A stretch of DNA of 64,000 bases from Gracilinanus agilis. Its lineage: Eukaryota. How positions within the stretch are numbered: the stretch's first letter is position 1; every line of letters starts with the position of its first letter. Of the stretch, positions 1 to 64,000 are shown piece after piece. The position numbers and the translations under genes are program-made. The notes beneath the pieces were generated by a model. The model searched no databases. It worked only from the letters and a program-made list of their open reading frames with translations, and was not told the origin of the DNA. Location of the stretch: the NCBI RefSeq assembly GCF_016433145.1, contig NC_058131.1:30998839-31062838 (forward strand), read 5' to 3'.

Positions 1-197
1 TGGGCAAACTAAGGCCTGAGGGCCAGATGGAGCCCCTGAAATGTTCTATCTGGCTGCTCGACATTATTCCTAATCTGATGAATACGATGAGTAGGATACA
101 ATACAATGAAACTGTGAAAGAGTTGCCTTAGAAACAGACTGACAGGTGAGCATTTCCTTTCCTTTGGTCCCCTCTTTAAAATGTTTGCCCATCACTG
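1..197. mobile_element. hAT-like non-autonomous DNA transposon (MITE), left end cut by the window edge
   Basis: Starts tgggcaaact and ends gtttgcccatcactg, giving terminal inverted repeats (CAGTGATGGGCAAAC). Confidence 0.65.
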
Positions 198-1334
198 CTC
201 TAGAACATTGTTATCAGTAAGGGAGAGGGGAGAGAGCTATTTTGAGGCTGATCGAGAGCTCATTGAGAGACTTGGATCTTTTAAAGAGTCATGCAGTCAA
301 TGGATAAAAGGGAAGGGAATAAATGATCAATATGATTACATGGGATAGTCTTACAGGAATCGTATTGATCATTTATTCCCTTCCCTGTGCTAAAGCTTAA
401 TGAACTGTGGCTGTCTGCAAAGGACAACAAAAAGGATTTTTTTTAAAGCTGGGATGTAGGAAAAAAGGAAAGAAACGAGCATTTATTAAGTGCCTCCTCT
501 AGGCTAGGCAGCTGCCAAAGGAGCAATGTTTGGAGACTTTTGGAGAGCTCTGGGGGGAATCCTAAGCTGGAAAATGACAAAAAGTGGAGGGTCCTTAAAG
601 GAAGCAGGAAAGTTGAAGCCAAGGAGTAAGAGATGGAGAGAGAGAGGAGAAAGGTGGCCGTCAAATTAACCTTTGCTCTAACGTGTGGGTCGCCTGAGAG
701 TACACGAAAGATGCTTCCTAGTCACACATTGGAATTATTCCAGATTCCTGGAAAGACCCGATAGTGCTATAGTCTCATTCAATGACTCTTTGATCATGAA
801 TGTCTATCGAGGCATAAAATAGGAAGCTAGACAGTCTTGCACAAAAAGAGAGCTTCATAGGCAATGGCTCAGAATTCTGGACAAGAGGATTGGGTGAGAA
901 AGCTGCAGAGACCATCCCAGGGACTGCATGAGAAAGAAGCCTGATTGGGAGATCTAGGTAGCCTCCTTGCTACTAAATGGTACTTGAGGATGTTGGTTGG
1001 GAGCCTTCCCTGCAGGCAGAGGCTTATTAATCATGGCACCAGTCGGAAACAGAGGACCAAAGTGCTACTGACTGAAGATTGCAGCTCCTCTGAGGATGCT
1101 AGTTAAGGCAGAGAAAGAGACTGAACTAGTAGCCTGAAAGTGCGGTTTATTAGACCAAAGAAAGGCTGATTAATCAGAAGGATGTTGGAGGGGACTAAAA
1201 AAGCTCTTGAGAGGTCTGCCACCATGGCGTCAAGGGCGCATGTCATAGAAGCCATTCGATGATCCTGATATTAGCTGGTGATGATGACCAGCTTGAGTGG
1301 AAAGGGATGGTTTACTGGGGCCACTGAAAAGTAA

Positions 1335-1533
1335 TTTTTTTTTAAACCCTCACCTTCCGCCTTAGAGTCAATACTGTGTATTGGCTCCAAGGCAGAAGAG
1401 TGGTAAGGGTGGGCAATGGGGGTCAAGTGACTTGCCCAGGATCACCCAGCTGGGAAGTGTCTGAGGCCAGATTTGAACCCAGGACCTCCCGTCTCTAAGC
1501 CTGACTCAATACACTGAGCTACCCAGCTGGCCC
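1335..1533 (-). mobile_element. SINE1_Mdo-like tRNA/CORE SINE
   Basis: Reverse complement of ggg(g)cagctgggtagctcagtg...ttcaaat...; T-tail; flanking ctgaaaagta direct repeat (TSD). Confidence 0.85.
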
Positions 1534-2635
1534 TGAAAAGTAGTTCTAAATGGGGAGCATGATGACATCAGTACAAGACACTGGTCACGTGTCCCCTGTG
1601 TGTGCATCCCCTTACGCATAGGTGCTATGCATTCTCCAGGTGTAGACCATCCACTTACATGCATTATTTGGAGAGCAAGTTCAAGGTTTATGAGGATGAG
1701 TGCTCTGGCACTGAGGTGGTGTAGTGGAGAGATCTCAGAGGCAGGATATATGAGCTCAAATCTGGCCTCAATTTCTTACTGGATTGACTCTGAGCAAGTC
1801 ACTTAACCACTGCCAGCCTCAGTTTGCTTATCTATAATATGGGGAGCATCTATGCCACAGGACTGCTGTGAGGATCGAATGAATAACTTTTGTAAAGTGC
1901 CTTGCAAAACACAAAGTGTTATATAGATGTTAACTGTTATTGTTATTATTATCATCTTATTTTCAATGGTACTTAGTTAAAATATGTCACAAACTAGGAG
2001 TGTCTTACCTGGTAAAAACAAAACTTATCCAAGGGCTTGTGACTCTGGTCCAGTAGTTGGAGCACTGGACTTAGAGTTGGAAAGACTTGAGTTCAAATCC
2101 AGCTTCAGGCACTTAGTAGCTGTGGAGAAAGTCTGGAAAAGTGACTGACCAATGAACCTCGAGGAGCTAATTGGGGGCCCAGAGTGAGGTGGGGCTCACA
2201 GATTACATGTGAAAAAGAATCAGAAAGGAAAAAGTGGAAAGGGGGCAAGCTCGCCTCCTCCTGACAATTAGAGATCTCTGAGAGAGAGAAATGGGAGGAG
2301 GTGGCCAAGGATTTGGGCAGCTGCCCCACTGTGCACCATGGCTGGCTTTTGTGAATTTAAACAAGCTCTTTTGGTTACCCAAAGCAGGAGGATCGGATGG
2401 CAGGAGATCGATGACCATCAAAAGCCCACTTTGTTTGCCTGGAGTCAGGTTCCTAATGTCGTGAGACTCATTGTCCTTTCCACAAATTGGATTCTTGCCT
2501 TGAATGTGGGCTGCTGTGGATACGTTCCAAGGATGGAGAGACAACAACCAGTGATATATTCTGACAAAGGTCTAATTGGATATCACCATCCGGAGAGGAC
2601 AGTGTTGTTACTGACTGGTAAGATAGAACCATATA

Positions 2636-2837
2636 GGGGGCATCTGGGTAGCTCAGTGGATGGAGAGTCAGACCTAGAGACGGGAGGTCCTGGGTTCAAA
2701 TCTAGCCTCAGATGCTTCTCAGCTGTGTGACCCTGGGCAAGTCACTTGATCCCCATTGCCCACCCTTACCACTCTTCTGCCTTGGAGCCAATACACAGTA
2801 TTGACTCCAAGACAGAAGGTGAGGGTTTAAAAAAAAA
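2636..2837 (+). mobile_element. SINE1_Mdo-like SINE
   Basis: Same ~200-bp unit ending in an A-tail. Confidence 0.85.
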
Positions 2838-3323
2838 CAGATAGAACCATATAAATTGGTGCTCCATTATCAGGAGGCCATAAAATCCAGTGTTTCAGTG
2901 CTTGAGTTCAAAGCCTGAATGCAGTAGGTGCCTAATAAATTCTTGTTAATTGTCTGATGGCCAACAATCCCAGATTTCTGGAAATTTTCCTACTTTGACT
3001 TTCATGACTTGCCCTCCTACCTGTCTAAATTTTCCTTCTCTTCTTTTCTAGATGATGCAGCGGATCGAGCTCAGCGCGTGGAGTCAGGAAGACCCAAGTT
3101 CAAATTTGCCCTCAGATGCTTACCAGCTGTGTGACTTAACTGCTGTCTGCCTTAGTCCCCTCAAATGTAAAAATCGATCCAAGAATAGTACCTATTCCCC
3201 AAGGTACTGTGGGCATCAGATGAGATGGTGTGTGTCAAATGTTTAGCAGAGTAAGTGGCTCGTAGTGCTATCCAATAGCTAGTCTATTATGGCTTAAATG
3301 TGTGTGTACACATGCACGAATGC

Positions 3324-3706
3324 CGTGATGGATCGCCAATCCTTCTCCTAAACTCCGCTCTGTAAGAAGTAAAATTAGTATAAAAGGATAGATTTAAAAA
3401 TATCATGGTTTTAAAGGGTTTATTGATAGCCATTTAGGAAAGTGAAGCCACGTGCCTGATAAGAGTGTTTGAAAGTGCCGCCATACCTCCACAAGGAAGC
3501 TGCTTCAGCTGGAAAAGGGAGCTTCCCCTTGGAGCCACTCAGCCTTTATTCTTCTCCCTACGTTATTAGGTAATTATCGCCTCCGTCATTTATGTAAGCC
3601 AGGAAGCATGGGAAATGTAGTTTGAAAGAGCCCTAAATGTCCACAGGAAGTTTAGATCAGGGAACCTCAAAATTAGTTCAAGGACCCCCAAATTTCCAAT
3701 ATCACA
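3324..3706 (-). mobile_element. Probable solo LTR
   Basis: (c)gtgat...atcaca termini; AATAAA on the minus strand near 3418; TSD not evident. Confidence 0.5.
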
Positions 3707-4717
3707 GCTCCCAAATGACTCACTGCCTGCCCAACATTTCTTGCATTTCTTGTCAACATCTCAAATTCAACATGCCCCAAATGGAAGGAATTTTATTTCT
3801 CTTAAAAGCCAGCCTTCCAGCCATCCAGCCATCCAGCCCTCCAGCAAATAGCCCCATTTCTGTAGATGGCACCGTCCTCACGGTCACAAGCTAATCCCAC
3901 TGGTGCTAGCAGGGCCGCTTAGGGCTGTTTGTTCAGTTATAGTACATTCCTCACTAAGGAAGGCGTAGATGACTTCCCTGAAACCCTCCCAAAGCTTTGC
4001 CAGCCTTTATGCCAACATTGAAACTCCCATTCTCGGCAGATGGTCTCGGTTCCTACTTTGGAGATCAAGGTCATAAGTCAGGAGGAAGTTCAACTTCTTT
4101 TTTCTTAACATCAGAATTCTGTTTTCACTCGTTATATCCTCTTTCCTTTTTATCTCAAAAGAAGAAGGGATCAAAACATCCAAATTCCTCTCTAGGACTA
4201 ATCCCTTCACTGTCTCCCCTCTCCTACCATCTTGTATGAGACCTATGAATGGATACATGATGCCAGCAAGTTCAAAAAGCAGGTTAAACATTTCCATTGT
4301 TAAGCCTTAAGTCAGAAAAAAATCTCAGAAGGAAGGAAGGAAATACACCTCTATATTTCATTTGCTCTCCTGACAACCCTGGAAGGTGGGTGCTATTATA
4401 ATCCCCATTTTGCAGCTGTGGAAACTGAGGTAAGTGGAAGTTGAATGACTTTCCTCAAGTCACACAGTTATTAAACGTGAGGTTGGATTTGAACTAAAGT
4501 CTTCCCAAGTCTTTGTCCAATGCTCTAGCCACCGTAGCACCTAGCTTTCCCACAGTTCTTCGGGATAGCGACATCCTTAGACAGCTCTTGGTGGCAATGC
4601 CAATCTTCTGGAAGCCCGACGACAAGAGCAAGAGACTCGGAATCCTGCTCCCACATTCTATTAATTTATTTGTGTACACATCGCATACCAAAAATAACTC
4701 TTTTAAGGGAGGGATAA

Positions 4718-5052
4718 TGTCCAAGATGGAAGGGGTTCACCAAAACCAAAAGATAGCTGCCTCTGCTCTTTCCTGTATTAATTAGAATTTTTGTACCTTG
4801 GACTCCATCTCCCAGAATTCTTTCCTCATCCCCAAATTCCTTTTCTCTTTTCATTTATGTGCATCTTTACGTTATTGTTTATATAGTTCTGTAGCTCCTC
4901 CCTCTCTCTCTCTCTCTTTTCCCTGTGTGCACGGTCTGGGAAAGCCTCTCTTTACTGAAGGTTATTTTCTTTCCTCTATTTTTCAAGTGATATTTTAATA
5001 AATCTTATAAAATATGTTGCTTGGAGTATTGGATATTAATTTTAATTCTCAC
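4718..5052 (+). mobile_element. Possible solo LTR; left boundary uncertain
   Basis: TATA-like ttatata, AATAAA near 4997, ends ...ttctcaca. Confidence 0.4.
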
Positions 5053-7961
5053 ATTCCTCTCCTTGGATATCAAGAAGTGCTTAATATACTTTTATTGAAT
5101 TGAAGTCAATTGAATGAAAGTTACAGGAAGGTATATATTGGTGCAACACAAGGAGCTCTTTCTATCAGGAGGGCTGCCCAAACATCATCATTATTATTAT
5201 TATTATTATTTTAAAAACCTTAACTTCCATCTTGGAATCAATACTGGCTATTGGTTCTAAAGCACAAGAGTGGTAAGGACTAGGCAATGGACTTGCCCAG
5301 GGTCACACAGCTAGGAAGTATCTGAGATCAGTTTTGAACCCCGGATTTCCTGACTCTTGACCTGGCTCTCAATCTGCTGAGCCACCCAGCTGTCCCCCTG
5401 AGCTGCCTAATTTTTGAGTTATCAGTGAAGCTAATTCAGTTAAGCAATGGAGGAAGTTCCTGGCTTGGCTTATTCTGAGTGGTCCCTTAGATTCCTTTCA
5501 GGATTAATATTCAAACCTCTGAAGATGGCCGTCTTTTCTCCTTCAGATTAATCTTCTCCTGTTCCTTCAGCTCTTCCGAAAACAGCAGGAGCTCCAGGCT
5601 TTCTTCATCCTGGTTGCCCCGCTCAGGACCAGTCTGGATTTTAGGTGGTCTTTCCTGCGATGTGGTCCTCTATCTGTGGGCTGACGAGGACAGAATAAAG
5701 TGAGGTGATCGGCTCCCTCGTGTGGTCACGATGACTCTTTTGATTAAGGTTTCAATTGAATTCACATTTTTACTTATCATCCCATCCATGCTTTTATCTG
5801 AGTCATTTATAGAATGTTGGCCGCACAGCCAAGTCCATGTCCCTGGGGCACTCCACTACAGACTTACTGTACTAATAATGGGAGAGGACCAAACCCAGAG
5901 GCAATATCTTTTCTACTAAATATTTCAACTGTGTAGACTCCTCAGAATACACACGTGCCCCACGGAACATAGTCACACTGCTAGTCAGCCCAGACCCTCC
6001 ACAATTTAGGGTCTAGGAAAGCAGGGCTATAATTCTGAGGATTATTATGATAAACTCATACTATTAATTAACACTGGTATAAGGGGAGGTAGGGGAAGCT
6101 AGGTGGTACAGTGGCTAGATAGAGTGCTGAGTCTGGAGCCCAAGACCTGAGTTCAAATCCAGATTCAGGCACTTCCTAGCAGGCATGACCCTGGACAAGT
6201 CACTCTATCCTGTTTGCCTTAGTTTCCTCCTTTTTATTTTATTTTTTAACCCTTACCTTCCATCTTAGAATCAATTCTGTGTATTGGTTCTAAGGCAGAG
6301 TGGTGAGGGCTAGGCAATGGGGGTTAAGTGACTTGCCCAGGGTCACACATCTGGGAAGTGTCTGAGGCCAGATTTGAACCCAGGACCTCCCCTCTCTGGG
6401 CTTGACTCTCCATCCTCTAAACCACCCAGCTGCCCCCAGTTTCCTCCTTTTTAAAAGGATCTGGAGAAGGAAATGGCAAACCACTCCAGGATCTTTGCCA
6501 AGAAAAACCCAAATGGGAACACAACTGAACAATGAGAGCTCCAGGGTCACAGAAGGGTGCAGGTGAGACTGGTGGCCAGGTTACCCCAGGAGCTAGATGA
6601 ACCCTGAATACGTGACCTATATTTACCGATTCACATGATAATTGCCGCATTTTCAACATGCACACATTTTATTATTGCTTTCCTCTCTTGTTCAGGGTCA
6701 TTCGCTCTGTTTTGGCATCCTTGTATGGTTGCCTATAATCGTCCCCGTATTGTACGGTTTACTAACTAAGCTTAGTTTTATTGGTAGTTTGAGCACCCAA
6801 AGTGGACATTTTGGCTGACTTATTCAGGTTATCGCCTTGATTTGACCTCCTATTACATGCATCTAATGGAGTTTATATCGGCTGGAAAGCTATTCTCGTT
6901 GGCTCGATGCCTTTAGTTAAGGAAAGTCCTAAAATCTCTCACGTGCAGCGAGATGTTTGGCTCTCGAGCCTCGTTTCTGTTTTTATCTAGCTTAGCTCTG
7001 GCCTCCTGCTTCTTGAGAGACACATCAGGATGCAGAAAATGCTGAAATAAAATCAGTGAGCAGACTGTATTTATTCCAGGATGTGTTACTGGACAGGCAT
7101 GGGGGAAGGAATTCGGGGAAAGAGCGTGTGCCTTGCAGCTGGAACTTTCTCTACAGGGTTTTCCATCAGTCATGGGGTGGTTTTTAGGAAACAGAGTATA
7201 AAACTGCAGTAAGGCTTTTGGCATGTGCTGCCTGTGTCGTCTCCCCCATTAGAATGGAAGCTGCCTGAGAGCAAGGACTGTCTTATTTTATTATTAGTAC
7301 TCCCAGAACCGAGCGCAGCATTTTATTCTCCCACCCCAATTTATTCATTGTACCTATGACTATCTTAATGGAATAGAATCTCCTTGAGGACAGTAACTAG
7401 AAGGACTCTTCGTTCATTGCTAGGAACTCTGGCCAAGACATAGAACCCTGCTAGCAAATCTTGATGTTCATAGAAAACTCTAATAATAATCATTTATATA
7501 ATACTTTAATATTTGTAAAACACTTCACATATTATATCTTTTGAGCCTCACAATTCCCCTTGAAGGTAGGTGCTATTACGATCCCCATTTTACAGGTGAG
7601 GAAACTGAGGCAGACAGAAGGTAAGTGATTTAATGCAGTCACATAGCTAGTAAATATCTGGGGCTCGATTTGAATTTGATTCTTTCTGATTCCAGATCTA
7701 GTACTTAGCAACTTGCTCGTTGGGTTCCCTGGTGACCAGGAGGAAAGGAGCAATGTAGAGTTGGGGATGTGGGTGCCAAGAAGTGCCCACCCACGAGGCG
7801 CATTTGGGTTGTTGGGGCCAAGGGGGTAGCCTGTGGGTAGAAGAGTCAGATAAGATTTGGATAAAGAAGAAACTGTATGTTGGTAACCTCTTGAGGGGTG
7901 GAGAAACAATTGCCCAGATTAGGGGGTGAGACATTTTTTTCCCTTGTTCCAAAATTTATGC

Positions 7962-8525
7962 ACTTTTTTTAACATTTATTAATATTCATTTTTTAGAAAA
8001 GTTAACATGGTTACATGATTCATGCTCCTACTTTCCCCTTCACCCCTTGCCCTCCCCCCACCCATGGTTGATGCTCATCTCCACTGGTTTTAACATGTGT
8101 CATTGATCAAGACCTATTTCCATATTATTGATAGTTACATTGGGGTAGTTGTTTCGAGTCTACATCCCCAATCATGTCCGCCTCAACCCATGTGTTCAAG
8201 CAGCTGCTTTTCTTCTGTATTTCCACTCCTGTAGTTCTTCCTCTGAATGTGGGTAGCTTTTTTTCCCCCATAAATCCCTCAGAACTGTCCTGGGTCATTG
8301 CATTGCTGCTGGTACAGAAGTCTATTACATTCGATTTTATCACAGTGTATCAGTCTCTGTGTACAGTGTTCTTCTGGCTCTGCTCCTTTCACTCTGCATC
8401 ACTTCCTGGAGGTCTTTCCAGTTCACATGGAATTCCTCCAGTTTATTATTCCTTTGAGCACAATAGTATTCCATCACCAGCATATACCACAATTTGTTCA
8501 GCCATTTCCCAATTGGGGGGCATAG
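7962..8525 (-). mobile_element. Marsupial L1 3' UTR fragment
   Basis: T-rich tail followed by typical antisense L1 3' UTR sequence; resembles the 3' part of the L1 at 48-50 kb. Confidence 0.75.
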
Positions 8526-8808
8526 GGAGTGAGATTTTTAATGGGAGAGGACCCTCTCTTGCTTACTACTTCAACCACTGACTTTCTAAGAGAATGGGGT
8601 AAGAAGGTGTGCCAAATACCAGTGGGGATCTTCATACATTAATAACAAAAGCAATCATAATTCACATTTACCAATACCCCTTGTTAAGATTCCATAGACC
8701 TTTGGCTTCGGTTTTCACCAGTCCTTAAAATCTTTTCAGCACATTTTGTAGAAAGGGGTCCATTTGGGGCATATTCGGGGAGGCTCCTTTAAAAATGGAT
8801 ACATTTCT

Positions 8809-9010
8809 GGGGCAGCTAGGTGGCTCAGTGTATAGAGAGCCATGCCTGAAGATGGTGGGGAGGATCTTACATTCAAATTTGGCTTCAGACACTTCCCAGC
8901 TGTGTGACCCTGGGCAAGTCACTTAACCCCCATTGGCTAGCCCTTGCCACTCTTCTGCCTTGAAGCCAATACACAGTATTGATTCTAAGATGGAAGGTGA
9001 GGGTTTTTAA
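8809..9010 (+). mobile_element. SINE1_Mdo-like SINE
   Basis: Same ~200-bp unit. Confidence 0.85.
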
Positions 9011-9722
9011 GAATTGCTACATTTTGTTGGAAAGAATCCAGGCCTGGAAATCAGGAGGTATGGATTGGACAGTCACTGCTTGGCTTCACCCATCGTTATC
9101 TCACCTCTGGGGGATTCAGTCTCTTCATCTATAAAGTTAGGGTGCCAAGACTGGACTTGGTAGATGCTCTTAAAATTCCCTTTCAGTTCTAGCATTCTGT
9201 GATTCTGTGTGAACTGGAGTAGTCATAGAAGGCTCTGAGAGGACAGAGGACTTTGGAGCAAAGGCAGGATTTGAATAAAAGGAGAGGAGAAGGGAGGATG
9301 CTCCAGGCAGGAGAACAGCAGAGGTTCTGTGTTCACAGTCTTTACTCCAACAGTAAAGAGAGAGACCTGATGAGGGTCTTAGGTAAGGTGAGGGATGGGG
9401 GTGGGGAGTTTTGTAGTGGGAGAAGGTGTTTCCGTAACATAGAGCAGTTGCTTAAAATGACTCCCAGATATTTTAACCTGTATTTCTGGGGAACTTCCTG
9501 TAACAAAGGGCAAACAAAGAAAATAGAAAAGATTTGCATATAGAACAAAAAGAGACTATGGGGTAAGGAGGAAGACAGAGAAGAGACACAAATAATTCAG
9601 GTGGCCTCTAGCAACCAGCCCACTCCACCCCACTGCACCCAGGCTCCCAAAGGCTGGCAGTGTATTCTTACACAGACTACCCAGGAGGGCAGAACTGGCA
9701 GTAACTTTGAGGGCATCAAGGC

Positions 9723-9918
9723 CAGGGGTTCTTAACCTTCCTCATGTCCCAGATCCCTTGGGCAGCAGACTGGTGAAGTCTATGGATCCCTTCTCAAAAT
9801 AATGTGGTCAAATAGCTAAAATAAAAGACGGAATTACCAAGGAAATTATTGTATTGAAATACAGTTATCAAAATATTTTTTTAAAAAAAGTTCTTGGTCT
9901 CTAGATTAAGAACCCTTG
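9723..9918. mobile_element. hAT/Charlie-like MITE
   Basis: caggggttcttaa...ttaagaacccttg termini; flanks atcaaggc/atccagtc match at 6 of 8. Confidence 0.6.
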
Positions 9919-10117
9919 ATCCAGTCTAACCTCTTCATTTTTACTGCAAGGAAACTAAGTCTGGGAGAGAATCGACTAGGCCCAGGCCCAAACGACTAAG
10001 AAATATAAGAGCCAAGACTTGATGCTGGGTTTTGTGTGTCTTTGGATGCACGTATCCTTCTCTGCTATGCTTCTTGCCAAAGAGAGAGGGAATGTGTAGA
10101 AAGGAAAGAAAGACAGA

Positions 10118-10161
10118 GATTAATTAATCAATTGATTAGCCAATCAATTGATTAATTAATC
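10118..10161. repeat. Perfect 20-bp inverted repeat with a 4-nt spacer
   Basis: GATTAATTAATCAATTGATT-agcc-AATCAATTGATTAATTAATC. Confidence 0.95.
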
Positions 10162-12202
10162 AAGACAGGGAGGGGGCTCCCAGGCATGGAATCAGACCTT
10201 GGATTATTAACTATAAGTTAAAAGCAATAAAAGGTTGGTCAATCAAAGAAAGCTGTTCATCAGAGCATTTTGATGCGGTTTCTATATCTGTTTATGGGCT
10301 ATTCTGAGCTCTTTGCATCTTATGAATTTTCTGTGGGGTAAAATTCAGGTTGCCCCATAAACTAACAAAAAAAAAACCAAAACATTTACCTTTTGTCTTA
10401 GAATCTAAATATTAATTCCAAGGCAGTAGAGCAATAAGGGTGAGCTAATGAGGATTAAATGTCTAGCTCAGGGTCACATAGCTAGGAAGTGTCTGAGGTC
10501 ACATTTGAACCCAAGACCTCCCATCTCTAGGCCTGGCTCTCCATCCCCTGAGCCATCTAGCTGTCCCTGTCCCATATACTTTTTAACCTTAGTGCTTGTT
10601 TGGTACAACGAACTCCATTCATCCACATCTGTAGTAACTTCAAAATGAAGTCTTTTACCAGAGTAAACTCCATTTGGGAGCGTCAGACCCAAGAGAATGG
10701 GTCAGCCCCTGAACCCTCGATCCACATGAACCCTGAATCTTGAGATAGTGGTGGAGGGGGGGCTTAGTGATGGGATAGATGGGTCACAGGGCACTGAAAA
10801 CAATTAAAAAAACATTCAAATTTGACTTTAAAGTTTGCAAAATATATTCCCTCCAACAGCTGTGTGATGTGGGCAAGCACAAACATTCTGGTGCCCATTT
10901 TACTGATGGGGGAAACTGGGGTTCTGAGTGTCCAAATAACCTGACTCTGGTCACATGGCTAGTAAGGGTCTGAAGTAAGACTCAAAGTCAAGCCTTCTGA
11001 CTTCAAGCCCAGAGCTCTGCCCACACGAGAGCTGAGATCCCCCCTCAAGTCTCAGGGTTGGGGATTTGTATTTCTGATTTGCCCAAGAAACATCGAGGAT
11101 GGCTAGCATGGTGTGCACATGGTTAGGAGAGCATCGGTTTTATTTATGTGGATCTGGGACTATTGACTTGACTAGACCACAAACTGAAAACCTGGGGAGT
11201 CGCCCTTTAAGAGTTTCTGTGGCCAAACTGACCAGCGCCTCAGTGTACTTGAATTGACTGGACCATGGTGGGAGAGGACAGTCAGTCTGCTGCTGGGCTC
11301 AGACTGGACGGAAGCCTTTTCTAGTTAGGGATGGGCATAGAGTCTGTGTTCCCCTGGCAGGGGCTGCCGCCTGACTCCTCTGAAGCACCTAAAGAGGATT
11401 TCAGAATAGACATTCATTATAAAGTCACAAACATTTTAGCCTGTTCTAAAATCTCCATCTTTAAGTTGTTTCACCAAGTTAGACAAAAGGCTTTCTGGAA
11501 AGCCTCCTCTGACAACCCCCGACCCCTCCATCCCAGGATCATAGATCTGGAGCAGAGAGGGACCTGAGAGGTCTTCTAGTCTAATACCTCCATTTTACGG
11601 ATGAGAAAACTAAGACTTACCTGGGCTTTGGTCACTGCTGCAACTATCTAGGAGTTTTTTTTTTTATCTTAATCACTTATTCCACCTAACTAGGTCCCAA
11701 GCCCAGTGGCTTCTGCATGGCTGAAGGCATCAGGGGATGTCAGTGCTCTCTAAGATTAACCCTCACAAGACAAAGCCCCCACTGCTCTACCCTAGTTCCA
11801 GCTATTTCTGGGTGAGGGCTAGTATATGATTTACCTCCTCTGTTTCAGCCACAGTCCTCAGTCTCAGAAAGATGACTCTTACACAGGATGGGCGTGTGCT
11901 TTCTGATGTTGTTGGCTATTTTGGATAAATTGCCTCCTACCATCTCTGAAGTTGAGGCATCATGAAAGGTGTCCCAGACATGTAAAACCCAGTGGAATTG
12001 CTCATTGGCTATGGGAGGGGGGTGGGAGGAGGGGAGGGAAAGACCATGAAATTCATGGAACTACAGAAAATTTTCTTAATTAATCAATTAAAAAATAAAG
12101 GTGCCCCAGAGCCCTCCCTGAACTTGAACAGCTTCCTCTCTGGGGTCAGAGACATCCATGCTCCAGTGGCCATGCTTTGTTGTGGCCCCTCTTGGTTTAA
12201 GA

Positions 12203-12267
12203 TTCACTTCCTGCTGTTTTGGCTGGGCCCCAATAAGAATAAAGGGTGATGAGCAGCATTTATAAAT
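12203..12267 (+). promoter_or_regulatory. Gene A promoter: ETS/PU.1-type site and TATA box
   Basis: TTCACTTCCTG (CAGGAAGTGAA on the minus strand) at 12203-12213; TATAAAT at 12261-12267; ATG at 12381. Confidence 0.6.
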
Positions 12268-12299
12268 GTGCCACCTGCCATTGAGTCCAGAACCCTGGA

Positions 12300-12305
12300 G
12301 GAGAG

Positions 12306-12341
<36 letters not shown>

Positions 12342-12378
12342 GACAGAGAGACAGAGACAGAGAGACAGAGACAGAGAG
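12300..12378 (+). repeat. (GA)n/(GACA)n compound microsatellite in the predicted gene A 5' UTR
   Basis: Visible tandem units between the TATA box and the ATG. Confidence 0.9.
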
Positions 12379-12380
12379 TT

Positions 12381-12441
12381 ATGTACCTAGGAGATGATTA
12401 TGAGAACGTCAGCCTAGGGAAGCCATCACCTTGGCCACTTG
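12381..12441 (+). CDS. Gene A exon 1, cytoplasmic tail MYLGDDYENVSLGKPSPWPL(G)
   Basis: ATG 120 nt downstream of a TATA box; donor G|gtaagt at 12442; homologous in sequence and size to gene B exon 1. Confidence 0.85.
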
Positions 12442-15400
12442 GTAAGTTTCTTCCAAATCCTACTTTTCCCCTTTCTTTCCCCTCCTCTTATCTTAGAGGA
12501 ATTTCTGGATTCAGCCAGTCATTCTGTGGTCTAAGCTGGGGTCTCTGGGATATGCATAGGGAGGATTTTGAGAGGGGATCAGCCTTTGAGGCTGGCTGCT
12601 CTGGGAATCTGTATGCTTTTCCTGCAGGGAATAGTGGACTTGTCTTAGCTCTTACCCATGATTGGGCTGCTTGAGGTGATGAGAAAGATGAGCTGATCTT
12701 CTCTGGGTTGTTTGAATAGGACCTGGGGGTTGGGGGCAGTCAGGTCAGCTCTTGCATGTCCACTGGGCAAGCTCAGCACAAGGCTGTCTCTCTAAGAAAA
12801 TTTCCAGTTTACCCTGTACAGATGGAGCTCCTTTGTCCTTCGTCATCTGTCTCATTAGATTGAGAGCTCCTTGAGGGCAGAGATTGTTTTTTTCCCTCTT
12901 TCTTGTCTTTCCAGCACTTAGCACAGTGCCTGGCCCAGGTGTTTAATAGATGTCTGTTGATGTGACAGTGAACTCTCTCCCTCCCAGGACAGTTCCTCAG
13001 GATAGAACCACATCCAGCCCGCAGGACTCCAAGGATGGCCCAAGCAGCTCTCATCCTCCTGACTCTGGCCCTGCTGGCCTCCCTCACTGCTATCGTCATT
13101 ATTTGTAAGTTCCTGGGTGGTTCTTGGCTCCACATATGGTTGTATTCCTCACTTCTTGCCCCATCGGGCTCCGAGGGATTGGAATAATTGTCCTGTCCAT
13201 CTCCCTGTCTTCAGGAAAGACGTATGTAGAAGCCATTCTGGATGAGAATATTAGATGATAAGAATGAGAGCGAATATTGGTAACGTCAGCTTCTCATTAT
13301 TGCTGAAAACAAATTCCATCATTCACATTGCCTGGGACCCAGCTAAGATTTGCAAAGTGTTTTGCATTTACTGTTTAATTTGATCCTCAAAACACTGCAG
13401 AGGGTACTGTTATTATGTTCCATTTATAATTGAGAGAGATTAAGTGACTTTTCCAGGGTGACATCACTAACAGAAACAATAAATATCTGGGGTTGGATTT
13501 GAACTCAGGTCTTCCTGTGACCAAGTCTAATGCTCTATCTATGATGCAATCTTCCTTCCTCTATGTGTCTAGAACAGTGCCTGGTACCCAGCTGGCATTC
13601 ACTAAATCCTATTTATTGTAAAGGGAGCTCAGTTTGGGGGCAGCTAGGTAGCATAGTGGATAGAGAGTCAGGGCTAGAGATAGGAGGCTCTGGGTTCAAA
13701 TCTAGTTTCAGACCCTTCTTGGCCGTGTGATCCTGGGCAAGTCATTTAATCCCAATTGCCTAGCCCTTACCACTCTTCTACTTTGGACTTTTCTAAGGTC
13801 ACACACCAATACAAGTATTGATTCTAAGACAGAAGATAAGGTTTTTTTTAAAAAAGAGTCTTGTGTTTGGAGTCAGAAGACTTGGATTCTCCTCTTGGTC
13901 CTACTGATTTTGTATGATTTTGTGGCAAAGATCTGCCTCTTTTTTGGGTCTCAGTTTTCTTATTTGTAAAATAAAAAGTCCAAGTTAGGTAAAAGAAGGA
14001 TAAGACATTTATCAAGTCCTTACGCTATATGAAGCATTATGCTAACCTTTGGGGAGACAAATATATGAAGAAAGACAACCCCTGTTTTCAAGAAACTTAA
14101 ATTCTGATGGGGAGGGGCCACATATATAGGAGAATGATAATGGTCAAAGATGAGAGTTTTGTCTGGGAAATTATAGGGATAACCCTTGAGGTAGTCTCAG
14201 CTCTCCAGCTATGGTTTGAAATTGGATCTTCCATTTAAAAAAAAAATTTTTTTTTATTTTAAACCCTTAACTTCTGTGTATTGACTTATAGGTGGAAGAG
14301 TGGTAAGGGTAGGCAATGGGGGTCAAGTGACTTGCCCAGGGTCACCCAGCTGGAAAGTGTCTGAGGCCGGATTTGAACCCAGGACCTCCCGTCTCTAGGC
14401 CTGACTCTCCATCCACTGAGCTACCCAGCTGCCCCCTAGATGTTCCATTTTTTTGAAGATAACCTGGCAACCCATTCCACTGGCCCAGACCCTTAGCCAG
14501 AAGGGGTTCGATTTGGACCTCAGAGATTTTCTGGTTGATACTCGTTCATTTAGAGGAGGAGGAATGGGGTTCCGGAGCGAGTCAAACATCCGCCAAGTTC
14601 CAACGGTCACTCTAATGGCATTTGTCTCTCTTTGACATCTGATGCGCCCCAACCTTCCCGTCTCCGTCTGTTAGATTTGCAGGTAGAGACGTGCACCAGA
14701 AGAGAGGACACCCAGAGAAAGGCTTGTCTGCATAATGTCACCACCTTGACTTCAGAGACGCGGATGCTAAGGAGCCGCCTGGGGAAACTTAGGGTTCAGA
14801 TGTCAGAGATGGAGGAAACCAGGAGTGGCTTCGGAGGTATCGCAGCATCCAGCGCTGCCATGGAAAGGTCAAAAGACCGCCTGGAGACCACCACGGTCCT
14901 CCCTGTCGGTACCGAGGAGGGGCAGACCAGCACCTCTGCCGTGGACTCACGGACGCTGGAAGGTCCCGTGAAGAAGGACCTCATATTTGGGGGGGTCTCC
15001 GTGGAAAATGGCCTGCAGTTTGGGGGGGTCACGGAGGCCCCTGGAATCCACATGGACGAGGTCTCGGCGACTGTTCAAGGTCAAACAGATGTGAAGACAC
15101 TAAAAGACCTTCTGGAGCTTGTTAGTGCCTCCTACATCGCAGTGAGAGATGAGTATAGTAGGTTCTTGGGGCCTTTGGGATTGGGGACTTTCACGTTTAT
15201 TTTTAACATTTCGGTTCATAACAATAGCTGACAATGGCTTACGAAGGGCTTTTTGAAAGTCATCTTATTTGAATAAATCTTAAGGGGTCTGACTAATATC
15301 AGAATCTTAAACTGAGAGCTGCCAAGGACCTCAGAAGCCTGATAGAGTGCTGGATTTGGTGTTGGGAAGACGCCCGAGTTCAAATCTTGCCTCAAATACT

Positions 15401-18400
15401 TTCATGCTGTGTGACTCTGGGCAAAGCATTTAACCTATCTCAGCCTTACTTTCCTCACTCGTGAAATGGGAATAACAATGGTACCCCTCTCACAGGATTA
15501 TTGTGAGGTTCAAGTGAGATGACATGCAAAGTGGTTTTTGTGAACTTTAGAGTTTTATATATACTATTATTTTATTTTCATTATCATTTCTTATTCAGTC
15601 AATGCTTTGTGAAGCATTTGGAGATTTATTGGCAAAGATATTGTTTGCCATTTCCTTTTCCAGCTTATTTTATAGATGAGAAAACTGAAGCTTAATGGAG
15701 TTAAGTGACTTGCCCACAATAACCTACCTAGTAAGTGTATGAGGCTAGATTTGAACTCGGGTCTTCCTGACTCCGGGTCCAGCACTTTATCCATCGAACC
15801 ACCTAGCTGCCTCATCATCATTATTCTTATCATTGTCATCATCACTTAGGAGTGATTTGAGGCCAATAAAGTGGAAGTGATTTGCCCAAGATAACATAAG
15901 TAGCTGAGTCAGAATTTGAACCCAGGTCCTCTAAGCAAGATTTCATAGAGACTGCTTGCTCTGAAGTGACCACCGATCTTGTAATTGCCAAATCTAATGG
16001 CCTTTAGAAAAACCCTCCTCCTTCCTGACTTCTCTGCAGCCTCCGATATTGTTGATCACCCTCATCTCCCGGACACTCTCTTCTCTCTAGGATTTTGTGA
16101 TATTGCTCTCTCCAAATTCTCCTCCTGCTTCTCTGATCGCCCCTCCCCAGTCTCCTCTGCTCTATCTTCATCCAGGTGTGGGCATCTCCCTGCCCATGGC
16201 TCTATCCTCGGCTCTCTCTTCTCCCTCTGGTACCTCCCTTGGCCATTTCATCACCTCCCATGGATTCCGTTGTCACACCTATTGAGAAGTCAATCAGATT
16301 ATTTATCCAGTCCCGGCCCCTCTCCCACTTTCCAGCCTCACATTTTTAGTTTCCTGTTGGGCAACGTGGATCGAATTGGATTCTTGAACCAGGCATACAT
16401 TCAACATGTCCCAACCTGAACTCCTCCTCCTTCCTCCCTCTCAAACCCTTCCTCCGTCTCCACTGCCTCAGGTACCACCATTCTCCCAGTTACCCAGGCT
16501 AGCAGCCTAGGAGCCACCCTGGGCTTCTCCCTCATCCCAGCTCCCAATATCCAGATGGTTCAGTCCTGTCCTTCAGTTCAGCACTTTTTGCATACATCTC
16601 CTTCTTTCCTCTGGCACTGCCTGCACCTCCTCACGCCACACATGGACTCCTGCGGTAGCCACTAGAGGGCTGGGGGTTTGCCTGTCACAAAACTCTCCTC
16701 CCTCCAGTCCCTCCATCCTCCTTTCAGTTGCCAAAGTGAACTTCCTTAAGCGCACATCACCCCCTGATTGGATAAACTCCAGTGGCAGCGAGCCTCTCGA
16801 GGCACAGATAAATGGACAATCTTCTGTTTGGCTTGCAAAGTCCTCCCCAAGTTTCTGCTTTCCTGGGTTTCCAGTTTCCTCCCTTCCCTGAATACTCTAC
16901 GATGCAGGGAGAGTGAGTTCCTCACGTAAGACATTCCGTTTCCAGACTCCAGGCATTTCCACTAGCTGGAGCGCTTCGTGGACAAAGCCTGGGCATGCCT
17001 CCTGCCCGACTTCCCTCCAGTCTCAGCTCAAGTCTTACTTTCTCAGCCTCTCTTGCTTCCAATACCTTCCCCTTCAGATTGCTTGTTACATTCCCACCGT
17101 CTGAATCGGAGCCATTTGCTCGTTGTCTTCTCCGCTGGACTGTAGACTCTGAGAGTGGAGGCTGTTCCCGTCTTCCTTTGGACCCTTAGCCCGCCCACAG
17201 TGCCTCGTCCTTAATAAGTGTTAGCTCGGCTCGACTCTGACCCCAGTTCTGGAACACTTTCCACTGAGTCATCGTGTGTCATCATCCCCATCTTACACGT
17301 TAGTCAGCCGAGGCTGAGAAAGGTGAAATGACTTGCCCACTCCGTATCCTCCGTGCTGGCATGGCAACTGGCACATAGTGGGCAAATGACACAATAAATG
17401 CTCGGTTGATTGACATGATGCTACCCTCAAGTATTTGGAGGGCTGGCATTGGGAAGAGGGATTAGATTTGTCCAGCCTCACTATGTCACTAGAAATCTAG
17501 AATCACTGGAGAAAATGACTCCCAATAGCAGAGAACAGTGCCAGCCTTGCAAAGGCAAAAGACAGTCTATGTTCTTAAGAGTTTCCAAATCCGGGGGCAG
17601 CTGGGTAGCTCAGTGGCTTGAGAACCAGGCCAGAGTTGGGAGGTCCTGGGTTCAAATCTGACTTCAGACACTTCCTAGCTGTGTGACCCTGGGCAAGTCA
17701 TTTAACCCCAATTGCCTACCCTTACCACTCTTCTGCCTTTGAACCAATACATAGTATTAATTCTAAGGTGGAAGGCAAAGGTTTAAAAAAGTGAGTTTCC
17801 AAATCCAATGGGGAAGCCAGAATACAAACTAGATCCCAACAGGATCAATTGGAGATAATCTCTAAATAAGAGGATGGAACCTAGAATTAGACTCTAATTT
17901 GAATCTAGATCCCTCCCAACATCAAGTCTGTTCACTATTCTGCCTCATCATTAGGGAAATGGTCTGAGATACGCGCCCTTATTAGTTTGTTACTTCTAAG
18001 AACATGACCCACTTTCTAGAGAAGTATATGGTTCCTTCTGCAGGGGCCACTGAGCCCAAGAGCTTGCTCACCTGGCTGAGCTTACTTTTCTCAACAAACA
18101 TTTATTAAATCCTTATTATGTGCCCAGGATTGTGCCAAGCTTTCTCCCATTTCCCTATCATTTCTTTCTCAGAAATCTAGCTGGTCTTCTACTGGAACCA
18201 AGTCTCATCCAGTGGATAGAGCAACAGAGGGACCTCTAGGGCTGGGGAAAGCAAGGCTGGCCCTGTTCTCTGCTATTGGGAGTCATTTTCTCCTGTGATT
18301 CTAGTTCCTTGATTTCTCTGCTTTCTTCTCCTCAGGTATCCTCCTAACCTTCCTCTCCAAAGGCTGGAAATTCTACAATGGAAACCTTTATTATTTTTCT

Positions 18401-21400
18401 CCCAAGAAAATGTCCTGGTATGAGGCTGAAAAGTTCTGTGTATCCTGGGGGGCCCATCTGACATCCATGTCTTCCGTGGGAGAAAAGGTCAGTCCTTCTC
18501 ACCCTGATTCAAAGCAGGGATTGGAAGAACGGGATGAGGGATCGTTGTTGCTTTCCTCTTGGGGCAGGGTTGGTCTAATTCCAGGGGAGGGACACTCCTA
18601 TGGGGAAGATTCTTGAGTCGTATGACGATTTATTGGAGGAACCGGACAGGGTTAGTCTGGAAAGGAGAAGACTTGGCGAGGGGCAGAGGGGAATTGCCCA
18701 GGCTGACACCCATGCCTGGAATGCATTCTCTCCTCTCTCCTTCCCAGAACCCCGACTTTCCTTTCAAACACAATTCACGAGTCTCCTGCTTGAAGTCCTT
18801 TTTGTTCACCAGCGGCTCATGCTCTCCTCCAAAGACCTTGGATTGATTTCATTTATACTAATGTGGGTACTCATTGCTTTCCCCCATAGAATATAAACTC
18901 AAGGAGTTGTTTCCCTTTTCCCAGTGCCTGGCATAAGTCCTGACTCATAGTATGTATTTAATAAATGATTGTTTACTGATGGATTGATCTGATAGCTATC
19001 TTCCAATATTTGAAGGGCCGTTGTATGGAAGAGGGATCAAACCTGTTCTGCTCAGGTCCTGTGGGCAGAACCAAGACATTAGGTAGAAGGGACAGAAAGA
19101 AGGATTGAGTCCGATATCCTGGATAACTTCCCAGGCATTGGAGTTATCCCCAAGTGGAGAGGGCTGTTTCTGTTGAGTGATCCAATGAGCTTCCATATGT
19201 GGGATGACTGGGCAGGCGTTAGCACGTCCTATAGATGTCAGCTGTTGTGGTCATCGGTGTGGCCTTCCTCTCTGGAGGCCGTGACCAGAGGCTGGATGGC
19301 CGCACATCAAGAACGGGACAAGGGGAAGGGGCTGGGCTAGATCGCCATTTAGGTCTGGAATGCTGGGCTTCCCCAGCCTGGTAAGGGAGGGGCTCAATGG
19401 CATTTTGAAGGGGGGGTCTCCCAAGAAAACAGATGGGACGATGCCAGGGAGACCCCTAGGAAGACCTTCCTCCTCATGGATGCTTTTGTTGTTTGGTCGT
19501 TTCAATCCTGCCCGACTCCCCAAGATCCCATTTGGAGTTTTTCTCTGCAAAGATCCTGGAGTCGTTTGCCATTTCCTTCTCCAGCTCATTTCACAAATGA
19601 GGAAATTGAGGCAAACAGGGTGAACTGGCCTGCCCAGGTTCTGCAGCTAGAATGTGGCTGAGGCCGGATTTGAACTCAGGAAGACGAGTCTTCTTGCCTC
19701 CAGGCCTGACAGTCTCTCCACTGGGCTACCTCACTGCCCCTCAACAGATGTTGTAATATGGCCAGTGTCCCAGGCCTGCTCTGGCTCTCTAGAGAAGTGG
19801 TCTCCAAAGCTTTTTGGCCATATATTCCAATCGATAAGATGTTATCAGGCATTTATCCTCAATAAATGCCTATTTATTTACATATCCATTTCACATTCTT
19901 ACCAGAAAGTAGGCAACCTGTAGGTTGAAGCAGTTAGGTGGGCAGAGCATTGGGCCAGAAGTCAGGAAGACCCGAGTTCAAATCCAGATTCAGAAACTTA
20001 CTAGTTGTATGACCTTGGGCAAGTCACCTAATCTCTGTCTGCCTTATTTTCTTCAACCATACAAGGGAGATCATAATAACATCTACCTTCTAAGGTTGTT
20101 ATCAGGATCAAATGAGCTTATATTTGTTAAGCTTTTGGTTAGTGGTATGCTGCTTAGGATACAGTAGAGGCTTAATAAAAATGTTTCCCTTTCCCATTAG
20201 ATTATTATTATTTATATAGTATGAAGCTATAAAAGGAGAAATTTTAAAGGATGTAATAAGGGTGAAATAAATGATATTTTAAACAAATTTTGTACATTTT
20301 ATTTATGAATAAAGCACAATCCTCAGTGGATGCTGGCAGAGGAAAGAGAGCAGGGGTTTAAGCTGAATGGATTCCATTCTTTTAATTCATTCATTCATTT
20401 GCTCCTTTCTTCATCCATTCACTCAAGGAGAGAAGAAGAGGCCAGCTGGGGCTACGATACCCTGGATGGTTGGCTTGCTGGGTTCTTTGTACTCATTTCT
20501 AACATCTGACATTTGTATTCCTTTGTGTACGGTTGCCCCAACATTCTGGAAGCATCTTCTCTCCCCTCTTCAGTGACTCTCCCCAGGACCAACCACTGTG
20601 TGCAACGTGTGACTTCCTCTCCTCTGTGGTCATTGTGTTCTAGGAGTTCCTGTTTAGAAGAGCCAAGGGCACTCCCTACTGGATTGGCCTGAGCAGCCAC
20701 GGCACTGGGGGCACCTGGCACTGGGTCGATGGGACTCCCTACAACGAGGCCAACAGCAGAAGGTGAGTCTGGAGTCTGCCATCTTCTGGGCACATCCTTG
20801 CTTATCCAAGCTCAGCAAGACTCTGAAAGCTTTTCCTGGGGCCATCCTTGAGGAAAGGAGATGAGATTTCTGTGGCATCATTCTGCTCTTTGACTCTGTC
20901 CCTGCAGCCCCTCTAAATCATTCATTCATTCATTATCTCATCTCTTGCCTTTGCTATCAGATATATGAACATGAATCTAGAGGTTGTGACTCCTTATTTG
21001 TTGGCCTCCCACCAACCTTTAGCATCACCACCAAACCTCTGCATTGGTGGCTTCTCTTCTCTTCATTTATTTATTTCATTATTGATTTTAAATTAATTTG
21101 AATTAAATATTTTATTAGTTAAAATTAATTTTATAATATTGTTAAAATCTAAAATATGTCTCCTCTCTCTTTATGCCGCTACCAACCTCGCATGGGCTCT
21201 CATCAGCTCTCACCTGCTCCTCACTGGTCTTCTAGCCTCCATTTTCTCCCAGTCTATTCTTTCCAGGATGGCAAATGAATAATCCTAAACCCAGGTCTGG
21301 CCCCATGGCCCTCTCCTGCTCCACAAGCACTAGTGGCTTCCAAGACCAAACTCTTCTCTTGGAGTTTAAAGCCCTTCATGGTTTGAACTCCAACTTCCCT

Positions 21401-24400
21401 CTCCAGGATCATCACATATAAATCTCCTTCATACACTCTTTGGACCAGCCAGATTGGTGTCATTGCTGTCCCTCACCCCAGATCGTATATCTCCTGCCTC
21501 GATGCCCGGAATTCTGTCTTTCCTTACCTCTGCTGCTCAGAATTTCCTTCAAAATTCATCTCAATGACTACTTTCCAGAGGAATGACTAAGTGCTTTTCT
21601 CTAATTTTGCATATATAAGTCACTTATCTTCTCTCTTAGTGCTAGAATCCTCACAACTCACATAATATATAAGTAAGTAATAATAACATAATGGGAAAGG
21701 GGAAAACATTTATTAAGCATCTCCTATGCACTAGGTTGTATTCCAAGAGCCTAAAAAATTATCTCATTTAATCCTCACAACAATCTTGGGAGGTAGTTGT
21801 TACTATAATCCCCATTTTATAGTTGAAGAAACTAAGGCAGAGTCAAAAGACAATGAATTAAACAGAAGGTCCTGGCCTGTGTTAGTCAAGGGACTTTCCT
21901 CCCATCCAACCACTCTTTGGGCAGAGCCACTTATCTAGTTCAGAATCTGTCTAATTTATATAATTATCTTTACATTTTTTCCCCTCACAAGAATAATTTA
22001 AGATTATCAGATGCTTTGCTAATTCTAAATATTGTTGATCAGTTATTTTTCAGCCAAGACCAGGTCTATGAGACTCCATTTTGGAGTTTCCTTGGCAGAG
22101 ATACTCGAGTGGTTTGCCATTTCCTTCTCTGTCTCCTTTTACAGAAGAGAAAACTGAAGCCAACAGGGTTAATGCCTTACTCAAGGTCAGATAGCTAGTA
22201 AGTGTCTCAAGAAGATTTGAACTCAGGAAGATAAATCTTCTGGAGTCCAGATGCAGCATTCTGCATGATGACACCACCCAGCTGCCAAAGTCTAAGTAGA
22301 TTTACATGTACATATAGATATATCAATTTACTTCGATTTTATATATAAAAATTTACTTAGATTTTACTTGGATACTAATCTGGCAGATCAGGAAGATGAC
22401 ATTATATATAACATATTATTATTTATATTGCATTATGTAATAATATTATATAGTAGTGCTTTGGAGAAGGAAGTGGGGCTAATCTGAATGGTTTGTACTG
22501 ATAAAGCCCTCTAACTAATGTTTTGTGGCCACTGCTTCCTTTTCTAATTATTTCTGTAGAGATCTAACCCAGCATTTTTCTAGGAATCAATCTCAAACTC
22601 ATTGACCTATACTTTGAAGATTTCATTATCTTCCCCTCCTTTTTTTTATTTTTAAGTAGTAACATTTGCCTATTTTTCTTTGGGGAATGTAAATCCCTTT
22701 GAGGGAAGAGAATAAGAATAGCAGTTCTATCCCCCAGTGCCAATAATCTGGGGACCTGAACTCCTCAGGAGCATCTAAGTACTTAATTATCTTGGGGGGC
22801 AATTTCTTATCAACCAATTTCATTCTATCTTTTCAAACCATTCTCTTTAGCAGAGAAAAACATAAGAAAAACATAATTTGAGGAGATCTGCCTTCTCATC
22901 TCAGTTATCATTGGTTCATCCACCCTACTCAGTTCCTTTCTTCTCTCTAATATAGCTAAAGCCCTCTTTTATTGTCTTAGCTTTACTTGCTGGCTTCCCT
23001 TTATTCTGCACATTAGCATTCCTGACAATTCCTTAATGGACCATGTTCTGCCTTGATATTTATTCTTTTCCCTGTCCTTGGTCCTATCTTTTGCATTAAA
23101 AAAAAATCAAAATTGGATGGTGAGTTCCCTGAGCATCTACATTTGTTTCTTTAGACTACATTCATTTTCCCTTCTTCATTAGAACTGTCTCACTTGGTGG
23201 CTTCAGAGTTTGATTTTTTTGAGAGTTTCCCATCTCCTTGCCTAATCTCCTCTATAATATTTGAGTCCTTGGGAAGAAGCCGTATGTAATTCTGAGAATG
23301 GGAAAGTAATAACTGAACTCAAGTATTTGATAGACTTGTATGGATTCTACTTGTTCTGTTTGACCTCAGAGGGAAGAACTTAGAGAAAGCAAATTTCAGG
23401 ACAATGTCAGGAAAAATTCCTTAGACACTAGAAAAGTATAATGGGCTGCCTTGTTGGTTGTGAGCTCCTCTGTATTGGAGAGCTTTAAGCAAGAGCTGAA
23501 TGACAAACTAACAGGAGAGATATAGAGAGGATTTTTTTAAAAAGGTATAGATCAGCCTTGATGGCCCCTATGAACTTCTGGCTCTGAAATTCTGTGGGAA
23601 TGGAAATGAGAGAATGAGAACAAGCATTTATTATACACCTACTATGTGCTAGGCACTGTGCTAAGTACTTTGCAAATAATATTCATTTGATCCACACAAT
23701 GTCCNNNNNNNNNNNNNNNNNNNNNNNNNNNNNNNNNNNNNNNNNNNNNNNNNNNNNNNNNNNNNNNNNNNNNNNNNNNNNNNNNNNNNNNNNNNNNNNN
23801 NNNNNNNNNNNNNNNNNNNNNNNNNNNNNNNNNNNNNNNNNNNNNNNNNNNNNNNNNNNNNNNNNNNNNNNNNNNNNNNNNNNNNNNNNNNNNNNNNNNN
23901 NNNNNNNNNNNNNNNNNNNNNNNNNNNNNNNNNNNNNNNNNNNNNNNNNNNNNNNNNNNNNNNNNNNNNNNNNNNNNNNNNNNNNNNNNNNNNNNNNNNN
24001 NNNNNNNNNNNNNNNNNNNNNTGTCTTAGTAACAACTCTAAGACAGGAGAGCAGGGGCAAGGCAATTAGGATTAAGTGACTTGCTCAGTGTCACACAAGT
24101 AGGAAATACCTGAGGCCAGATTTGAACTCATACCCTCCTGACTCCAGGCCTACAGTTCAATCCAGTGTACCACCTAGTTGCCCGAAGAGGTGATACTATT
24201 AACCCCTATTTTAAAATTGAGGAAACTGAGGTAGATAGAGCCGAAGTGACTTGCCTGGGGTTGCATAGCTAGTAAGTGTCTGAAGCTGAAAATAAACTCC
24301 GGTCAATCTGACTCCAGCTTGGCTAGGGAACTGAAACATGAAAGCTGAGATAGTCTGAAGGCCGTGGTAAGCTTGATGGGACAATATGATGGAGAAGGAA

Positions 24401-26785
24401 GACAGAAGGAAGAGGGAAGCTAAATTCCCCTGCTGCCACTGTGACAGTCAAACCTTAGGTCTTAAGATAAGCCCCTTCCTTCTATTACATTCTCTTTCTT
24501 CCCATCATCTGAAATATATTTGATGATACTCAGCTTCATTTCATGAAATTTTTCATTCTTTTTTCTCTTATTTAGTTTTGTGATCCAATAATTCCATTTT
24601 GTCTCAAAGCAGAACTTTCATTTGAGAATAGTTCCAAGTTGTTGTTATTTAAAAAAAAATTTTCCCAACTCAATAACCTTTAAATGACTGAACTGGCGAC
24701 ACAATTCACCGCCTACCCTAGCCATTCAGTGCTGGTGCATGCTGTGACCAGACATGCTTTCTTTATGCCTCAATTGAAGGCATTTAAAAAATCTGATTAT
24801 CTACATCCACAGAGGAGCTCCTGTTCATTCTGGAACAGAAAAGGCAAGGCTCAGGCATGGTATGTTGCCATGGTAACACAATTTCCCTGTTGGCAGCCTA
24901 TCCTTCTGTGTCCTCCGTTGTTGCCTTGGCTGGCCTCCTTTACTTCTTGAATACTTGGACATCTTGTGGCCATAAGTCCCTGACCAGCAGGGCTAGTCTG
25001 CCCTGCTGTCTCCCAATCAGCCATCTGGTCTATAAGTCATTTGCACAAGGTGCCATCTTGGCTGTATCAGGGTAGCTGAGACCAGTCTTCTGAAAAAGAG
25101 TGTCCTCATCAGTCCCTCTGCTGGACCAAGAGGGAAAGAGCAGAGAGTGGAGGCTGGAGGAAGACAGTCATCCTGAAGCATCAATTCAATTCAGTTCACA
25201 TCGACAAGCACATTTTATGCTCCTACTATGTGCTAGGCTACAAAGACAAAGTGAAAAATGGGGAATAAAAAAAAGTCCTCACTTCTCAGGGAAGTTGTGA
25301 GGATCAAATGAGGTAATGTTTGTGAAGCACTTAGCACAGAGCCTGGCACATAGTAGGTGCTACAGAGATGTTCCCTGTCTCTCCCTCCCCATCCTAGGGT
25401 CATACGTGCTGTATGTGTCAGAGAGAGGACAAGATTGCCTGACTCGGAGGCTGAATCAATATTTGCAGCACCATCAGTGCTTAACGAATTTAGTGTTTTG
25501 AAATGATCTCAACCTTCCAGTCTCCCTTCATTTGGCTGCTATTTCCTTAGATCTTCTATCTTTATTCATAGTAAAAATATCAGTATTGGTAAGGTTTGAT
25601 TCATCCATCCATCTCTTGTTGACAAGGAGCTCCAGTTTAGAATGTTGTTATTCAGTTGTGTCTGACTCTACATGACTCCATTTGGGGTTTTCTTGGCAAA
25701 GACACTGGAGTGGTTGACCATTTCCTTCTCCAGTTCATCATACAGATGAGGAAACTGAGCTGAATTAAGCCAGTTATGTAGCATCACAAAGTGAGTGTCT
25801 GAGGCCATGAACTCAGGAAGAAGAGTCTTCCTGACACCAAGTTCAGTGCTCTGTCCACTGCATCAACTAGCTGCCTAATGGCTAAATTAATGTTTGTGGA
25901 TGGTCTGAAGCAGTGGTTCCCAAACTTTCTTGGCCTCCTGCCCCCTTTCCAGAAAAAATATTACTTAGTGCCCTGGAAATTAATTTTTTAAAAATTTTAA
26001 TAGCAATTAATAGGAAAGATAAATGCATCTGTGGCCATCATGCTTCCCTGGATCGCTGCAGCACCCACCAGGGGGCGATAGCGCCCACTTTGGGAATCAC
26101 TGGTCTAAAGGCTAGTTAATTCTCAGCATCATTTGCCTCTCTTTCCATCATCCAGCTGTTACTCCTGAGATAATTTCCAAATTGTTCTTGTTTTCTTGGG
26201 TTACCACAGCCAAAGAATTCCTGTCTAAGTAGCTGGCTTACTTTAGAATTTTAAGGGAACTTAGGGGCTGTCTGGCTTAAACCTCTCATTTTATAGATAC
26301 AGAAACTGAGGCTGAGAGAACAACTGAATAATAACTTGATGGAGGCCACACAGCTAGTAGAAGGCAGAGTTGGGATTTAAGCCTAGCTCCTCTGTCTCTA
26401 CATCAAGAAAATTTCCCAGTGTACCATGATAAGCCCACAGACAGTCTATAGAGGAGTTCTTTCCAGCTTTGTTAAACCTGCCAGAGCTTTGAAGAACCCA
26501 GTGTTCTTCTGGTCTCTGGGCCATCTTGAAGAATCAGAGGACCCTTTACAGCTCACATCACCAGCATGAATTTGTCCTTTAAAAATTTTCTTCTACAGGT
26601 TCTGGACAGGAAGTCAGTCCCAATCCTGGAAGACGGGAGACAACTGTGTGGAGATGCAGTTCAAGGACCAGAATTTATGGAATGAGAGAGACTGTCAAAG
26701 TCTCCTCCAGGGGCTCTGTAAAAAAGCTCTCAAGAGGTTTGAGGAAGACCTTGATGTAGGCAGCCAAAGGACGGAGCTTGACTAG
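12381..26785 (+). CDS. Gene A: langerin (CD207)/CLEC4F-family type II membrane C-type lectin, 6 coding exons, 372 aa, non-canonical CRD
   Basis: Exons 12381-12441, 12988-13104, 14675-15157, 18336-18487, 20644-20762, 26599-26785. All introns are GT-AG with compatible phases (1,1,1,0,2); total 1119 nt is open from ATG to TAG. Architecture is tail/TM/neck/three CRD exons of 152 and 119 nt plus last exon, as in langerin. Short-form CRD SKGWKFYNGNLYYFS...WYEAEKFC...WIGL...C...WNE..C...CK. Confidence 0.92.
12988..13104 (+). CDS. Gene A exon 2, transmembrane exon (...RRTPRMAQAALILLTLALLASLTAIVII)
   Basis: ctcccag acceptor, T|gtaagt donor, 117 nt, phase 1-1; basic residues then a hydrophobic helix. 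Confidence 0.92.
14247..14436 (-). mobile_element. SINE1_Mdo-like SINE in gene A intron 2
   Basis: Reverse-complement copy of the same unit. Confidence 0.85.
14675..15157 (+). CDS. Gene A exon 3, 161-aa neck/stalk
   Basis: tctgttag acceptor, A|gtaggt donor, 483 nt, phase 1-1; lies within ORF 14632-15231; begins YLQ like the neck exons of B (YLR) and C (YLQ). Confidence 0.85.
15950..17230 (+). mobile_element. L2 LINE fragment (RT region and 3' end) in gene A intron 3
   Basis: ORF 15985-16419 reads PDFSAASDIVDHPHLPDTLFSLGFCDIALSKFSSCFSDR, a decayed L2 RT motif (LDLSAAFDTVDH...). Confidence 0.8.
17593..17790 (+). mobile_element. SINE1_Mdo-like SINE
   Basis: Same unit. Confidence 0.85.
18336..18487 (+). 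CDS. Gene A exon 4, CRD part 1 (ILLTFLSKGWKFYNGNLYYFSPKKMSWYEAEKFCVSWGAHLTSMSSVGEK)
   Basis: 152 nt, ctcctcag acceptor, gtcagt donor; langerin-like sequence. Confidence 0.95.
19494..19738 (-). mobile_element. Mar1-like marsupial CORE-SINE (further copies near 22070-22290, 25645-25875, 27620-27845, 53511-53747)
   Basis: CORE domain plus RTE-like tail ...ccatttggagttttctctgcaaagat...gtttgccatttccttctcc. Confidence 0.75.
20644..20762 (+). CDS. Gene A exon 5, CRD part 2 (EFLFRRAKGTPYWIGLSSHGTGGTWHWVDGTPYNEANSR)
   Basis: 119 nt, ttctag acceptor, gtgagt donor; WIGL and WVDGT motifs. Confidence 0.95.
22560..23560. mobile_element. L3/CR1 LINE fragments
   Basis: CR1-type 3' end near 23370-23520 (aaatttcagg...aatgggctgcct...gagctcctc) and antisense ORF2-like sequence upstream. 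Confidence 0.5.
23705..24021. other. Assembly gap (others at 36382-36535, 37588-37748, 42111-42370, 54797-55106)
   Basis: Runs of N. Confidence 1.
25911..26102. mobile_element. 192-bp hAT MITE with 8-bp TSD; second copy in opposite orientation at 61187-61370
   Basis: TIRs cagtggttcccaaa / tttgggaatcactg; TSD gtctgaag / gtctaaag. Confidence 0.85.
26599..26785 (+). CDS. Gene A exon 6, CRD part 3 and C-terminal extension (FWTGSQSQSWKTGDNCVEMQFKDQNLWNERDCQSLLQGLCKKALKRFEEDLDVGSQRTELD*)
   Basis: ttctacag acceptor, phase 2; aligns without gaps to the langerin last exon as recalled (FW...C...WN...C...CK); TAG at 26783-26785. Confidence 0.9.
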
Positions 26786-27022
26786 GCAGGCAGGGCTCCA
26801 TCATCCAAAGGGGAGAAGAACAAAATGGCGAATGTCTTTTCTTTCATGTCACAAGAAACCAAGACATAGGCTGCTGGAAGGAGAGGTCCATGATTCCTTC
26901 TGACTTGGCATTGGGTTTTTATATTGTCAGTTCCTGGGTGGGGACACTGAAAGAAGAGCTGGTTTATTCAAATGTTATCAACAGCCTATTATTCCCTGCC
27001 CCAACCCTTGGCCCAAAGATGC

Positions 27023-27028
27023 ATTAAA
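27023..27028 (+). terminator. Candidate gene A poly(A) signal ATTAAA
   Basis: About 240 nt after the stop codon, followed by an A-run and (TG)26 that could serve as a GU-rich downstream element. Confidence 0.45.
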
Positions 27029-27037
27029 AAAAAAAAA

Positions 27038-27040
<3 letters not shown>

Positions 27041-27092
<52 letters not shown>
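27041..27092 (+). repeat. (TG)26 microsatellite
   Basis: Read directly. Confidence 0.95.
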
Positions 27093-27094
<2 letters not shown>

Positions 27095-30000
27095 GGAGGA
27101 GCTTTAGAAGTTCTGTACTTTATTATCTCCCCCAACTGGAATGTGAGCTCCTAGAGAACAGGGACTATATTGCTTTTTCTCTCTCTGACTGCAGATTAGC
27201 CCAGTGCTTGGCACATAGAATACACTTACAGAACCATTCGTCTAATCCTTCCTCCCAAAGCTGCATATGATGTCCAAGGGGTCATGAGAGATGGAAGGGA
27301 TTTTGAAGGCCAAATAATCCAAACCTTTCATCTCACAGAGAATGAAATGGAGCCTCAGGGAGGTCTTGGGAACCTAGGATAATAGGTTGATAGCTGAAAG
27401 GGACCTTAGAGGCCAGCTAGTCTAAACTGAGGCCCAGGAAAGTGACTTGCCTAAGGTCACCCAGGTAGTTAAATAGTAGAGTCAGGTTTCAAACCTTTTG
27501 GATCTTCAAATCCAGCCATTCCTTGCCACTATATAGCTCATGGATTCAGATGTCTTTGCACGACAATACATATTTGTTACAAGATATTTGTTTTTTGTTT
27601 CCTTTTCTAAAACGAGTAAGTAGGATAACTTGTGGGACCTGGAGTCAGGAAGACTTCTCTTCCTGAGTTCAAATCTGGTCTCAGACACTTACTAGTTGGG
27701 TGATCTCAGGGAAATCACTCGCCCTGTTTGCCTCAGTTTCCTCATCTGTAAATTGAGCTGAAGAAAGAAATGGCACTCCAGTATCTTTGCCAAGAAAACC
27801 CCAGATGGGGTCACGAAGAGTCAGACCAGATTGAAAAGATAACAATGACTTCCAGAAAATCAGCTCTAGATACCTTGAGATGATGCTTCTTGAGCTGGGA
27901 TATGAGCTTTGGAGTCCCACCCTCAGACTCCTGTCCTTGTTCTGCCTTTTTTTTCCCACAAGCCCCTGGTGTGAGGATTTAATCAACCCAAGGCATGATG
28001 ACCTTCAGGCCTCTCTAGATGCCAAAGGCTCCAGGAGTCTTTTGTCCGCTTCTCTTTTTTGCCCATTTTTTTCTTTTCTTTTTGGCCAGTGTAATAGAGG
28101 TTTGGCAGTTTTTTGGAAGGCACTCCAATAAGAACAAGAATATTTTCCATGGGGCTATCCATGGCCATTCCAGTATGACCCACGTGTGGGTCAACAGCCA
28201 TGATTGCTGCCAGGTGATAAGAACAATTCCGCTGCTTGCTTTTGTCAAATTCTTGACGGTAAGGTCTACTGATGAAAGGGCTTGCTTTGAACCTAGAAAT
28301 GATTTTTAATATTTATAAAGCACTTAGCACAGTGCTTGGTAAATAGAAGGCACTTAAAATTGCTTTTTCGCTTTCTCTTCTCTCCCATGGAGAAGAGAAA
28401 AAGTCTCCTATTCCTTTGATCAGCAAGGAAAAGGTCTTGCCTGTCCAAAAGGTGTCCATTAGCTTCAAAGCATTCCTATTCACATCTGAATATTGGGTGG
28501 ATGACCTGGGTGATGCTTTTAATCACAGTCTGGCTCACATGCTGCTTATAGAATTTTTTTCCCATCTGTTCTGAAGTCAAACTGGGCTCATTCTGGGGGA
28601 ATAAGCAACCTCCCATTGTACCAGGTCTAATACCCTTTGGCAAACATTTTCTGACAGTCTAGTTTTTAAAAAAATTTCCTGGAATTTTCCACAATCTCAC
28701 CATTAAAAACATTCTCATTGTTATTCCAAAGTGATTCATTAGCATTTAAGCTTTTGTTGCCTTTCAAGCCAGCCAAGGCTCAAAGTGCTTCTTTTGGGCA
28801 GAACAACCCTATTTCCTCTGCCTGTGGCTCTCAGATAAGTGCTTCTTGTCTTTGGATGCCTGGAGGGATCTGGAGATTGAGGAGAGTAGAGAAGTCCTGG
28901 GGTGCAGATCCTGTCTCTGACCCTAATTGTGTGACCCTAGGCAAGTCATTTTACCTCCCGATCTTCAGACCATCCCTCAGGACTTCCCTCACCATCTATA
29001 TTTAGGAAGTCTCACATCCTTCCTAGCCAGATGCATTTTTTATTGTCAGTCTAGCATGTCAGTCCTGGGCTTCCTGCTCTCTCAATTATATGTTCTCTTG
29101 GGGACCTTGTCTGGGTTCGAGCTTTGAGCTGAAAGTTTGGAGAGGAGGGATAAGTCTCTGAAACAGTTCAGCAGCCCTCGCTACTCCTCAGTTAAGTATT
29201 CAGATAACTCTTAGGAGACAGAAAGAGGGATCTTAATGCCCATGACCTGGCTATAATAATGGTGAGGTCTCACCTGCTTCTCAGGTGCCCTTCCCATGGA
29301 CTTGACCTTCTCACCAGGTGCCAGCAGTGCCCTGAGCCACTTTTCCCACAATGCCCTTTTCTCTCCCTGGAAGCTCTTTCTGGAAACAAAAATTCATTTT
29401 CTTCAATTTGTTTGGAGTCTAGCGTCATCAGACAAAAAGAAATGTGCAAACGCTGCCTTGGAAAATGGCCCTCATTGCCCATAGGGTCACTCCTTTTAGA
29501 TGGTGGAATCTTCATCTTCAACAACTTTTAGGTCTCCCATCCACGATAAAGCGAGAGCAGTGGATGTGGGTGGGGAGAAGGGAGCCCTGGAGATTCCTGC
29601 CCTTTAACACCATCTTTTTGTCCTGGATGTCCCTACCAGTCTGGTGAAGCCCATGAACCCCTTCTCAGAATGATGTTGGAAAAGGCATGAAATAAAATGC
29701 AGAGGATTACAAGGAAACCAATTAGAACCCAGAAAGCCTCTGCCTGTATACATCCACGTGTATAGTACACTATACATGCTTGAATGTGTGCAAACATACA
29801 AGTTCATGAATCTCAGATGAAGAACTCTCTTTTAGGATAATGCAGAATTCTCACTCACAGATGTATTTATTAACTTATTCTAATGAACTAGAAGTTGTCA
29901 TGCTCCAGACAGACACAAACAGATCCTGACATTCAACAGATGGCACTAGAAGGAAAACACTACTATGCCAGGCAGCCCTGAGGATCTCTGTTCAAGTCCT

Positions 30001-30325
30001 GCCTCAGTCACTTAAATACTGGGGAAGTTATCTAAGTTCTCCCAGTGTAGGAGGTGTGGGCTGGGCTATTGCTCTGATGGTCTATGATTGGCAATGTAGG
30101 GTAGGGGAGAGAGCCAGGAACTTGGAGTCTTGAGGAACTAGGCTCAAATCTCTTCTCTTCCATTACTCTCAAGGTATCCTTGGATGAAGCATCCTATTTT
30201 TCTAGACTATAAAAGAGATTTTACAAAACATTATTCTAGACTTCTTTCTTTTTATTTCTTTTTAGTTTTTTAAAACCTTACTTTCTGTCTTAGAATCAAT
30301 ACTGTGTATTGGCTCCAAGGCAGAA

Positions 30326-30791
30326 TGTTGTACCCAAATTTTAATACCTAACCCAGGTTCGATCATGGCCAGAGGAAGAACCACACTGACAATGCAATAT
30401 GCAAGAAGAGGCTCATTCTTTACTAGCAATAATAGCTAGGGTCGCTAGGCAGAGAGGCATGCCTGAACGACCCCTTGGAATTCTCAGCCAAGAGTTTATA
30501 TAGAAATGTTTGGGGAAGGGGGTTGGTACATACATAATTATCAAGGTAGTGTCAGGGACAGGTGGTCAGGAAGCATCTGGGGAGGGGGGGGTTTCAGGGT
30601 CAGGGGTCAGGAAGCATTTGGCAAACATTGTAAAGCAGGCAAACATAGACAAACATTCCTATAGCTTCAGTTTTAGGTTTATGATAGGGGGAGATAAGGA
30701 AGACTGTGCTGGGAAACCTTGGGGGCTGGGGGTAGCTTGTCCAGGCCAGAAATAGTTCAGTAGACTGCCAGACTGATTTTTAAATCCAACA
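30326..30791 (-). mobile_element. 466-bp solo LTR nested in a SINE1
   Basis: TGTTG...CAACA termini, AGAA 4-bp TSD, TATA (ctatataaa) and AGTAAA on the minus strand; the host SINE resumes exactly across it. Confidence 0.85.
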
Positions 30792-33169
30792 AGAAGAGCG
30801 GTAAGGGCTAGGCAATGGGGATCAAGTGACTTGCCCAGGGTCACACAGCTAGGAAGTATCTGAGATCAGATTAGACTCCTTTCTTAACGAAGAAATGAAA
30901 ACACATTTATTAGAGGCCGATTATGTGCTTAGAACTGGGCTAAGTGCTAGGGATGCAAATACAACAGCAAACTCAGCCCCTGGCCTCAAGGCACTTGTGC
31001 TCTAATAGGGAGATGACCCATAGAGGAGAGTGGTGCCAAAGAGAAGTATTTGGGTTTGGAAAATGACAAGAATGGTGAGTGGAGCTAGAGGAGAGTAGAT
31101 TGTCTCATGCTTTATGGCTGTCTTGAATAGGTTCTGTAACTGGAAAGCATGGGGAGGGCAGAAGAGGGGCTGCACTCTGCTAAGAAACTGGTTAGTGAGT
31201 AAAGTGAAGCATGGCTGGGGTTGTTCTCTATTCTGGGGACTCACTGAGGCACTTCCCAATCAGAACTGCAAGGACTCAGGATGAGCATTGTAGAAGTGAA
31301 AGGCTCATGTCCTCGAGGGTGAGGTCTTCAGTGCCATTTGGCTGAAACATGAGGGGAATCATGGGCAGGTTGTTAAATGAGAGAGTTGGACTAAAACCCC
31401 GAAAATCTCTCATTCTAGGATTCAAGGTTTGTTCACCCAAACAAATCCATAGCTGCCAGTGAAGGGGTGAGGAGAAGATGGAGGGAGAAAGCATTTATTG
31501 AGCACCTACTCTATGCCAGTCTTGTGCTAAATACTTTACGAATATCATCTTATTCCTCCCAACAACTCAATTATCACTCCCATTTTACAGATGGAGAAAA
31601 TGAGGTAGACAGAGATTAAGTGACCCAGGGTTACAGAGCTAGTAAGAGTTTGAGGTTGGATTTGAACTTCCTGCCTTCCTGATCTTAGGGCCAGTTCTCT
31701 ATCTGTTGCCTCTAGGCAGGAGAAGACTGCAAGGAAATTGGGGATTTGAAGATTCTATTATTGCTATGGAATGTTCTCCCGAGAAAACTCCATCTCCCTG
31801 AGTCTTTTTGCACATTATGTCCTTCTCTGGTATGAATCTGTGTCCTGCTGACTGGATAATAGGTTTCTCCTGCTTAGAATTTAACTTACAGCATTAATCC
31901 CTGGATAGGGGAGCCCCCAAACTACTTCCTGAAATTTGTACAACTGTTTAGAAAAGTGGCTTTTGCAGATAACATTCCCACTGGGTCCTTACTGATATCA
32001 GATGTCGAAATGGCAGTCTGTGATGACTTATTTGTTAGACTAACATCATGAGATTATTTCAGTTTTATTAGAACTCCTTTAAAGACCTCATCTAATCTGG
32101 AATTGTCCACTCGGTCCCAGGAACTGTGCTAGACTATGGAGATAGAAAGATAAAAAGATGAAAGAGCCCCTGGGTTTAGAGAGCTTACATCCTATCAGGA
32201 GAAGCACCACGCACAGGCAAAAAATAATTGCAAAACAAAAAGAAATATGTTATGAGAAGAGGTGGAAACACTAGTAGCTGGGTGGGTGAGTGGAGCCAGG
32301 GCAGACCTCTTCCAGGAGATGCTATTTTGAGCCATCAAATGGGAGCTTTCAAAGCAGTTAGATTCCAAGCCTTTCCTTGATCCTAGGTTAATAAACCACC
32401 CAGTTAAGATTTGACACAGTCAAATAAGATTTTCTTTGGAAGATACCTGGGAAGAGAGAGGAAGAAAGAGCAAATTCGGGGAGACAATTATAATTTTCTG
32501 ACCGCCATTATTGTCTCCCTGACAGGAAACTGTGTCTAGAGAGGACTTTCTAGGGGGCCAGGCAGATACATTAAGCCCTGGCCAAACATCTATACCATAT
32601 CTCATAGAAGTCCTTTTCTGAATACGGGTTCCTGTCCATCCCTGGTCACAATACCATCACAGGGAGAAACCTCTTGAAGCTCTCAGTGCTAAGGGGGAGC
32701 ATAACCCATTTTAGGCTTAACCACACCTTTGAAGTTATCCCTCCACTCTTTTAACAGTTTGGCTGAGCCAGCTAGGTTGTTCTGACCTGTTTATTACAAT
32801 TTAAAAAGAAGAAGACAGTGGGTGGTATCAGGGAAGGTTTGGGCCTACAAACAGTGTGAAGCCTCTGTGAGAGTAGCAGTAGCCATCTTGGGAGGAGTTG
32901 TTCTAATCACTGAGAGTCTACCTGGCAACAACAAACAGCCAATCAGAAATTATTCTGAAGGGAGGGGCTGACTCTTAAAGTGATAGAGATTTAAAGTGCA
33001 AATTTCCTTGCCAAGGGTATTTTTTTCCCTTTCTAGAGCAAAATGGAGAAGAAGATGCATGTTGCCATGGGGTATCTTGCTCTTATGGGGCAATTTCTTA
33101 CATGACATACAATTTTTTCTTTGTAAAGATTCCTGGTTATGTATATTTCTTTTTAAACCTATGACAACC

Positions 33170-35150
33170 TAAAATGGTTAAAAATAGAAATGGACAAAGT
33201 TCTTTCTTGCATTCCTGGGACAATTGGGGTTGTTTTCTCTATGATTCAGTTATATTATGCCCTGAAAAGAATGCATAAAACTGATTCTAGGGAAAAGAGC
33301 ACAGAGAATTGATTTGACAATTATGATGGCATCAATAGGGAAAAGATCACAATTGAAGGAAATGGTCAAACAGTTAACCAAAGAACAAGATAACATGAAA
33401 GCAAACATGAAGCAAACAAATGATCAAAACACAGAGAATGCACAAAATATAGCAAAAGAAGAGAAAATAGAGGGGGGCTGAAAGGGCTATGCCAATCCTA
33501 CCACTAAGAGATCATACAACTTTACAAGGGGATGCAGGCACAGTCCACATTAAAGCACATAAAACCTTTACATCAGGGGACCTCAAAAGCCTAAAAAAGC
33601 ATATGCCAAAATGGTATATTGATCCTTTCAAGGCGATCTGTGAATTCAAACATGCAATCAGATTGTATGACCCCACTTTTTCAGATGTGGTGATTCTTTT
33701 ATCCAAATTTTTTACCCCAGGGGAGAAAGATTAATTCATACAAAAAACCAGAACAATGTCTTGGCCAGAACAATGGCAGGACTTGGAATTATCCAAAAAT
33801 CAGAATTTATCATATTTAAAAAGGGCATGTGAAGATCTCATTGAGGTGATGAAAAATTTCTGAAAAAGACCAGATACTTGGGGAAGATTTGAGAAACTGA
33901 GGCAAGAAATAGGGGAAATATCCATCAATGTATCTCAATAAGGTAGTGGAAGCAGATGAAAACATCCTGGGATTTCAGGACCTTAGTGAACCAAATTTCC
34001 AGCATATTAGGAAACAATTCATTAAGGGGAGCAGCCTACCCATAAAAAATTATTTCTGTCTACATTGCCCTGACTGGGAAACATTCAGTCTGGAACATTT
34101 AAGATGTACATCAACATATATATATACACAGGTCATAAGGAAACTGCAAATGAAAAAGATGAAATGATCAAAGACCTTAAACAAAGCTCAAAGAGGCAAA
34201 TAGCACAATCAAATAAAAAAGAAATAGATGAGATAGAAAACTTAGCCACATTGCAAACTTACAAACCCAGGTGAGATTTCTAACAGAATAGGCAAAGAAG
34301 TAATTTGCCAAAGTGTTTCTTGTGTGGTAAAATAGGGCACATAGTTCAGAACTGTAATTTAAAGGCACAACTAGACTTGAAAAACAACAGGAAAAGATCA
34401 TGGTACAACACTAATACACAAACACACCACACATGTAAGAGCTTAATCCATGCACCCGATCTCCAAACTATGCAGAAATACATCCAGCAGGTGAGAAGCC
34501 CAAGTTTTCATCAGTAGTCTCAGGGTCAGCAAGGAATTCTCATTTATGAAGCCATATCCTAAATCTAACAGAAATAAGTAATGATAGGAATGGAAATGGG
34601 AAAAATGAAGTCAAGGAAAAATGCACTGAAATAGCCTTAGTAGGTAGAAAAACAAAACACAAAACTAGAGAGCAGGTGGAGGAAGAAATCCAGATGGAAA
34701 ATGATGTAGAACAAATTAGGTATAAGATTTTTGGAACAGTGGGAAAAGATACAAAGAAAGAGGAAGGGAATGGAGATATTGTTACAAGCTCTAGAACACA
34801 AACAGTAAATCTACTGGTAAACAATGATTCAGAAAGCAAACAATTTAAAGGAATAAATTTTAGCAACAGTAAATTGCAACATTTCTCAGCACTAAACAAA
34901 AATAACAAAGTAGAAAGGGAAAACTATACTTTAGCAACTGAAAATGCAGGACAAGAGGAAATAGCAAAAACAAAAGCAGAAGTAAATGAGACACAGATCT
35001 TATGGTGTTCTAGGGAGTCCAAAATACTAACTGCAACTGAAGAAGGGGAAAGAACAGATAAACAGACAGCAATATGGTCCAATGGGGAGGAAACTTTGAT
35101 ATTTCGATATGAGCAGACCTCATATAAATGGAGACAAAGTTAATGGAGAT
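33170..35150 (+). mobile_element. Decayed endogenous retrovirus gag region
   Basis: Capsid-like KTFTSGDLKSLKK...YDPTFSDVVILL...FTPGEK (33489-33734) and CCHC knuckle CFLCGKIGHIVQNC (34314-34355); multiple stops and frameshifts; no pol recognised. Confidence 0.75.
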
Positions 35151-37421
35151 GATATCACAAAGGGGAATATCAATGACATACTAGCAAAATCAACATTAAA
35201 CCCTAATAACAGGATCAGTTTCTCCCTTTAGTACATTGCCTTCTCTTGAAATTAATCTTGTGAAAGCTTAAGTAGAGCTCATGTCTAGATTTCATCAATA
35301 TGATAAAAGGAGCATCCAATTCCCACAAAGACACTTATAGTATTCAGTGAGTATCAGACATGAGGCTACTACCATCCACCTTCCTCTTTGGTCACAGAGG
35401 GTTATGGTAAAGGAAATTAATGCATCGTCATTTTCCCTCTATTTCATCATCTCTGCCACTGAGAGGAAATATTTCTGCCTCATTGGGCTGAAAGGATCTA
35501 GACTGGGGATTAGATATTAAATATTGTTTGATGTTAGCTCCAAGAGACAATCTAATCAATGCTGATGATTTCTGTTGGATCCCATCCCCAAAATCCTACA
35601 TAGAGATTGCTGAAAGGACCCATATGGATGCTGACTCCCAAGAGCTTGTGACACTCCTTCCTTCTGAGATCTGTGTTCTATAGGCTGCTGTGGAAACTAG
35701 GGTGCCTCATTGAGCCTTTGGAGGAGGAAGGGGAAAGGGATTGAAAGAGTTGATAGAACAGACCGTTCCACCAGCAAAATGACATAGAGAAAAACCAATG
35801 TCAAAAGCAGCACCTGTGGGATCCCATCAAATCATGATGAGACCTGCTATCCATTTCCATACAGTTAGGGACGGGACTCAAAAGTGCAGGTTGAAATACA
35901 TTTTTCTGACATGGCCAGTGCTGGAATTTGCTTTGCTTAGCATGCCTCTTTGTGACAAATTTCCTTGTTTTCTCAATGGGGGACATGTGAGGGAGAGAAT
36001 TCAGAACTGAAAATAAAATAAAACTGAATTAAGAAAAAAAACCCACCCAAAAGGAAGAGGTCAGATATTCTTAATACACATGATAGGAATGTGGAAAACC
36101 TATAGGAATCTAGAACAAGGAGATACTCCTTTACCAAACAACAAAGCTGATAACAGATGTACACCATTGAATTTACTGAATACAATTGGAAAAGGGCTAA
36201 AGTACAATAGCATCAAAAAGCCCTCCATGAGTGATTTCTTAGCCAACAAGGCATCTACAAAGAAACATTGAACAAAGGGCTGAGTCTTGAGGATTTGTTT
36301 GTTTGTGGAATCAGAGTTTATAATGGCAATTCTTCAATTGTCTTGTGGAGATGGAGGCTGCCATCCCCATTTTCACCAACANNNNNNNNNNNNNNNNNNN
36401 NNNNNNNNNNNNNNNNNNNNNNNNNNNNNNNNNNNNNNNNNNNNNNNNNNNNNNNNNNNNNNNNNNNNNNNNNNNNNNNNNNNNNNNNNNNNNNNNNNNN
36501 NNNNNNNNNNNNNNNNNNNNNNNNNNNNNNNNNNNCTCTCTGTCTCTAACATTTCTCCCCCCACATACCTGGATATTCAGTAAGAAATGAGAACAGCCAA
36601 ACCTTGTCCCCTGTCCCTGAATATAGAGAGGGTCCCCAGAATGGCCTTTAGTGTATAAATGGTTCAGGGAAGGAGCTGGGGAGAGATTAGGGAGCTGAGA
36701 TCTTATGATTTTCAGAACTACTGCTGGAGGCTTTACTGGGGGAAGAGAATAAGAACTTATTAAGCACCTACTATATGCCAGGCACTACTAAGTGCTTTAT
36801 AAATATTATTTCATTTGATCCTTGCAATGACCCTACAAGGTAGGTATTGCTATAAATCTCATTTTATGGTTGAAAATAAAGCATACAGAGGTTGAATGAC
36901 TTGCCCAGGGTCACATAGCTAGGAAGTATCTCAGATTTGAATTTAAGTCTTCCTGACTCCAGACCCAGGGATCTATCCACTGTTGTACTAAGCTGCCTGG
37001 ATGCAGAGAATAGAGAAGAATAGTTCTGAAAAGCAGGACAGTGAGAGTTTCATGCCAGAATCTCTCCCCAAACATCACCTAAAACTGAGGAGGTAGAAAT
37101 AGGAAGCCTGGGCAAGATCGGCTATGGGCAAATGTGTAAGTGTGATGGCCTAATAGTGATAAAGAATGTGAAAGCATGGCATGGCTTGGTCCATGGTTCT
37201 GGTAATGATGATTTGGAGTAAAAGGTCCAGTTCTTCAGGTGGCTGCCTGATGAGGTGGAGGCATCAGCCCAGCTGGTCAAGTCCCCTAATCATCATTCCA
37301 GGCTCCTTTGGGATAACTTTAACTGGGAAAGAAAATGGGACCCATAAGCTTGCGTAGATGTTGGCCAGAAGGTTGGTGGCCGTATTTTCCCATTGCTTCA
37401 TATGTGGGTAATCAAAACAAT

Positions 37422-37587
37422 TCAATATTTGTGTCCTAACAGTGCACTGCATAGCTCAGATGATTCGCAGTTCCACTTACAGATGAACTTTAAGGTAGAT
37501 GCACAATTTAAATCATTCCATGATTTGAGCTCTTTATCCCGGAAATGGACACATTGCTCATTGTCACCATTATTGTTTGGCTCTCCG
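37422..37587 (-). CDS. Gene B CRD exon 3, visible part (GEPNNNGDNEQCVHFRDKELKSWNDLNCASTLKFICKWNCESSELCSALLGHKY*)
   Basis: EPN, E, WND and the Cys pattern are intact; acceptor and first ~4 codons fall in N-gap 37588-37748; TGA at 37424-37422. Confidence 0.92.
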
Positions 37588-40500
37588 NNNNNNNNNNNNN
37601 NNNNNNNNNNNNNNNNNNNNNNNNNNNNNNNNNNNNNNNNNNNNNNNNNNNNNNNNNNNNNNNNNNNNNNNNNNNNNNNNNNNNNNNNNNNNNNNNNNNN
37701 NNNNNNNNNNNNNNNNNNNNNNNNNNNNNNNNNNNNNNNNNNNNNNNNTAATAGGAAACTTCCTCCTCTGTTTTTGAGTCCAGGCTTGGACTCTAGCAGT
37801 CTCAAGGAGGCTTGCCCCAGATATTACCCCAATATAGTTTCTCAAAAAGGCCTTAAATGCCAGGGCCTGAGAAGTCAATGGCACAGAGAGGCCTCTAGGG
37901 ACATTCTGCCTCTAGTCCTCTGAATTCTTCCAGAGACATTCTAAGTAGCTCCATGTTTCCACCTGTCTCCACCCTTGCCAGGGCCCCTATAAGCAACCGG
38001 AGAATCCCATCAGACTTAGGGCTCATGTCTTATTTTCACCCCAGTGTGTTTCTGGAGGCCAAACACCAGGGGAAGTTCACCCACATGTGGATGCAGACAG
38101 AACATACATGTCCACAGAAAGCAGACATACATAGCAGCAGGGTAAACAGAGTTCCTTCCTCTGATTTGGCCATTAGTCTGAACTTTGCTAGGTAAAACTC
38201 CCTGAGTCTCCATAGGGATGTTGGCAAATGGACAGCCCAGGGGAGATGGGTCAGGCTGGACTCACTCTTTGGTCTTGGCCTCATCAAACAAGGTCCCATC
38301 TGTCCAGTGGAATGTCCTTTGATCTTCTCTTCTATTCAGGCCATTCCAGTACCAGACACCATTGCCTTTCTTATAAAGAAATTCCTAGAGATTGAGAAGA
38401 GAGAACTTTTAATAAGAAGGCAGAGATAGATTATTGGATATGTGAGAGCATCCATTGGTGATTGGGCATGCTCATGAGTGTACTCTGTGTGTGTGTGTGT
38501 CTGTGTGTATATGTATGTGTTTTTTAAGCACAGGTGTCTGACCAAACCACTTCCCTGGTCAATAGGCTTCAATACCTCTCCCATTTACCTCTAGGATCAA
38601 ACACAAACCCTGCAACTTCAAGCAAGTCCCTTAACTTCTCTGAGACTCAAGTTCCTCATTTTTAAAATGAGGGAATTAGTCTAGAATTACTCAGAGGCTC
38701 CTTCCATCTCTAAATCTATGATTCTATGATCCTCTCTGTGGTATTTAAGCCTGTTGTCCCCTGATTCCAACTTATTTTTTCAGCTTTATTATCTATTACT
38801 TTCTTCATGGATTTTTGGCTCAAACTATTTGGTCTTTCTTTTGTTCTTCCCATAGTATGCAACATGTTCTCTCTGTGAGTCTTTGAATACCACTCTTTTT
38901 CACTCCTGCCATATAGAATCTTTAGTTTCCAAATATACAAAATATGCCTACCATATCTTTTTTTTGGTAATAGCTCCAAATTAGAAGAAGGTGCCCATTT
39001 ATTGGGGACTGGCTAAACATAGAGTTGTGTATGAATGTAATATTTTTCCATAAGAAATGATGAAATGGACAGCTTCAGAGGAAATGGAAGACTTCTGTGA
39101 ACTGATGCAAAGTGACATGAGAACTAGAAGAGCTATCTATATGCAATGATGATACCATTATAGAGAAAATCAACTTTGAAAATTTTTAACTAATTAATGC
39201 AGTGATAAACCATGATGCTCACAGTACTGAAGATTAATCATGTCATTCACTTCCCTTGGTGAAATTATGAATGAAAAATACAAAATAAGCCTTACATTTT
39301 TGAACTTGGTCAATTAGACAGAAACAAGAAAGTGAAGAGGGACAATAGTTTAGGGCCTCTATTTTGAACGTATTGGATTTGAGATGTTTTGGGGACATCT
39401 AGTTCAAGATGTCCAGTAGGTAGTTGGTGATGCAGGGCTGAGGAGATTATGATTAGATACATAGATTTGGGGATAATATGCATAGCGATGATTTAATTAT
39501 CATTAAAACCATGAGAACTGATGAGTCCCTGAGAAAGAAGGTAGAGAGAGAAGGGGATCTATGATAGACCTCTGAGCTTAGGAGGTGGGACATAGAGGAT
39601 AATCCAGCAAAGGAGACCGTTAGGGAGCAGTCAGACATATAAAAGGGAGAGCCAGTGCAGTAAGAAGAGGTAGTCAAAAGTGTAAAAAACTGTAAAGGGG
39701 TAAATAAAGTTGAGGGCTGAGGAAAAGCCATTGAATTTAGCAATGAAGAGATCTTTGGTACCCTTGGAGAGAGTAGGTTCAGTTGGGAGACGAAGTTGGA
39801 AGGCAGGCTTACAAGGGTTTCTTATTTATTCTTTGGTTTGATTTATCTAGATCTGATAGAGGAAGGTTTAAGTCTCCCACTAGTATAGTTTTACTCTCTA
39901 TTTCTTCCATAAGCTCCAATAGTTCTTAGGAGGGTTTAAGAAGAGAGAGGATGTGAAATGGAGGCATTAAGTGGATGACACAAGGAGATTCTACCACTCT
40001 TTATGTTTATTCATATCTGTCTTTGGAGGAGTTGACTGAGTTTGAGCATCCTCCATATTCTTTTGTCCATCGATTCACAGAATCAATCTGAGAGAGGGAA
40101 GGGACCTCATGTAGCCCAACCCATACCTGAAAATCCATCCCAGACAAATGGTCTGCCAATCTCTGATCCTAGGCCTCAGGTGAGGGAAACTCCCTTTCTC
40201 CCAAGGCAGCCTGTTCCAGGGGGAGACATTGATAGGAAGTTTCTCCTACAGTAAACCTGGATTTGTTTTTTTGAAACTTTTCTACATAACTCTTACTTCC
40301 CTCTAGGGCCAAACAGAACAAAGCTAATCCCTTCCCCCCTTCAAATACTCTGCCACATTGAATCTTCTCCAATTTCAACATTTCTTCTTCCTTCAGCAGA
40401 TTCTTATGTGTCAAGGACCCCAAGTTCCTCACCTTCCTAGATTATTACCTTTTTATTTGAGGTGACCAGAATGGAATATAGCACCCTATGTGTGATCCAA

Positions 40501-43500
40501 ACAAGACAGAGGAAAATGTGGGAGAGTGTCACCTCCCTAGTCCTGGACACTTTGCCTCTCTGTTTGTGAATAAATTCTGTGTTTTGATCAACTGTATGTG
40601 AGATCATATCTTTGACATCAGATAAGGAACTCAGACCTGAGTTCAAATCCTACCTCAGAAATGAACTAGTTGTATAATCCTGGCAAAGATGCTTAACCTC
40701 TGTCTGCTTCTGTTTCTTCTGTAAAATGGGGATAATAATAACATCAACCTCCCAGGGACATTGTGAGGATAAAATGAGAAAACGTGGAAATTGCTTTCTA
40801 GACCTTACAAATGGTAATTATTGTTAGTAGTAATAAATCTAAGACTTGGCTGGCAGAAGGTTGAAGTGGTTTTCTCATGGACACAACTTACTGACATTCT
40901 GCCTCCCATTCTTAGGGCCCCCCAAAGTGGCACTGACCTGTTCTTCCAACGAGGTCACTGAGGTCAGATGGGAGCCGTTGGACACACAGAACTGTTCAGC
41001 CTCAGTCCAGGACTTTTCGATACAGGAAAAGTAGTAGAGATTTCCCTTGTAAACAGTATACATTTCTGATAGTTTCTGCACTAGGATTTCTTGGGGACAA
41101 AAAAGGAGTAAGAATGAGATAAGAACTGAGCATATTTCAGTTCCAATATCTGGCCTCGAGAGGTTTGAGAATAGGAGACTGACCAAAGTTTTGGTGCCTG
41201 GAAACCAGAGCTATTCCATCAGTGCCTGATCAGAGGTCCCTGAACTTCTCACCAGGCAGAGAGAGGACGCTTGGTGCCACAAGAAGGAGGAGCAAACCAA
41301 CTGGAATGAGGGATAGTCATGAAACCAGTAGAACAGAGATCTGGCAGACCTCCCTCTGTGAGGATGAGTGATGGGAAGACTGAAATGGGAATGGGAACCA
41401 GTGGCAAGGGTGGGTATGTGAGGAAACTCACCATTTTGTCCCGTCAGGGCTGTAACGGAGGCATTGGCTCTCTCAAAGTGAGTTTTCCACATAAGTGCTG
41501 ACATCGTGTGGTCAGTTTTCCCACGGAGATCTAGAACCAAAGGATTATGGTGTCAGTCTAGGGCTGGTCAATTCAATTCAGTTCAGTCCAATCCTGAAGG
41601 CTTATGCTAGGCACTGGAGATACAAAGACAAATGTCAAAATCTATTTATCATCTCCAGATAATCTGATACGGCTGGCTTCATTGATAAGAAATTAATGGA
41701 CACAGGAGACGATCTTTCTGCTACATTTGAGAAGCTCACATTCTACTGGAGGAGGTGAGAGGTGGAGGAAGATAGGAGAACAACAGATACATAAATACAC
41801 AAAGAAATTTCTGGGAAGTAGGATGGATGGAATGCTAGCAACATGTGACAAAAGGCATATTGTCAGAAGCGGTATCTGAGCTGAGTCTAAGGAAGTCATG
41901 GATTCTGTAAGGTAGATGGAGGTGAGGAGGGTGTACATTCCATGGAGTATGCCTATTGGTGTCTTGCTAACAGTAAGCTAATAATCCTTCCTCCCTGCCT
42001 CTCTCCCTCCCTCCTTTTTTCTTCCTTCCTTCCTTCCTTCCTTCCTTCCTTCCTTCCTTCCTTCCTTCCTTCCTTCCTTCCTTCCTTCCTTCCTTCCTTC
42101 CTTCCTTCCTNNNNNNNNNNNNNNNNNNNNNNNNNNNNNNNNNNNNNNNNNNNNNNNNNNNNNNNNNNNNNNNNNNNNNNNNNNNNNNNNNNNNNNNNNN
42201 NNNNNNNNNNNNNNNNNNNNNNNNNNNNNNNNNNNNNNNNNNNNNNNNNNNNNNNNNNNNNNNNNNNNNNNNNNNNNNNNNNNNNNNNNNNNNNNNNNNN
42301 NNNNNNNNNNNNNNNNNNNNNNNNNNNNNNNNNNNNNNNNNNNNNNNNNNNNNNNNNNNNNNNNNNNNNNTTCTCCTCCTCTTCTTCCTCCTCCTTCTCC
42401 TCCTCCTCTTCCTCCTCCTCCTTCTCCTCCTCCTCTTCCTCCTGCTCCTCCTCTCTCTTTCTCTTTTTCTCCCCCCACCTTCCAGAGGTTCAACCAGTAC
42501 TGGACAATGCATCTAATTAGTATTAGAGAGACTAGACCATCAGCTGTTGCCCTTTACAAACAAAAACACAGAATCTGGACCCAAAGTTTTCTAGTTCTAC
42601 TACTTGGCTGCTTTATAAGTTTTAAGACATTTAAAGACATAATGGATACAATACTACTTGTGCTGCTTACCTCACAGATCTTCTGGGAGGAAAGTTTCTT
42701 CAAACATAAATTCTATAGAAATGGGCACTATTATTATGATTATTATTAGAACACCTGCCACTTCTACACCATTGTAAAGGATTAAATACAAAACCCTGTG
42801 TGTGGCTTTCAAATTCCTTTATAACCTGACTCCTCCCTTTCCTACCTTTCCAGTCTTCTTCCATCCAGTGACACTGTCCTCCCAGCCATCTCTTGATTCC
42901 TGACATTTTCACTGGCTGTTTTCCAGACCTGAAATGCCTTGTCTTCCTCATTTTCTCCTACTTGCTTCTTCCAAGCCTCAGTTGGCAGAAGTCTTACCTT
43001 CTACAAGATGCCTTTTCTCTTCCCTCTTGTTTCTAGTGCCTCCTTCAGCTCTTCACTCCAGTTTATCTTGTCTGAATCTTGCTTGTACACAGTTGTTTGC
43101 AAGTTCTCCTTCCCATTAGGCTGAGCTCCTAGAGAGCAGGGACTGTTTGCTTTTGCCTTTCTTTGAATCCCCAGAGTTTAACACAGTGCCCAGCACACAG
43201 TACGTGCTTAATGAATACTGGTTGATGGACTGATGCAGGCTCATAGAATTAGATCTGGGAAGAGCCTCAGAGGCCACGTACCCCAACCCTTCTCATTTAA
43301 CTGAAGCTCAGACAGGGGAAGAGAGTTGCCCAGCTTCGGTTATGTACACCGTCTCCTCCATTAGAATGTGAGCTTTTCAGACAGAGGAAAGAGACCATTC
43401 GTTTGCATTTTTCTGTATCCCCAGTATGTAGCAGAGTTCTGGCACATAGCAAACATTTTTTTTTTTTTTTTGCTATGTGCCTACTGTTTCACAGTCAATA

Positions 43501-45116
43501 CCTAGTATTGATTCCAAGGCAGAAGAGGCGTAAGGGCTAGCCAGTTGGGGTTAAGAGTCACACAGCTAGGAAATGTCAGAGGCCAGATTTGAAACTGATA
43601 ACTATTTGACAATTGGCTTCTGGGAAAAAAAGTGCACATAATACACTTTTAAATTAAATCCGCATCAGGGGCAGCTGGGTAGCTCAGTGGATGGAGAGTC
43701 AGGCCTAGAGACGGGAGGTCCTGGGTTCAAATCCGGCCTCAGACACTTCCCAGCTGTGTGACCCTGGGCAAGTCACTTGACCCCCATGGCCTAGCCCTTA
43801 CCACTCTTCTGCCTTGGAGCCAATACACAATATTGACTCCAAGAAGGAAGGTGAGGGTTTAAAGACAAACAAACAAACAAACAAATAAATCTGAATTACT
43901 AACTTTCCCCCCATCACTTTCTTAAATATAGACAATCATCAAAACGATGAATCAGGCCCTTATTTGTAGCATTTGCTAATTTCCAAAACGTTAATGTTCA
44001 TACTGACGATTTATCAACTGGCTTTCTCCAGCTCATATAACACTTTCTTGAATATATCTCTCAAATTTTACTATTTTAAAATTTTATTATTTTAGAAATT
44101 TTAGAAATTATTCTGGAAATAGTTTACTTCACACGTGCCCTAAAAGGGTCTCAGAGACTTCTGGGGTCCCTGGAACACACTTTGAGAATTGTTTATCTAG
44201 ATTGATGCATGGGTAACCAAGGATAATGGTTACAGATTCAGCTTCAGAGTCAGGAAGTCCTGTGTTCCAGCCTTGCCTCTGACACATACTGATGATGTGA
44301 CTTTGGACAAGTCCCTTACATTTAATTTTTCCTCACCCCAGAGCAGATTAGGGTCCCAGACTTAGAACTGGAGTGATCTCAGAGACCATCTAGTCTAGGT
44401 CTCTTTGAGTATAAGTTTTTGTTTTTGCATCTTTAGTATCTCTTATAGTTTCCAACCAAAATATTCATCTGGGCTATTTGTGCTAGAAAGCTCAGAGCTT
44501 TCTGAGCTAATAATGATCTGATCAGCCACAATACGTTAACTCCACCATAGTGGCATTATTTTGATCTTCTTTAAGTTCAATAATCAATCAACTATCTTTA
44601 TAGTGCCTCTCCCTCCACCACATATTTCACTGTCATTGGTTTTCTTTGAAGTCCTATATATTTTATTTTGTACAATTAAAATAGAATTCTTTAAAAAATA
44701 ATGTATTTTTTATTTCCAATGTTATTTTCTTTTTTAATTTTTAATTTCAAATTCTCTCTCCCCCCCCTTGCCCTCTCACTGAGAAGGCAGACAATATGAT
44801 ATTAATTATATATATGAAATAATGCAAAACATATTTTTATATAGTAAAAAACCAAGAAAAGCAAAGAGAGCAAATTCAACTTCAGTATCCACTTAGAGTT
44901 TATCAGTTCTTTCTCAGGAGGTGGAGAGCAGTTTTCTGTCATGAGTATTAAAATATTATTTTGAAAAAAGGTTTCACCAGACTATCCAAGGACATCCAAG
45001 TCTAGGACACAAAGGGGGTTAAGAACTCCTGGTTTCAATTCTAGACTCTTCTCCCCCTCAGGGTTTGCTCTGGTGTTTTCTCCCCTCTAATCAGAGAATG
45101 TGGAGTGTGTGTGTGT

Positions 45117-45154
<38 letters not shown>

Positions 45155-48100
45155 GAGAGAAACTTACACAGATAAGTGACAGTTGACAGGGCAGCAGCCA
45201 GGATGAGAACCAAGAGTGCCAAGACAGTGTGGATGATCCTTGGTTTCCTGTTGGCTGGACAAAAGGAAGAATCCTTAGGAATGTTTCGGAGAATGTCTTT
45301 CAAGAGTGGAGGGCGTTGTGAGGTTCACAGGGGATGTAAAGTATTTGGCAAACATTAAAGTTTCCTATAAAAAGCAATTATTATCACTATTGTTGTTGTC
45401 TCCAGTTTGGGGATAACTTCATTTCCTGAGCCTTCTACTGAGCTCGGGAGCTCAAACAATGTTTTTAGAGCCGGACAGGGGTGTGGTGGTAAATGTTTAA
45501 CAATCCGGCTCTGGTTGTAGCGGTGGGAGGTGTGTGAATGCACACACACACTATTACATCTAATCTACATTATTCAGAATTTCATAAGTCTAGCCAATCA
45601 ACACAGCAATCACTCAAATACTGATTTGTGGGTCTGTGAGGTGTAAATACTCTCAATGAAAATGTAACAACCATCTGCCAAGGGGTTGGAGCTGGTTCTA
45701 GTACAAACTTGGGCAGAGCCTGCCCAGCTTGCAAAGGACCATAAATTCAGGGTAGGAACTGTCTTCAGATCACTTCCTTTACAGATGAGAAAACTGAGTC
45801 CCAGCAAAGGTAAATAACTTAGGGGGCAGCTGGGTAGCTCAGTGGATTGAGAGTCAGGCCTAGAGACGGGAGGTCCTGGGTTCAAATGTGGCCTCAGACA
45901 CTTCCCAGCTGGGTGACCCTGGCCAAGTCACTTGACCCCCATTGCCCACCCTTACCACTCTTCCACCTAGGAGTCAATACACAGAAGTCAAGGGTTTAAA
46001 AAAAAAAAAGGTAAATAACTTCCCCAAGGCCACTCAGATGATGAATGAGAAAGGCTATGTTTGAAGCCAGTTCTCTTTCATTCAAATTTAGTATTATCTC
46101 CACAGGATTATAATCTCTCTCCATCACGTGGACTCCCCTTCATATTTTGCCTGAGCTAAGGCTTCTGGAAACTTCCAGAATTGCTTCTTCCTTTCCACCC
46201 TACCAAATTTCCCTTTTGCACTACTTTTCTGTTTCTCTGTCTCTCTTTCACTCTTTCTCTATCACTGTCTCTCTCTCTCCTCTCTCTTGTCCCTCTCCCC
46301 TTTTCTCTCTTTCTGTCTCTCTCCATCTCTTGCCCTTTTCCCCACTCTTTCTCTGTCTCTCTGTGTGCTCTGTTTGTCTGTCTTCTTATCTCGTTTCCAT
46401 TCTCTCTTCCATGATATGCAATATCTTGGGCCGTGGACAAGGTTGTCATCCATCTCTCCACGGACTTACTCCCCCGCAACTTCAGAGGTTGGCCTCTGCT
46501 AGGGAATGGAGGGACAGTCAGAAAACAATTAAGTCTATAGATTTCCAGATCCAACCCTGTTCATCTCTAGCAAGGACTCCTTTGCAGCCTTGAGACAGAG
46601 AGGCAAAACAATGTAGCTAGAACCATCAACGTAATGGGATCTTCCCCAGGGGAAAGTAAAGGGGAGGAGAGCAGGCAGGTACCCTCAAGATCAAATACCT
46701 GACTCCCTAGGTGACCCTGGGCATGTCTCTGAAGCCCCTCCTCAATATCAGATTATGATCATATCACCTTCTTTCAATAAATTCCATCATAAAAAAAAGG
46801 TAAATTAAAGACATTAGCCAGAAGCCAGGCATTGGGGTCATATGACTTGGGTTCCATTTTTGACCTCAAGTATTGTCTACCTGTTTCTTTGGGTGAGTCT
46901 CCAGAGCCCAGTTCCCTCACCTGTCTTAGAAGGGACTTGGATTATATGACTGCTGAAAATCCTTTTACCTCTTCATCTGTATTTATGAAACCTCTATTGA
47001 GCAACTGATTTAATGAAATAAAATAAAGAGGGGGGTGGTGGTGGATAAAAAGTAAACAGAGCCATAGGTGCCATGACCAGGGTCACCATCCATCTATTCT
47101 ACCTCTCATGTAGTCACTCACATACTCAGCATTCCAGACCTGACCTGTATTGGGGCAGGTGAGAGACAGCAAGGGAACAAGCAATTGGGTTGGAAACCCA
47201 GAACAAGGCTAAGCACTGTCCAGAAAGGAATCCTTTCTAGACTATAGCCATACTCGAATGGAATAGAGCTTAAGGCAAGGGCTCAAGAATTTTTCTAAGT
47301 GCCAACAAAGGAGGTAGAGGTGGTGGAAGCAGGTGGAGATGCTGGAGAGGCATCTGTTGTTGCTGTCTTCCCTCAACTAGGATCCAAGTAATAACACCCA
47401 GGAGAACCAGAGTAGCTTGGTTATGCTTCTCTTAGCAGTTCACTAGAGTCTAGTTATAAGTCCAAGGTCCAGGTCCAGGTCCAGGTTAAGATCAAAGGAA
47501 ATCTAGGCTCTTATTTATTTTCCCCAAGAGGCAAGTCTAGAGCCCATAGGGATACCCAGCCATGAGGGTCTGCTTCCATTAGCAGCTCAAATTTATTTAT
47601 CTATCCATCCATCCATTTTTTCATCCATCCATCCATGGATTCCCTCATTATCACTTACCCCAAACATCAGATGTCTGACCTAAATTGTCAGCATGCTGGT
47701 ATGTACCTGAGGAAAGAAAGAGAACAAAAGATTCAGGGGATTCCTCAATTGAAGCCTAATCCATTTCCAGCAAGAAACTCTTTCTAGCCTAGTTCACGTA
47801 CCACCTCTAGACAATCTCCCTTTTTCTAAAACTCTATTTTTGAAAGCTTTGGGCTTTTTTTTTCACTTGCAGCATAGAGATTTGCATGTAGCTCTTTGTC
47901 CATAAGGGGGAAGCATATATGATAATGATGATGATAAATCATAGTAATAATAGGAGCAGTAATAATGATAACAATAATAGGGATAGGCAAACTGATCTAT
48001 TTTCTCATTTATCCAAAATGGAGGAATTGATGGTCTTTGAGAAGTCATGTAGCTATAGTTCTGTGGTTAGGAAGTCTCAATTAAAGACATCAAAACATGA

Positions 48101-51100
48101 ATGAAATGAAATGAAATGGGAGGGGGGGAAGAGAAGCATGATGCTGATGGTAAAGCTTACATTTTGTGTCCTTGTGTTTTGATATCTTAGAAGCAGAGGG
48201 TGTAATAGAAATGGAAAGAATCCACTGATAAACTCCTGAAAGGGACCTCAAAATGATAACTCTTAGTAATATTATAGTCAAGTTTCAGATTATCCAGGTC
48301 AAAGAGAAAGTACAACCAGAGCCAGAAAGAAACCATTTCAAATATTATGGAATCATGGTTAGTATCACACAAGATTTAGCAGCAATCATATCATAGGAAT
48401 GTGTTATTTTGGAAGGCAGAAGAGCTAGAATTACAAACAAGAATAATTTAACCCACAAAACTGAGTGTATTCATCTAGGGAAGAAAATGGGTATTTAATA
48501 AAATAGAGGACTTTCAAGCATACCTTATGAAAATATTACAGTGGAGCAGAAACTTTGACATTCACACATGAGCACAAAAAGATAAACATGAAGAAAAGCA
48601 ATAAGGGACTTAATAAAGTCAAATTGTTTACATTTCTTTATGGGAAGATAAAACATGTAACTCCTAAGAACTTCATTATTATAAGGGCCTTTGCAAGATG
48701 TTTACATAGACAAAGAGCCTGGATGTAGTTGATACTGTTGAAAATAGATTAAAAGTTAATTGCAAACTAAATAATCTAATCCTAAAGAATGAGTGGATCA
48801 AAGAAGAAATAATAGAAGCAATCAAGAATCGATTAAAGAAATTTACAACATACCAAAATTTGTGGGGTAGTGCCAAAGCAGTACTTAAGGGAATATATGT
48901 AAGTAAATCTACATTTCTAAATACATCAACAAAAGAGAGAAAAAAGATAGATGAATTGTACTTACAATTGGTATTGAACTGGAGATATTTAATTTGTGAT
49001 TTTTCTAGTTTGGGTTGTTTTTTTTTTTAGTTGTAAGTCCAACTTTTGGGGCAAGAACTCACTATTTGACAAAAACTGCTGAGAAAATTAGACAACAGTA
49101 TAGGAGAGATTAGGGTTAGATCAATATCTCACACCCTATACTGAGGTAAATTCAGAATGGGTAAATGATTTAAATATAAAGAGGGAAATTATAAATAAAT
49201 TATAGGGACATAGAATAGTATACCTATCAGATCTGTGGGAAAGGAAAGAATTTAAGACAAAGCAAGAGAAAGAGAATATTACAAAATGTAAAATGAATAA
49301 TTTTGATTACATTAAATTAAAAAGGTTTTGCACAAACAAAACCAATGCAATCAAAATTAGAAGGGAAGCAACAAATTGGGAAAATTTTTATAACAAAAAT
49401 CTCTGATAAGAGTCTCATTTCTCAAATTTATAAGGAGCTAATTCAATTGTACGAAAAAATCAAGCCATTCCCTAATTGACAAATGATCAAGGGACATGAA
49501 TAGGCAGTTTTCAGATAAAGAAATTAAAACTATCAATAAGCACATGAAAAAGTGTTCTATATCTCTCATAATTAGAGAAATGCAAATCAAAATAACTCTG
49601 AGGTACTACCTTACACCTAGCAAGTTGGCCAATGTAACAGTAAAGGAAAATAATAAATATTGATGGGGTTGTGGCAAAATTGGGACATTAATGCATTGCT
49701 GGTGGAGTTGTGAGTTGATTCAACCATTCTGTAAGGCAATTTTGAACTATGCTCAAAGGACTTTAAAAAGTATGCATACCCTTTGATCCAGCAATACCAC
49801 TACTAGGTTTGTACTCTAAAGAGATAATAATGAAAAATATTTGTACAAAAATATTCATAGCCACGCTCTTTGAGGTGGCAAAAAATTGGAAAATGAGGGG
49901 ATGCCCCTCAATTGGGGAATGGCTCAACAAATCGTGGTATATGATGAAGATGGAATACTATTGTGTTGTAAGGAATGATGAACTGGAGGATTTCTATATG
50001 AACTAGAAGAACCTTCAGGAACTGATGCAGAGTGAAATGAGCAGAATGAAGAGAACATTGTACAAAGAAAGGGAAACATTGTGGAACAATCCAGTGTAAT
50101 GGGCTTTGCTAATATAAGACAATCATAAGAGGCTTATGAAAAAGAATGCTATCTACATCGAGAGAAAGAACTGTGGGAGTAGAAATATAGAAGAAAGACA
50201 AATGACCAATCATTTGTTTATATGGATATATTATTGGGGGTTTTGGTTTTAAAAGACTGCTCTATTGCAAAAATGAATAATATGGAAATAGGTATAAGTG
50301 ATAACATCTGTATAACCCAGTGGAAGTGTTTATTGGATTTGGGAGGGAGGAGGAAGGAGGGGACGGAAAGAAAATGAAATAAGCAAACATGCAAAAATAA
50401 ATAGAAGAAAAAGAAAAAAAGAAAGAGAAACAACATTGTTAGGGGTTTATTCTACAGACCAATTGGACAGGACAAAATGAAGGGCTGGGGAAACACATCT
50501 CAAATCTGACCTGAAGGTCTTGTAGTGATGGGTGATTCAATTATCCCCACAGTTGCTGAAATTCTGTCTTTGCAAAAGCAGAGCAGCTAATAATAAGTTT
50601 ATGGCTTCCCTCAATGATAATTTCATGCTTCTAAATGTGGAGCAAATAACAAAGGGAACAGAAAACCTGAGCCTGTGCCTGAATAATATTGAGGAAATCA
50701 TTGTTCAAACAGAAATAATGATGGAGGAGAGGATAGCCAAGCACAATTTTCTCTTTCTTCCCCTTGATGGACTCCAGACTCTTGGTATGTCCCCTGTCAT
50801 GTTATTGCCAAACAGAAGTTACCTCTTCACCCACTTTATCATCAGGAACCCACTTTAATTTCTTGTTCTTGAGGTCCAGCTTGCTTAATAAGGGTCACAG
50901 GGGAAGCAATACTGGGTGGAAGGGCTTTTCCCCTATATTTAGTATATCATGAGACCTTCTATGGAGGCTTGTGACATTGGAGTAGAAACTCCCACTTCTA
51001 ATTATGTCAACTCCCTTCAAATCTGATACAGAACTCTTGGGAAAAGAGACTCGTTTTTAATAATCATCAAAGCATGAACTATAACTGGAACTATGACATG

Positions 51101-53173
51101 ACTTCTGTTATTGTTTGTTAATAAGTAACTGATCATTATCCCTATGGAATCACATTAAACTGGATAATTTTGATCAGAACCAATTAGGGATTAAATTGTT
51201 GATTTAAGATGGACAGGGGTCTGCTAAAATAGGATAGAGGTAAAATTATTTCTCACAGCGGTCATCTATGTCATAGGATTTAATTCCTGGATGATAATTT
51301 CCAGGGTCTTTCAAAGCTCATTTTACACACGACACCCCATCTTTTCTCTTCAAGTCTTTGCATGGGCTGTTCCCGTGCCTGGAATGATCCCCCTCTTAGG
51401 TTCCCTGACTTTATAAAACTCGTATCAAATCCTGCAGAGCAGGACATCTGCCCACCCAGGGTCTGCTTTCTCCTTCTAGTACTTTCCTCTTTGAAATTAC
51501 TTCCCACCTCATTGATATATGTGAGGTATATCTACTGATTTTCCTGTTCATCTCCACCATTAGAATAATAATTGTATTAGTTGGCATTTATATGATGCTT
51601 TAAAGTTTGCAAAAAACATTTCATTTTATCCTCTTAACAACCCTTGGAGGAAGGTGATGTTATCTCCATTTTACAGATAAGGAAATTAAGGTAGACAGAT
51701 GTTAAGTAACTTTCCCAGGATCACAGAGTTAAGAAGTGTCTGTGGCTGGATTTGGACTCAGGTCTTCCTGGCTCTAGGCCCAAGGCTTTATCCACTGTGC
51801 CATCTAGCTGAGCTTTTTGAAGATAGCTGTTTTGGACTTTCTTTATAATCCCAGCCCTCAACTCAATGCCTAGCACACAGTAAACACTTCATAAGTATTT
51901 GTTGACTGACTTAATGATACTGAGAACTGAATCAGATTCCCCAGATGTAGTTTGACCAAGGCCAGATGTGAAGGGTTTCTAATATCCTTATTTATGTTAC
52001 AGCTGAAAGGGACCCCCAAATCATCTAGCCACAGAACTATAGGATACTATATAGGAAGGGACTTTAGAGTCCCTCCGTCTATTGTCTTCTCTCTGCTTCT
52101 CCATTTTACACAAAAAGAAACTGAGGTCCAAAGAAAGTCAATGACTTGTCCAAAGTCACATAATCTACAAGTGGTAGACAAGATTCAAAACCCGGTCTTT
52201 CTACTTTGAACTCAGAGTTCTTTCCATTCCATTCCGAGGTTTTCAAGGCTGCTGATTTCTCATTTATTCAGTCAGAATGTGAATTCTTTCAAGGAACAGT
52301 CTGAGTCTCATCTTTCCCCTTTCTTGAGCCCCTAGTTCTTTTAGAGTATGAACTCTCGGGCAGAGGGTTTGCCTTTGCCTTTCTGTAAATCCTCACTATT
52401 TAGAGGCAAGAGACTTCTGAAAATTGATAAGCCTTAACCCATTTTCACTTATGAGACAGTTTAGCATCATAATGGATGGAGCATTGGACCTGGAGATGAA
52501 GAAGACCCAAGTTTGAATCCAGGCTAAGACTTTTACTAGCTGTGCGACTCTGGGGAAGTCACATCCTCCATTTCCTCATTTATAAAGTGGGAATAATAAT
52601 GGCAGGCATCTCCCAATTGTGAAGATCAGCTGAGATAACATAGAGTGCTTTGCAAACTGTGAGGTACTATATAAACGCTAATTGTTGTTGGCACAGTGCC
52701 TGACATTTATTAGGAACTTAAGAAATATTTACTGACTGACTAGTATAGGGTACAAGGTACATAGGAGGGGAAGAAGAAAGCCTGAGGATCGTGATCAATA
52801 AAATCTCTTTTAACAAATAACTTGCCAAACCTAAGCCCCCTTTCTACCCCTCCCAGCCCTAGGGCTCCTCAACCAAAATGCAGGTCAGTTCCACTGATAG
52901 GGCTCAAATAAGTCAACCTTGAGGATATGTGGTACATTGGAGAGAACAATGAACTTGTCTGATTGAACAGTCAAAATGACTTGCTTTTGAATCCCATTTG
53001 CAAGCCAAGTTGGAATATATGACCCTTACGGACCCTCACAGCTCTAAATCCAGGTTCCTTATTTTCTAGGGACTTTTCTTCTCTAGGCATAGCAGAAAAA
53101 AGGACTTACCTTTTTCAACCAGGGGCAGTTTATTTCCCTGGATCACATTTTCATAGATTCCATCTATGTCCAT
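37422..53173 (-). CDS. Gene B: langerin/CLEC4F-family type II C-type lectin with EPN/WND CRD, 7 coding exons, about 248 aa
   Basis: Exons 53110-53173, 47659-47706, 45168-45254, 41432-41530, 40938-41089, 38266-38384 and about 37599-37422 (5' end in N-gap). GT-AG wherever visible, phases 1,1,1,1,0,2. Confidence 0.9.
38266..38384 (-). CDS. Gene B CRD exon 2 (EFLYKKGNGVWYWNGLNRREDQRTFHWTDGTLFDEAKTK)
   Basis: 119 nt, tctctag acceptor, gtgagt donor; WIGL appears as WNGL. Confidence 0.93.
40938..41089 (-). CDS. Gene B CRD exon 1 (EILVQKLSEMYTVYKGNLYYFSCIEKSWTEAEQFCVSNGSHLTSVTSLEEQ)
   Basis: 152 nt; AEQFCVS..SHLTSVTS..EQ is close to langerin. Confidence 0.95.
41432..41530 (-). CDS. Gene B neck exon, 33 aa (YLRGKTDHTMSALMWKTHFERANASVTALTGQN)
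   Basis: ggttctag acceptor, G|gtgagt donor, 99 nt, phase 1-1; contains an NAS sequon. Confidence 0.85.
42011..42460. repeat. (TTCC)n and (TCC)n microsatellites flanking N-gap 42111-42370
   Basis: Read directly. Confidence 0.9.
43668..43887 (+). mobile_element. SINE1_Mdo-like SINE inserted in an older DNA-transposon-like fragment
   Basis: Full unit with (CAAA)n tail; flanks resemble the element at 45475-45720. Confidence 0.8.
45168..45254 (-). CDS. Gene B transmembrane exon (NRKPRIIHTVLALLVLILAAALSTVTYL)
   Basis: ttccttttgtccag acceptor, T|gtaagt donor, 87 nt; collinear with the gene C TM exon. Confidence 0.9.
45822..46010 (+). mobile_element. SINE1_Mdo-like SINE
   Basis: Full unit with A-tail. 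Confidence 0.85.
47659..47706 (-). CDS. Gene B exon 2, extra cytoplasmic exon (G)TYQHADNLGQTSDVW
   Basis: Strong acceptor (ttctctttctttcctcag) and donor (G|gtaagt); 48 nt; open only in phase 1. Confidence 0.65.
48150..50425 (+). mobile_element. Internally deleted, decayed L1 in gene B intron 1 (antisense to gene B)
   Basis: ORF1 C-terminal-like segment near 48200-48400; ORF2 segments (KLNNLILKNEWIKEEI...TTYQNLW..AKAVL near 48760-48890; C-terminal region 49040-49980); then 3' UTR and A-rich tail. Confidence 0.85.
50500..51280 (+). mobile_element. L3/CR1 ORF2 fragment
   Basis: gggtgattcaattatcc (GDFNYP-like) and KSRAANNKFMASLNDNFMLLNVEQITKG, a CR1 endonuclease-like segment. Confidence 0.7.
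53110..53173 (-). CDS. Gene B exon 1, MDIDGIYENVIQGNKLPLVEK(G)
   Basis: gcaggATGG start context, G|gtaagt donor, 64 nt; YENV matches gene A exon 1. Confidence 0.85.
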
Positions 53174-55106
53174 CCTGCTGCCTCTTCAGGAACAGCCTGG
53201 CTTGTGGGAATCTCTCTGATCTCTAGGTTTTGGTTGGGACATCAGCACCTTTTTTCATCAGCAGAGCAATGGGAAGAAGAAGTGAAAGCTTGCTTCAACA
53301 CTTTTTCCTCATTGTTTTCTCAAGAACCTTTGTGAGGCAACAGTAAACAGCCCCCAAAAGAGTGTGTTTCTCTTCCTCTTAACCAAATTCAATGGGCATC
53401 CTTCCTCTTAGTGTTTAAAGTCGTAAGGGTTCTGTGACATGAAGGAAATAAGAGAAGAATGTAGGCAAAAGAGAAAGCATTTATTATTAAGTTCTTACTA
53501 TGTCCCAGGTAGGGCAGCTAGGTGGCTTAGTGGATAGAATGCCTGACCTGGAGTCAGGAAATCCTGAGTTCCAATCTGGTGTTAGAAATTTACTAGCTGT
53601 ATGGCCCTGGGCAAGTCACTTAACCATTTTTGCCTCTGTTTCTTCATCTGTAAAATGAGCTAGAGAAGGAAATGGCAAATCCACTCCAGTATCTTTGCCA
53701 AGAGAACTCCAAATGGGTCACAAAGAATGGGACATAACTGAACAGCAAAATGTACCAGGCATTGGCTAAGTACTTTACAAATATTATCTCATTTGATTGT
53801 TATAATAACATATGAGGTAGGTGCTATTATATCCTCATTTAGAGGAAACTGGGGCAGATAGAAGTCAAACAATTTGCTCAGGGTCTGACACTGGATTTGA
53901 ACTTAGGTACTCCTGGTGCTTCATCCACTGGGCCACCTGGAAACCTCAGGATTGTGGTGGAATGTCCATGTTGTCTTGGTACTGGTGATTTTGTTGAATC
54001 CAAGTGTAGAACTTTATATTTACCTGTTAAGATTATTTTAGTTCTGAAATCTTGCAACATAGTTGAGGAGGAAGATCTTTGGATTTTGTGTCAGTGTCTG
54101 GGGTCAAATCCCAGTTATCTGTTTACTTTTTTCTTATATACTTATATATGTACATGACTGATTGTACTAAATCACTATAAAATTATTGGGAGTAGGAATT
54201 ATCTCATTCTTTGTGTTTGTATTCTCAGCACTTAACACAGTTCCTGGCACACAAAAGGTGCTCAATATATGCTTTTTGACTGCTTGACAATGCCCTCAGT
54301 CAAAATAGGGACACTGGCATTGACTGAGAAGGACTAGATGGTTTGGGAGACCCGTAGATTGAGTTTAAGATGCTTAGGAAATATCCAAGGGGAACTGTCC
54401 AACAGGAAATTGGAAATGAAGCCAGACTGCAAAGAACTGAAGAATGAACTGAGAAATTGTTGCCTCCAGGCAAAGAATCAAGATAGCCTTTTCTAGGAGT
54501 CTGGCTGAGAGAAAGCAAGGAGAGATATAGTATGGCCTCTTGAAGAGATATTAAGACCAATGGAAGGATTTTTAAGTACAAGAGAGATTTTTAAAAGGAC
54601 TTTTTAGGATGTGGAATATTTTAAGGGATCACAGAAGCAACCAATAGAAAAGAATTGAAGTTAATCAATTATGGCTTGTTAAGATTACTCTACTCCAGAA
54701 TGGAAAGAGGAAGTGCTTATCCAAGAGGATCCCAGAGACTCATGACAAAAAATGTCATCCATCTTCAGAGAAAGAACTGAGAGTCTGAATGCAGACNNNN
54801 NNNNNNNNNNNNNNNNNNNNNNNNNNNNNNNNNNNNNNNNNNNNNNNNNNNNNNNNNNNNNNNNNNNNNNNNNNNNNNNNNNNNNNNNNNNNNNNNNNNN
54901 NNNNNNNNNNNNNNNNNNNNNNNNNNNNNNNNNNNNNNNNNNNNNNNNNNNNNNNNNNNNNNNNNNNNNNNNNNNNNNNNNNNNNNNNNNNNNNNNNNNN
55001 NNNNNNNNNNNNNNNNNNNNNNNNNNNNNNNNNNNNNNNNNNNNNNNNNNNNNNNNNNNNNNNNNNNNNNNNNNNNNNNNNNNNNNNNNNNNNNNNNNNN
55101 NNNNNN

Positions 55107-55191
55107 CTTCCTTCCTTCCTTCCTTCCTTCCTTCCTTCCTTCCTTCCTTCCTTCCTTCCTTCCTTCCTTCCTTCCTTCCTTCCTTCCTTCC
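55107..55191. repeat. (CTTC)n microsatellite next to N-gap 54797-55106, within L1 3' UTR-like sequence
   Basis: Read directly. Confidence 0.9.
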
Positions 55192-57183
55192 TCTTTGTAA
55201 TTTGAGATCTCTTCCACAAAATAACTAATACAGAAAAATGATTTACATTGTTACATATGTAAACTCTATATCAGATTGTTTACTATCTCAAGGAGGGGGG
55301 ATAGGAGAGATAGTGAGAGAGAGGGAGAGAATTTGGAATTTAAAATATAAAAAAACTGTTAAAATTGTTTTTATATATACTTGAGGAAAAAGTATTTTTT
55401 AAGAGAGAAGGACTTAACTGAAGTTGTAATCTGCTACAGGAGATACAGTCATGGGTTCCGTAAACTGGGCAAAGGAAGCAAGAGTTGAGGACGGTATCAA
55501 GGGATTTTGAGAAGAGAATAAGAAGGCAGCTAAGTGGCTTAGGGAATTGAGAGACAGGCCTAAAGACAGGAGGTCCTGGATTCAAATCTAGCCTCAGGCA
55601 CTTTCTAGCTATGTGACTCTGGGAAAATCACTTAACCCCCATTGCCTAGCCCTTGCCACTCTTCTGCTTTGGAACCAATACACAGTATTGATTCTAAGAT
55701 GGAAGGTGAGGGTTTTATAAAAATGAAAAAAGAAGGGAATGATAGAAGTAGGAGCTCATTGGGAATGTCTTCAGTTTTCTCAAGAAAGCAAGAGGTGAGT
55801 CCCACAGCTGAGTGTGGAAGACTTGAGGAAAGAAGAGATCTGGAATAGCATCTGTGAGGCATGAGATGGTAGCTTAATTAGAAAGGGAAAAGTAGACCTC
55901 TTTGCTGCAGAATGGGACCTAATGAATTAGATTCATTATATACAGTATACATTACTCATCACTATTGCCTGACTTATTCCATCTCTTTCTTGCAGCATGA
56001 GAATAGAGTGGAGTCCTTGGAATAATTCTGGATTGGGGGCAGGCAAAGAATGGCCAATGATATAGTAGGGGTCTGAGGGATCTGAGGATAAGAGGCAAGG
56101 TGGAACTGGCTAGATTAATTAAGAAAGACGATAGGGAGTAGAGGAAAGTGTAGTCAGATCATGAGACATGGTCTTAGAAAGTTCTGAGAGGGTAGAAGTA
56201 TAAGTCTTAATGAGGGCAAATTAATTAAGGAGGGGTGAGGGAGAAAGAGAGGGGAAGAGAGAGAGCAGACAGAGACAGAGAGAGACAGGGAGAGAGAGAG
56301 ATAGAGAGACAGAGACAGATAGAGACATGGGGGGGGGAGAAGGGAAGGAAGGAGGAATGAAGAGAGAGAGAATGATTGGTGGTAACAATCAGATAGAACA
56401 ATTGTGAGCAAAAGTGAGATCCAGGTTGTGACTTGTGATCCATGGCTAAAGTGCAGTGGAAGTGAAGTTTGTGACATCTGAGGAGACTGAGGAAATCAAA
56501 GGGAGATGCTTAAGGGAGAATAAACATGAATGTTGAATGTTCCCATTGTGAAATCAGGAGATGAGAAGAGGAAGACAGCGAAGCAGACACTCTACTCCAG
56601 GAGAAAAGAGGAAGAATGACCTGGCAGTGAGCAGGTAGCAGCCACCAGAATCCATGGTAGTAATAGAATGAGCGTGAAAGAGGATAGACTTCCAAGTGCT
56701 GGAGGGGAAAAGAGAGTCAGGTAGTGGTTTTTCATGACTTTCATCCTTTCAGTCATCTTGAGTCCCAACCTGGTTTTTTCCATTCTTCTCTCTTCTCCAC
56801 CCCCTCCCCAATCAGTTGCCAAATCTTCTCACTGCTACCTCCAAAAGAGTTTTTATAAATTTCACCTTCTTCCTTCCATTCACTTCATTTTGATCTTAGG
56901 CTCACCTCTCATCATTTCTTTTCTGGACTGCTATAGTAAGTTTCTAATTGGTCCCCCTATGTCTTGGGAGGAGGCTGAAGTTCAGGGACCTCAAGTAACT
57001 TGGCCATGGTCACACAGCACATATTATAACAAAGCCCAAATCTCCAAATCTCCTGACTCTGAGACCAGTCCTCTTTTCATCACTCCACAGTGCCCAACAA
57101 GCTGACATCTCATCTCTTTTTACCATAGTAGTATGGTGGCTTCAGAGTCCTAAGAGAGAGAATGGACAGTCTCTAATTCAAGG

Positions 57184-57304
57184 AAAGAGGAAGGGGGATT
57201 GTGAGGACAACCCACTCTCTGGTGCAACCCACTACTGACTCACCAGAATGAATTTCAGATGGCAGAAGTCATTGAACTCAGTGTCTAAGGCTGTCACTTC
57301 CTCT
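57184..57304 (+). promoter_or_regulatory. Candidate gene C promoter with two PU.1-type sites
   Basis: AAAGAGGAAGG at 57184-57194 and CACTTCCTCT (AGAGGAAGTG on minus) at 57295-57304, immediately upstream of the first recognisable exon. Confidence 0.45.
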
Positions 57305-57316
57305 GTGATTTCTCAG

Positions 57317-57343
57317 ATGATGTGAAGGGCTCTGTTTCTTCTG
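57317..57343 (+). other. Gene C candidate upstream exon: either 27-nt coding (D)DVKGSVSS or the end of a non-coding first exon
   Basis: Good donor G|gtaaga at 57344 and possible acceptor tttctcag at 57316; no in-frame ATG, and an in-frame TAA lies shortly upstream. Confidence 0.45.
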
Positions 57344-60300
57344 GTAAGATCCCAGTTCAGAAGAGCTCCCACCAAACAGGCTGCTCCTGAGAAGAATGAA
57401 TGGAAAGAAGGAGAATCAATGAAAACATGATCCCAAGAAACATGCTGCCTAAGACTGAAAAGGGTAAGGCCTTGGGGGAGATTTGGAGAGTTAACTGAGA
57501 TGCATGGTGAAGAGGATACTTCCAGAAAACCAGGATCAGAGATTTAGATCTAGAAAAGACATTACAATACATCTCTCACTTTTAAGATGAGGAAGTTGAG
57601 GCCTAGAAAAGTTAAATGACTTTCCCAGAGGCACACAGCTAGTAAGTGATTGAGGGTAGGATCCAGAATAAAGAAGTCCTCCAATTTGCCCTGTATATAT
57701 TTTGTGTGTAAAAAATACTTGTATGCTTATTACATTCTCTGTTGGAATGTGAGCCCCTAATGGCAGGGATTCCCTTTTGTCTTTCTTTGTATCCCTAGCA
57801 ATTAGCTCAGTGCCTCTGAAAAGTCCCTTCTAGACCTAAAGTTATGATCTTTGAGTACATCCAAGCAGCAGACATGCTGGGTGGGCTCTGTTTTTGGAAG
57901 CCACGACCCCCAGGCCCCACTAATGACTCTTTTCTCTTTTCCTCATCCAGCCTTCAGGAATCTAATGATCCTGCAAGTTGCCCTGACACTCTTGGTTCTT
58001 GTCCTGGCAACTGCCCTCAAAGTGGTGATTATCCTGTGTAAGTTTTTACCCTACCACCACGTTTTACACCTCTTCTAATCAAACTGGGAGAAAACACTAC
58101 AGAAAATCTTGGGAGGAAACAGAGTCTAGATTGACATAGCAGGGTGGGAGTTGATTAGAAATCCAGGCATGATAGCAGATGCTCTGCTTGCAAAGTCAAA
58201 AAGCGAGTCTGTGTCTTCAAGGAGACGACATTCTTTCAGGAGAAACAACACATACTCTTATGATCATTTACCAAATATATACTGTTTACATGCCATTTCC
58301 TCCCAAGAGAATGTAAAACTGGTGGTTACAGACCTTGCTATGGATGGTGTAGTTGTCAGGTGGCGATTGTCATTGCCCTTTCCTCTCTTTTGCTTTGTCT
58401 TTTGGCATTTAATCAATCGTACTGTTACAACAAACATCTATTTTTTTTAAAAAAATCTGGAGATAATGTAATAATCTTTCAAGTCCCTATAGTCTTCTCT
58501 TCTGATACTTTATAGAGTTGAAATAAATAGAAAGTTAGTACTATAGTCACAGTAGCTCAGAGCCCCCACTTAGGAAAATTGTTAACATTTAGGCAAAGGT
58601 TTGTATCTCTGCCCTAATTTAAATGTATACTTAGCCTCTCTTTGGTTGAGGAAAAATTCAGGCTAGCAGAAACATAGAGATAAAGAAATGGGTGGAGCAT
58701 GTTCCAGAGTCTGTTAATGGACAAACACTGGGAGGAGAAGTTGGGAGAGAAGACCTTTTCTGGGAACTTCCCTTCATCCTCACAAAGGTCAGCACAAAAG
58801 CTTTTAGCCCAATTTGTCTTAAATCCCCTTCTTGATTTCTCCCTTCTCCACCTCAGTTTGAACCTACTTTTTCTTTCTCTTTTCACACCTTGCCCTTGTG
58901 ATGCCCCTTCTTGATGGCTCAGTTCCTGAGCGCCTCCTTCTTCTTTCCTCTCAGTCTCTCTTGAAAACTGTTTGTGTCTCTTCAAAAACTTATGGTCCTG
59001 ACTCAAATCTCCATTCTTGTCAAAGATCTAGATGGCTTCAAATCATTCTTAGGATCCAAAAATAATGTTTATCCCTTTTAGGTACAATTTTCAGGGTTTC
59101 AGTCAGCTCCCAAATCTCTATTCCAGGACATTATCAATGCTTACTGAGTTGGGTCTATCTTCTCCCTGAGACGTCTCTCTTTCTAATGCCACAACTCTTC
59201 GATTCTAGATCTTCAAGGGGGAAGTGACCAACTTGAGAGGGTCAAGGTCTCCAACGAAGCTCTGAAAAGGCAAAATAGTGAGTCAAATCCTCCTCCCCCC
59301 TCACCCTTTGCACTGACCTTCTCCCTCAGGCCCTGACTCCTCCCCTCATTACTGAAGCTTCAGTCTCATCTGGAAAGGTATCCAAGAGAGATGAAGCTTG
59401 TTCCTCTTTTGCTAGCTTTCTCATTGTCCCTCTTCCTGACTACTTCAGAAAAAGGAGGGGACTGAAAAATTCATCATCCTTCAGCCAACAAAAGCTCTTC
59501 CTACCTGACATATCTGGACCCCAAGAGTCTTCTGATCAGATCATAATAATCGAATTCTGTCTCACATTGACCAAGATTTGGTCACTACTCTGTACCTAGA
59601 CCTCCTGAGGGCGAGAGGTAGGGCTGAACCCAGCTCATCTCTGGTCTCTCCCTGTCCTCATTCTTATTCCTCTTTCTTCCCAAGAAATCCTCAGTCAGAG
59701 AATATCACAGTCTTCAGTTGTCTATAATGGGAATCTCTACCACTTTTCCTGTGGCAAAATGTCCTGGGATGATGCTGAGAAGTACTGTGTGTCAAGAGGA
59801 TCTCATCTGACCTCAATAACTTCAGAGAAGGAACAGGTCAGTGCTGTCCTTGGGGTACCCAGAGGTGGGAAGCAGAGATATTAGCAGGCAGGGTGCCCAC
59901 TTTACCTCTTTTCCAGGCAGACCCAGACAGAGTTTCACCCATAGTTAGGGCTTATTGATAACACACCAAGAGATGAAATGCTCAAGGTGAGAGAAGTGGT
60001 TCTGTCTCACTTCCCTTTGTCCTACTTAGACCATAGATGGATTATTATGTTTGACTCTGATTCCTGATTCTGTACATTTTCATTGGCTATCTTCCATTTC
60101 TTAATTAAAGTCTTAATTAAAACCCCACTTTCCACAAGTCTCTCAGTGTTAGTGTCTTCCATCTGATATTACCTCCAACTTATCTTGTATATGTCTTGTG
60201 TGTACATAATTGTTTGCATGTTGCCTCTCCCATTAGGATGTGAGACTCTTGAGGGCAGACTTTGTTTTAGCCTCTCCTTGCATATCCAGTGTTTGGCAAA

Positions 60301-63235
60301 ATGCTTGGCACCTGGAGAATCTAAATAAATGTTTGTTGATTGATTCTCCCTTATAATCCCCACAGCACTATTACAACTTTTCTTTTGTGTCCTAATCCTT
60401 CCCACACCAACCTTCACCCTCTCTTTCATCAGAAGATCAATCTTCTTCCATAATTTACTGAGAACACTCAGAGCCTTCTTCCTGAGATCCATCTTCTTCC
60501 TTCTAACACCTAACTACCCCTCAGTGTTATCCTCCTTCACACTAGTGTTTCATGAAGAGATGGCCTTTCTCTTCACTGTGGCTAATCTTTCTACGTGTAG
60601 TCTTCATTCGATCTCCTCTTACTCCTCTGACAAATTGTTCCTACAATAATCTCTTTGCTCTCCAGTATTCTTTCTCATAATATCTGCTGACACCTTTCCT
60701 ATTGTCTAAAAACACGCCCCTGTCTCCCTCCAGTCTTAAAACCACTTTTCATTGATAGCATCACCTCTGTAGTTATGGTCCCATAGCTTTCCTTCCTTTC
60801 ATAACCATAGTTACAGAAAAAAAATCTATCTTTAGTTGACACTTTTGCCTGCTATCCCCCCACCCCTCTGCTTCTCAACTCCTTATAGTCTGGCTTTCAA
60901 ATAATCATCCAATTGCTCTCTCCAAAGTTTCCAAAGCCCCTGAGTTGCCAAATCTTGTGGCCTTTTCTCAATCTTCATCTTTCTTGATGTTTCTCCATTT
61001 CTTAACACTTTTGACAGCTCTTCTCTTGTACATGTTCTCTCCTTGAGTTTTCTTTTTTTATTATGTTTTCCCAAATACATGTAGATACAATTTTTAGTAA
61101 TTATTTTCTGAAATTTAGTGATCCATGTTCTCTTCCTTCTTTCCTCACTTCCCCTTCCCCAAGACAGCAGACACTATGATGTAGATCAGTGATTCCCAAA
61201 GTGGGCGCCACCACCCCCTGGTAAGTGCTGCAGCGATCCAGGGGGCAGTGATGGCCACAGGTGCATTTATCTTTCCTATTAATTGCTATTAAAATTAAAA
61301 AAATTAATTTCCAGGGGGCTAAGGAATATTTTTTTCTGGAAAGGGGGTGGCAGGCCAAAAAAGTTTGGGATTATACATGTGCTATCATGCAATACATATT
61401 TCTAAGTTTGTCATGTAATGAAAGAAAACACATATCGCTTATAGAAGAAAAAACCCATGAAAGAAATAAAGTTAAGAATAGTATGCTTCAATCTGATTGT
61501 GCCTCCATCACTTCCTTCTGTGATGGTGGATAGACTTTTGCATCATGAGTTCCCTGGATTCTTGCATTGCTAATAATAGATAAGTTATTCACAATTGATC
61601 ATCATTTATAATTGCTGTTATTGTGTACAACAGTCTTCTGGTTCTGCTCACTTCACTTTCATTACTTCCTGTTTTATTATCTGTTCTTATCAGTTTAATA
61701 TCTAATATGCTTCTATCCTCCTTGAATTTTCACATTGCTCTTTTCTTTTGGGGTTCCTCCTAGCTGTTTGGCTGCTTCTTACCAGTTTCTTTTGATGGAC
61801 TGTCATCTATGTTTCTCAAAGTCAGCTTTAGAATTCATTATATCTCTCCCTAATCCTTTCCTTCTTCTTAACTGGTAGAATATAAATTCCTTGAAAACAT
61901 AGATTGTTAGGGGCAGTTAGGTGGCAGTTAGAAAGATACATATCTATCCATATGTGCAGGCACACCTACACATATAAAGGGAAAACATCTGTTTTCTGAA
62001 TAAATATTTATTAAGAGCCTACTATTGGGGGCAGCTGGGTAGCTCAGTGGATGGAGAGCCAGGCCTAGAGACGGGAGGTCCTGGGTTCAAATCTGGCCTC
62101 AGACACTTCCCAGCTGTGTGACTCTGGACAAGTCACTTGACCCCCATTGCCTACTCTTACCTCTCTTCTGCCTTGGAGCCAATACACAGTATTGACTCCA
62201 AGATGGAAGGTGACGGTTTAAAAAAAATAGCCTACTATTTGCCAGCCACTAGGTGGGGGACCCAAGTTAAAAAGGAGGAAATCCTTGCTTTAAAAGAAGC
62301 CTGAGGGCCAGCTAGGTGATGCAGTGGAGAGAGCTAGCCCTGAACACAGGAGGTCCTGGGTTCAAATTTAAACAGAGACACTTCTTTGCTGTGTGATGCT
62401 GGCCAAATCGTTTAACCCCCAGTGCCTAGCCCACACTGCTCTTTTGCCTTGGAATCAATAGGTAGTATTGGTTCTAAGGTAGATGGTAAGGATTAAAAAA
62501 AAGAAGCCTAAATTATATTAGGATATTCTAATGAGTCACAGTGAAAGACAAGATGGCCTGGAAGCCAGGATCAAAACCCAGGACAAATCACTTAACTTTT
62601 CTGTACCCCCAGGAAACCCTTTAACACTTTACATTCCAAAGGAAGTGCTGACCTACATTTGTGCAGGTACTTTCCTCACCTGGGAGTTCTCTTACAATAA
62701 TAAAATTGTAGACCCAGTTTTTATTCTCTATTCTATTTTCTTTTTGTCTTTGCCCATTTTTTACCACAATGCCTGGCAAATGCTTGATAAATGCAAGGCA
62801 ATTAATTTATTAATATGTGTGTATCCATCCACACACCTATAGGCACACACATAAGATGTATAAACATACGTATATAACAAGTACATCTACATTTTTCAGA
62901 GTGAGACTGGCTACATTTCCCCTCTGGGTTCCAGGGGTACCCCTCAGGGGTTGGGATATTTCTTCTCCAATGAAATTAAAGCCATACCCCATTCTGACAT
63001 GTGCTTTAGGGATATCTATGCAAACCAATGAAATAATTACAAACATACCTGTAAGCTGCACATCCATACACAAATTTAAGCATATACCTTCTTAAAAGCA
63101 CTCACTTCTCACTCCGTAGGAATTTATTTATAAAAAGGGTGAAGGTATCTCATTCTGGATTGGACTTGATAGACAGAAGACCTCCAACTGGATCTGGGCA
63201 GACGGGTCCCCGTTTGATGAGTCTCCAAACAAGAC
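57317..63235 (+). CDS. Gene C: langerin/CLEC4F-family type II C-type lectin with a TM lysine; partial (last exon beyond window, 5' end uncertain)
   Basis: Exons 57951-58037, 59209-59277, 59685-59836, 63120-63235, plus a possible upstream exon ending at 57343. GT-AG with compatible phases; closest in sequence to gene B. Confidence 0.88.
57951..58037 (+). CDS. Gene C transmembrane exon (FRNLMILQVALTLLVLVLATALKVVIIL)
   Basis: cctcatccag acceptor, T|gtaagt donor, 87 nt; Lys codon AAA at 58019-58021. Confidence 0.9.
59209..59277 (+). CDS. Gene C neck exon, 23 aa (YLQGGSDQLERVKVSNEALKRQN)
   Basis: gattctag acceptor, A|gtgagt donor, 69 nt; ends LKRQN like the end of the langerin neck. Confidence 0.85.
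59685..59836 (+). CDS. Gene C CRD exon 1 (ILSQRISQSSVVYNGNLYHFSCGKMSWDDAEKYCVSRGSHLTSITSEKEQ)
   Basis: 152 nt, cttcccaag acceptor, gtcagt donor. Confidence 0.95.
60160..61030 (+). mobile_element. L2 fragments in the gene C intron
   Basis: Pyrimidine-rich L2-type sequence, e.g. ttgccaaatcttgtggccttttctcaatcttcatctttcttgat. Confidence 0.6.
62027..62228 (+). mobile_element. SINE1_Mdo-like SINE (an older copy follows at about 62305-62500)
   Basis: Full unit with A-tail. Confidence 0.85.
63120..63235 (+). CDS. Gene C CRD exon 2 (EFIYKKGEGISFWIGLDRQKTSNWIWADGSPFDESPNK)
   Basis: 116 nt (one codon shorter than paralogs), ctccgtag acceptor, gtgagt donor. Confidence 0.93.
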
Positions 63236-64000
63236 GTGAGTGAGTCTAGCTTGCCCTCCCTCTTATTGGTTTTGGTTTGGCAAACAGCCCTGGGAGACTC
63301 TGGGACCTCTCCCCAGAGGAAGCCCAGGCCAATGGCCAAATCAGAATAAGGCAGCACATGAATACCCAGCACTGGGCGTTTTTCTGCTTTCTGTGAGCAC
63401 ATATACTGTGTATGTCTGCACATGTATGTGTATGGGGCGTTTCAGTGGTCTACGGTCTCAGAAAGCACAGAGATGAGGATAAAGCCTGGCCCCTGGGCTT
63501 AATGGGACACTTCAGAGGCTCTGAGGGGCTTTGGGGGGTGGCGGTGGAACATGGAACTATTTGAGTGATATCTAGAACAGTTTAGAGCAGTGATGTCAAA
63601 CTCAATAGTAATGTATTCTTCAGGCAGCATCTTGGCTTTGAGAACCACATAATAACATTATCTATATTTTATTGTACTGTGTTTTAAATTTATTTTGTTA
63701 AACATTTAACAATTACATTTTAATATGGTTCTAGTCATACTCTGGAGAATTGCCATTGCATGCTGCTAAACTGTGTATTTGACACATCTGTTTTAGAGCA
63801 ATAGAGATGGGCCGCTCATACCCTTGTTTTCCCAGGTCTTGGCTGTAGGTTGCCAGAAAGGGGCAGCATTAGAAGGAAGGCCCCCTTAAATTTATTAAGC
63901 TGGATCCAAACACAGGGGAAGGAATTTTCTATTGTAGCATCTGAATATGAACAAAAAGGGTAAACTGAGGCAGATTCCCAAGCAAGATAAGGGGATGTGC

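What the first reader, a model, noticed from the sequence alone, without database searches (positions are those of the whole stretch)
12381..63235. Diversified marsupial langerin/CLEC4F-family cluster resembling a paired-receptor system
Seen: three paralogs share the langerin-type exon plan but differ at every functional module. A has a YENV tail, long neck and a CRD lacking the canonical sugar site. B has a YENV tail, short neck and intact EPN/WND. C has a TM lysine, the shortest neck and no tyrosine-motif exon found. Known: human and mouse have only CD207 and CLEC4F in this clade; neither is known as an adaptor-coupled or tyrosine-signalling receptor, while tyrosine-motif versus charged-TM pairs are typical of NKG2, Ly49 and the DCIR/Dectin-2 group. 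Inference: marsupials may have built a signalling receptor family on the langerin scaffold. The genes may already carry generic LOC names; the claimed novelty is the architecture.
Basis: partly seen in the sequence, partly recalled or inferred. Interest (0 to 1): 0.82.

Follow-up and report, generated by a model that had tools for sequence, protein, structure and literature searches.

The report
Marsupial langerin-like lectin receptor cluster
Three old, intact-looking langerin-like lectin receptor genes lie side by side in this opossum window; one belongs to a marsupial-wide branch that lost an ancestral tail tyrosine and gained a membrane lysine, the usual mark of an adaptor-coupled activating receptor.

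Summary
The window (agile gracile opossum, per a scan note) carries three type II C-type lectin genes with the langerin six-exon plan: A (+, 12381-26785), B (-, 53173-37422) and C (+, 57400 to beyond 64000). All visible splice sites are canonical.

One correction: C does have a first exon (57400-63). It is homologous to B's YENV exon, but the Tyr codon is now Asn.

Orthologues exist across marsupial orders, all named only "CLEC4K-like" or "CLEC4F-like". Solved langerin is the best structural-database match, and CLEC4F is second.

A CRD tree puts B as sister to C1+C2 (100/97). All 11 C-type proteins carry the same transmembrane Lys and no cytoplasmic Tyr.

YENV is not a marsupial invention. YEN[VIML] at residues 5-10 also occurs in monotreme, turtle and alligator relatives. 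It aligns with KQNI of human langerin and matches the position of the YENF endocytic motif of CLEC10A.

My reading: an ancestral endocytic or hemITAM-like tail is kept in A and B and was lost in eutherians. The marsupial C lineage is predicted to be adaptor-coupled.

No RNA or protein evidence was obtainable. B's last exon starts inside an assembly gap and C's last exon lies outside the window. The scan had noted the Lys and A's altered sugar site on this same window.

The parts
12381..12441 (+). Gene A exon 1: MYLGDDYENVSLGKPSPWPL, ends in phase 1
   Evidence: ATG plus GTAAGT donor. DDYENVSLGK.SPWPLGQF is conserved in bilby, Dromiciops and echidna proteins.
12988..13104 (+). Gene A transmembrane exon (117 nt), no charged residue in the core
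   Evidence: It aligns with the human langerin TM region.
14675..15157 (+). Gene A neck exon (483 nt, 161 aa, Gly/Pro-rich middle part)
   Evidence: About 50% identical to koala and bilby 391-aa proteins.
18336..18487 (+). Gene A CRD exon 1 (152 nt)
20644..20762 (+). Gene A CRD exon 2 (119 nt, WIGL)
26599..26785 (+). Gene A CRD exon 3 with stop; QSQ..D..WNE replaces EPN..E..WND
   Evidence: The C-terminal tail KKALKRFEEDLDV matches orthologues.
53110..53173 (-). Gene B exon 1: MDIDGIYENVIQGNKLPLVEK, ends in phase 1
   Evidence: Orthologous exon in Dromiciops (L004 6695-6633) and in the Petaurus protein P0167.
45168..45254 (-). Gene B transmembrane exon (87 nt), Ser at the position of C's Lys
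41432..41530 (-). Gene B short neck exon (99 nt)
   Evidence: Petaurus P0167 has the same TM-to-neck junction.
40938..41089 (-). Gene B CRD exon 1 (152 nt)
38266..38384 (-). Gene B CRD exon 2 (119 nt, WNGL variant of WIGL)
37422..37587 (-). Gene B CRD exon 3, visible part only (GEPNN..E..WND..FICK, stop TGA); its 5' end lies in the gap 37588-37748
   Evidence: phmmer against solved structures: langerin 4e-9, CLEC4F 1e-3.
57400..57463 (+).
   Evidence: Homologous exons in tammar P0157 (GISENM), Dromiciops L004 9959-10021 (IFENV) and Antechinus L006 9962-10021 (ISENK).
57951..58037 (+). Gene C transmembrane exon (87 nt) with Lys (AAA) six residues before the exon end
59209..59277 (+). Gene C neck exon (69 nt)
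59685..59836 (+). Gene C CRD exon 1 (152 nt)
63120..63235 (+). Gene C CRD exon 2 (116 nt); the last CRD exon is not in the window

Best explanation
Shown:
- The window holds three neighbouring members (A, B, C1) of a langerin (CD207/CLEC4K)-like subfamily of type II C-type lectin receptors. The subfamily expanded before the marsupial radiation, and the same order and orientation (A+, B-, C1+) are kept in Dromiciops.
- A is the long-necked member. Its cytoplasmic and TM region still aligns with human langerin, and it has orthologue-like genes in monotremes. Its Ca2+/sugar site is remodelled in every marsupial examined.
- B is a short-necked member with an intact EPN/WND site.
- A and B keep an N-terminal acidic-YENV motif.
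- C descends from a B-like gene. In all 11 C1/C2 proteins examined the tail Tyr is gone (N, F or S in the four exon-1 sequences read) and an invariant Lys sits in the outer third of the membrane helix.

Inferred:
- YENV is the ancestral Tyr-based endocytosis, possibly hemITAM-like, signal of this receptor group, equivalent to YENF of CLEC10A and YQDL of ASGR1. Eutherian langerin and CLEC4F lost it.
- C therefore no longer relies on its own tail. It pairs through the Lys with an Asp-bearing ITAM or YxxM adaptor (DAP12, FcR-gamma or DAP10) and acts as an activating receptor.
- Because C orthologues lack the canonical sugar site, its ligand is probably not a simple mannose-type glycan.
For: - Gene models: canonical splice sites, shared phases 1,1,1,0,2 and identical 152-nt CRD1 exons.
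- Orthologues: A in Dromiciops, bilby, possum, wombat, koala and tammar, with echidna and platypus 384-aa proteins carrying DYENVSLGK.SPWPLGQF. B in Petaurus and Dromiciops. C1/C2 in nine further proteins.
- Best solved-structure matches, in bits for langerin versus CLEC4F: A 145/127, C1 131/97, C2 131/102, B last exon 39/22. The koala CLEC4F-like protein gives 154/212.
- CRD-only tree: B+(C1+C2) 100/97, C1+C2 99/89, and marsupial A with monotreme A-like 90/88.
- Trait table: TM Lys in 11 of 11 C proteins and in none of 39 others. A cytoplasmic YEN[VIML] at residues 5-10 in most A, B, monotreme, turtle and alligator sequences, in 0 of 11 C proteins, and in none of the eight eutherian CLEC4F proteins.
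- Human full-length langerin aligns VDKQNISLWPREPPP to A's DDYENISLGKPSPWPL.
- C exon 1 is homologous to B exon 1 at the DNA level, with TAT changed to AAT.
- The Lys codon is AAA in three species while flanking codons differ synonymously.
- Pairwise dN/dS against Dromiciops: A 0.44 and C 0.46. A's exon 1 gives 0.12 and C's exon 1 gives 1.8.
- Literature: YENF/YQDL endocytic motifs at Tyr5, also described as a hemITAM (PMC7404283). Basic TM residue plus short tail as the hallmark of DAP12/FcR-gamma partners (PMC6557307).
Against: - No RNA or protein evidence. No RNA run holds the locus and the single read-laying run failed on a filter.
- B's last exon begins in an assembly gap and C's last exon is outside the window, so the integrity of B and C in this genome is not fully shown.
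- The Lys lies only about six residues from the outer end of the helix, where it could simply snorkel.
- Val at +3 is not the preferred Syk or AP-2 residue, and N at +2 also fits a Grb2 SH2 site, so the role of YENV is open.
- Presence of the adaptor genes in this genome was not tested.
- No full-length eutherian CD207 could be put in the tree, so which marsupial gene (if any) is the CD207 orthologue is unresolved.
- The dN/dS values for single exons rest on about 20 codons.
Confidence: 0.6

Rival explanations
1. Marsupials built a true paired signalling system on the langerin scaffold. YENV is a phosphotyrosine signalling motif (inhibitory, or Grb2/Syk-recruiting), and B and C are functional counterparts that see the same ligands with opposite or complementary outputs.
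For: - B and C are sister lineages and lie head to head about 4 kb apart here and in Dromiciops.
- Tyr loss and Lys gain coincide on the C stem.
- pYxN is a Grb2-type site (textbook knowledge).
- The YENF motif of CLEC10A has been linked to Src/Syk signalling (PMC7404283).
Against: - The motif is ancestral in amniotes, not a marsupial novelty.
- It does not fit the ITIM consensus: position -2 is D in A and G in B.
- B and C CRDs share only about 50-55% identity.
- C orthologues have KPN, QPN or KPS and lack WND, whereas B keeps EPN/WND, so shared ligands are unlikely.
Confidence: 0.2
2. The transmembrane Lys of C has no adaptor role. It snorkels to the outer leaflet or serves oligomerisation or retention. 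C would then be a non-signalling lectin-like protein, for example a decoy or a co-receptor of B.
For: - The Lys is only about six residues from the extracellular end of the hydrophobic stretch.
- No adaptor association can be tested in silico here.
- phmmer of the TM exon against solved structures found nothing.
Against: - The Lys is invariant in 11 proteins of two paralogous lineages that split before the marsupial radiation. The codon is AAA in three species amid synonymous change in neighbouring codons.
- Its gain coincides with loss of the tail Tyr and with relaxed constraint on exon 1.
Confidence: 0.2
3. One or more of the three genes is a pseudogene or unexpressed relic in this species, and the features are of no present function.
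For: - No transcript evidence.
- B's last exon is cut by a gap and C's last exon is unseen.
- A's CRD exon 3 evolves at dN/dS of about 1.
Against: - All 17 visible exons are open with canonical splice sites.
- Overall dN/dS is about 0.45 for A and C against Dromiciops.
- Orthologues are retained in at least five marsupial orders.
Confidence: 0.08

Closest known systems
Langerin (CD207, CLEC4K) of eutherians
   Same: - Type II topology and the six-exon plan.
- Short-form CRD without the N-terminal Cys pair.
- Best hit among solved structures for A, B and C-type proteins.
- A's cytoplasmic and TM region aligns with human langerin.
- B keeps EPN..E..WND.
   Different: - Human langerin has KQNI where A has YENV/I, so it lacks the tyrosine. 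It carries the WPREPP motif and its signalling is unknown (PMC7358460).
- A has lost the canonical sugar site.
- B and C have necks of only 23-33 residues instead of a long trimerising coiled coil.
- C has a TM Lys.
CLEC4F (Kupffer cell receptor)
   Same: - Sister family of langerin in the same chromosomal neighbourhood.
- Second-best solved-structure match.
- In Dromiciops a CLEC4F-like gene lies about 120 kb from the A-B-C1 cluster.
   Different: - CLEC4F has seven exons, a QPD galactose-type site and no endocytosis signal in its tail (PMC6422238).
- Marsupials have their own clear CLEC4F-like gene: the koala protein gives 212 bits to mouse CLEC4F, and it is distinct from A, B and C.
CLEC10A (MGL) YENF and ASGR1 YQDL tails
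   Same: A Tyr-x-x-hydrophobic motif 5-7 residues from the N-terminus of a group II type II lectin. YENV/I/M/L differs from YENF only in the last residue (PMC7404283).
   Different: These belong to a different branch of group II, with a long-form CRD and a QPD site. Whether the tail motifs are homologous or convergent was not tested.
Activating/inhibitory C-type lectin sets (NKG2A/C, Ly49, DCIR/DCAR, Dectin-2 group, CLEC5A)
   Same: One lineage has a tail tyrosine motif. A derived lineage has a short Tyr-less tail and a basic residue in the TM. The genes are clustered.
   Different: - These sit in a different gene complex (the NKC on another chromosome) and in different CTLD subfamilies.
- The tail motif here is not an ITIM.
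- The ectodomains of B and C are far more diverged than in classical pairs.
- Adaptor coupling is unproven.
Zebrafish immune-related lectin-like receptors (illr)
   Same: A clustered family of group II-like lectin receptors described as resembling NK lectin receptors (PMC3319919). An alligator relative of the present family is annotated as illr2.
   Different: This is a teleost family. Its relationship to the marsupial genes rests only on an automatic annotation and was not tested.

Membership tests
Group II C-type lectin receptors, langerin/CLEC4F clade | Type II topology: N-terminal tail, one TM helix, neck, C-terminal CTLD | tested here: met
   Exon order and hydropathy for A, B and C.
Group II C-type lectin receptors, langerin/CLEC4F clade | CTLD signature (WIGL, four Cys of the short-form CRD, Pfam Lectin_C) | tested here: met
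   The exon sequences show the signature. PF00059 is recorded on all orthologues. B has WNGL, which is conserved in Petaurus.
Group II C-type lectin receptors, langerin/CLEC4F clade | Closest relatives are langerin and CLEC4F rather than other CTLD families | tested here: met
   phmmer against PDB gives langerin first, CLEC4F second, and Mincle, DC-SIGN and ASGR far lower.
Group II C-type lectin receptors, langerin/CLEC4F clade | Location beside CLEC4F in the CD207/CLEC4F region | tested here: inconclusive
   The window has no flanking gene. In Dromiciops the same A-B-C1 cluster lies about 120 kb from a CLEC4F-like gene and a CGI-121 (TPRKB-type) gene. The human map positions are from memory only.
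Langerin proper (CD207 orthologue) | EPN..E..WND mannose-type Ca2+ site | tested here: not met
   - A: QSQ..D..WNE.
- B: met in the visible part.
- C: not in the window; orthologues have KPN, QPN or KPS and no WND.
Langerin proper (CD207 orthologue) | One-to-one orthology with eutherian CD207 in a gene tree | tested here: inconclusive
   Only a 50-aa eutherian langerin fragment was obtainable. Its placement is unresolved (AU p 0.17-0.26 for three placements). Placement within B+C alone is weakly disfavoured (p 0.04).
Adaptor-coupled activating receptors (DAP12 / FcR-gamma / DAP10 partners) | Basic residue inside the TM helix | tested here: met
   C has Lys in ..LATALKVVIIL. The Lys is invariant in 11 of 11 C1/C2 proteins and absent from 39 relatives.
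Adaptor-coupled activating receptors (DAP12 / FcR-gamma / DAP10 partners) | Short cytoplasmic tail without tyrosine motif | tested here: met
   C's tail is at most about 26 residues and has no Tyr. The Tyr position of B's exon 1 is Asn.
Adaptor-coupled activating receptors (DAP12 / FcR-gamma / DAP10 partners) | Physical and functional association with an Asp-bearing adaptor | not testable with these tools
   Needs co-expression, co-precipitation and reporter assays. Adaptor genes of this genome were not searched.
ITIM-bearing inhibitory receptors | (I/V/L/S)-x-Y-x-x-(I/V/L) in the tail | tested here: not met
   A has G-D-D-Y-E-N-V (position -2 is D) and B has D-G-I-Y-E-N-V (position -2 is G).
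Tyr-based endocytic / hemITAM-like tails of group II lectins (CLEC10A YENF, ASGR1 YQDL) | Y-x-x-hydrophobic within the first 5-10 residues, with acidic residues upstream | tested here: met
   A has DDYENV at Tyr7 and B has DIDGIYENV at Tyr7. The same holds in monotreme and sauropsid relatives. The motif definition is from PMC7404283. The function itself was not tested.

The most novel reading that the evidence does not exclude
Marsupials possess a lineage-specific activating branch of the langerin family (C1/C2). It is coupled through an invariant transmembrane Lys to DAP12, FcR-gamma or DAP10. It arose before the marsupial radiation from an endocytic YENV-tailed, mannose-type ancestor and has since changed ligand class. 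Conversely, eutherian langerin and CLEC4F are the derived forms that lost an ancestral amniote tyrosine tail.
Probability: 0.4. Interest if true: 0.7.

Novelty: new variant of a known kind. Interest (0 to 1): 0.55.

Why it matters
Langerin and CLEC4F are treated as receptors without a defined signalling route. That view rests on eutherians only.

The data suggest two things:
- The ancestral amniote receptor had a Tyr-based tail like the ASGR/MGL receptors, and eutherians lost it.
- Marsupials turned one copy into what looks like an adaptor-coupled activating receptor, and kept it for roughly the whole history of the group.

This gives a concrete, testable set of genes for marsupial myeloid and Langerhans-cell biology, an area with almost no characterised pattern-recognition receptors. 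It is also a further independent case of activating receptors arising from tyrosine-motif homologues, outside the NK gene complex and the leukocyte receptor complex. In the databases these genes carry only automatic "CLEC4K-like" or "CLEC4F-like" names, and I found no paper that describes them.

Tried and rejected
- RNA evidence. Two run searches found only DNA-type holders.
- Eutherian CD207 for the tree. The only langerin-like entry returned was an 87-aa fragment on contigs under 1 kb (P0127). The Sorex CLEC4F locus holds only the 3' end of its CD207 (CRD2 and last-exon sequence), and that copy looks aberrant. Three other look-ups were not on record. The 50-aa fragment could not be placed.
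- phmmer of C's TM exon against solved structures, hoping for the NKG2C-DAP12 TM complex: no hit.
- Search for C's last CRD exon in 63236-64000 and for extra CTLD exons anywhere in the window: none.
- Search of scan notes for flanking genes: nothing.
- ITIM reading of YENV: rejected on the -2 position.
- Reading B and C as a recent duplicate pair: rejected. They share 68-75% nucleotide identity in exons only.
- An alternative acceptor for A's neck exon (CAG|GTAGAG): rejected because it runs into a closed frame.
- Assembly gaps were not filled or looked up.
Full report
**What is in the window**

Six-frame scanning found three and only three CTLD gene copies. They came out at the same coordinates.

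- **Gene A** (+ strand) has six exons: 12381-12441, 12988-13104, 14675-15157, 18336-18487, 20644-20762 and 26599-26785. All have AG/GT sites, and they give a continuous 1119-nt reading frame of 372 aa.
- **Gene B** (- strand) has exons 53173-53110, 45254-45168, 41530-41432, 41089-40938, 38384-38266 and 37587-37422.
- **Gene C** (+ strand) has exons 57951-58037, 59209-59277, 59685-59836 and 63120-63235, plus a first exon described below.

Intron phases are 1, 1, 1, 0, 2 in all three. The CRD1 exons are all 152 nt, and B and C share 87-nt TM exons. This is the langerin six-exon layout, not the seven-exon CLEC4F layout described by Taylor et al. (PMC6422238). A self-comparison shows only exon-centred similarity of 68-75% between the genes, so they are old paralogues.

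- A starts MYLGDDYENV, has a 483-nt neck exon, and reads FWTGSQSQSWKTGDNC...WNERDC where langerin has FWIPGEPNN..NEHC...WNDAPC.
- B starts MDIDGIYENV, has a 99-nt neck exon, and reads GEPNNNGDNEQC...WNDLNC...FICK.
- C has Lys in the hydrophobic core of the TM exon (..LVLVLATALKVVIIL) and a 69-nt neck exon.

One point needed correction. Using N-termini of orthologues as probes, I found C's first exon at 57400-57463. It reads MERRRINENMIPRNMLPKTEK, is 64 nt long like B's, ends in phase 1 and has donor GTAAGG. A DNA alignment shows it is the homologue of B's YENV exon, with the Tyr codon TAT replaced by AAT.

**Assembly gaps**

- 23705-24021 lies in A's last intron. Koala, bilby and Dromiciops proteins join the same two exons, and their C-terminal tails match A's last exon. 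A's model therefore does not depend on the gap.
- 37588-37748 swallows the acceptor and about four codons of B's last exon. Its frame relative to exon 5 cannot be verified. What is visible is open for 54 codons to the stop.
- 42111-42370 lies in B's TM/neck intron, and the Petaurus orthologue goes directly from TM to neck.
- 54797-55106 lies between the two head-to-head first exons of B and C. 36382-36535 is downstream of B.
- C's last CRD exon is not in 63236-64000.

I did not fill or look up any gap.

**Family assignment**

phmmer against all solved structures puts langerin first and CLEC4F second for every query.

| Query | Langerin | CLEC4F |
|---|---|---|
| B last exon | 39 bits (4e-9) | 22 bits (1e-3) |
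| A orthologue (Dromiciops) | 145 bits | 127 bits |
| C1 (tammar) | 131 bits | 97 bits |
| C2 (Monodelphis) | 131 bits | 102 bits |
| Koala CLEC4F-like | 154 bits | 212 bits |

Mincle, DC-SIGN and ASGR score 50-70 bits for the A, C1 and C2 queries. The koala result shows that marsupials have a separate CLEC4F gene. The genes thus belong to the langerin/CLEC4F group, on the langerin side.

**Orthologues and naming**

A profile search of 1.8 billion representative proteins with the three CRD1 exons, followed by word-based searches, returned named relatives.

- **A** has 375-391-aa orthologues in Dromiciops, bilby, brushtail possum, wombat, koala and tammar. Echidna and platypus have 384-aa A-like proteins.
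- **B** is represented by a partial Petaurus protein and by an exon in the Dromiciops locus.
- **C** belongs to a family that splits into C1 (Dromiciops, tammar, koala and one unnamed protein) and C2 (Monodelphis, Petaurus, koala, Antechinus, tammar, bilby). The window's gene groups with C1.

All carry only automatic names ("C-type lectin domain family 4 member K-like", "member F-like" or "uncharacterized").

**Tree**

A maximum-likelihood tree of the CRDs alone was built from 47 rows. It therefore uses none of the tail or TM residues.

- B is sister to C1+C2 (100/97), and C1+C2 are joined at 99/89.
- The window's A sits inside marsupial A (100/99), next to the monotreme A-like pair (90/88).
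- The nearest relatives of B+C are a 244-aa platypus protein (YENI, EPN/WND) and a tammar QPT protein (91/89).

**Distribution of the two traits**

- The TM Lys is present in 11 of 11 C1/C2 proteins at the same place (A-L-K-V-V/M-V/I-I/F-L) and in none of the 39 other family members listed.
- Its codon is AAA in Gracilinanus C1, Dromiciops C1 and Antechinus C2, while neighbouring Leu, Val and Ile codons differ synonymously.
- A cytoplasmic YEN[VIML] at residue 5-10 is present in marsupial A and B, in all four monotreme genes, in many turtle genes and in an alligator gene. A minority of N-terminally truncated or extended gene models of the A and turtle groups do not show it at that position.
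- It is absent from all C proteins, from eight eutherian CLEC4F proteins, and from the marsupial CLEC4F-like and QPT genes.
- The one full-length human langerin chain in the PDB aligns VDKQNISLWPREPPP with A's DDYENISLGKPSPWPL, followed by the TM helices. Human langerin therefore has Lys-Gln at the Tyr-Glu position.
- In the four C-type first exons I could read, the Tyr position is Asn, Phe, Ser and Ser. Dromiciops C1 has also lost the first ATG.

**Locus conservation**

In Dromiciops chromosome CM033366.1 the order is as follows:

- A (+) at 679.223-679.239 Mb.
- B (-) with its first exon at 679.2776 Mb.
- C1 (+) at 679.281-679.2925 Mb.
- A CGI-121 (TPRKB-type) gene and a CLEC4F-like gene about 110-130 kb further on.

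The A+/B-/C1+ arrangement is the same as in the window. This includes the large first intron of B and the 3-4 kb between the B and C first exons. From memory, TPRKB, CLEC4F and CD207 all lie in human 2p13. I could not check that with the tools.

**Constraint**

Nei-Gojobori estimates against Dromiciops give dN/dS of 0.44 for A (349 codons) and 0.46 for C (159 codons), with dS of about 0.5.

- For A: exon 1 gives 0.12, the TM exon 0.29, CRD1 0.21, and the loop-bearing last exon about 1.0.
- For C: the TM exon gives 0.37, CRD1 0.24, and exon 1 1.8.

The single-exon values rest on few codons and are only indicative. They fit a constrained YENV exon in A and an unconstrained former-YENV exon in C.

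**How it most likely works**

*Shown.* This is a conserved marsupial cluster of langerin-like receptors with three architectures. YENx is ancestral, and Lys gain with Tyr loss happened on the stem of C.

*Inferred for YENV.* CLEC10A carries YENF and ASGR1 carries YQDL at Tyr5. These are endocytosis motifs, and the CLEC10A motif has also been called a hemITAM that signals through Src/Syk (PMC7404283).
- A and B have the same kind of motif at the same distance from the N-terminus, preceded by acidic residues.
- I take it to be an internalisation signal first, about 55%. A Syk- or Grb2-recruiting signalling site is about 30%.
- It is not an ITIM.

*Inferred for C.* Activating receptors typically have short tails and a basic TM residue that pairs with the Asp of DAP12 or FcR-gamma (PMC6557307). 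C fits this in every sequence-level respect. I put adaptor coupling at about 45-50%.

*Ligands.* A's sugar site is remodelled in all marsupials (QSQ, QPQ or HPQ; WNE, WKE or WND) and in monotremes (RPD, WNG). C orthologues have KPN, QPN or KPS without WND. Only B (EPN/WND) is expected to bind mannose-type glycans in the canonical way.

**Comparison with the known, and novelty**

Human langerin is described as having only a putative proline-rich motif and unknown signalling (PMC7358460). The rat Kupffer cell receptor has no endocytosis signal (PMC6422238). Full-text searches combining langerin, CD207 or CLEC4K with marsupial terms found no paper on these genes.

The pattern of an activating form derived from a tyrosine-motif form is well known from NKG2, Ly49, KIR and DCIR/DCAR. 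I therefore class this as a new variant of a known kind, not a new kind.

The activating-type branch is real and marsupial-wide. The tyrosine tail is inherited, is probably endocytic, and is not an inhibitory partner motif. B and C are too diverged to be a classical pair.

**Limits**

- There are no transcript data.
- B's and C's last exons are not fully visible.
- Adaptor genes were not examined.
- Orthology to eutherian CD207 is unresolved, because only a 50-aa eutherian langerin fragment could be brought into the tree.

Noticed in passing
window 33471-35140 (+): Open frames with a gag-like zinc knuckle (CFLCGKIGHIVQNC) and a 197-aa Lys/Glu-rich frame lie between genes A and B. This looks like a retroelement fragment.
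   Followed up: no
window 48680-50010: LINE-like open frames on both strands sit inside B's 7.8-kb first intron. They probably explain why this intron is so much longer than the roughly 0.5-kb first introns of A and C.
   Followed up: no
window, e.g. 1335-1533, 14274-14436, 43668-43863, 45823-45984, 62028-62227: A SINE of about 200 bp is present in more than 20 copies at 72-95% identity, several of them inside the introns of A, B and C.
   Followed up: partly
window 12285-12380; 45100-45165; 41956-42553: Simple repeats abut coding exons. A (GAGACA)n tract lies directly upstream of A's ATG, a (CA)n tract directly follows B's TM-exon donor, and (GGAAGG)n flanks the gap 42111-42370.
   Followed up: no
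L005 1-1086 (Sorex araneus, upstream of CLEC4F): The 3' end of the shrew CD207 gene looks damaged. The WIGL Trp reads Cys, the CRD2 reading frame shifts, and the last exon starts at KPNN without the FW..GE residues. It may be a decaying langerin gene.
   Followed up: partly
L006 38665-40163 (-) (Antechinus flavipes): A further family member with intact EPN..E..WND lies tail to tail with the Antechinus C2 gene. The marsupial family is therefore larger than A, B, C1 and C2.
   Followed up: partly
P0153 (platypus CLEC4K-like isoform X1): This isoform has two tail tyrosine motifs, YENI at residue 5 and YEDI at residue 28. The arrangement is ITAM-like, though the spacing is wider than in a classical ITAM.
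   Followed up: no
window 14900-15100 (A neck) and orthologues P0035, P0044: The middle of A's neck is Gly/Pro-rich with FGGV(S/T)E-type repeats, which are expanded as FGRVTEPPG repeats in the Tasmanian devil. This is unlike the continuous heptad coiled coil of langerin.
   Followed up: no
P0058 (tammar, contig of 389.6 Mb): A QPT-site 'CLEC4K-like' gene related to B and C sits on a different tammar chromosome-scale contig from the tammar A and C genes (contig of 762.2 Mb).
   Followed up: no

What the first reader, a model, noticed from the sequence alone, without database searches (positions are those of the whole stretch)
57951..58037. Gene C has a transmembrane lysine placed like that of DAP12-coupled receptors
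Seen: the TM reads MILQVALTLLVLVLATALKVVIILYL, with Lys (58019-58021) about seven residues from the extracellular end; the collinear helices of A and B are uncharged. Known: NKG2C and CLEC5A use a TM Lys to pair with DAP12. From memory, NKG2C reads roughly MATVLKTIVLI and CLEC5A VVVLKVVG, which should be verified. Inference: gene C is an activating, ITAM-adaptor-coupled langerin-like lectin.
Basis: partly seen in the sequence, partly recalled or inferred. Interest (0 to 1): 0.75.

Follow-up and report, generated by a model that had tools for sequence, protein, structure and literature searches.

The report
Marsupial langerin-like receptor with membrane lysine
Gene C is an intact marsupial relative of the skin-cell sugar receptor langerin whose membrane anchor holds a lysine kept unchanged in every marsupial copy found, the mark of an immune receptor that signals through a partner such as DAP12; that pairing is inferred, not shown.

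Summary
Exon 57951-58037 (+) has canonical splice sites and encodes a 28-residue type II membrane anchor. It contains one Lys (AAA, 58019-58021), followed by seven apolar residues. The collinear residue is Thr in gene A and Ser in gene B.

The Lys is neither a private variant nor a sequencing error. It is present in all 13 copies of a marsupial-only clade of short-necked "CLEC4K-like" genes (nine named species plus this window). The codon is AAA in all five DNA copies read. A tree built without the anchor needs a single change of this trait. Both subclades include Monodelphis and australidelphians.

These proteins also lack the N-terminal Tyr motif of their Lys-less relatives. The nearest full-length relative (Monodelphis, 81%) matches human langerin best and keeps EPN/WND.

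Lys identity and depth match NKG2C and the published DAP12 rules better than the Arg of Fc-gamma-coupled Dectin-2-family lectins.

Verdict: a probable activating, adaptor-coupled langerin paralogue, a new variant of a known kind. Coupling itself is inferred. No RNA data were found, and the last CRD exon lies outside the window. The scan's only earlier notes are on this same window, none on other DNA.

The parts
57400..57463 (+). Gene C exon 1. ATG with an in-frame TGA directly upstream. Encodes the cytoplasmic tail MERRRINENMIPRNMLPKTEK plus the first base of the next codon. There is no Tyr: Asn (AAT) sits where gene B has Tyr (TAT).
   Evidence: tblastn with wallaby P0151 gives 71% identity. 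Splice donor G|gtaagg. Codon alignment with gene B and wallaby.
57951..58037 (+). Gene C exon 2: juxtamembrane FRN plus the membrane anchor (type II signal-anchor).
   Evidence: Splice sites are conserved in wallaby, Dromiciops, koala and Antechinus copies.
58019..58021 (+). Lys45 codon (AAA) inside the anchor. It is invariant in 13 of 13 clade members.
59209..59277 (+). Gene C exon 3: a short neck of 23 residues (LQGGSDQLERVKVSNEALKRQN). It is homologous to the last turns of the langerin neck.
   Evidence: Canonical ag| and |gtgagt sites. The same TM-to-short-neck junction appears in annotated models from 8 other marsupials. The homology to the langerin neck is seen.
59685..59836 (+). Gene C exon 4: end of the neck and the first CRD exon.
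   Evidence: Pfam Lectin_C. PDB hits to CLEC4F and langerin at E 1e-10 to 1e-12. Splice sites.
63120..63235 (+). Gene C exon 5: second CRD exon (contains WIGL). The donor AC|gtgagt has the same phase as in wallaby. The third CRD exon, which carries the EPN/WND region, is not in the window.
   Evidence: In wallaby the gene spans 8.9 kb, so the last exon is expected beyond base 64000.
45168..45254 (-). Gene B membrane-anchor exon, collinear with that of gene C. It has Ser (TCA) at the Lys column and no charge in the core.
   Evidence: blastn 74% identity to the gene C exon. Codon alignment.
13018..13104 (+). Gene A membrane-anchor exon, collinear with that of gene C. It has Thr (ACT) at the Lys column.
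53110..53173 (-). Gene B exon 1: MDIDGIYENVIQGNKLPLVEK. It is homologous to gene C exon 1 but keeps the Tyr motif (YENV).

Best explanation
Gene C is the didelphid member of a marsupial-specific clade of langerin paralogues, here called K-type. It encodes a type II protein with four parts: a roughly 25-residue tail with no tyrosine, a 27-residue apolar anchor with a single invariant Lys about eight residues below the outer surface, a short helical neck matching the last turns of the langerin neck, and a langerin-type C-type lectin domain. The most likely mechanism is the standard three-helix assembly. The anchor Lys pairs inside the membrane with the two Asp residues of a disulfide-linked signalling dimer. 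DAP12 (TYROBP) is the most likely partner, with DAP10 or Fc-gamma possible. Ligand binding by the lectin domain would then trigger ITAM/Syk signalling. Shown here: gene structure, the Lys, its conservation, loss of the tail Tyr, and the langerin-like domain. Inferred: the adaptor pairing, which adaptor it is, and activation.
For: The exon and the Lys are real, and all five exons in the window are intact with canonical splice sites. Lys is invariant in 13 of 13 K-type proteins from Dromiciops, wallaby, Petaurus, koala, Antechinus, bilby, Monodelphis, an unnamed source and this window. The codon is AAA in five genomes, while synonymous divergence of the exon reaches 0.42-0.60 and dN/dS is 0.16-0.51. 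A tree built from the ectodomain only puts all Lys-bearing proteins in one starred clade (96/90) and needs one change of the trait. Both subclades contain Monodelphis and australidelphians. The tail has no Tyr, whereas B-type relatives and platypus have DGIYENV and T-type relatives have a juxtamembrane Y-x-I-L. NKG2C has VATVLKTIVLIPFL with Lys 9th from the outer end; gene C has LATALKVVIILYL with Lys 8th. The literature states that DAP12 partners all carry a central Lys, that the DAP12 Asp is at position 9 and DAP12 prefers Lys, and that a polyleucine anchor with a correctly placed basic residue is enough for assembly. Hydropathy windows and the AlphaFold helix 19-53 both include the Lys.
Against: There is no biochemical or expression evidence. 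The presence and co-expression of TYROBP, HCST or FCER1G in this species were not tested. Nineteen apolar residues precede the Lys and could nearly span the bilayer alone, so the Lys could sit close to the outer interface and snorkel. The last CRD exon of gene C is outside the window, so the intactness of the whole gene is not shown. Some lectins couple to adaptors without using their basic residue: Dectin-2 and BDCA-2 do so. The rule is therefore not absolute in either direction.
Confidence: 0.65

Rival explanations
1. The receptor is adaptor-coupled, but the partner is Fc-gamma (FCER1G), as for the other activating group II lectins (Mincle, Dectin-2, DCAR), or DAP10 or CD3-zeta rather than DAP12.
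For: Langerin belongs to the same CTLD group II as the Fc-gamma-coupled Dectin-2 family. The Fc-gamma Asp lies at position 6, not far from a Lys at depth 6-8. DAP10 tolerated Lys in place of the NKG2D Arg.
Against: All Fc-gamma partners with a basic anchor residue use Arg, placed near the outer end. Changing Arg to Lys cut Fc-gamma assembly strongly, and a KIR Lys at position 9 did not bind Fc-gamma. DCAR, Dectin-2 and Mincle carry Arg, not Lys.
Confidence: 0.2
2. The Lys is conserved for a reason other than adaptor pairing. It could snorkel at the outer membrane interface, set the register or tilt of a long anchor, help homo- or hetero-oligomerisation with Ser/Thr-bearing relatives, or act as an ER-retention or turnover signal.
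For: Nineteen apolar residues precede the Lys, so a register with the Lys at the interface is nearly as hydrophobic (2.63 against 2.78). Invariant residues L4, Q8, L11, V15, L18 and L22 form a heptad-like stripe that suggests helix-helix packing independent of the Lys. The neck matches the part of langerin that forms trimers.
Against: The Lys is followed by seven invariant or near-invariant strongly apolar residues that are part of the anchor in all relatives. The change coincides with a tail that has no Tyr motif, the usual signature of activating receptors. No Lys-to-Arg or other substitution is tolerated in 13 copies.
Confidence: 0.2
3. Gene C in this genome is a decaying or unexpressed copy, and the Lys is only inherited from functional relatives.
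For: The third CRD exon is not in the window. No annotated protein identical to gene C was returned by three protein searches. No RNA run holds the stretch.
Against: All five exons present are open, in phase and have canonical splice sites. dN/dS against four other species is 0.25-0.51 in the anchor exon and 0.21-0.33 in CRD exon 1. The divergent arrangement with a B-type gene is also seen upstream of the wallaby and Dromiciops genes.
Confidence: 0.07

Closest known systems
NKG2C (KLRC2)/CD94-DAP12
   Same: Both are type II C-type-lectin-fold receptors with a short tail and a single anchor Lys 8-9 residues below the outer end. The local motifs are similar: A-T-x-L-K-x-[IV]-[VI]-L in both.
   Different: NKG2C has a group V NK-receptor-like domain without a Ca2+/sugar site, pairs with CD94 and lies in the NK gene complex. 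Its Lys is preceded by only about 14 apolar residues. Gene C has a langerin-type group II domain and a coiled-coil neck remnant.
CLEC5A (MDL-1)-DAP12/DAP10
   Same: It is a myeloid type II lectin with a very short tail that signals through DAP12. By established knowledge it uses an anchor Lys.
   Different: It is a group V lectin and not related to langerin. Its anchor sequence could not be verified here.
Langerin (CD207/CLEC4K)
   Same: It is the best sequence and structure match for the lectin domain and the end of the neck. The exon structure and phases are the same. The Monodelphis orthologue keeps EPN and WND.
   Different: Langerin has a roughly 130-residue trimerising neck, a proline-rich WPREPPP tail motif and an uncharged anchor, with a Gln two residues nearer the surface than the Lys column. 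Marsupials have a separate true CD207 (P0254, 331 aa, on another contig), so gene C is a paralogue.
Dectin-2 family activating lectins (Mincle, Dectin-2, DCAR)
   Same: They are group II type II lectins with short motif-less tails and a basic anchor residue, and they are Syk-coupled via an ITAM adaptor.
   Different: They use Arg and Fc-gamma and lie in the Dectin-2 cluster of the NK complex. Gene C uses Lys.
Activating KIR and Ly49 genes derived from inhibitory homologues
   Same: The evolutionary pattern is the same: a close paralogue gains an anchor Lys/Arg and loses the tail Tyr motif (background).
   Different: They belong to a different fold (Ig) or lectin group. For the gene C family, the Lys-less partners carry YENV or Y-x-I-L rather than a canonical ITIM.

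Membership tests
DAP12-coupled activating receptors (Lys / Asp-Asp three-helix assembly) | A single Lys inside the membrane anchor | tested here: met
   AAA at 58019-58021, the only charged residue in a 27-residue apolar stretch.
DAP12-coupled activating receptors (Lys / Asp-Asp three-helix assembly) | Lys depth matches the DAP12 Asp (about position 9 from the outer face) | tested here: met
   The Lys is 8th from the outer end in gene C and 9th in NKG2C. The DAP12 Asp is at position 9 and the Fc-gamma Asp at position 6. The boundary is uncertain by one or two residues.
DAP12-coupled activating receptors (Lys / Asp-Asp three-helix assembly) | Short cytoplasmic tail without signalling motifs | tested here: met
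   The tail is about 25 residues with no Tyr. The Tyr of related B-type tails is replaced by Asn.
DAP12-coupled activating receptors (Lys / Asp-Asp three-helix assembly) | Physical, Lys-dependent association with DAP12, and adaptor-dependent surface expression and signalling | not testable with these tools
   This needs co-expression and co-immunoprecipitation.
DAP12-coupled activating receptors (Lys / Asp-Asp three-helix assembly) | The adaptor gene is present and co-expressed in the same species and cells | not tested
   No adaptor sequence was available by reference, and no RNA run was found.
Langerin (CD207) orthologues | Langerin-type C-type lectin domain | tested here: met
   Gene C CRD exons hit langerin and CLEC4F. 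The 81%-identical P0162 hits langerin at E 5e-44 and superposes at 1.1-1.5 A rmsd over 124 residues.
Langerin (CD207) orthologues | Long heptad-repeat neck (about 130 residues) | tested here: not met
   The neck exon is 69 nt, and only the last turns of the langerin neck are retained.
Langerin (CD207) orthologues | EPN and WND Ca2+/mannose-type site | tested here: inconclusive
   The exon lies outside the window. The site is present in Monodelphis P0162 but altered in australidelphian K-type proteins (QPN, KPN or KPS; WND lost).
Langerin (CD207) orthologues | One-to-one orthology with eutherian CD207 (proline-rich tail motif, position in the tree) | tested here: not met
   A separate 331-residue marsupial CD207 with WPRDPPP exists (P0254). 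K-type proteins form their own clade.
Fc-gamma-coupled Dectin-2 family lectins | Arg in the anchor near the outer end | tested here: not met
   The residue is Lys, not Arg.
Paired activating/inhibitory receptor families | Closely related ectodomains combined with either a charged anchor and no tail motif, or an uncharged anchor and a Tyr motif | tested here: met
   K-type proteins contrast with B-type and T-type proteins in the same clade and the same locus.
Paired activating/inhibitory receptor families | A canonical ITIM ([ILVS]-x-Y-x-x-[ILV]) in the uncharged partner | tested here: inconclusive
   B-type tails have G-I-Y-E-N-V, with Gly at position -2, so this is not a canonical ITIM. The motif fits Y-x-x-hydrophobic and Y-x-N patterns.

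The most novel reading that the evidence does not exclude
Marsupials evolved an 'activating langerin'. This would be a trimer-capable, mannose-type (EPN) lectin that couples through three anchor lysines to DAP12-type dimers. That stoichiometry is unknown among DAP12 partners. It would act as the activating counterpart of the Tyr-motif-bearing B-type and T-type lectins of the same cluster, with ligand sites then diverging quickly in australidelphians under pathogen pressure.
Probability: 0.2. Interest if true: 0.7.

Novelty: new variant of a known kind. Interest (0 to 1): 0.55.

Why it matters
No Syk-coupled receptor of the langerin/CLEC4F branch is listed among the known ones. The known Syk-coupled lectins are Dectin-2-family members using Arg and Fc-gamma, or group V lectins. 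No paper in the searched library describes these marsupial genes, and public annotation only calls them "CLEC4K-like".

If the coupling is real, marsupials would have an independent example of an activating receptor born from an endocytic or regulatory lectin. It would be old enough to be shared by American and Australian lineages and would combine a sugar-binding langerin domain with a DAP12-type anchor.

This makes a simple hypothesis testable: surface rescue and co-precipitation with marsupial adaptors, with a Lys mutant as control. It also bears on how marsupial myeloid or Langerhans-type cells sense glycans. The general principle of paired receptors and Lys-Asp assembly is well known, so this is an interesting new case rather than a new kind of system.

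Tried and rejected
- **PDB search with the anchor peptide:** it returned nothing, so the NKG2C and DAP12 anchors were taken from PMC4141757 instead.
- **Read evidence:** No read-level or splice evidence could therefore be obtained. No letters of 61673-61709 were sent as a query to any search tool afterwards. The whole window served only as the subject of a local tblastn inside run_python.
- **Items not on record:** P0156 was not on record for the look-up of encoding contigs. Papers PMC1899125 and PMC22289 are not held, so the CLEC5A anchor motif and the opossum adaptor genes remain unverified.
- **Idea rejected, decayed neck:** I considered that the short neck exon was a chance splice in a decayed long neck. 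The same junction is annotated in eight other species and the exon maps in four loci.
- **Idea rejected, frameshift:** I considered a frameshift at the CRD exon 2 donor. Wallaby has the same phase.
- **Idea rejected, Gln to Lys:** I considered that the Lys replaces the conserved langerin Gln. Anchored on the exon end, the Gln lies two residues nearer the surface, and the collinear langerin residue is Leu.
- **Idea rejected, start codon:** I considered translation starting at the Met inside the anchor exon. A homologous exon 1 with its own ATG exists at 57400.
- **Representative search:** its top ranks were swamped by multi-domain lectins, and only hit P0039 was useful.

Full report
**1. The observation**

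The + strand at 57951-58037 is a well-formed internal exon, bounded by ...catccag| and T|gtaagt. In the frame set by its neighbours it reads FRNLMILQVALTLLVLVLATALKVVIIL. Lys is AAA at 58019-58021.

After the Lys come VVIILYL and then QGG. The Lys is therefore the eighth residue from the extracellular end of a 27-residue apolar stretch. The best 19-, 21- and 23-residue Kyte-Doolittle windows all contain it.

The collinear exons of gene A (13018-13104, +) and gene B (45168-45254, -) have the same length and phase. They carry Thr and Ser at that column and have no charge in the core.

**2. The gene**

Five exons of gene C lie in the window. All are open, in phase and flanked by canonical splice sites:
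- exon 1, 57400-57463: ATG preceded by an in-frame TGA; encodes MERRRINENMIPRNMLPKTEK
- the anchor exon, 57951-58037
- a 69-nt neck exon, 59209-59277
- CRD exon 1, 59685-59836
- CRD exon 2, 63120-63235

The third CRD exon is not in the window. The wallaby orthologue spans 8.9 kb, so that exon is expected just past base 64000. Gene B is transcribed divergently. Its exon 1 is at 53173-53110 (-), 4.2 kb from the gene C start. B-type genes sit the same way upstream of the wallaby and Dromiciops genes.

**3. Relatives**

A search of protein representatives with CRD exon 1 gave one close single-domain hit, P0039 from Dromiciops. From it and a family profile, the word search returned about 100 langerin-family proteins.

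Thirteen sequences share the gene C architecture: anchor spliced directly to a short neck. They come from Dromiciops, tammar wallaby (2), sugar glider, koala (3), Antechinus, bilby, Monodelphis (2), one unnamed source, and gene C itself. All carry the Lys in the motif A-L-K-V-[VM]-[VI]-[IF]-L. Public annotation calls them "C-type lectin domain family 4 member K-like".

The Lys is absent from every other group retrieved:
- B-type marsupial proteins, which include gene B (Ser, Ala or Pro at that column)
- a small T-type group (Thr)
- a D-type group
- platypus (Ile)
- about 60 eutherian langerins (Leu, with a conserved Gln two residues nearer the surface)
- a true marsupial CD207 (P0254)
- lizard homologues

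**4. Conservation**

I built a maximum-likelihood tree from the ectodomain only, so that the trait's own columns were left out. It puts all Lys-bearing proteins in one starred clade (96/90) and needs one change of the trait. The clade splits into two starred subclades, each containing Monodelphis and australidelphian members. Gene C pairs with Monodelphis P0162 (100/97; 81% identity). The Lys therefore predates the split of American and Australian marsupials.

In five genomic copies the codon is AAA and the splice sites are conserved. Synonymous divergence of the anchor exon between gene C and the australidelphian copies is 0.42-0.60. Its dN/dS is 0.16-0.51, similar to CRD exon 1 at 0.21-0.36. 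Mean pairwise identity is 72% for the anchor exon, 76% for the neck and 66% for CRD exons 1-2.

One caution applies. Paralogues within a species share lineage-specific anchor residues: the koala copies differ at 2 of 28 positions, and the didelphid copies share Val17. Some gene conversion of the 5' exons is therefore likely, and the two subclades are not fully independent witnesses.

**5. The rest of the protein**

The tail is short and has no Tyr. Exon 1 is homologous to that of gene B and of B-type proteins, which begin M-E-L-D-G-I-Y-E-N-V, as does the platypus homologue. At the Tyr codon (TAT in gene B), gene C has AAT (Asn) and wallaby has TCT (Ser). T-type proteins have a juxtamembrane E-K-[IV]-Y-x-I-L where K-type proteins have E-K-A-F-R-K-L.

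The full-length relative P0162 matches the human langerin trimer fragment 3KQG best (E 5e-44, 153 bits, against 106 bits for CLEC4F). The match includes the last turns of the neck. Its AlphaFold model has mean pLDDT 84. It has one helix over residues 19-53, with Lys45 eight residues before the helix end, then a neck helix 57-80 and a CRD with pLDDT above 90. The CRD superposes on langerin CRDs at 1.1-1.5 A over about 124 residues with 50% identity.

P0162 keeps EPN and WND. Australidelphian K-type proteins have QPN, KPN or KPS and have lost WND. For gene C this part is unseen.

**6. Mechanism**

The literature read here states the following:
- All known DAP12 partners have a Lys within the anchor.
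- The interaction is focused on one Lys and two Asp residues.
- A polyleucine anchor with a properly placed basic residue is sufficient for assembly.
- DAP12 favours Lys, with its Asp at position 9. Fc-gamma favours Arg placed near the outer end, with its Asp at position 6.

The NKG2C anchor used for the NMR structure is GIISIVLVATVLKTIVLIPFL, with Lys ninth from the outer end. Gene C has LATALKVVIILYL, with Lys eighth. The activating group II lectins of the Dectin-2 family use Arg or no basic residue, and they use Fc-gamma.

On these grounds the most likely reading is a Lys-dependent assembly with a DAP12-type dimer and ITAM/Syk signalling. I give about 0.65 for adaptor coupling in general and somewhat under 0.5 for DAP12 specifically.

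**7. Rivals**

- *Another adaptor (0.2).* Fc-gamma, DAP10 or CD3-zeta could be the partner instead of DAP12.
- *A non-adaptor role for the Lys (0.2).* Nineteen apolar residues precede it, so a register with the Lys at the interface scores nearly as well (2.63 against 2.78). The invariant stripe L4, Q8, L11, V15, L18, L22 suggests helix packing of its own.
- *A dead copy in this genome (0.07).* The last exon and any transcripts are unseen.

**8. What could not be done**

Those places lie in an intron, were not sent as a query to any search tool afterwards, and the work proceeded beside them. The adaptor genes of this species, the CLEC5A anchor motif and any physical association were not tested.

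**9. Novelty**

No paper in the searched library deals with these genes. The known Syk-coupled lectins do not include a langerin-type receptor. The principle is familiar: an activating paralogue arises by gaining an anchor Lys and losing a tail Tyr. This is therefore a new variant of a known kind, of moderate interest.

Noticed in passing
window 53110-53173 (-); also P0161, P0163-P0169, P0178: Gene B, all B-type marsupial proteins and the platypus homologue start with a conserved acidic Tyr motif, M-E/D-x-D-G-I-Y-E-N-V. It is not a canonical ITIM because position -2 is Gly. It fits Y-x-x-hydrophobic sorting signals and Y-x-N (Grb2-type) motifs, and it loosely resembles hemITAMs. Its function is unknown.
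   Followed up: partly
P0168 (Antechinus), P0251, P0252 (bilby): A third short-necked group (T-type) is sister to the Lys clade. It has Thr at the Lys column, a juxtamembrane E-K-[IV]-Y-x-I-L, and intact EPN and WND. It may be the uncharged counterpart of the K-type genes. No such gene was recognised in this window.
   Followed up: partly
window 57953-58036 and orthologues (alignment): Invariant anchor residues L4, Q8, L11, (V15), L18 and L22 fall on one helix face with heptad-like spacing. They include an invariant Gln in the cytoplasmic third of the anchor. This suggests a conserved helix-helix interface, perhaps trimerisation continuing from the neck.
   Followed up: no
K-type anchor exons of koala, wallaby and Monodelphis: Paralogues within a species share lineage-specific anchor residues, although their lectin domains separated before the species split. 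Koala K1 and K2 differ at 2 of 28 positions, and both didelphid copies have Val17. This hints at gene conversion of the 5' exons.
   Followed up: no
P0254 (bilby, 331 aa) and the D-type proteins P0135, P0165, P0170, P0171, P0175, P0176: A true long-necked CD207 with the WPRDPPP tail motif exists in marsupials. In bilby its longest-contig length equals that of the D-type protein P0175 and differs from that of the K-type proteins, so it appears to lie away from the K/B cluster. The cluster in this window is therefore an extra, marsupial-specific expansion.
   Followed up: partly
window 26600-26725 (+): The last CRD exon of gene A reads FWTGSQSQSW...LWNERDC, so EPN is replaced by QSQ and WND by WNE. 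This agrees with the earlier first-reader note. Gene A sits on a very long branch in the tree.
   Followed up: partly
window 56224-56420 (+), 46207-46415 (-), 12298-12378 (+): GA-rich low-complexity repeats lie about 1-1.6 kb upstream of the anchor exon in genes B and C, and about 0.6-0.7 kb upstream of it in gene A. They may be a shared remnant of the duplicated unit.
   Followed up: no
L002 (Dromiciops), protein P0039 residues 37-56: The Dromiciops model has about 20 extra residues between the anchor and the neck that no other species has. This is probably an annotation artefact from an alternative acceptor, not a real insertion.
   Followed up: no
L001 26130-26192 (wallaby): A second K-type exon 1, 90% identical at protein level, lies about 7 kb downstream of the wallaby K1 gene. 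K1 and a second K-type gene are therefore probably tandem neighbours. A second K-type gene may lie just beyond the end of this window.
   Followed up: no
They lie in the intron between CRD exons 1 and 2 and were left alone.
   Followed up: no
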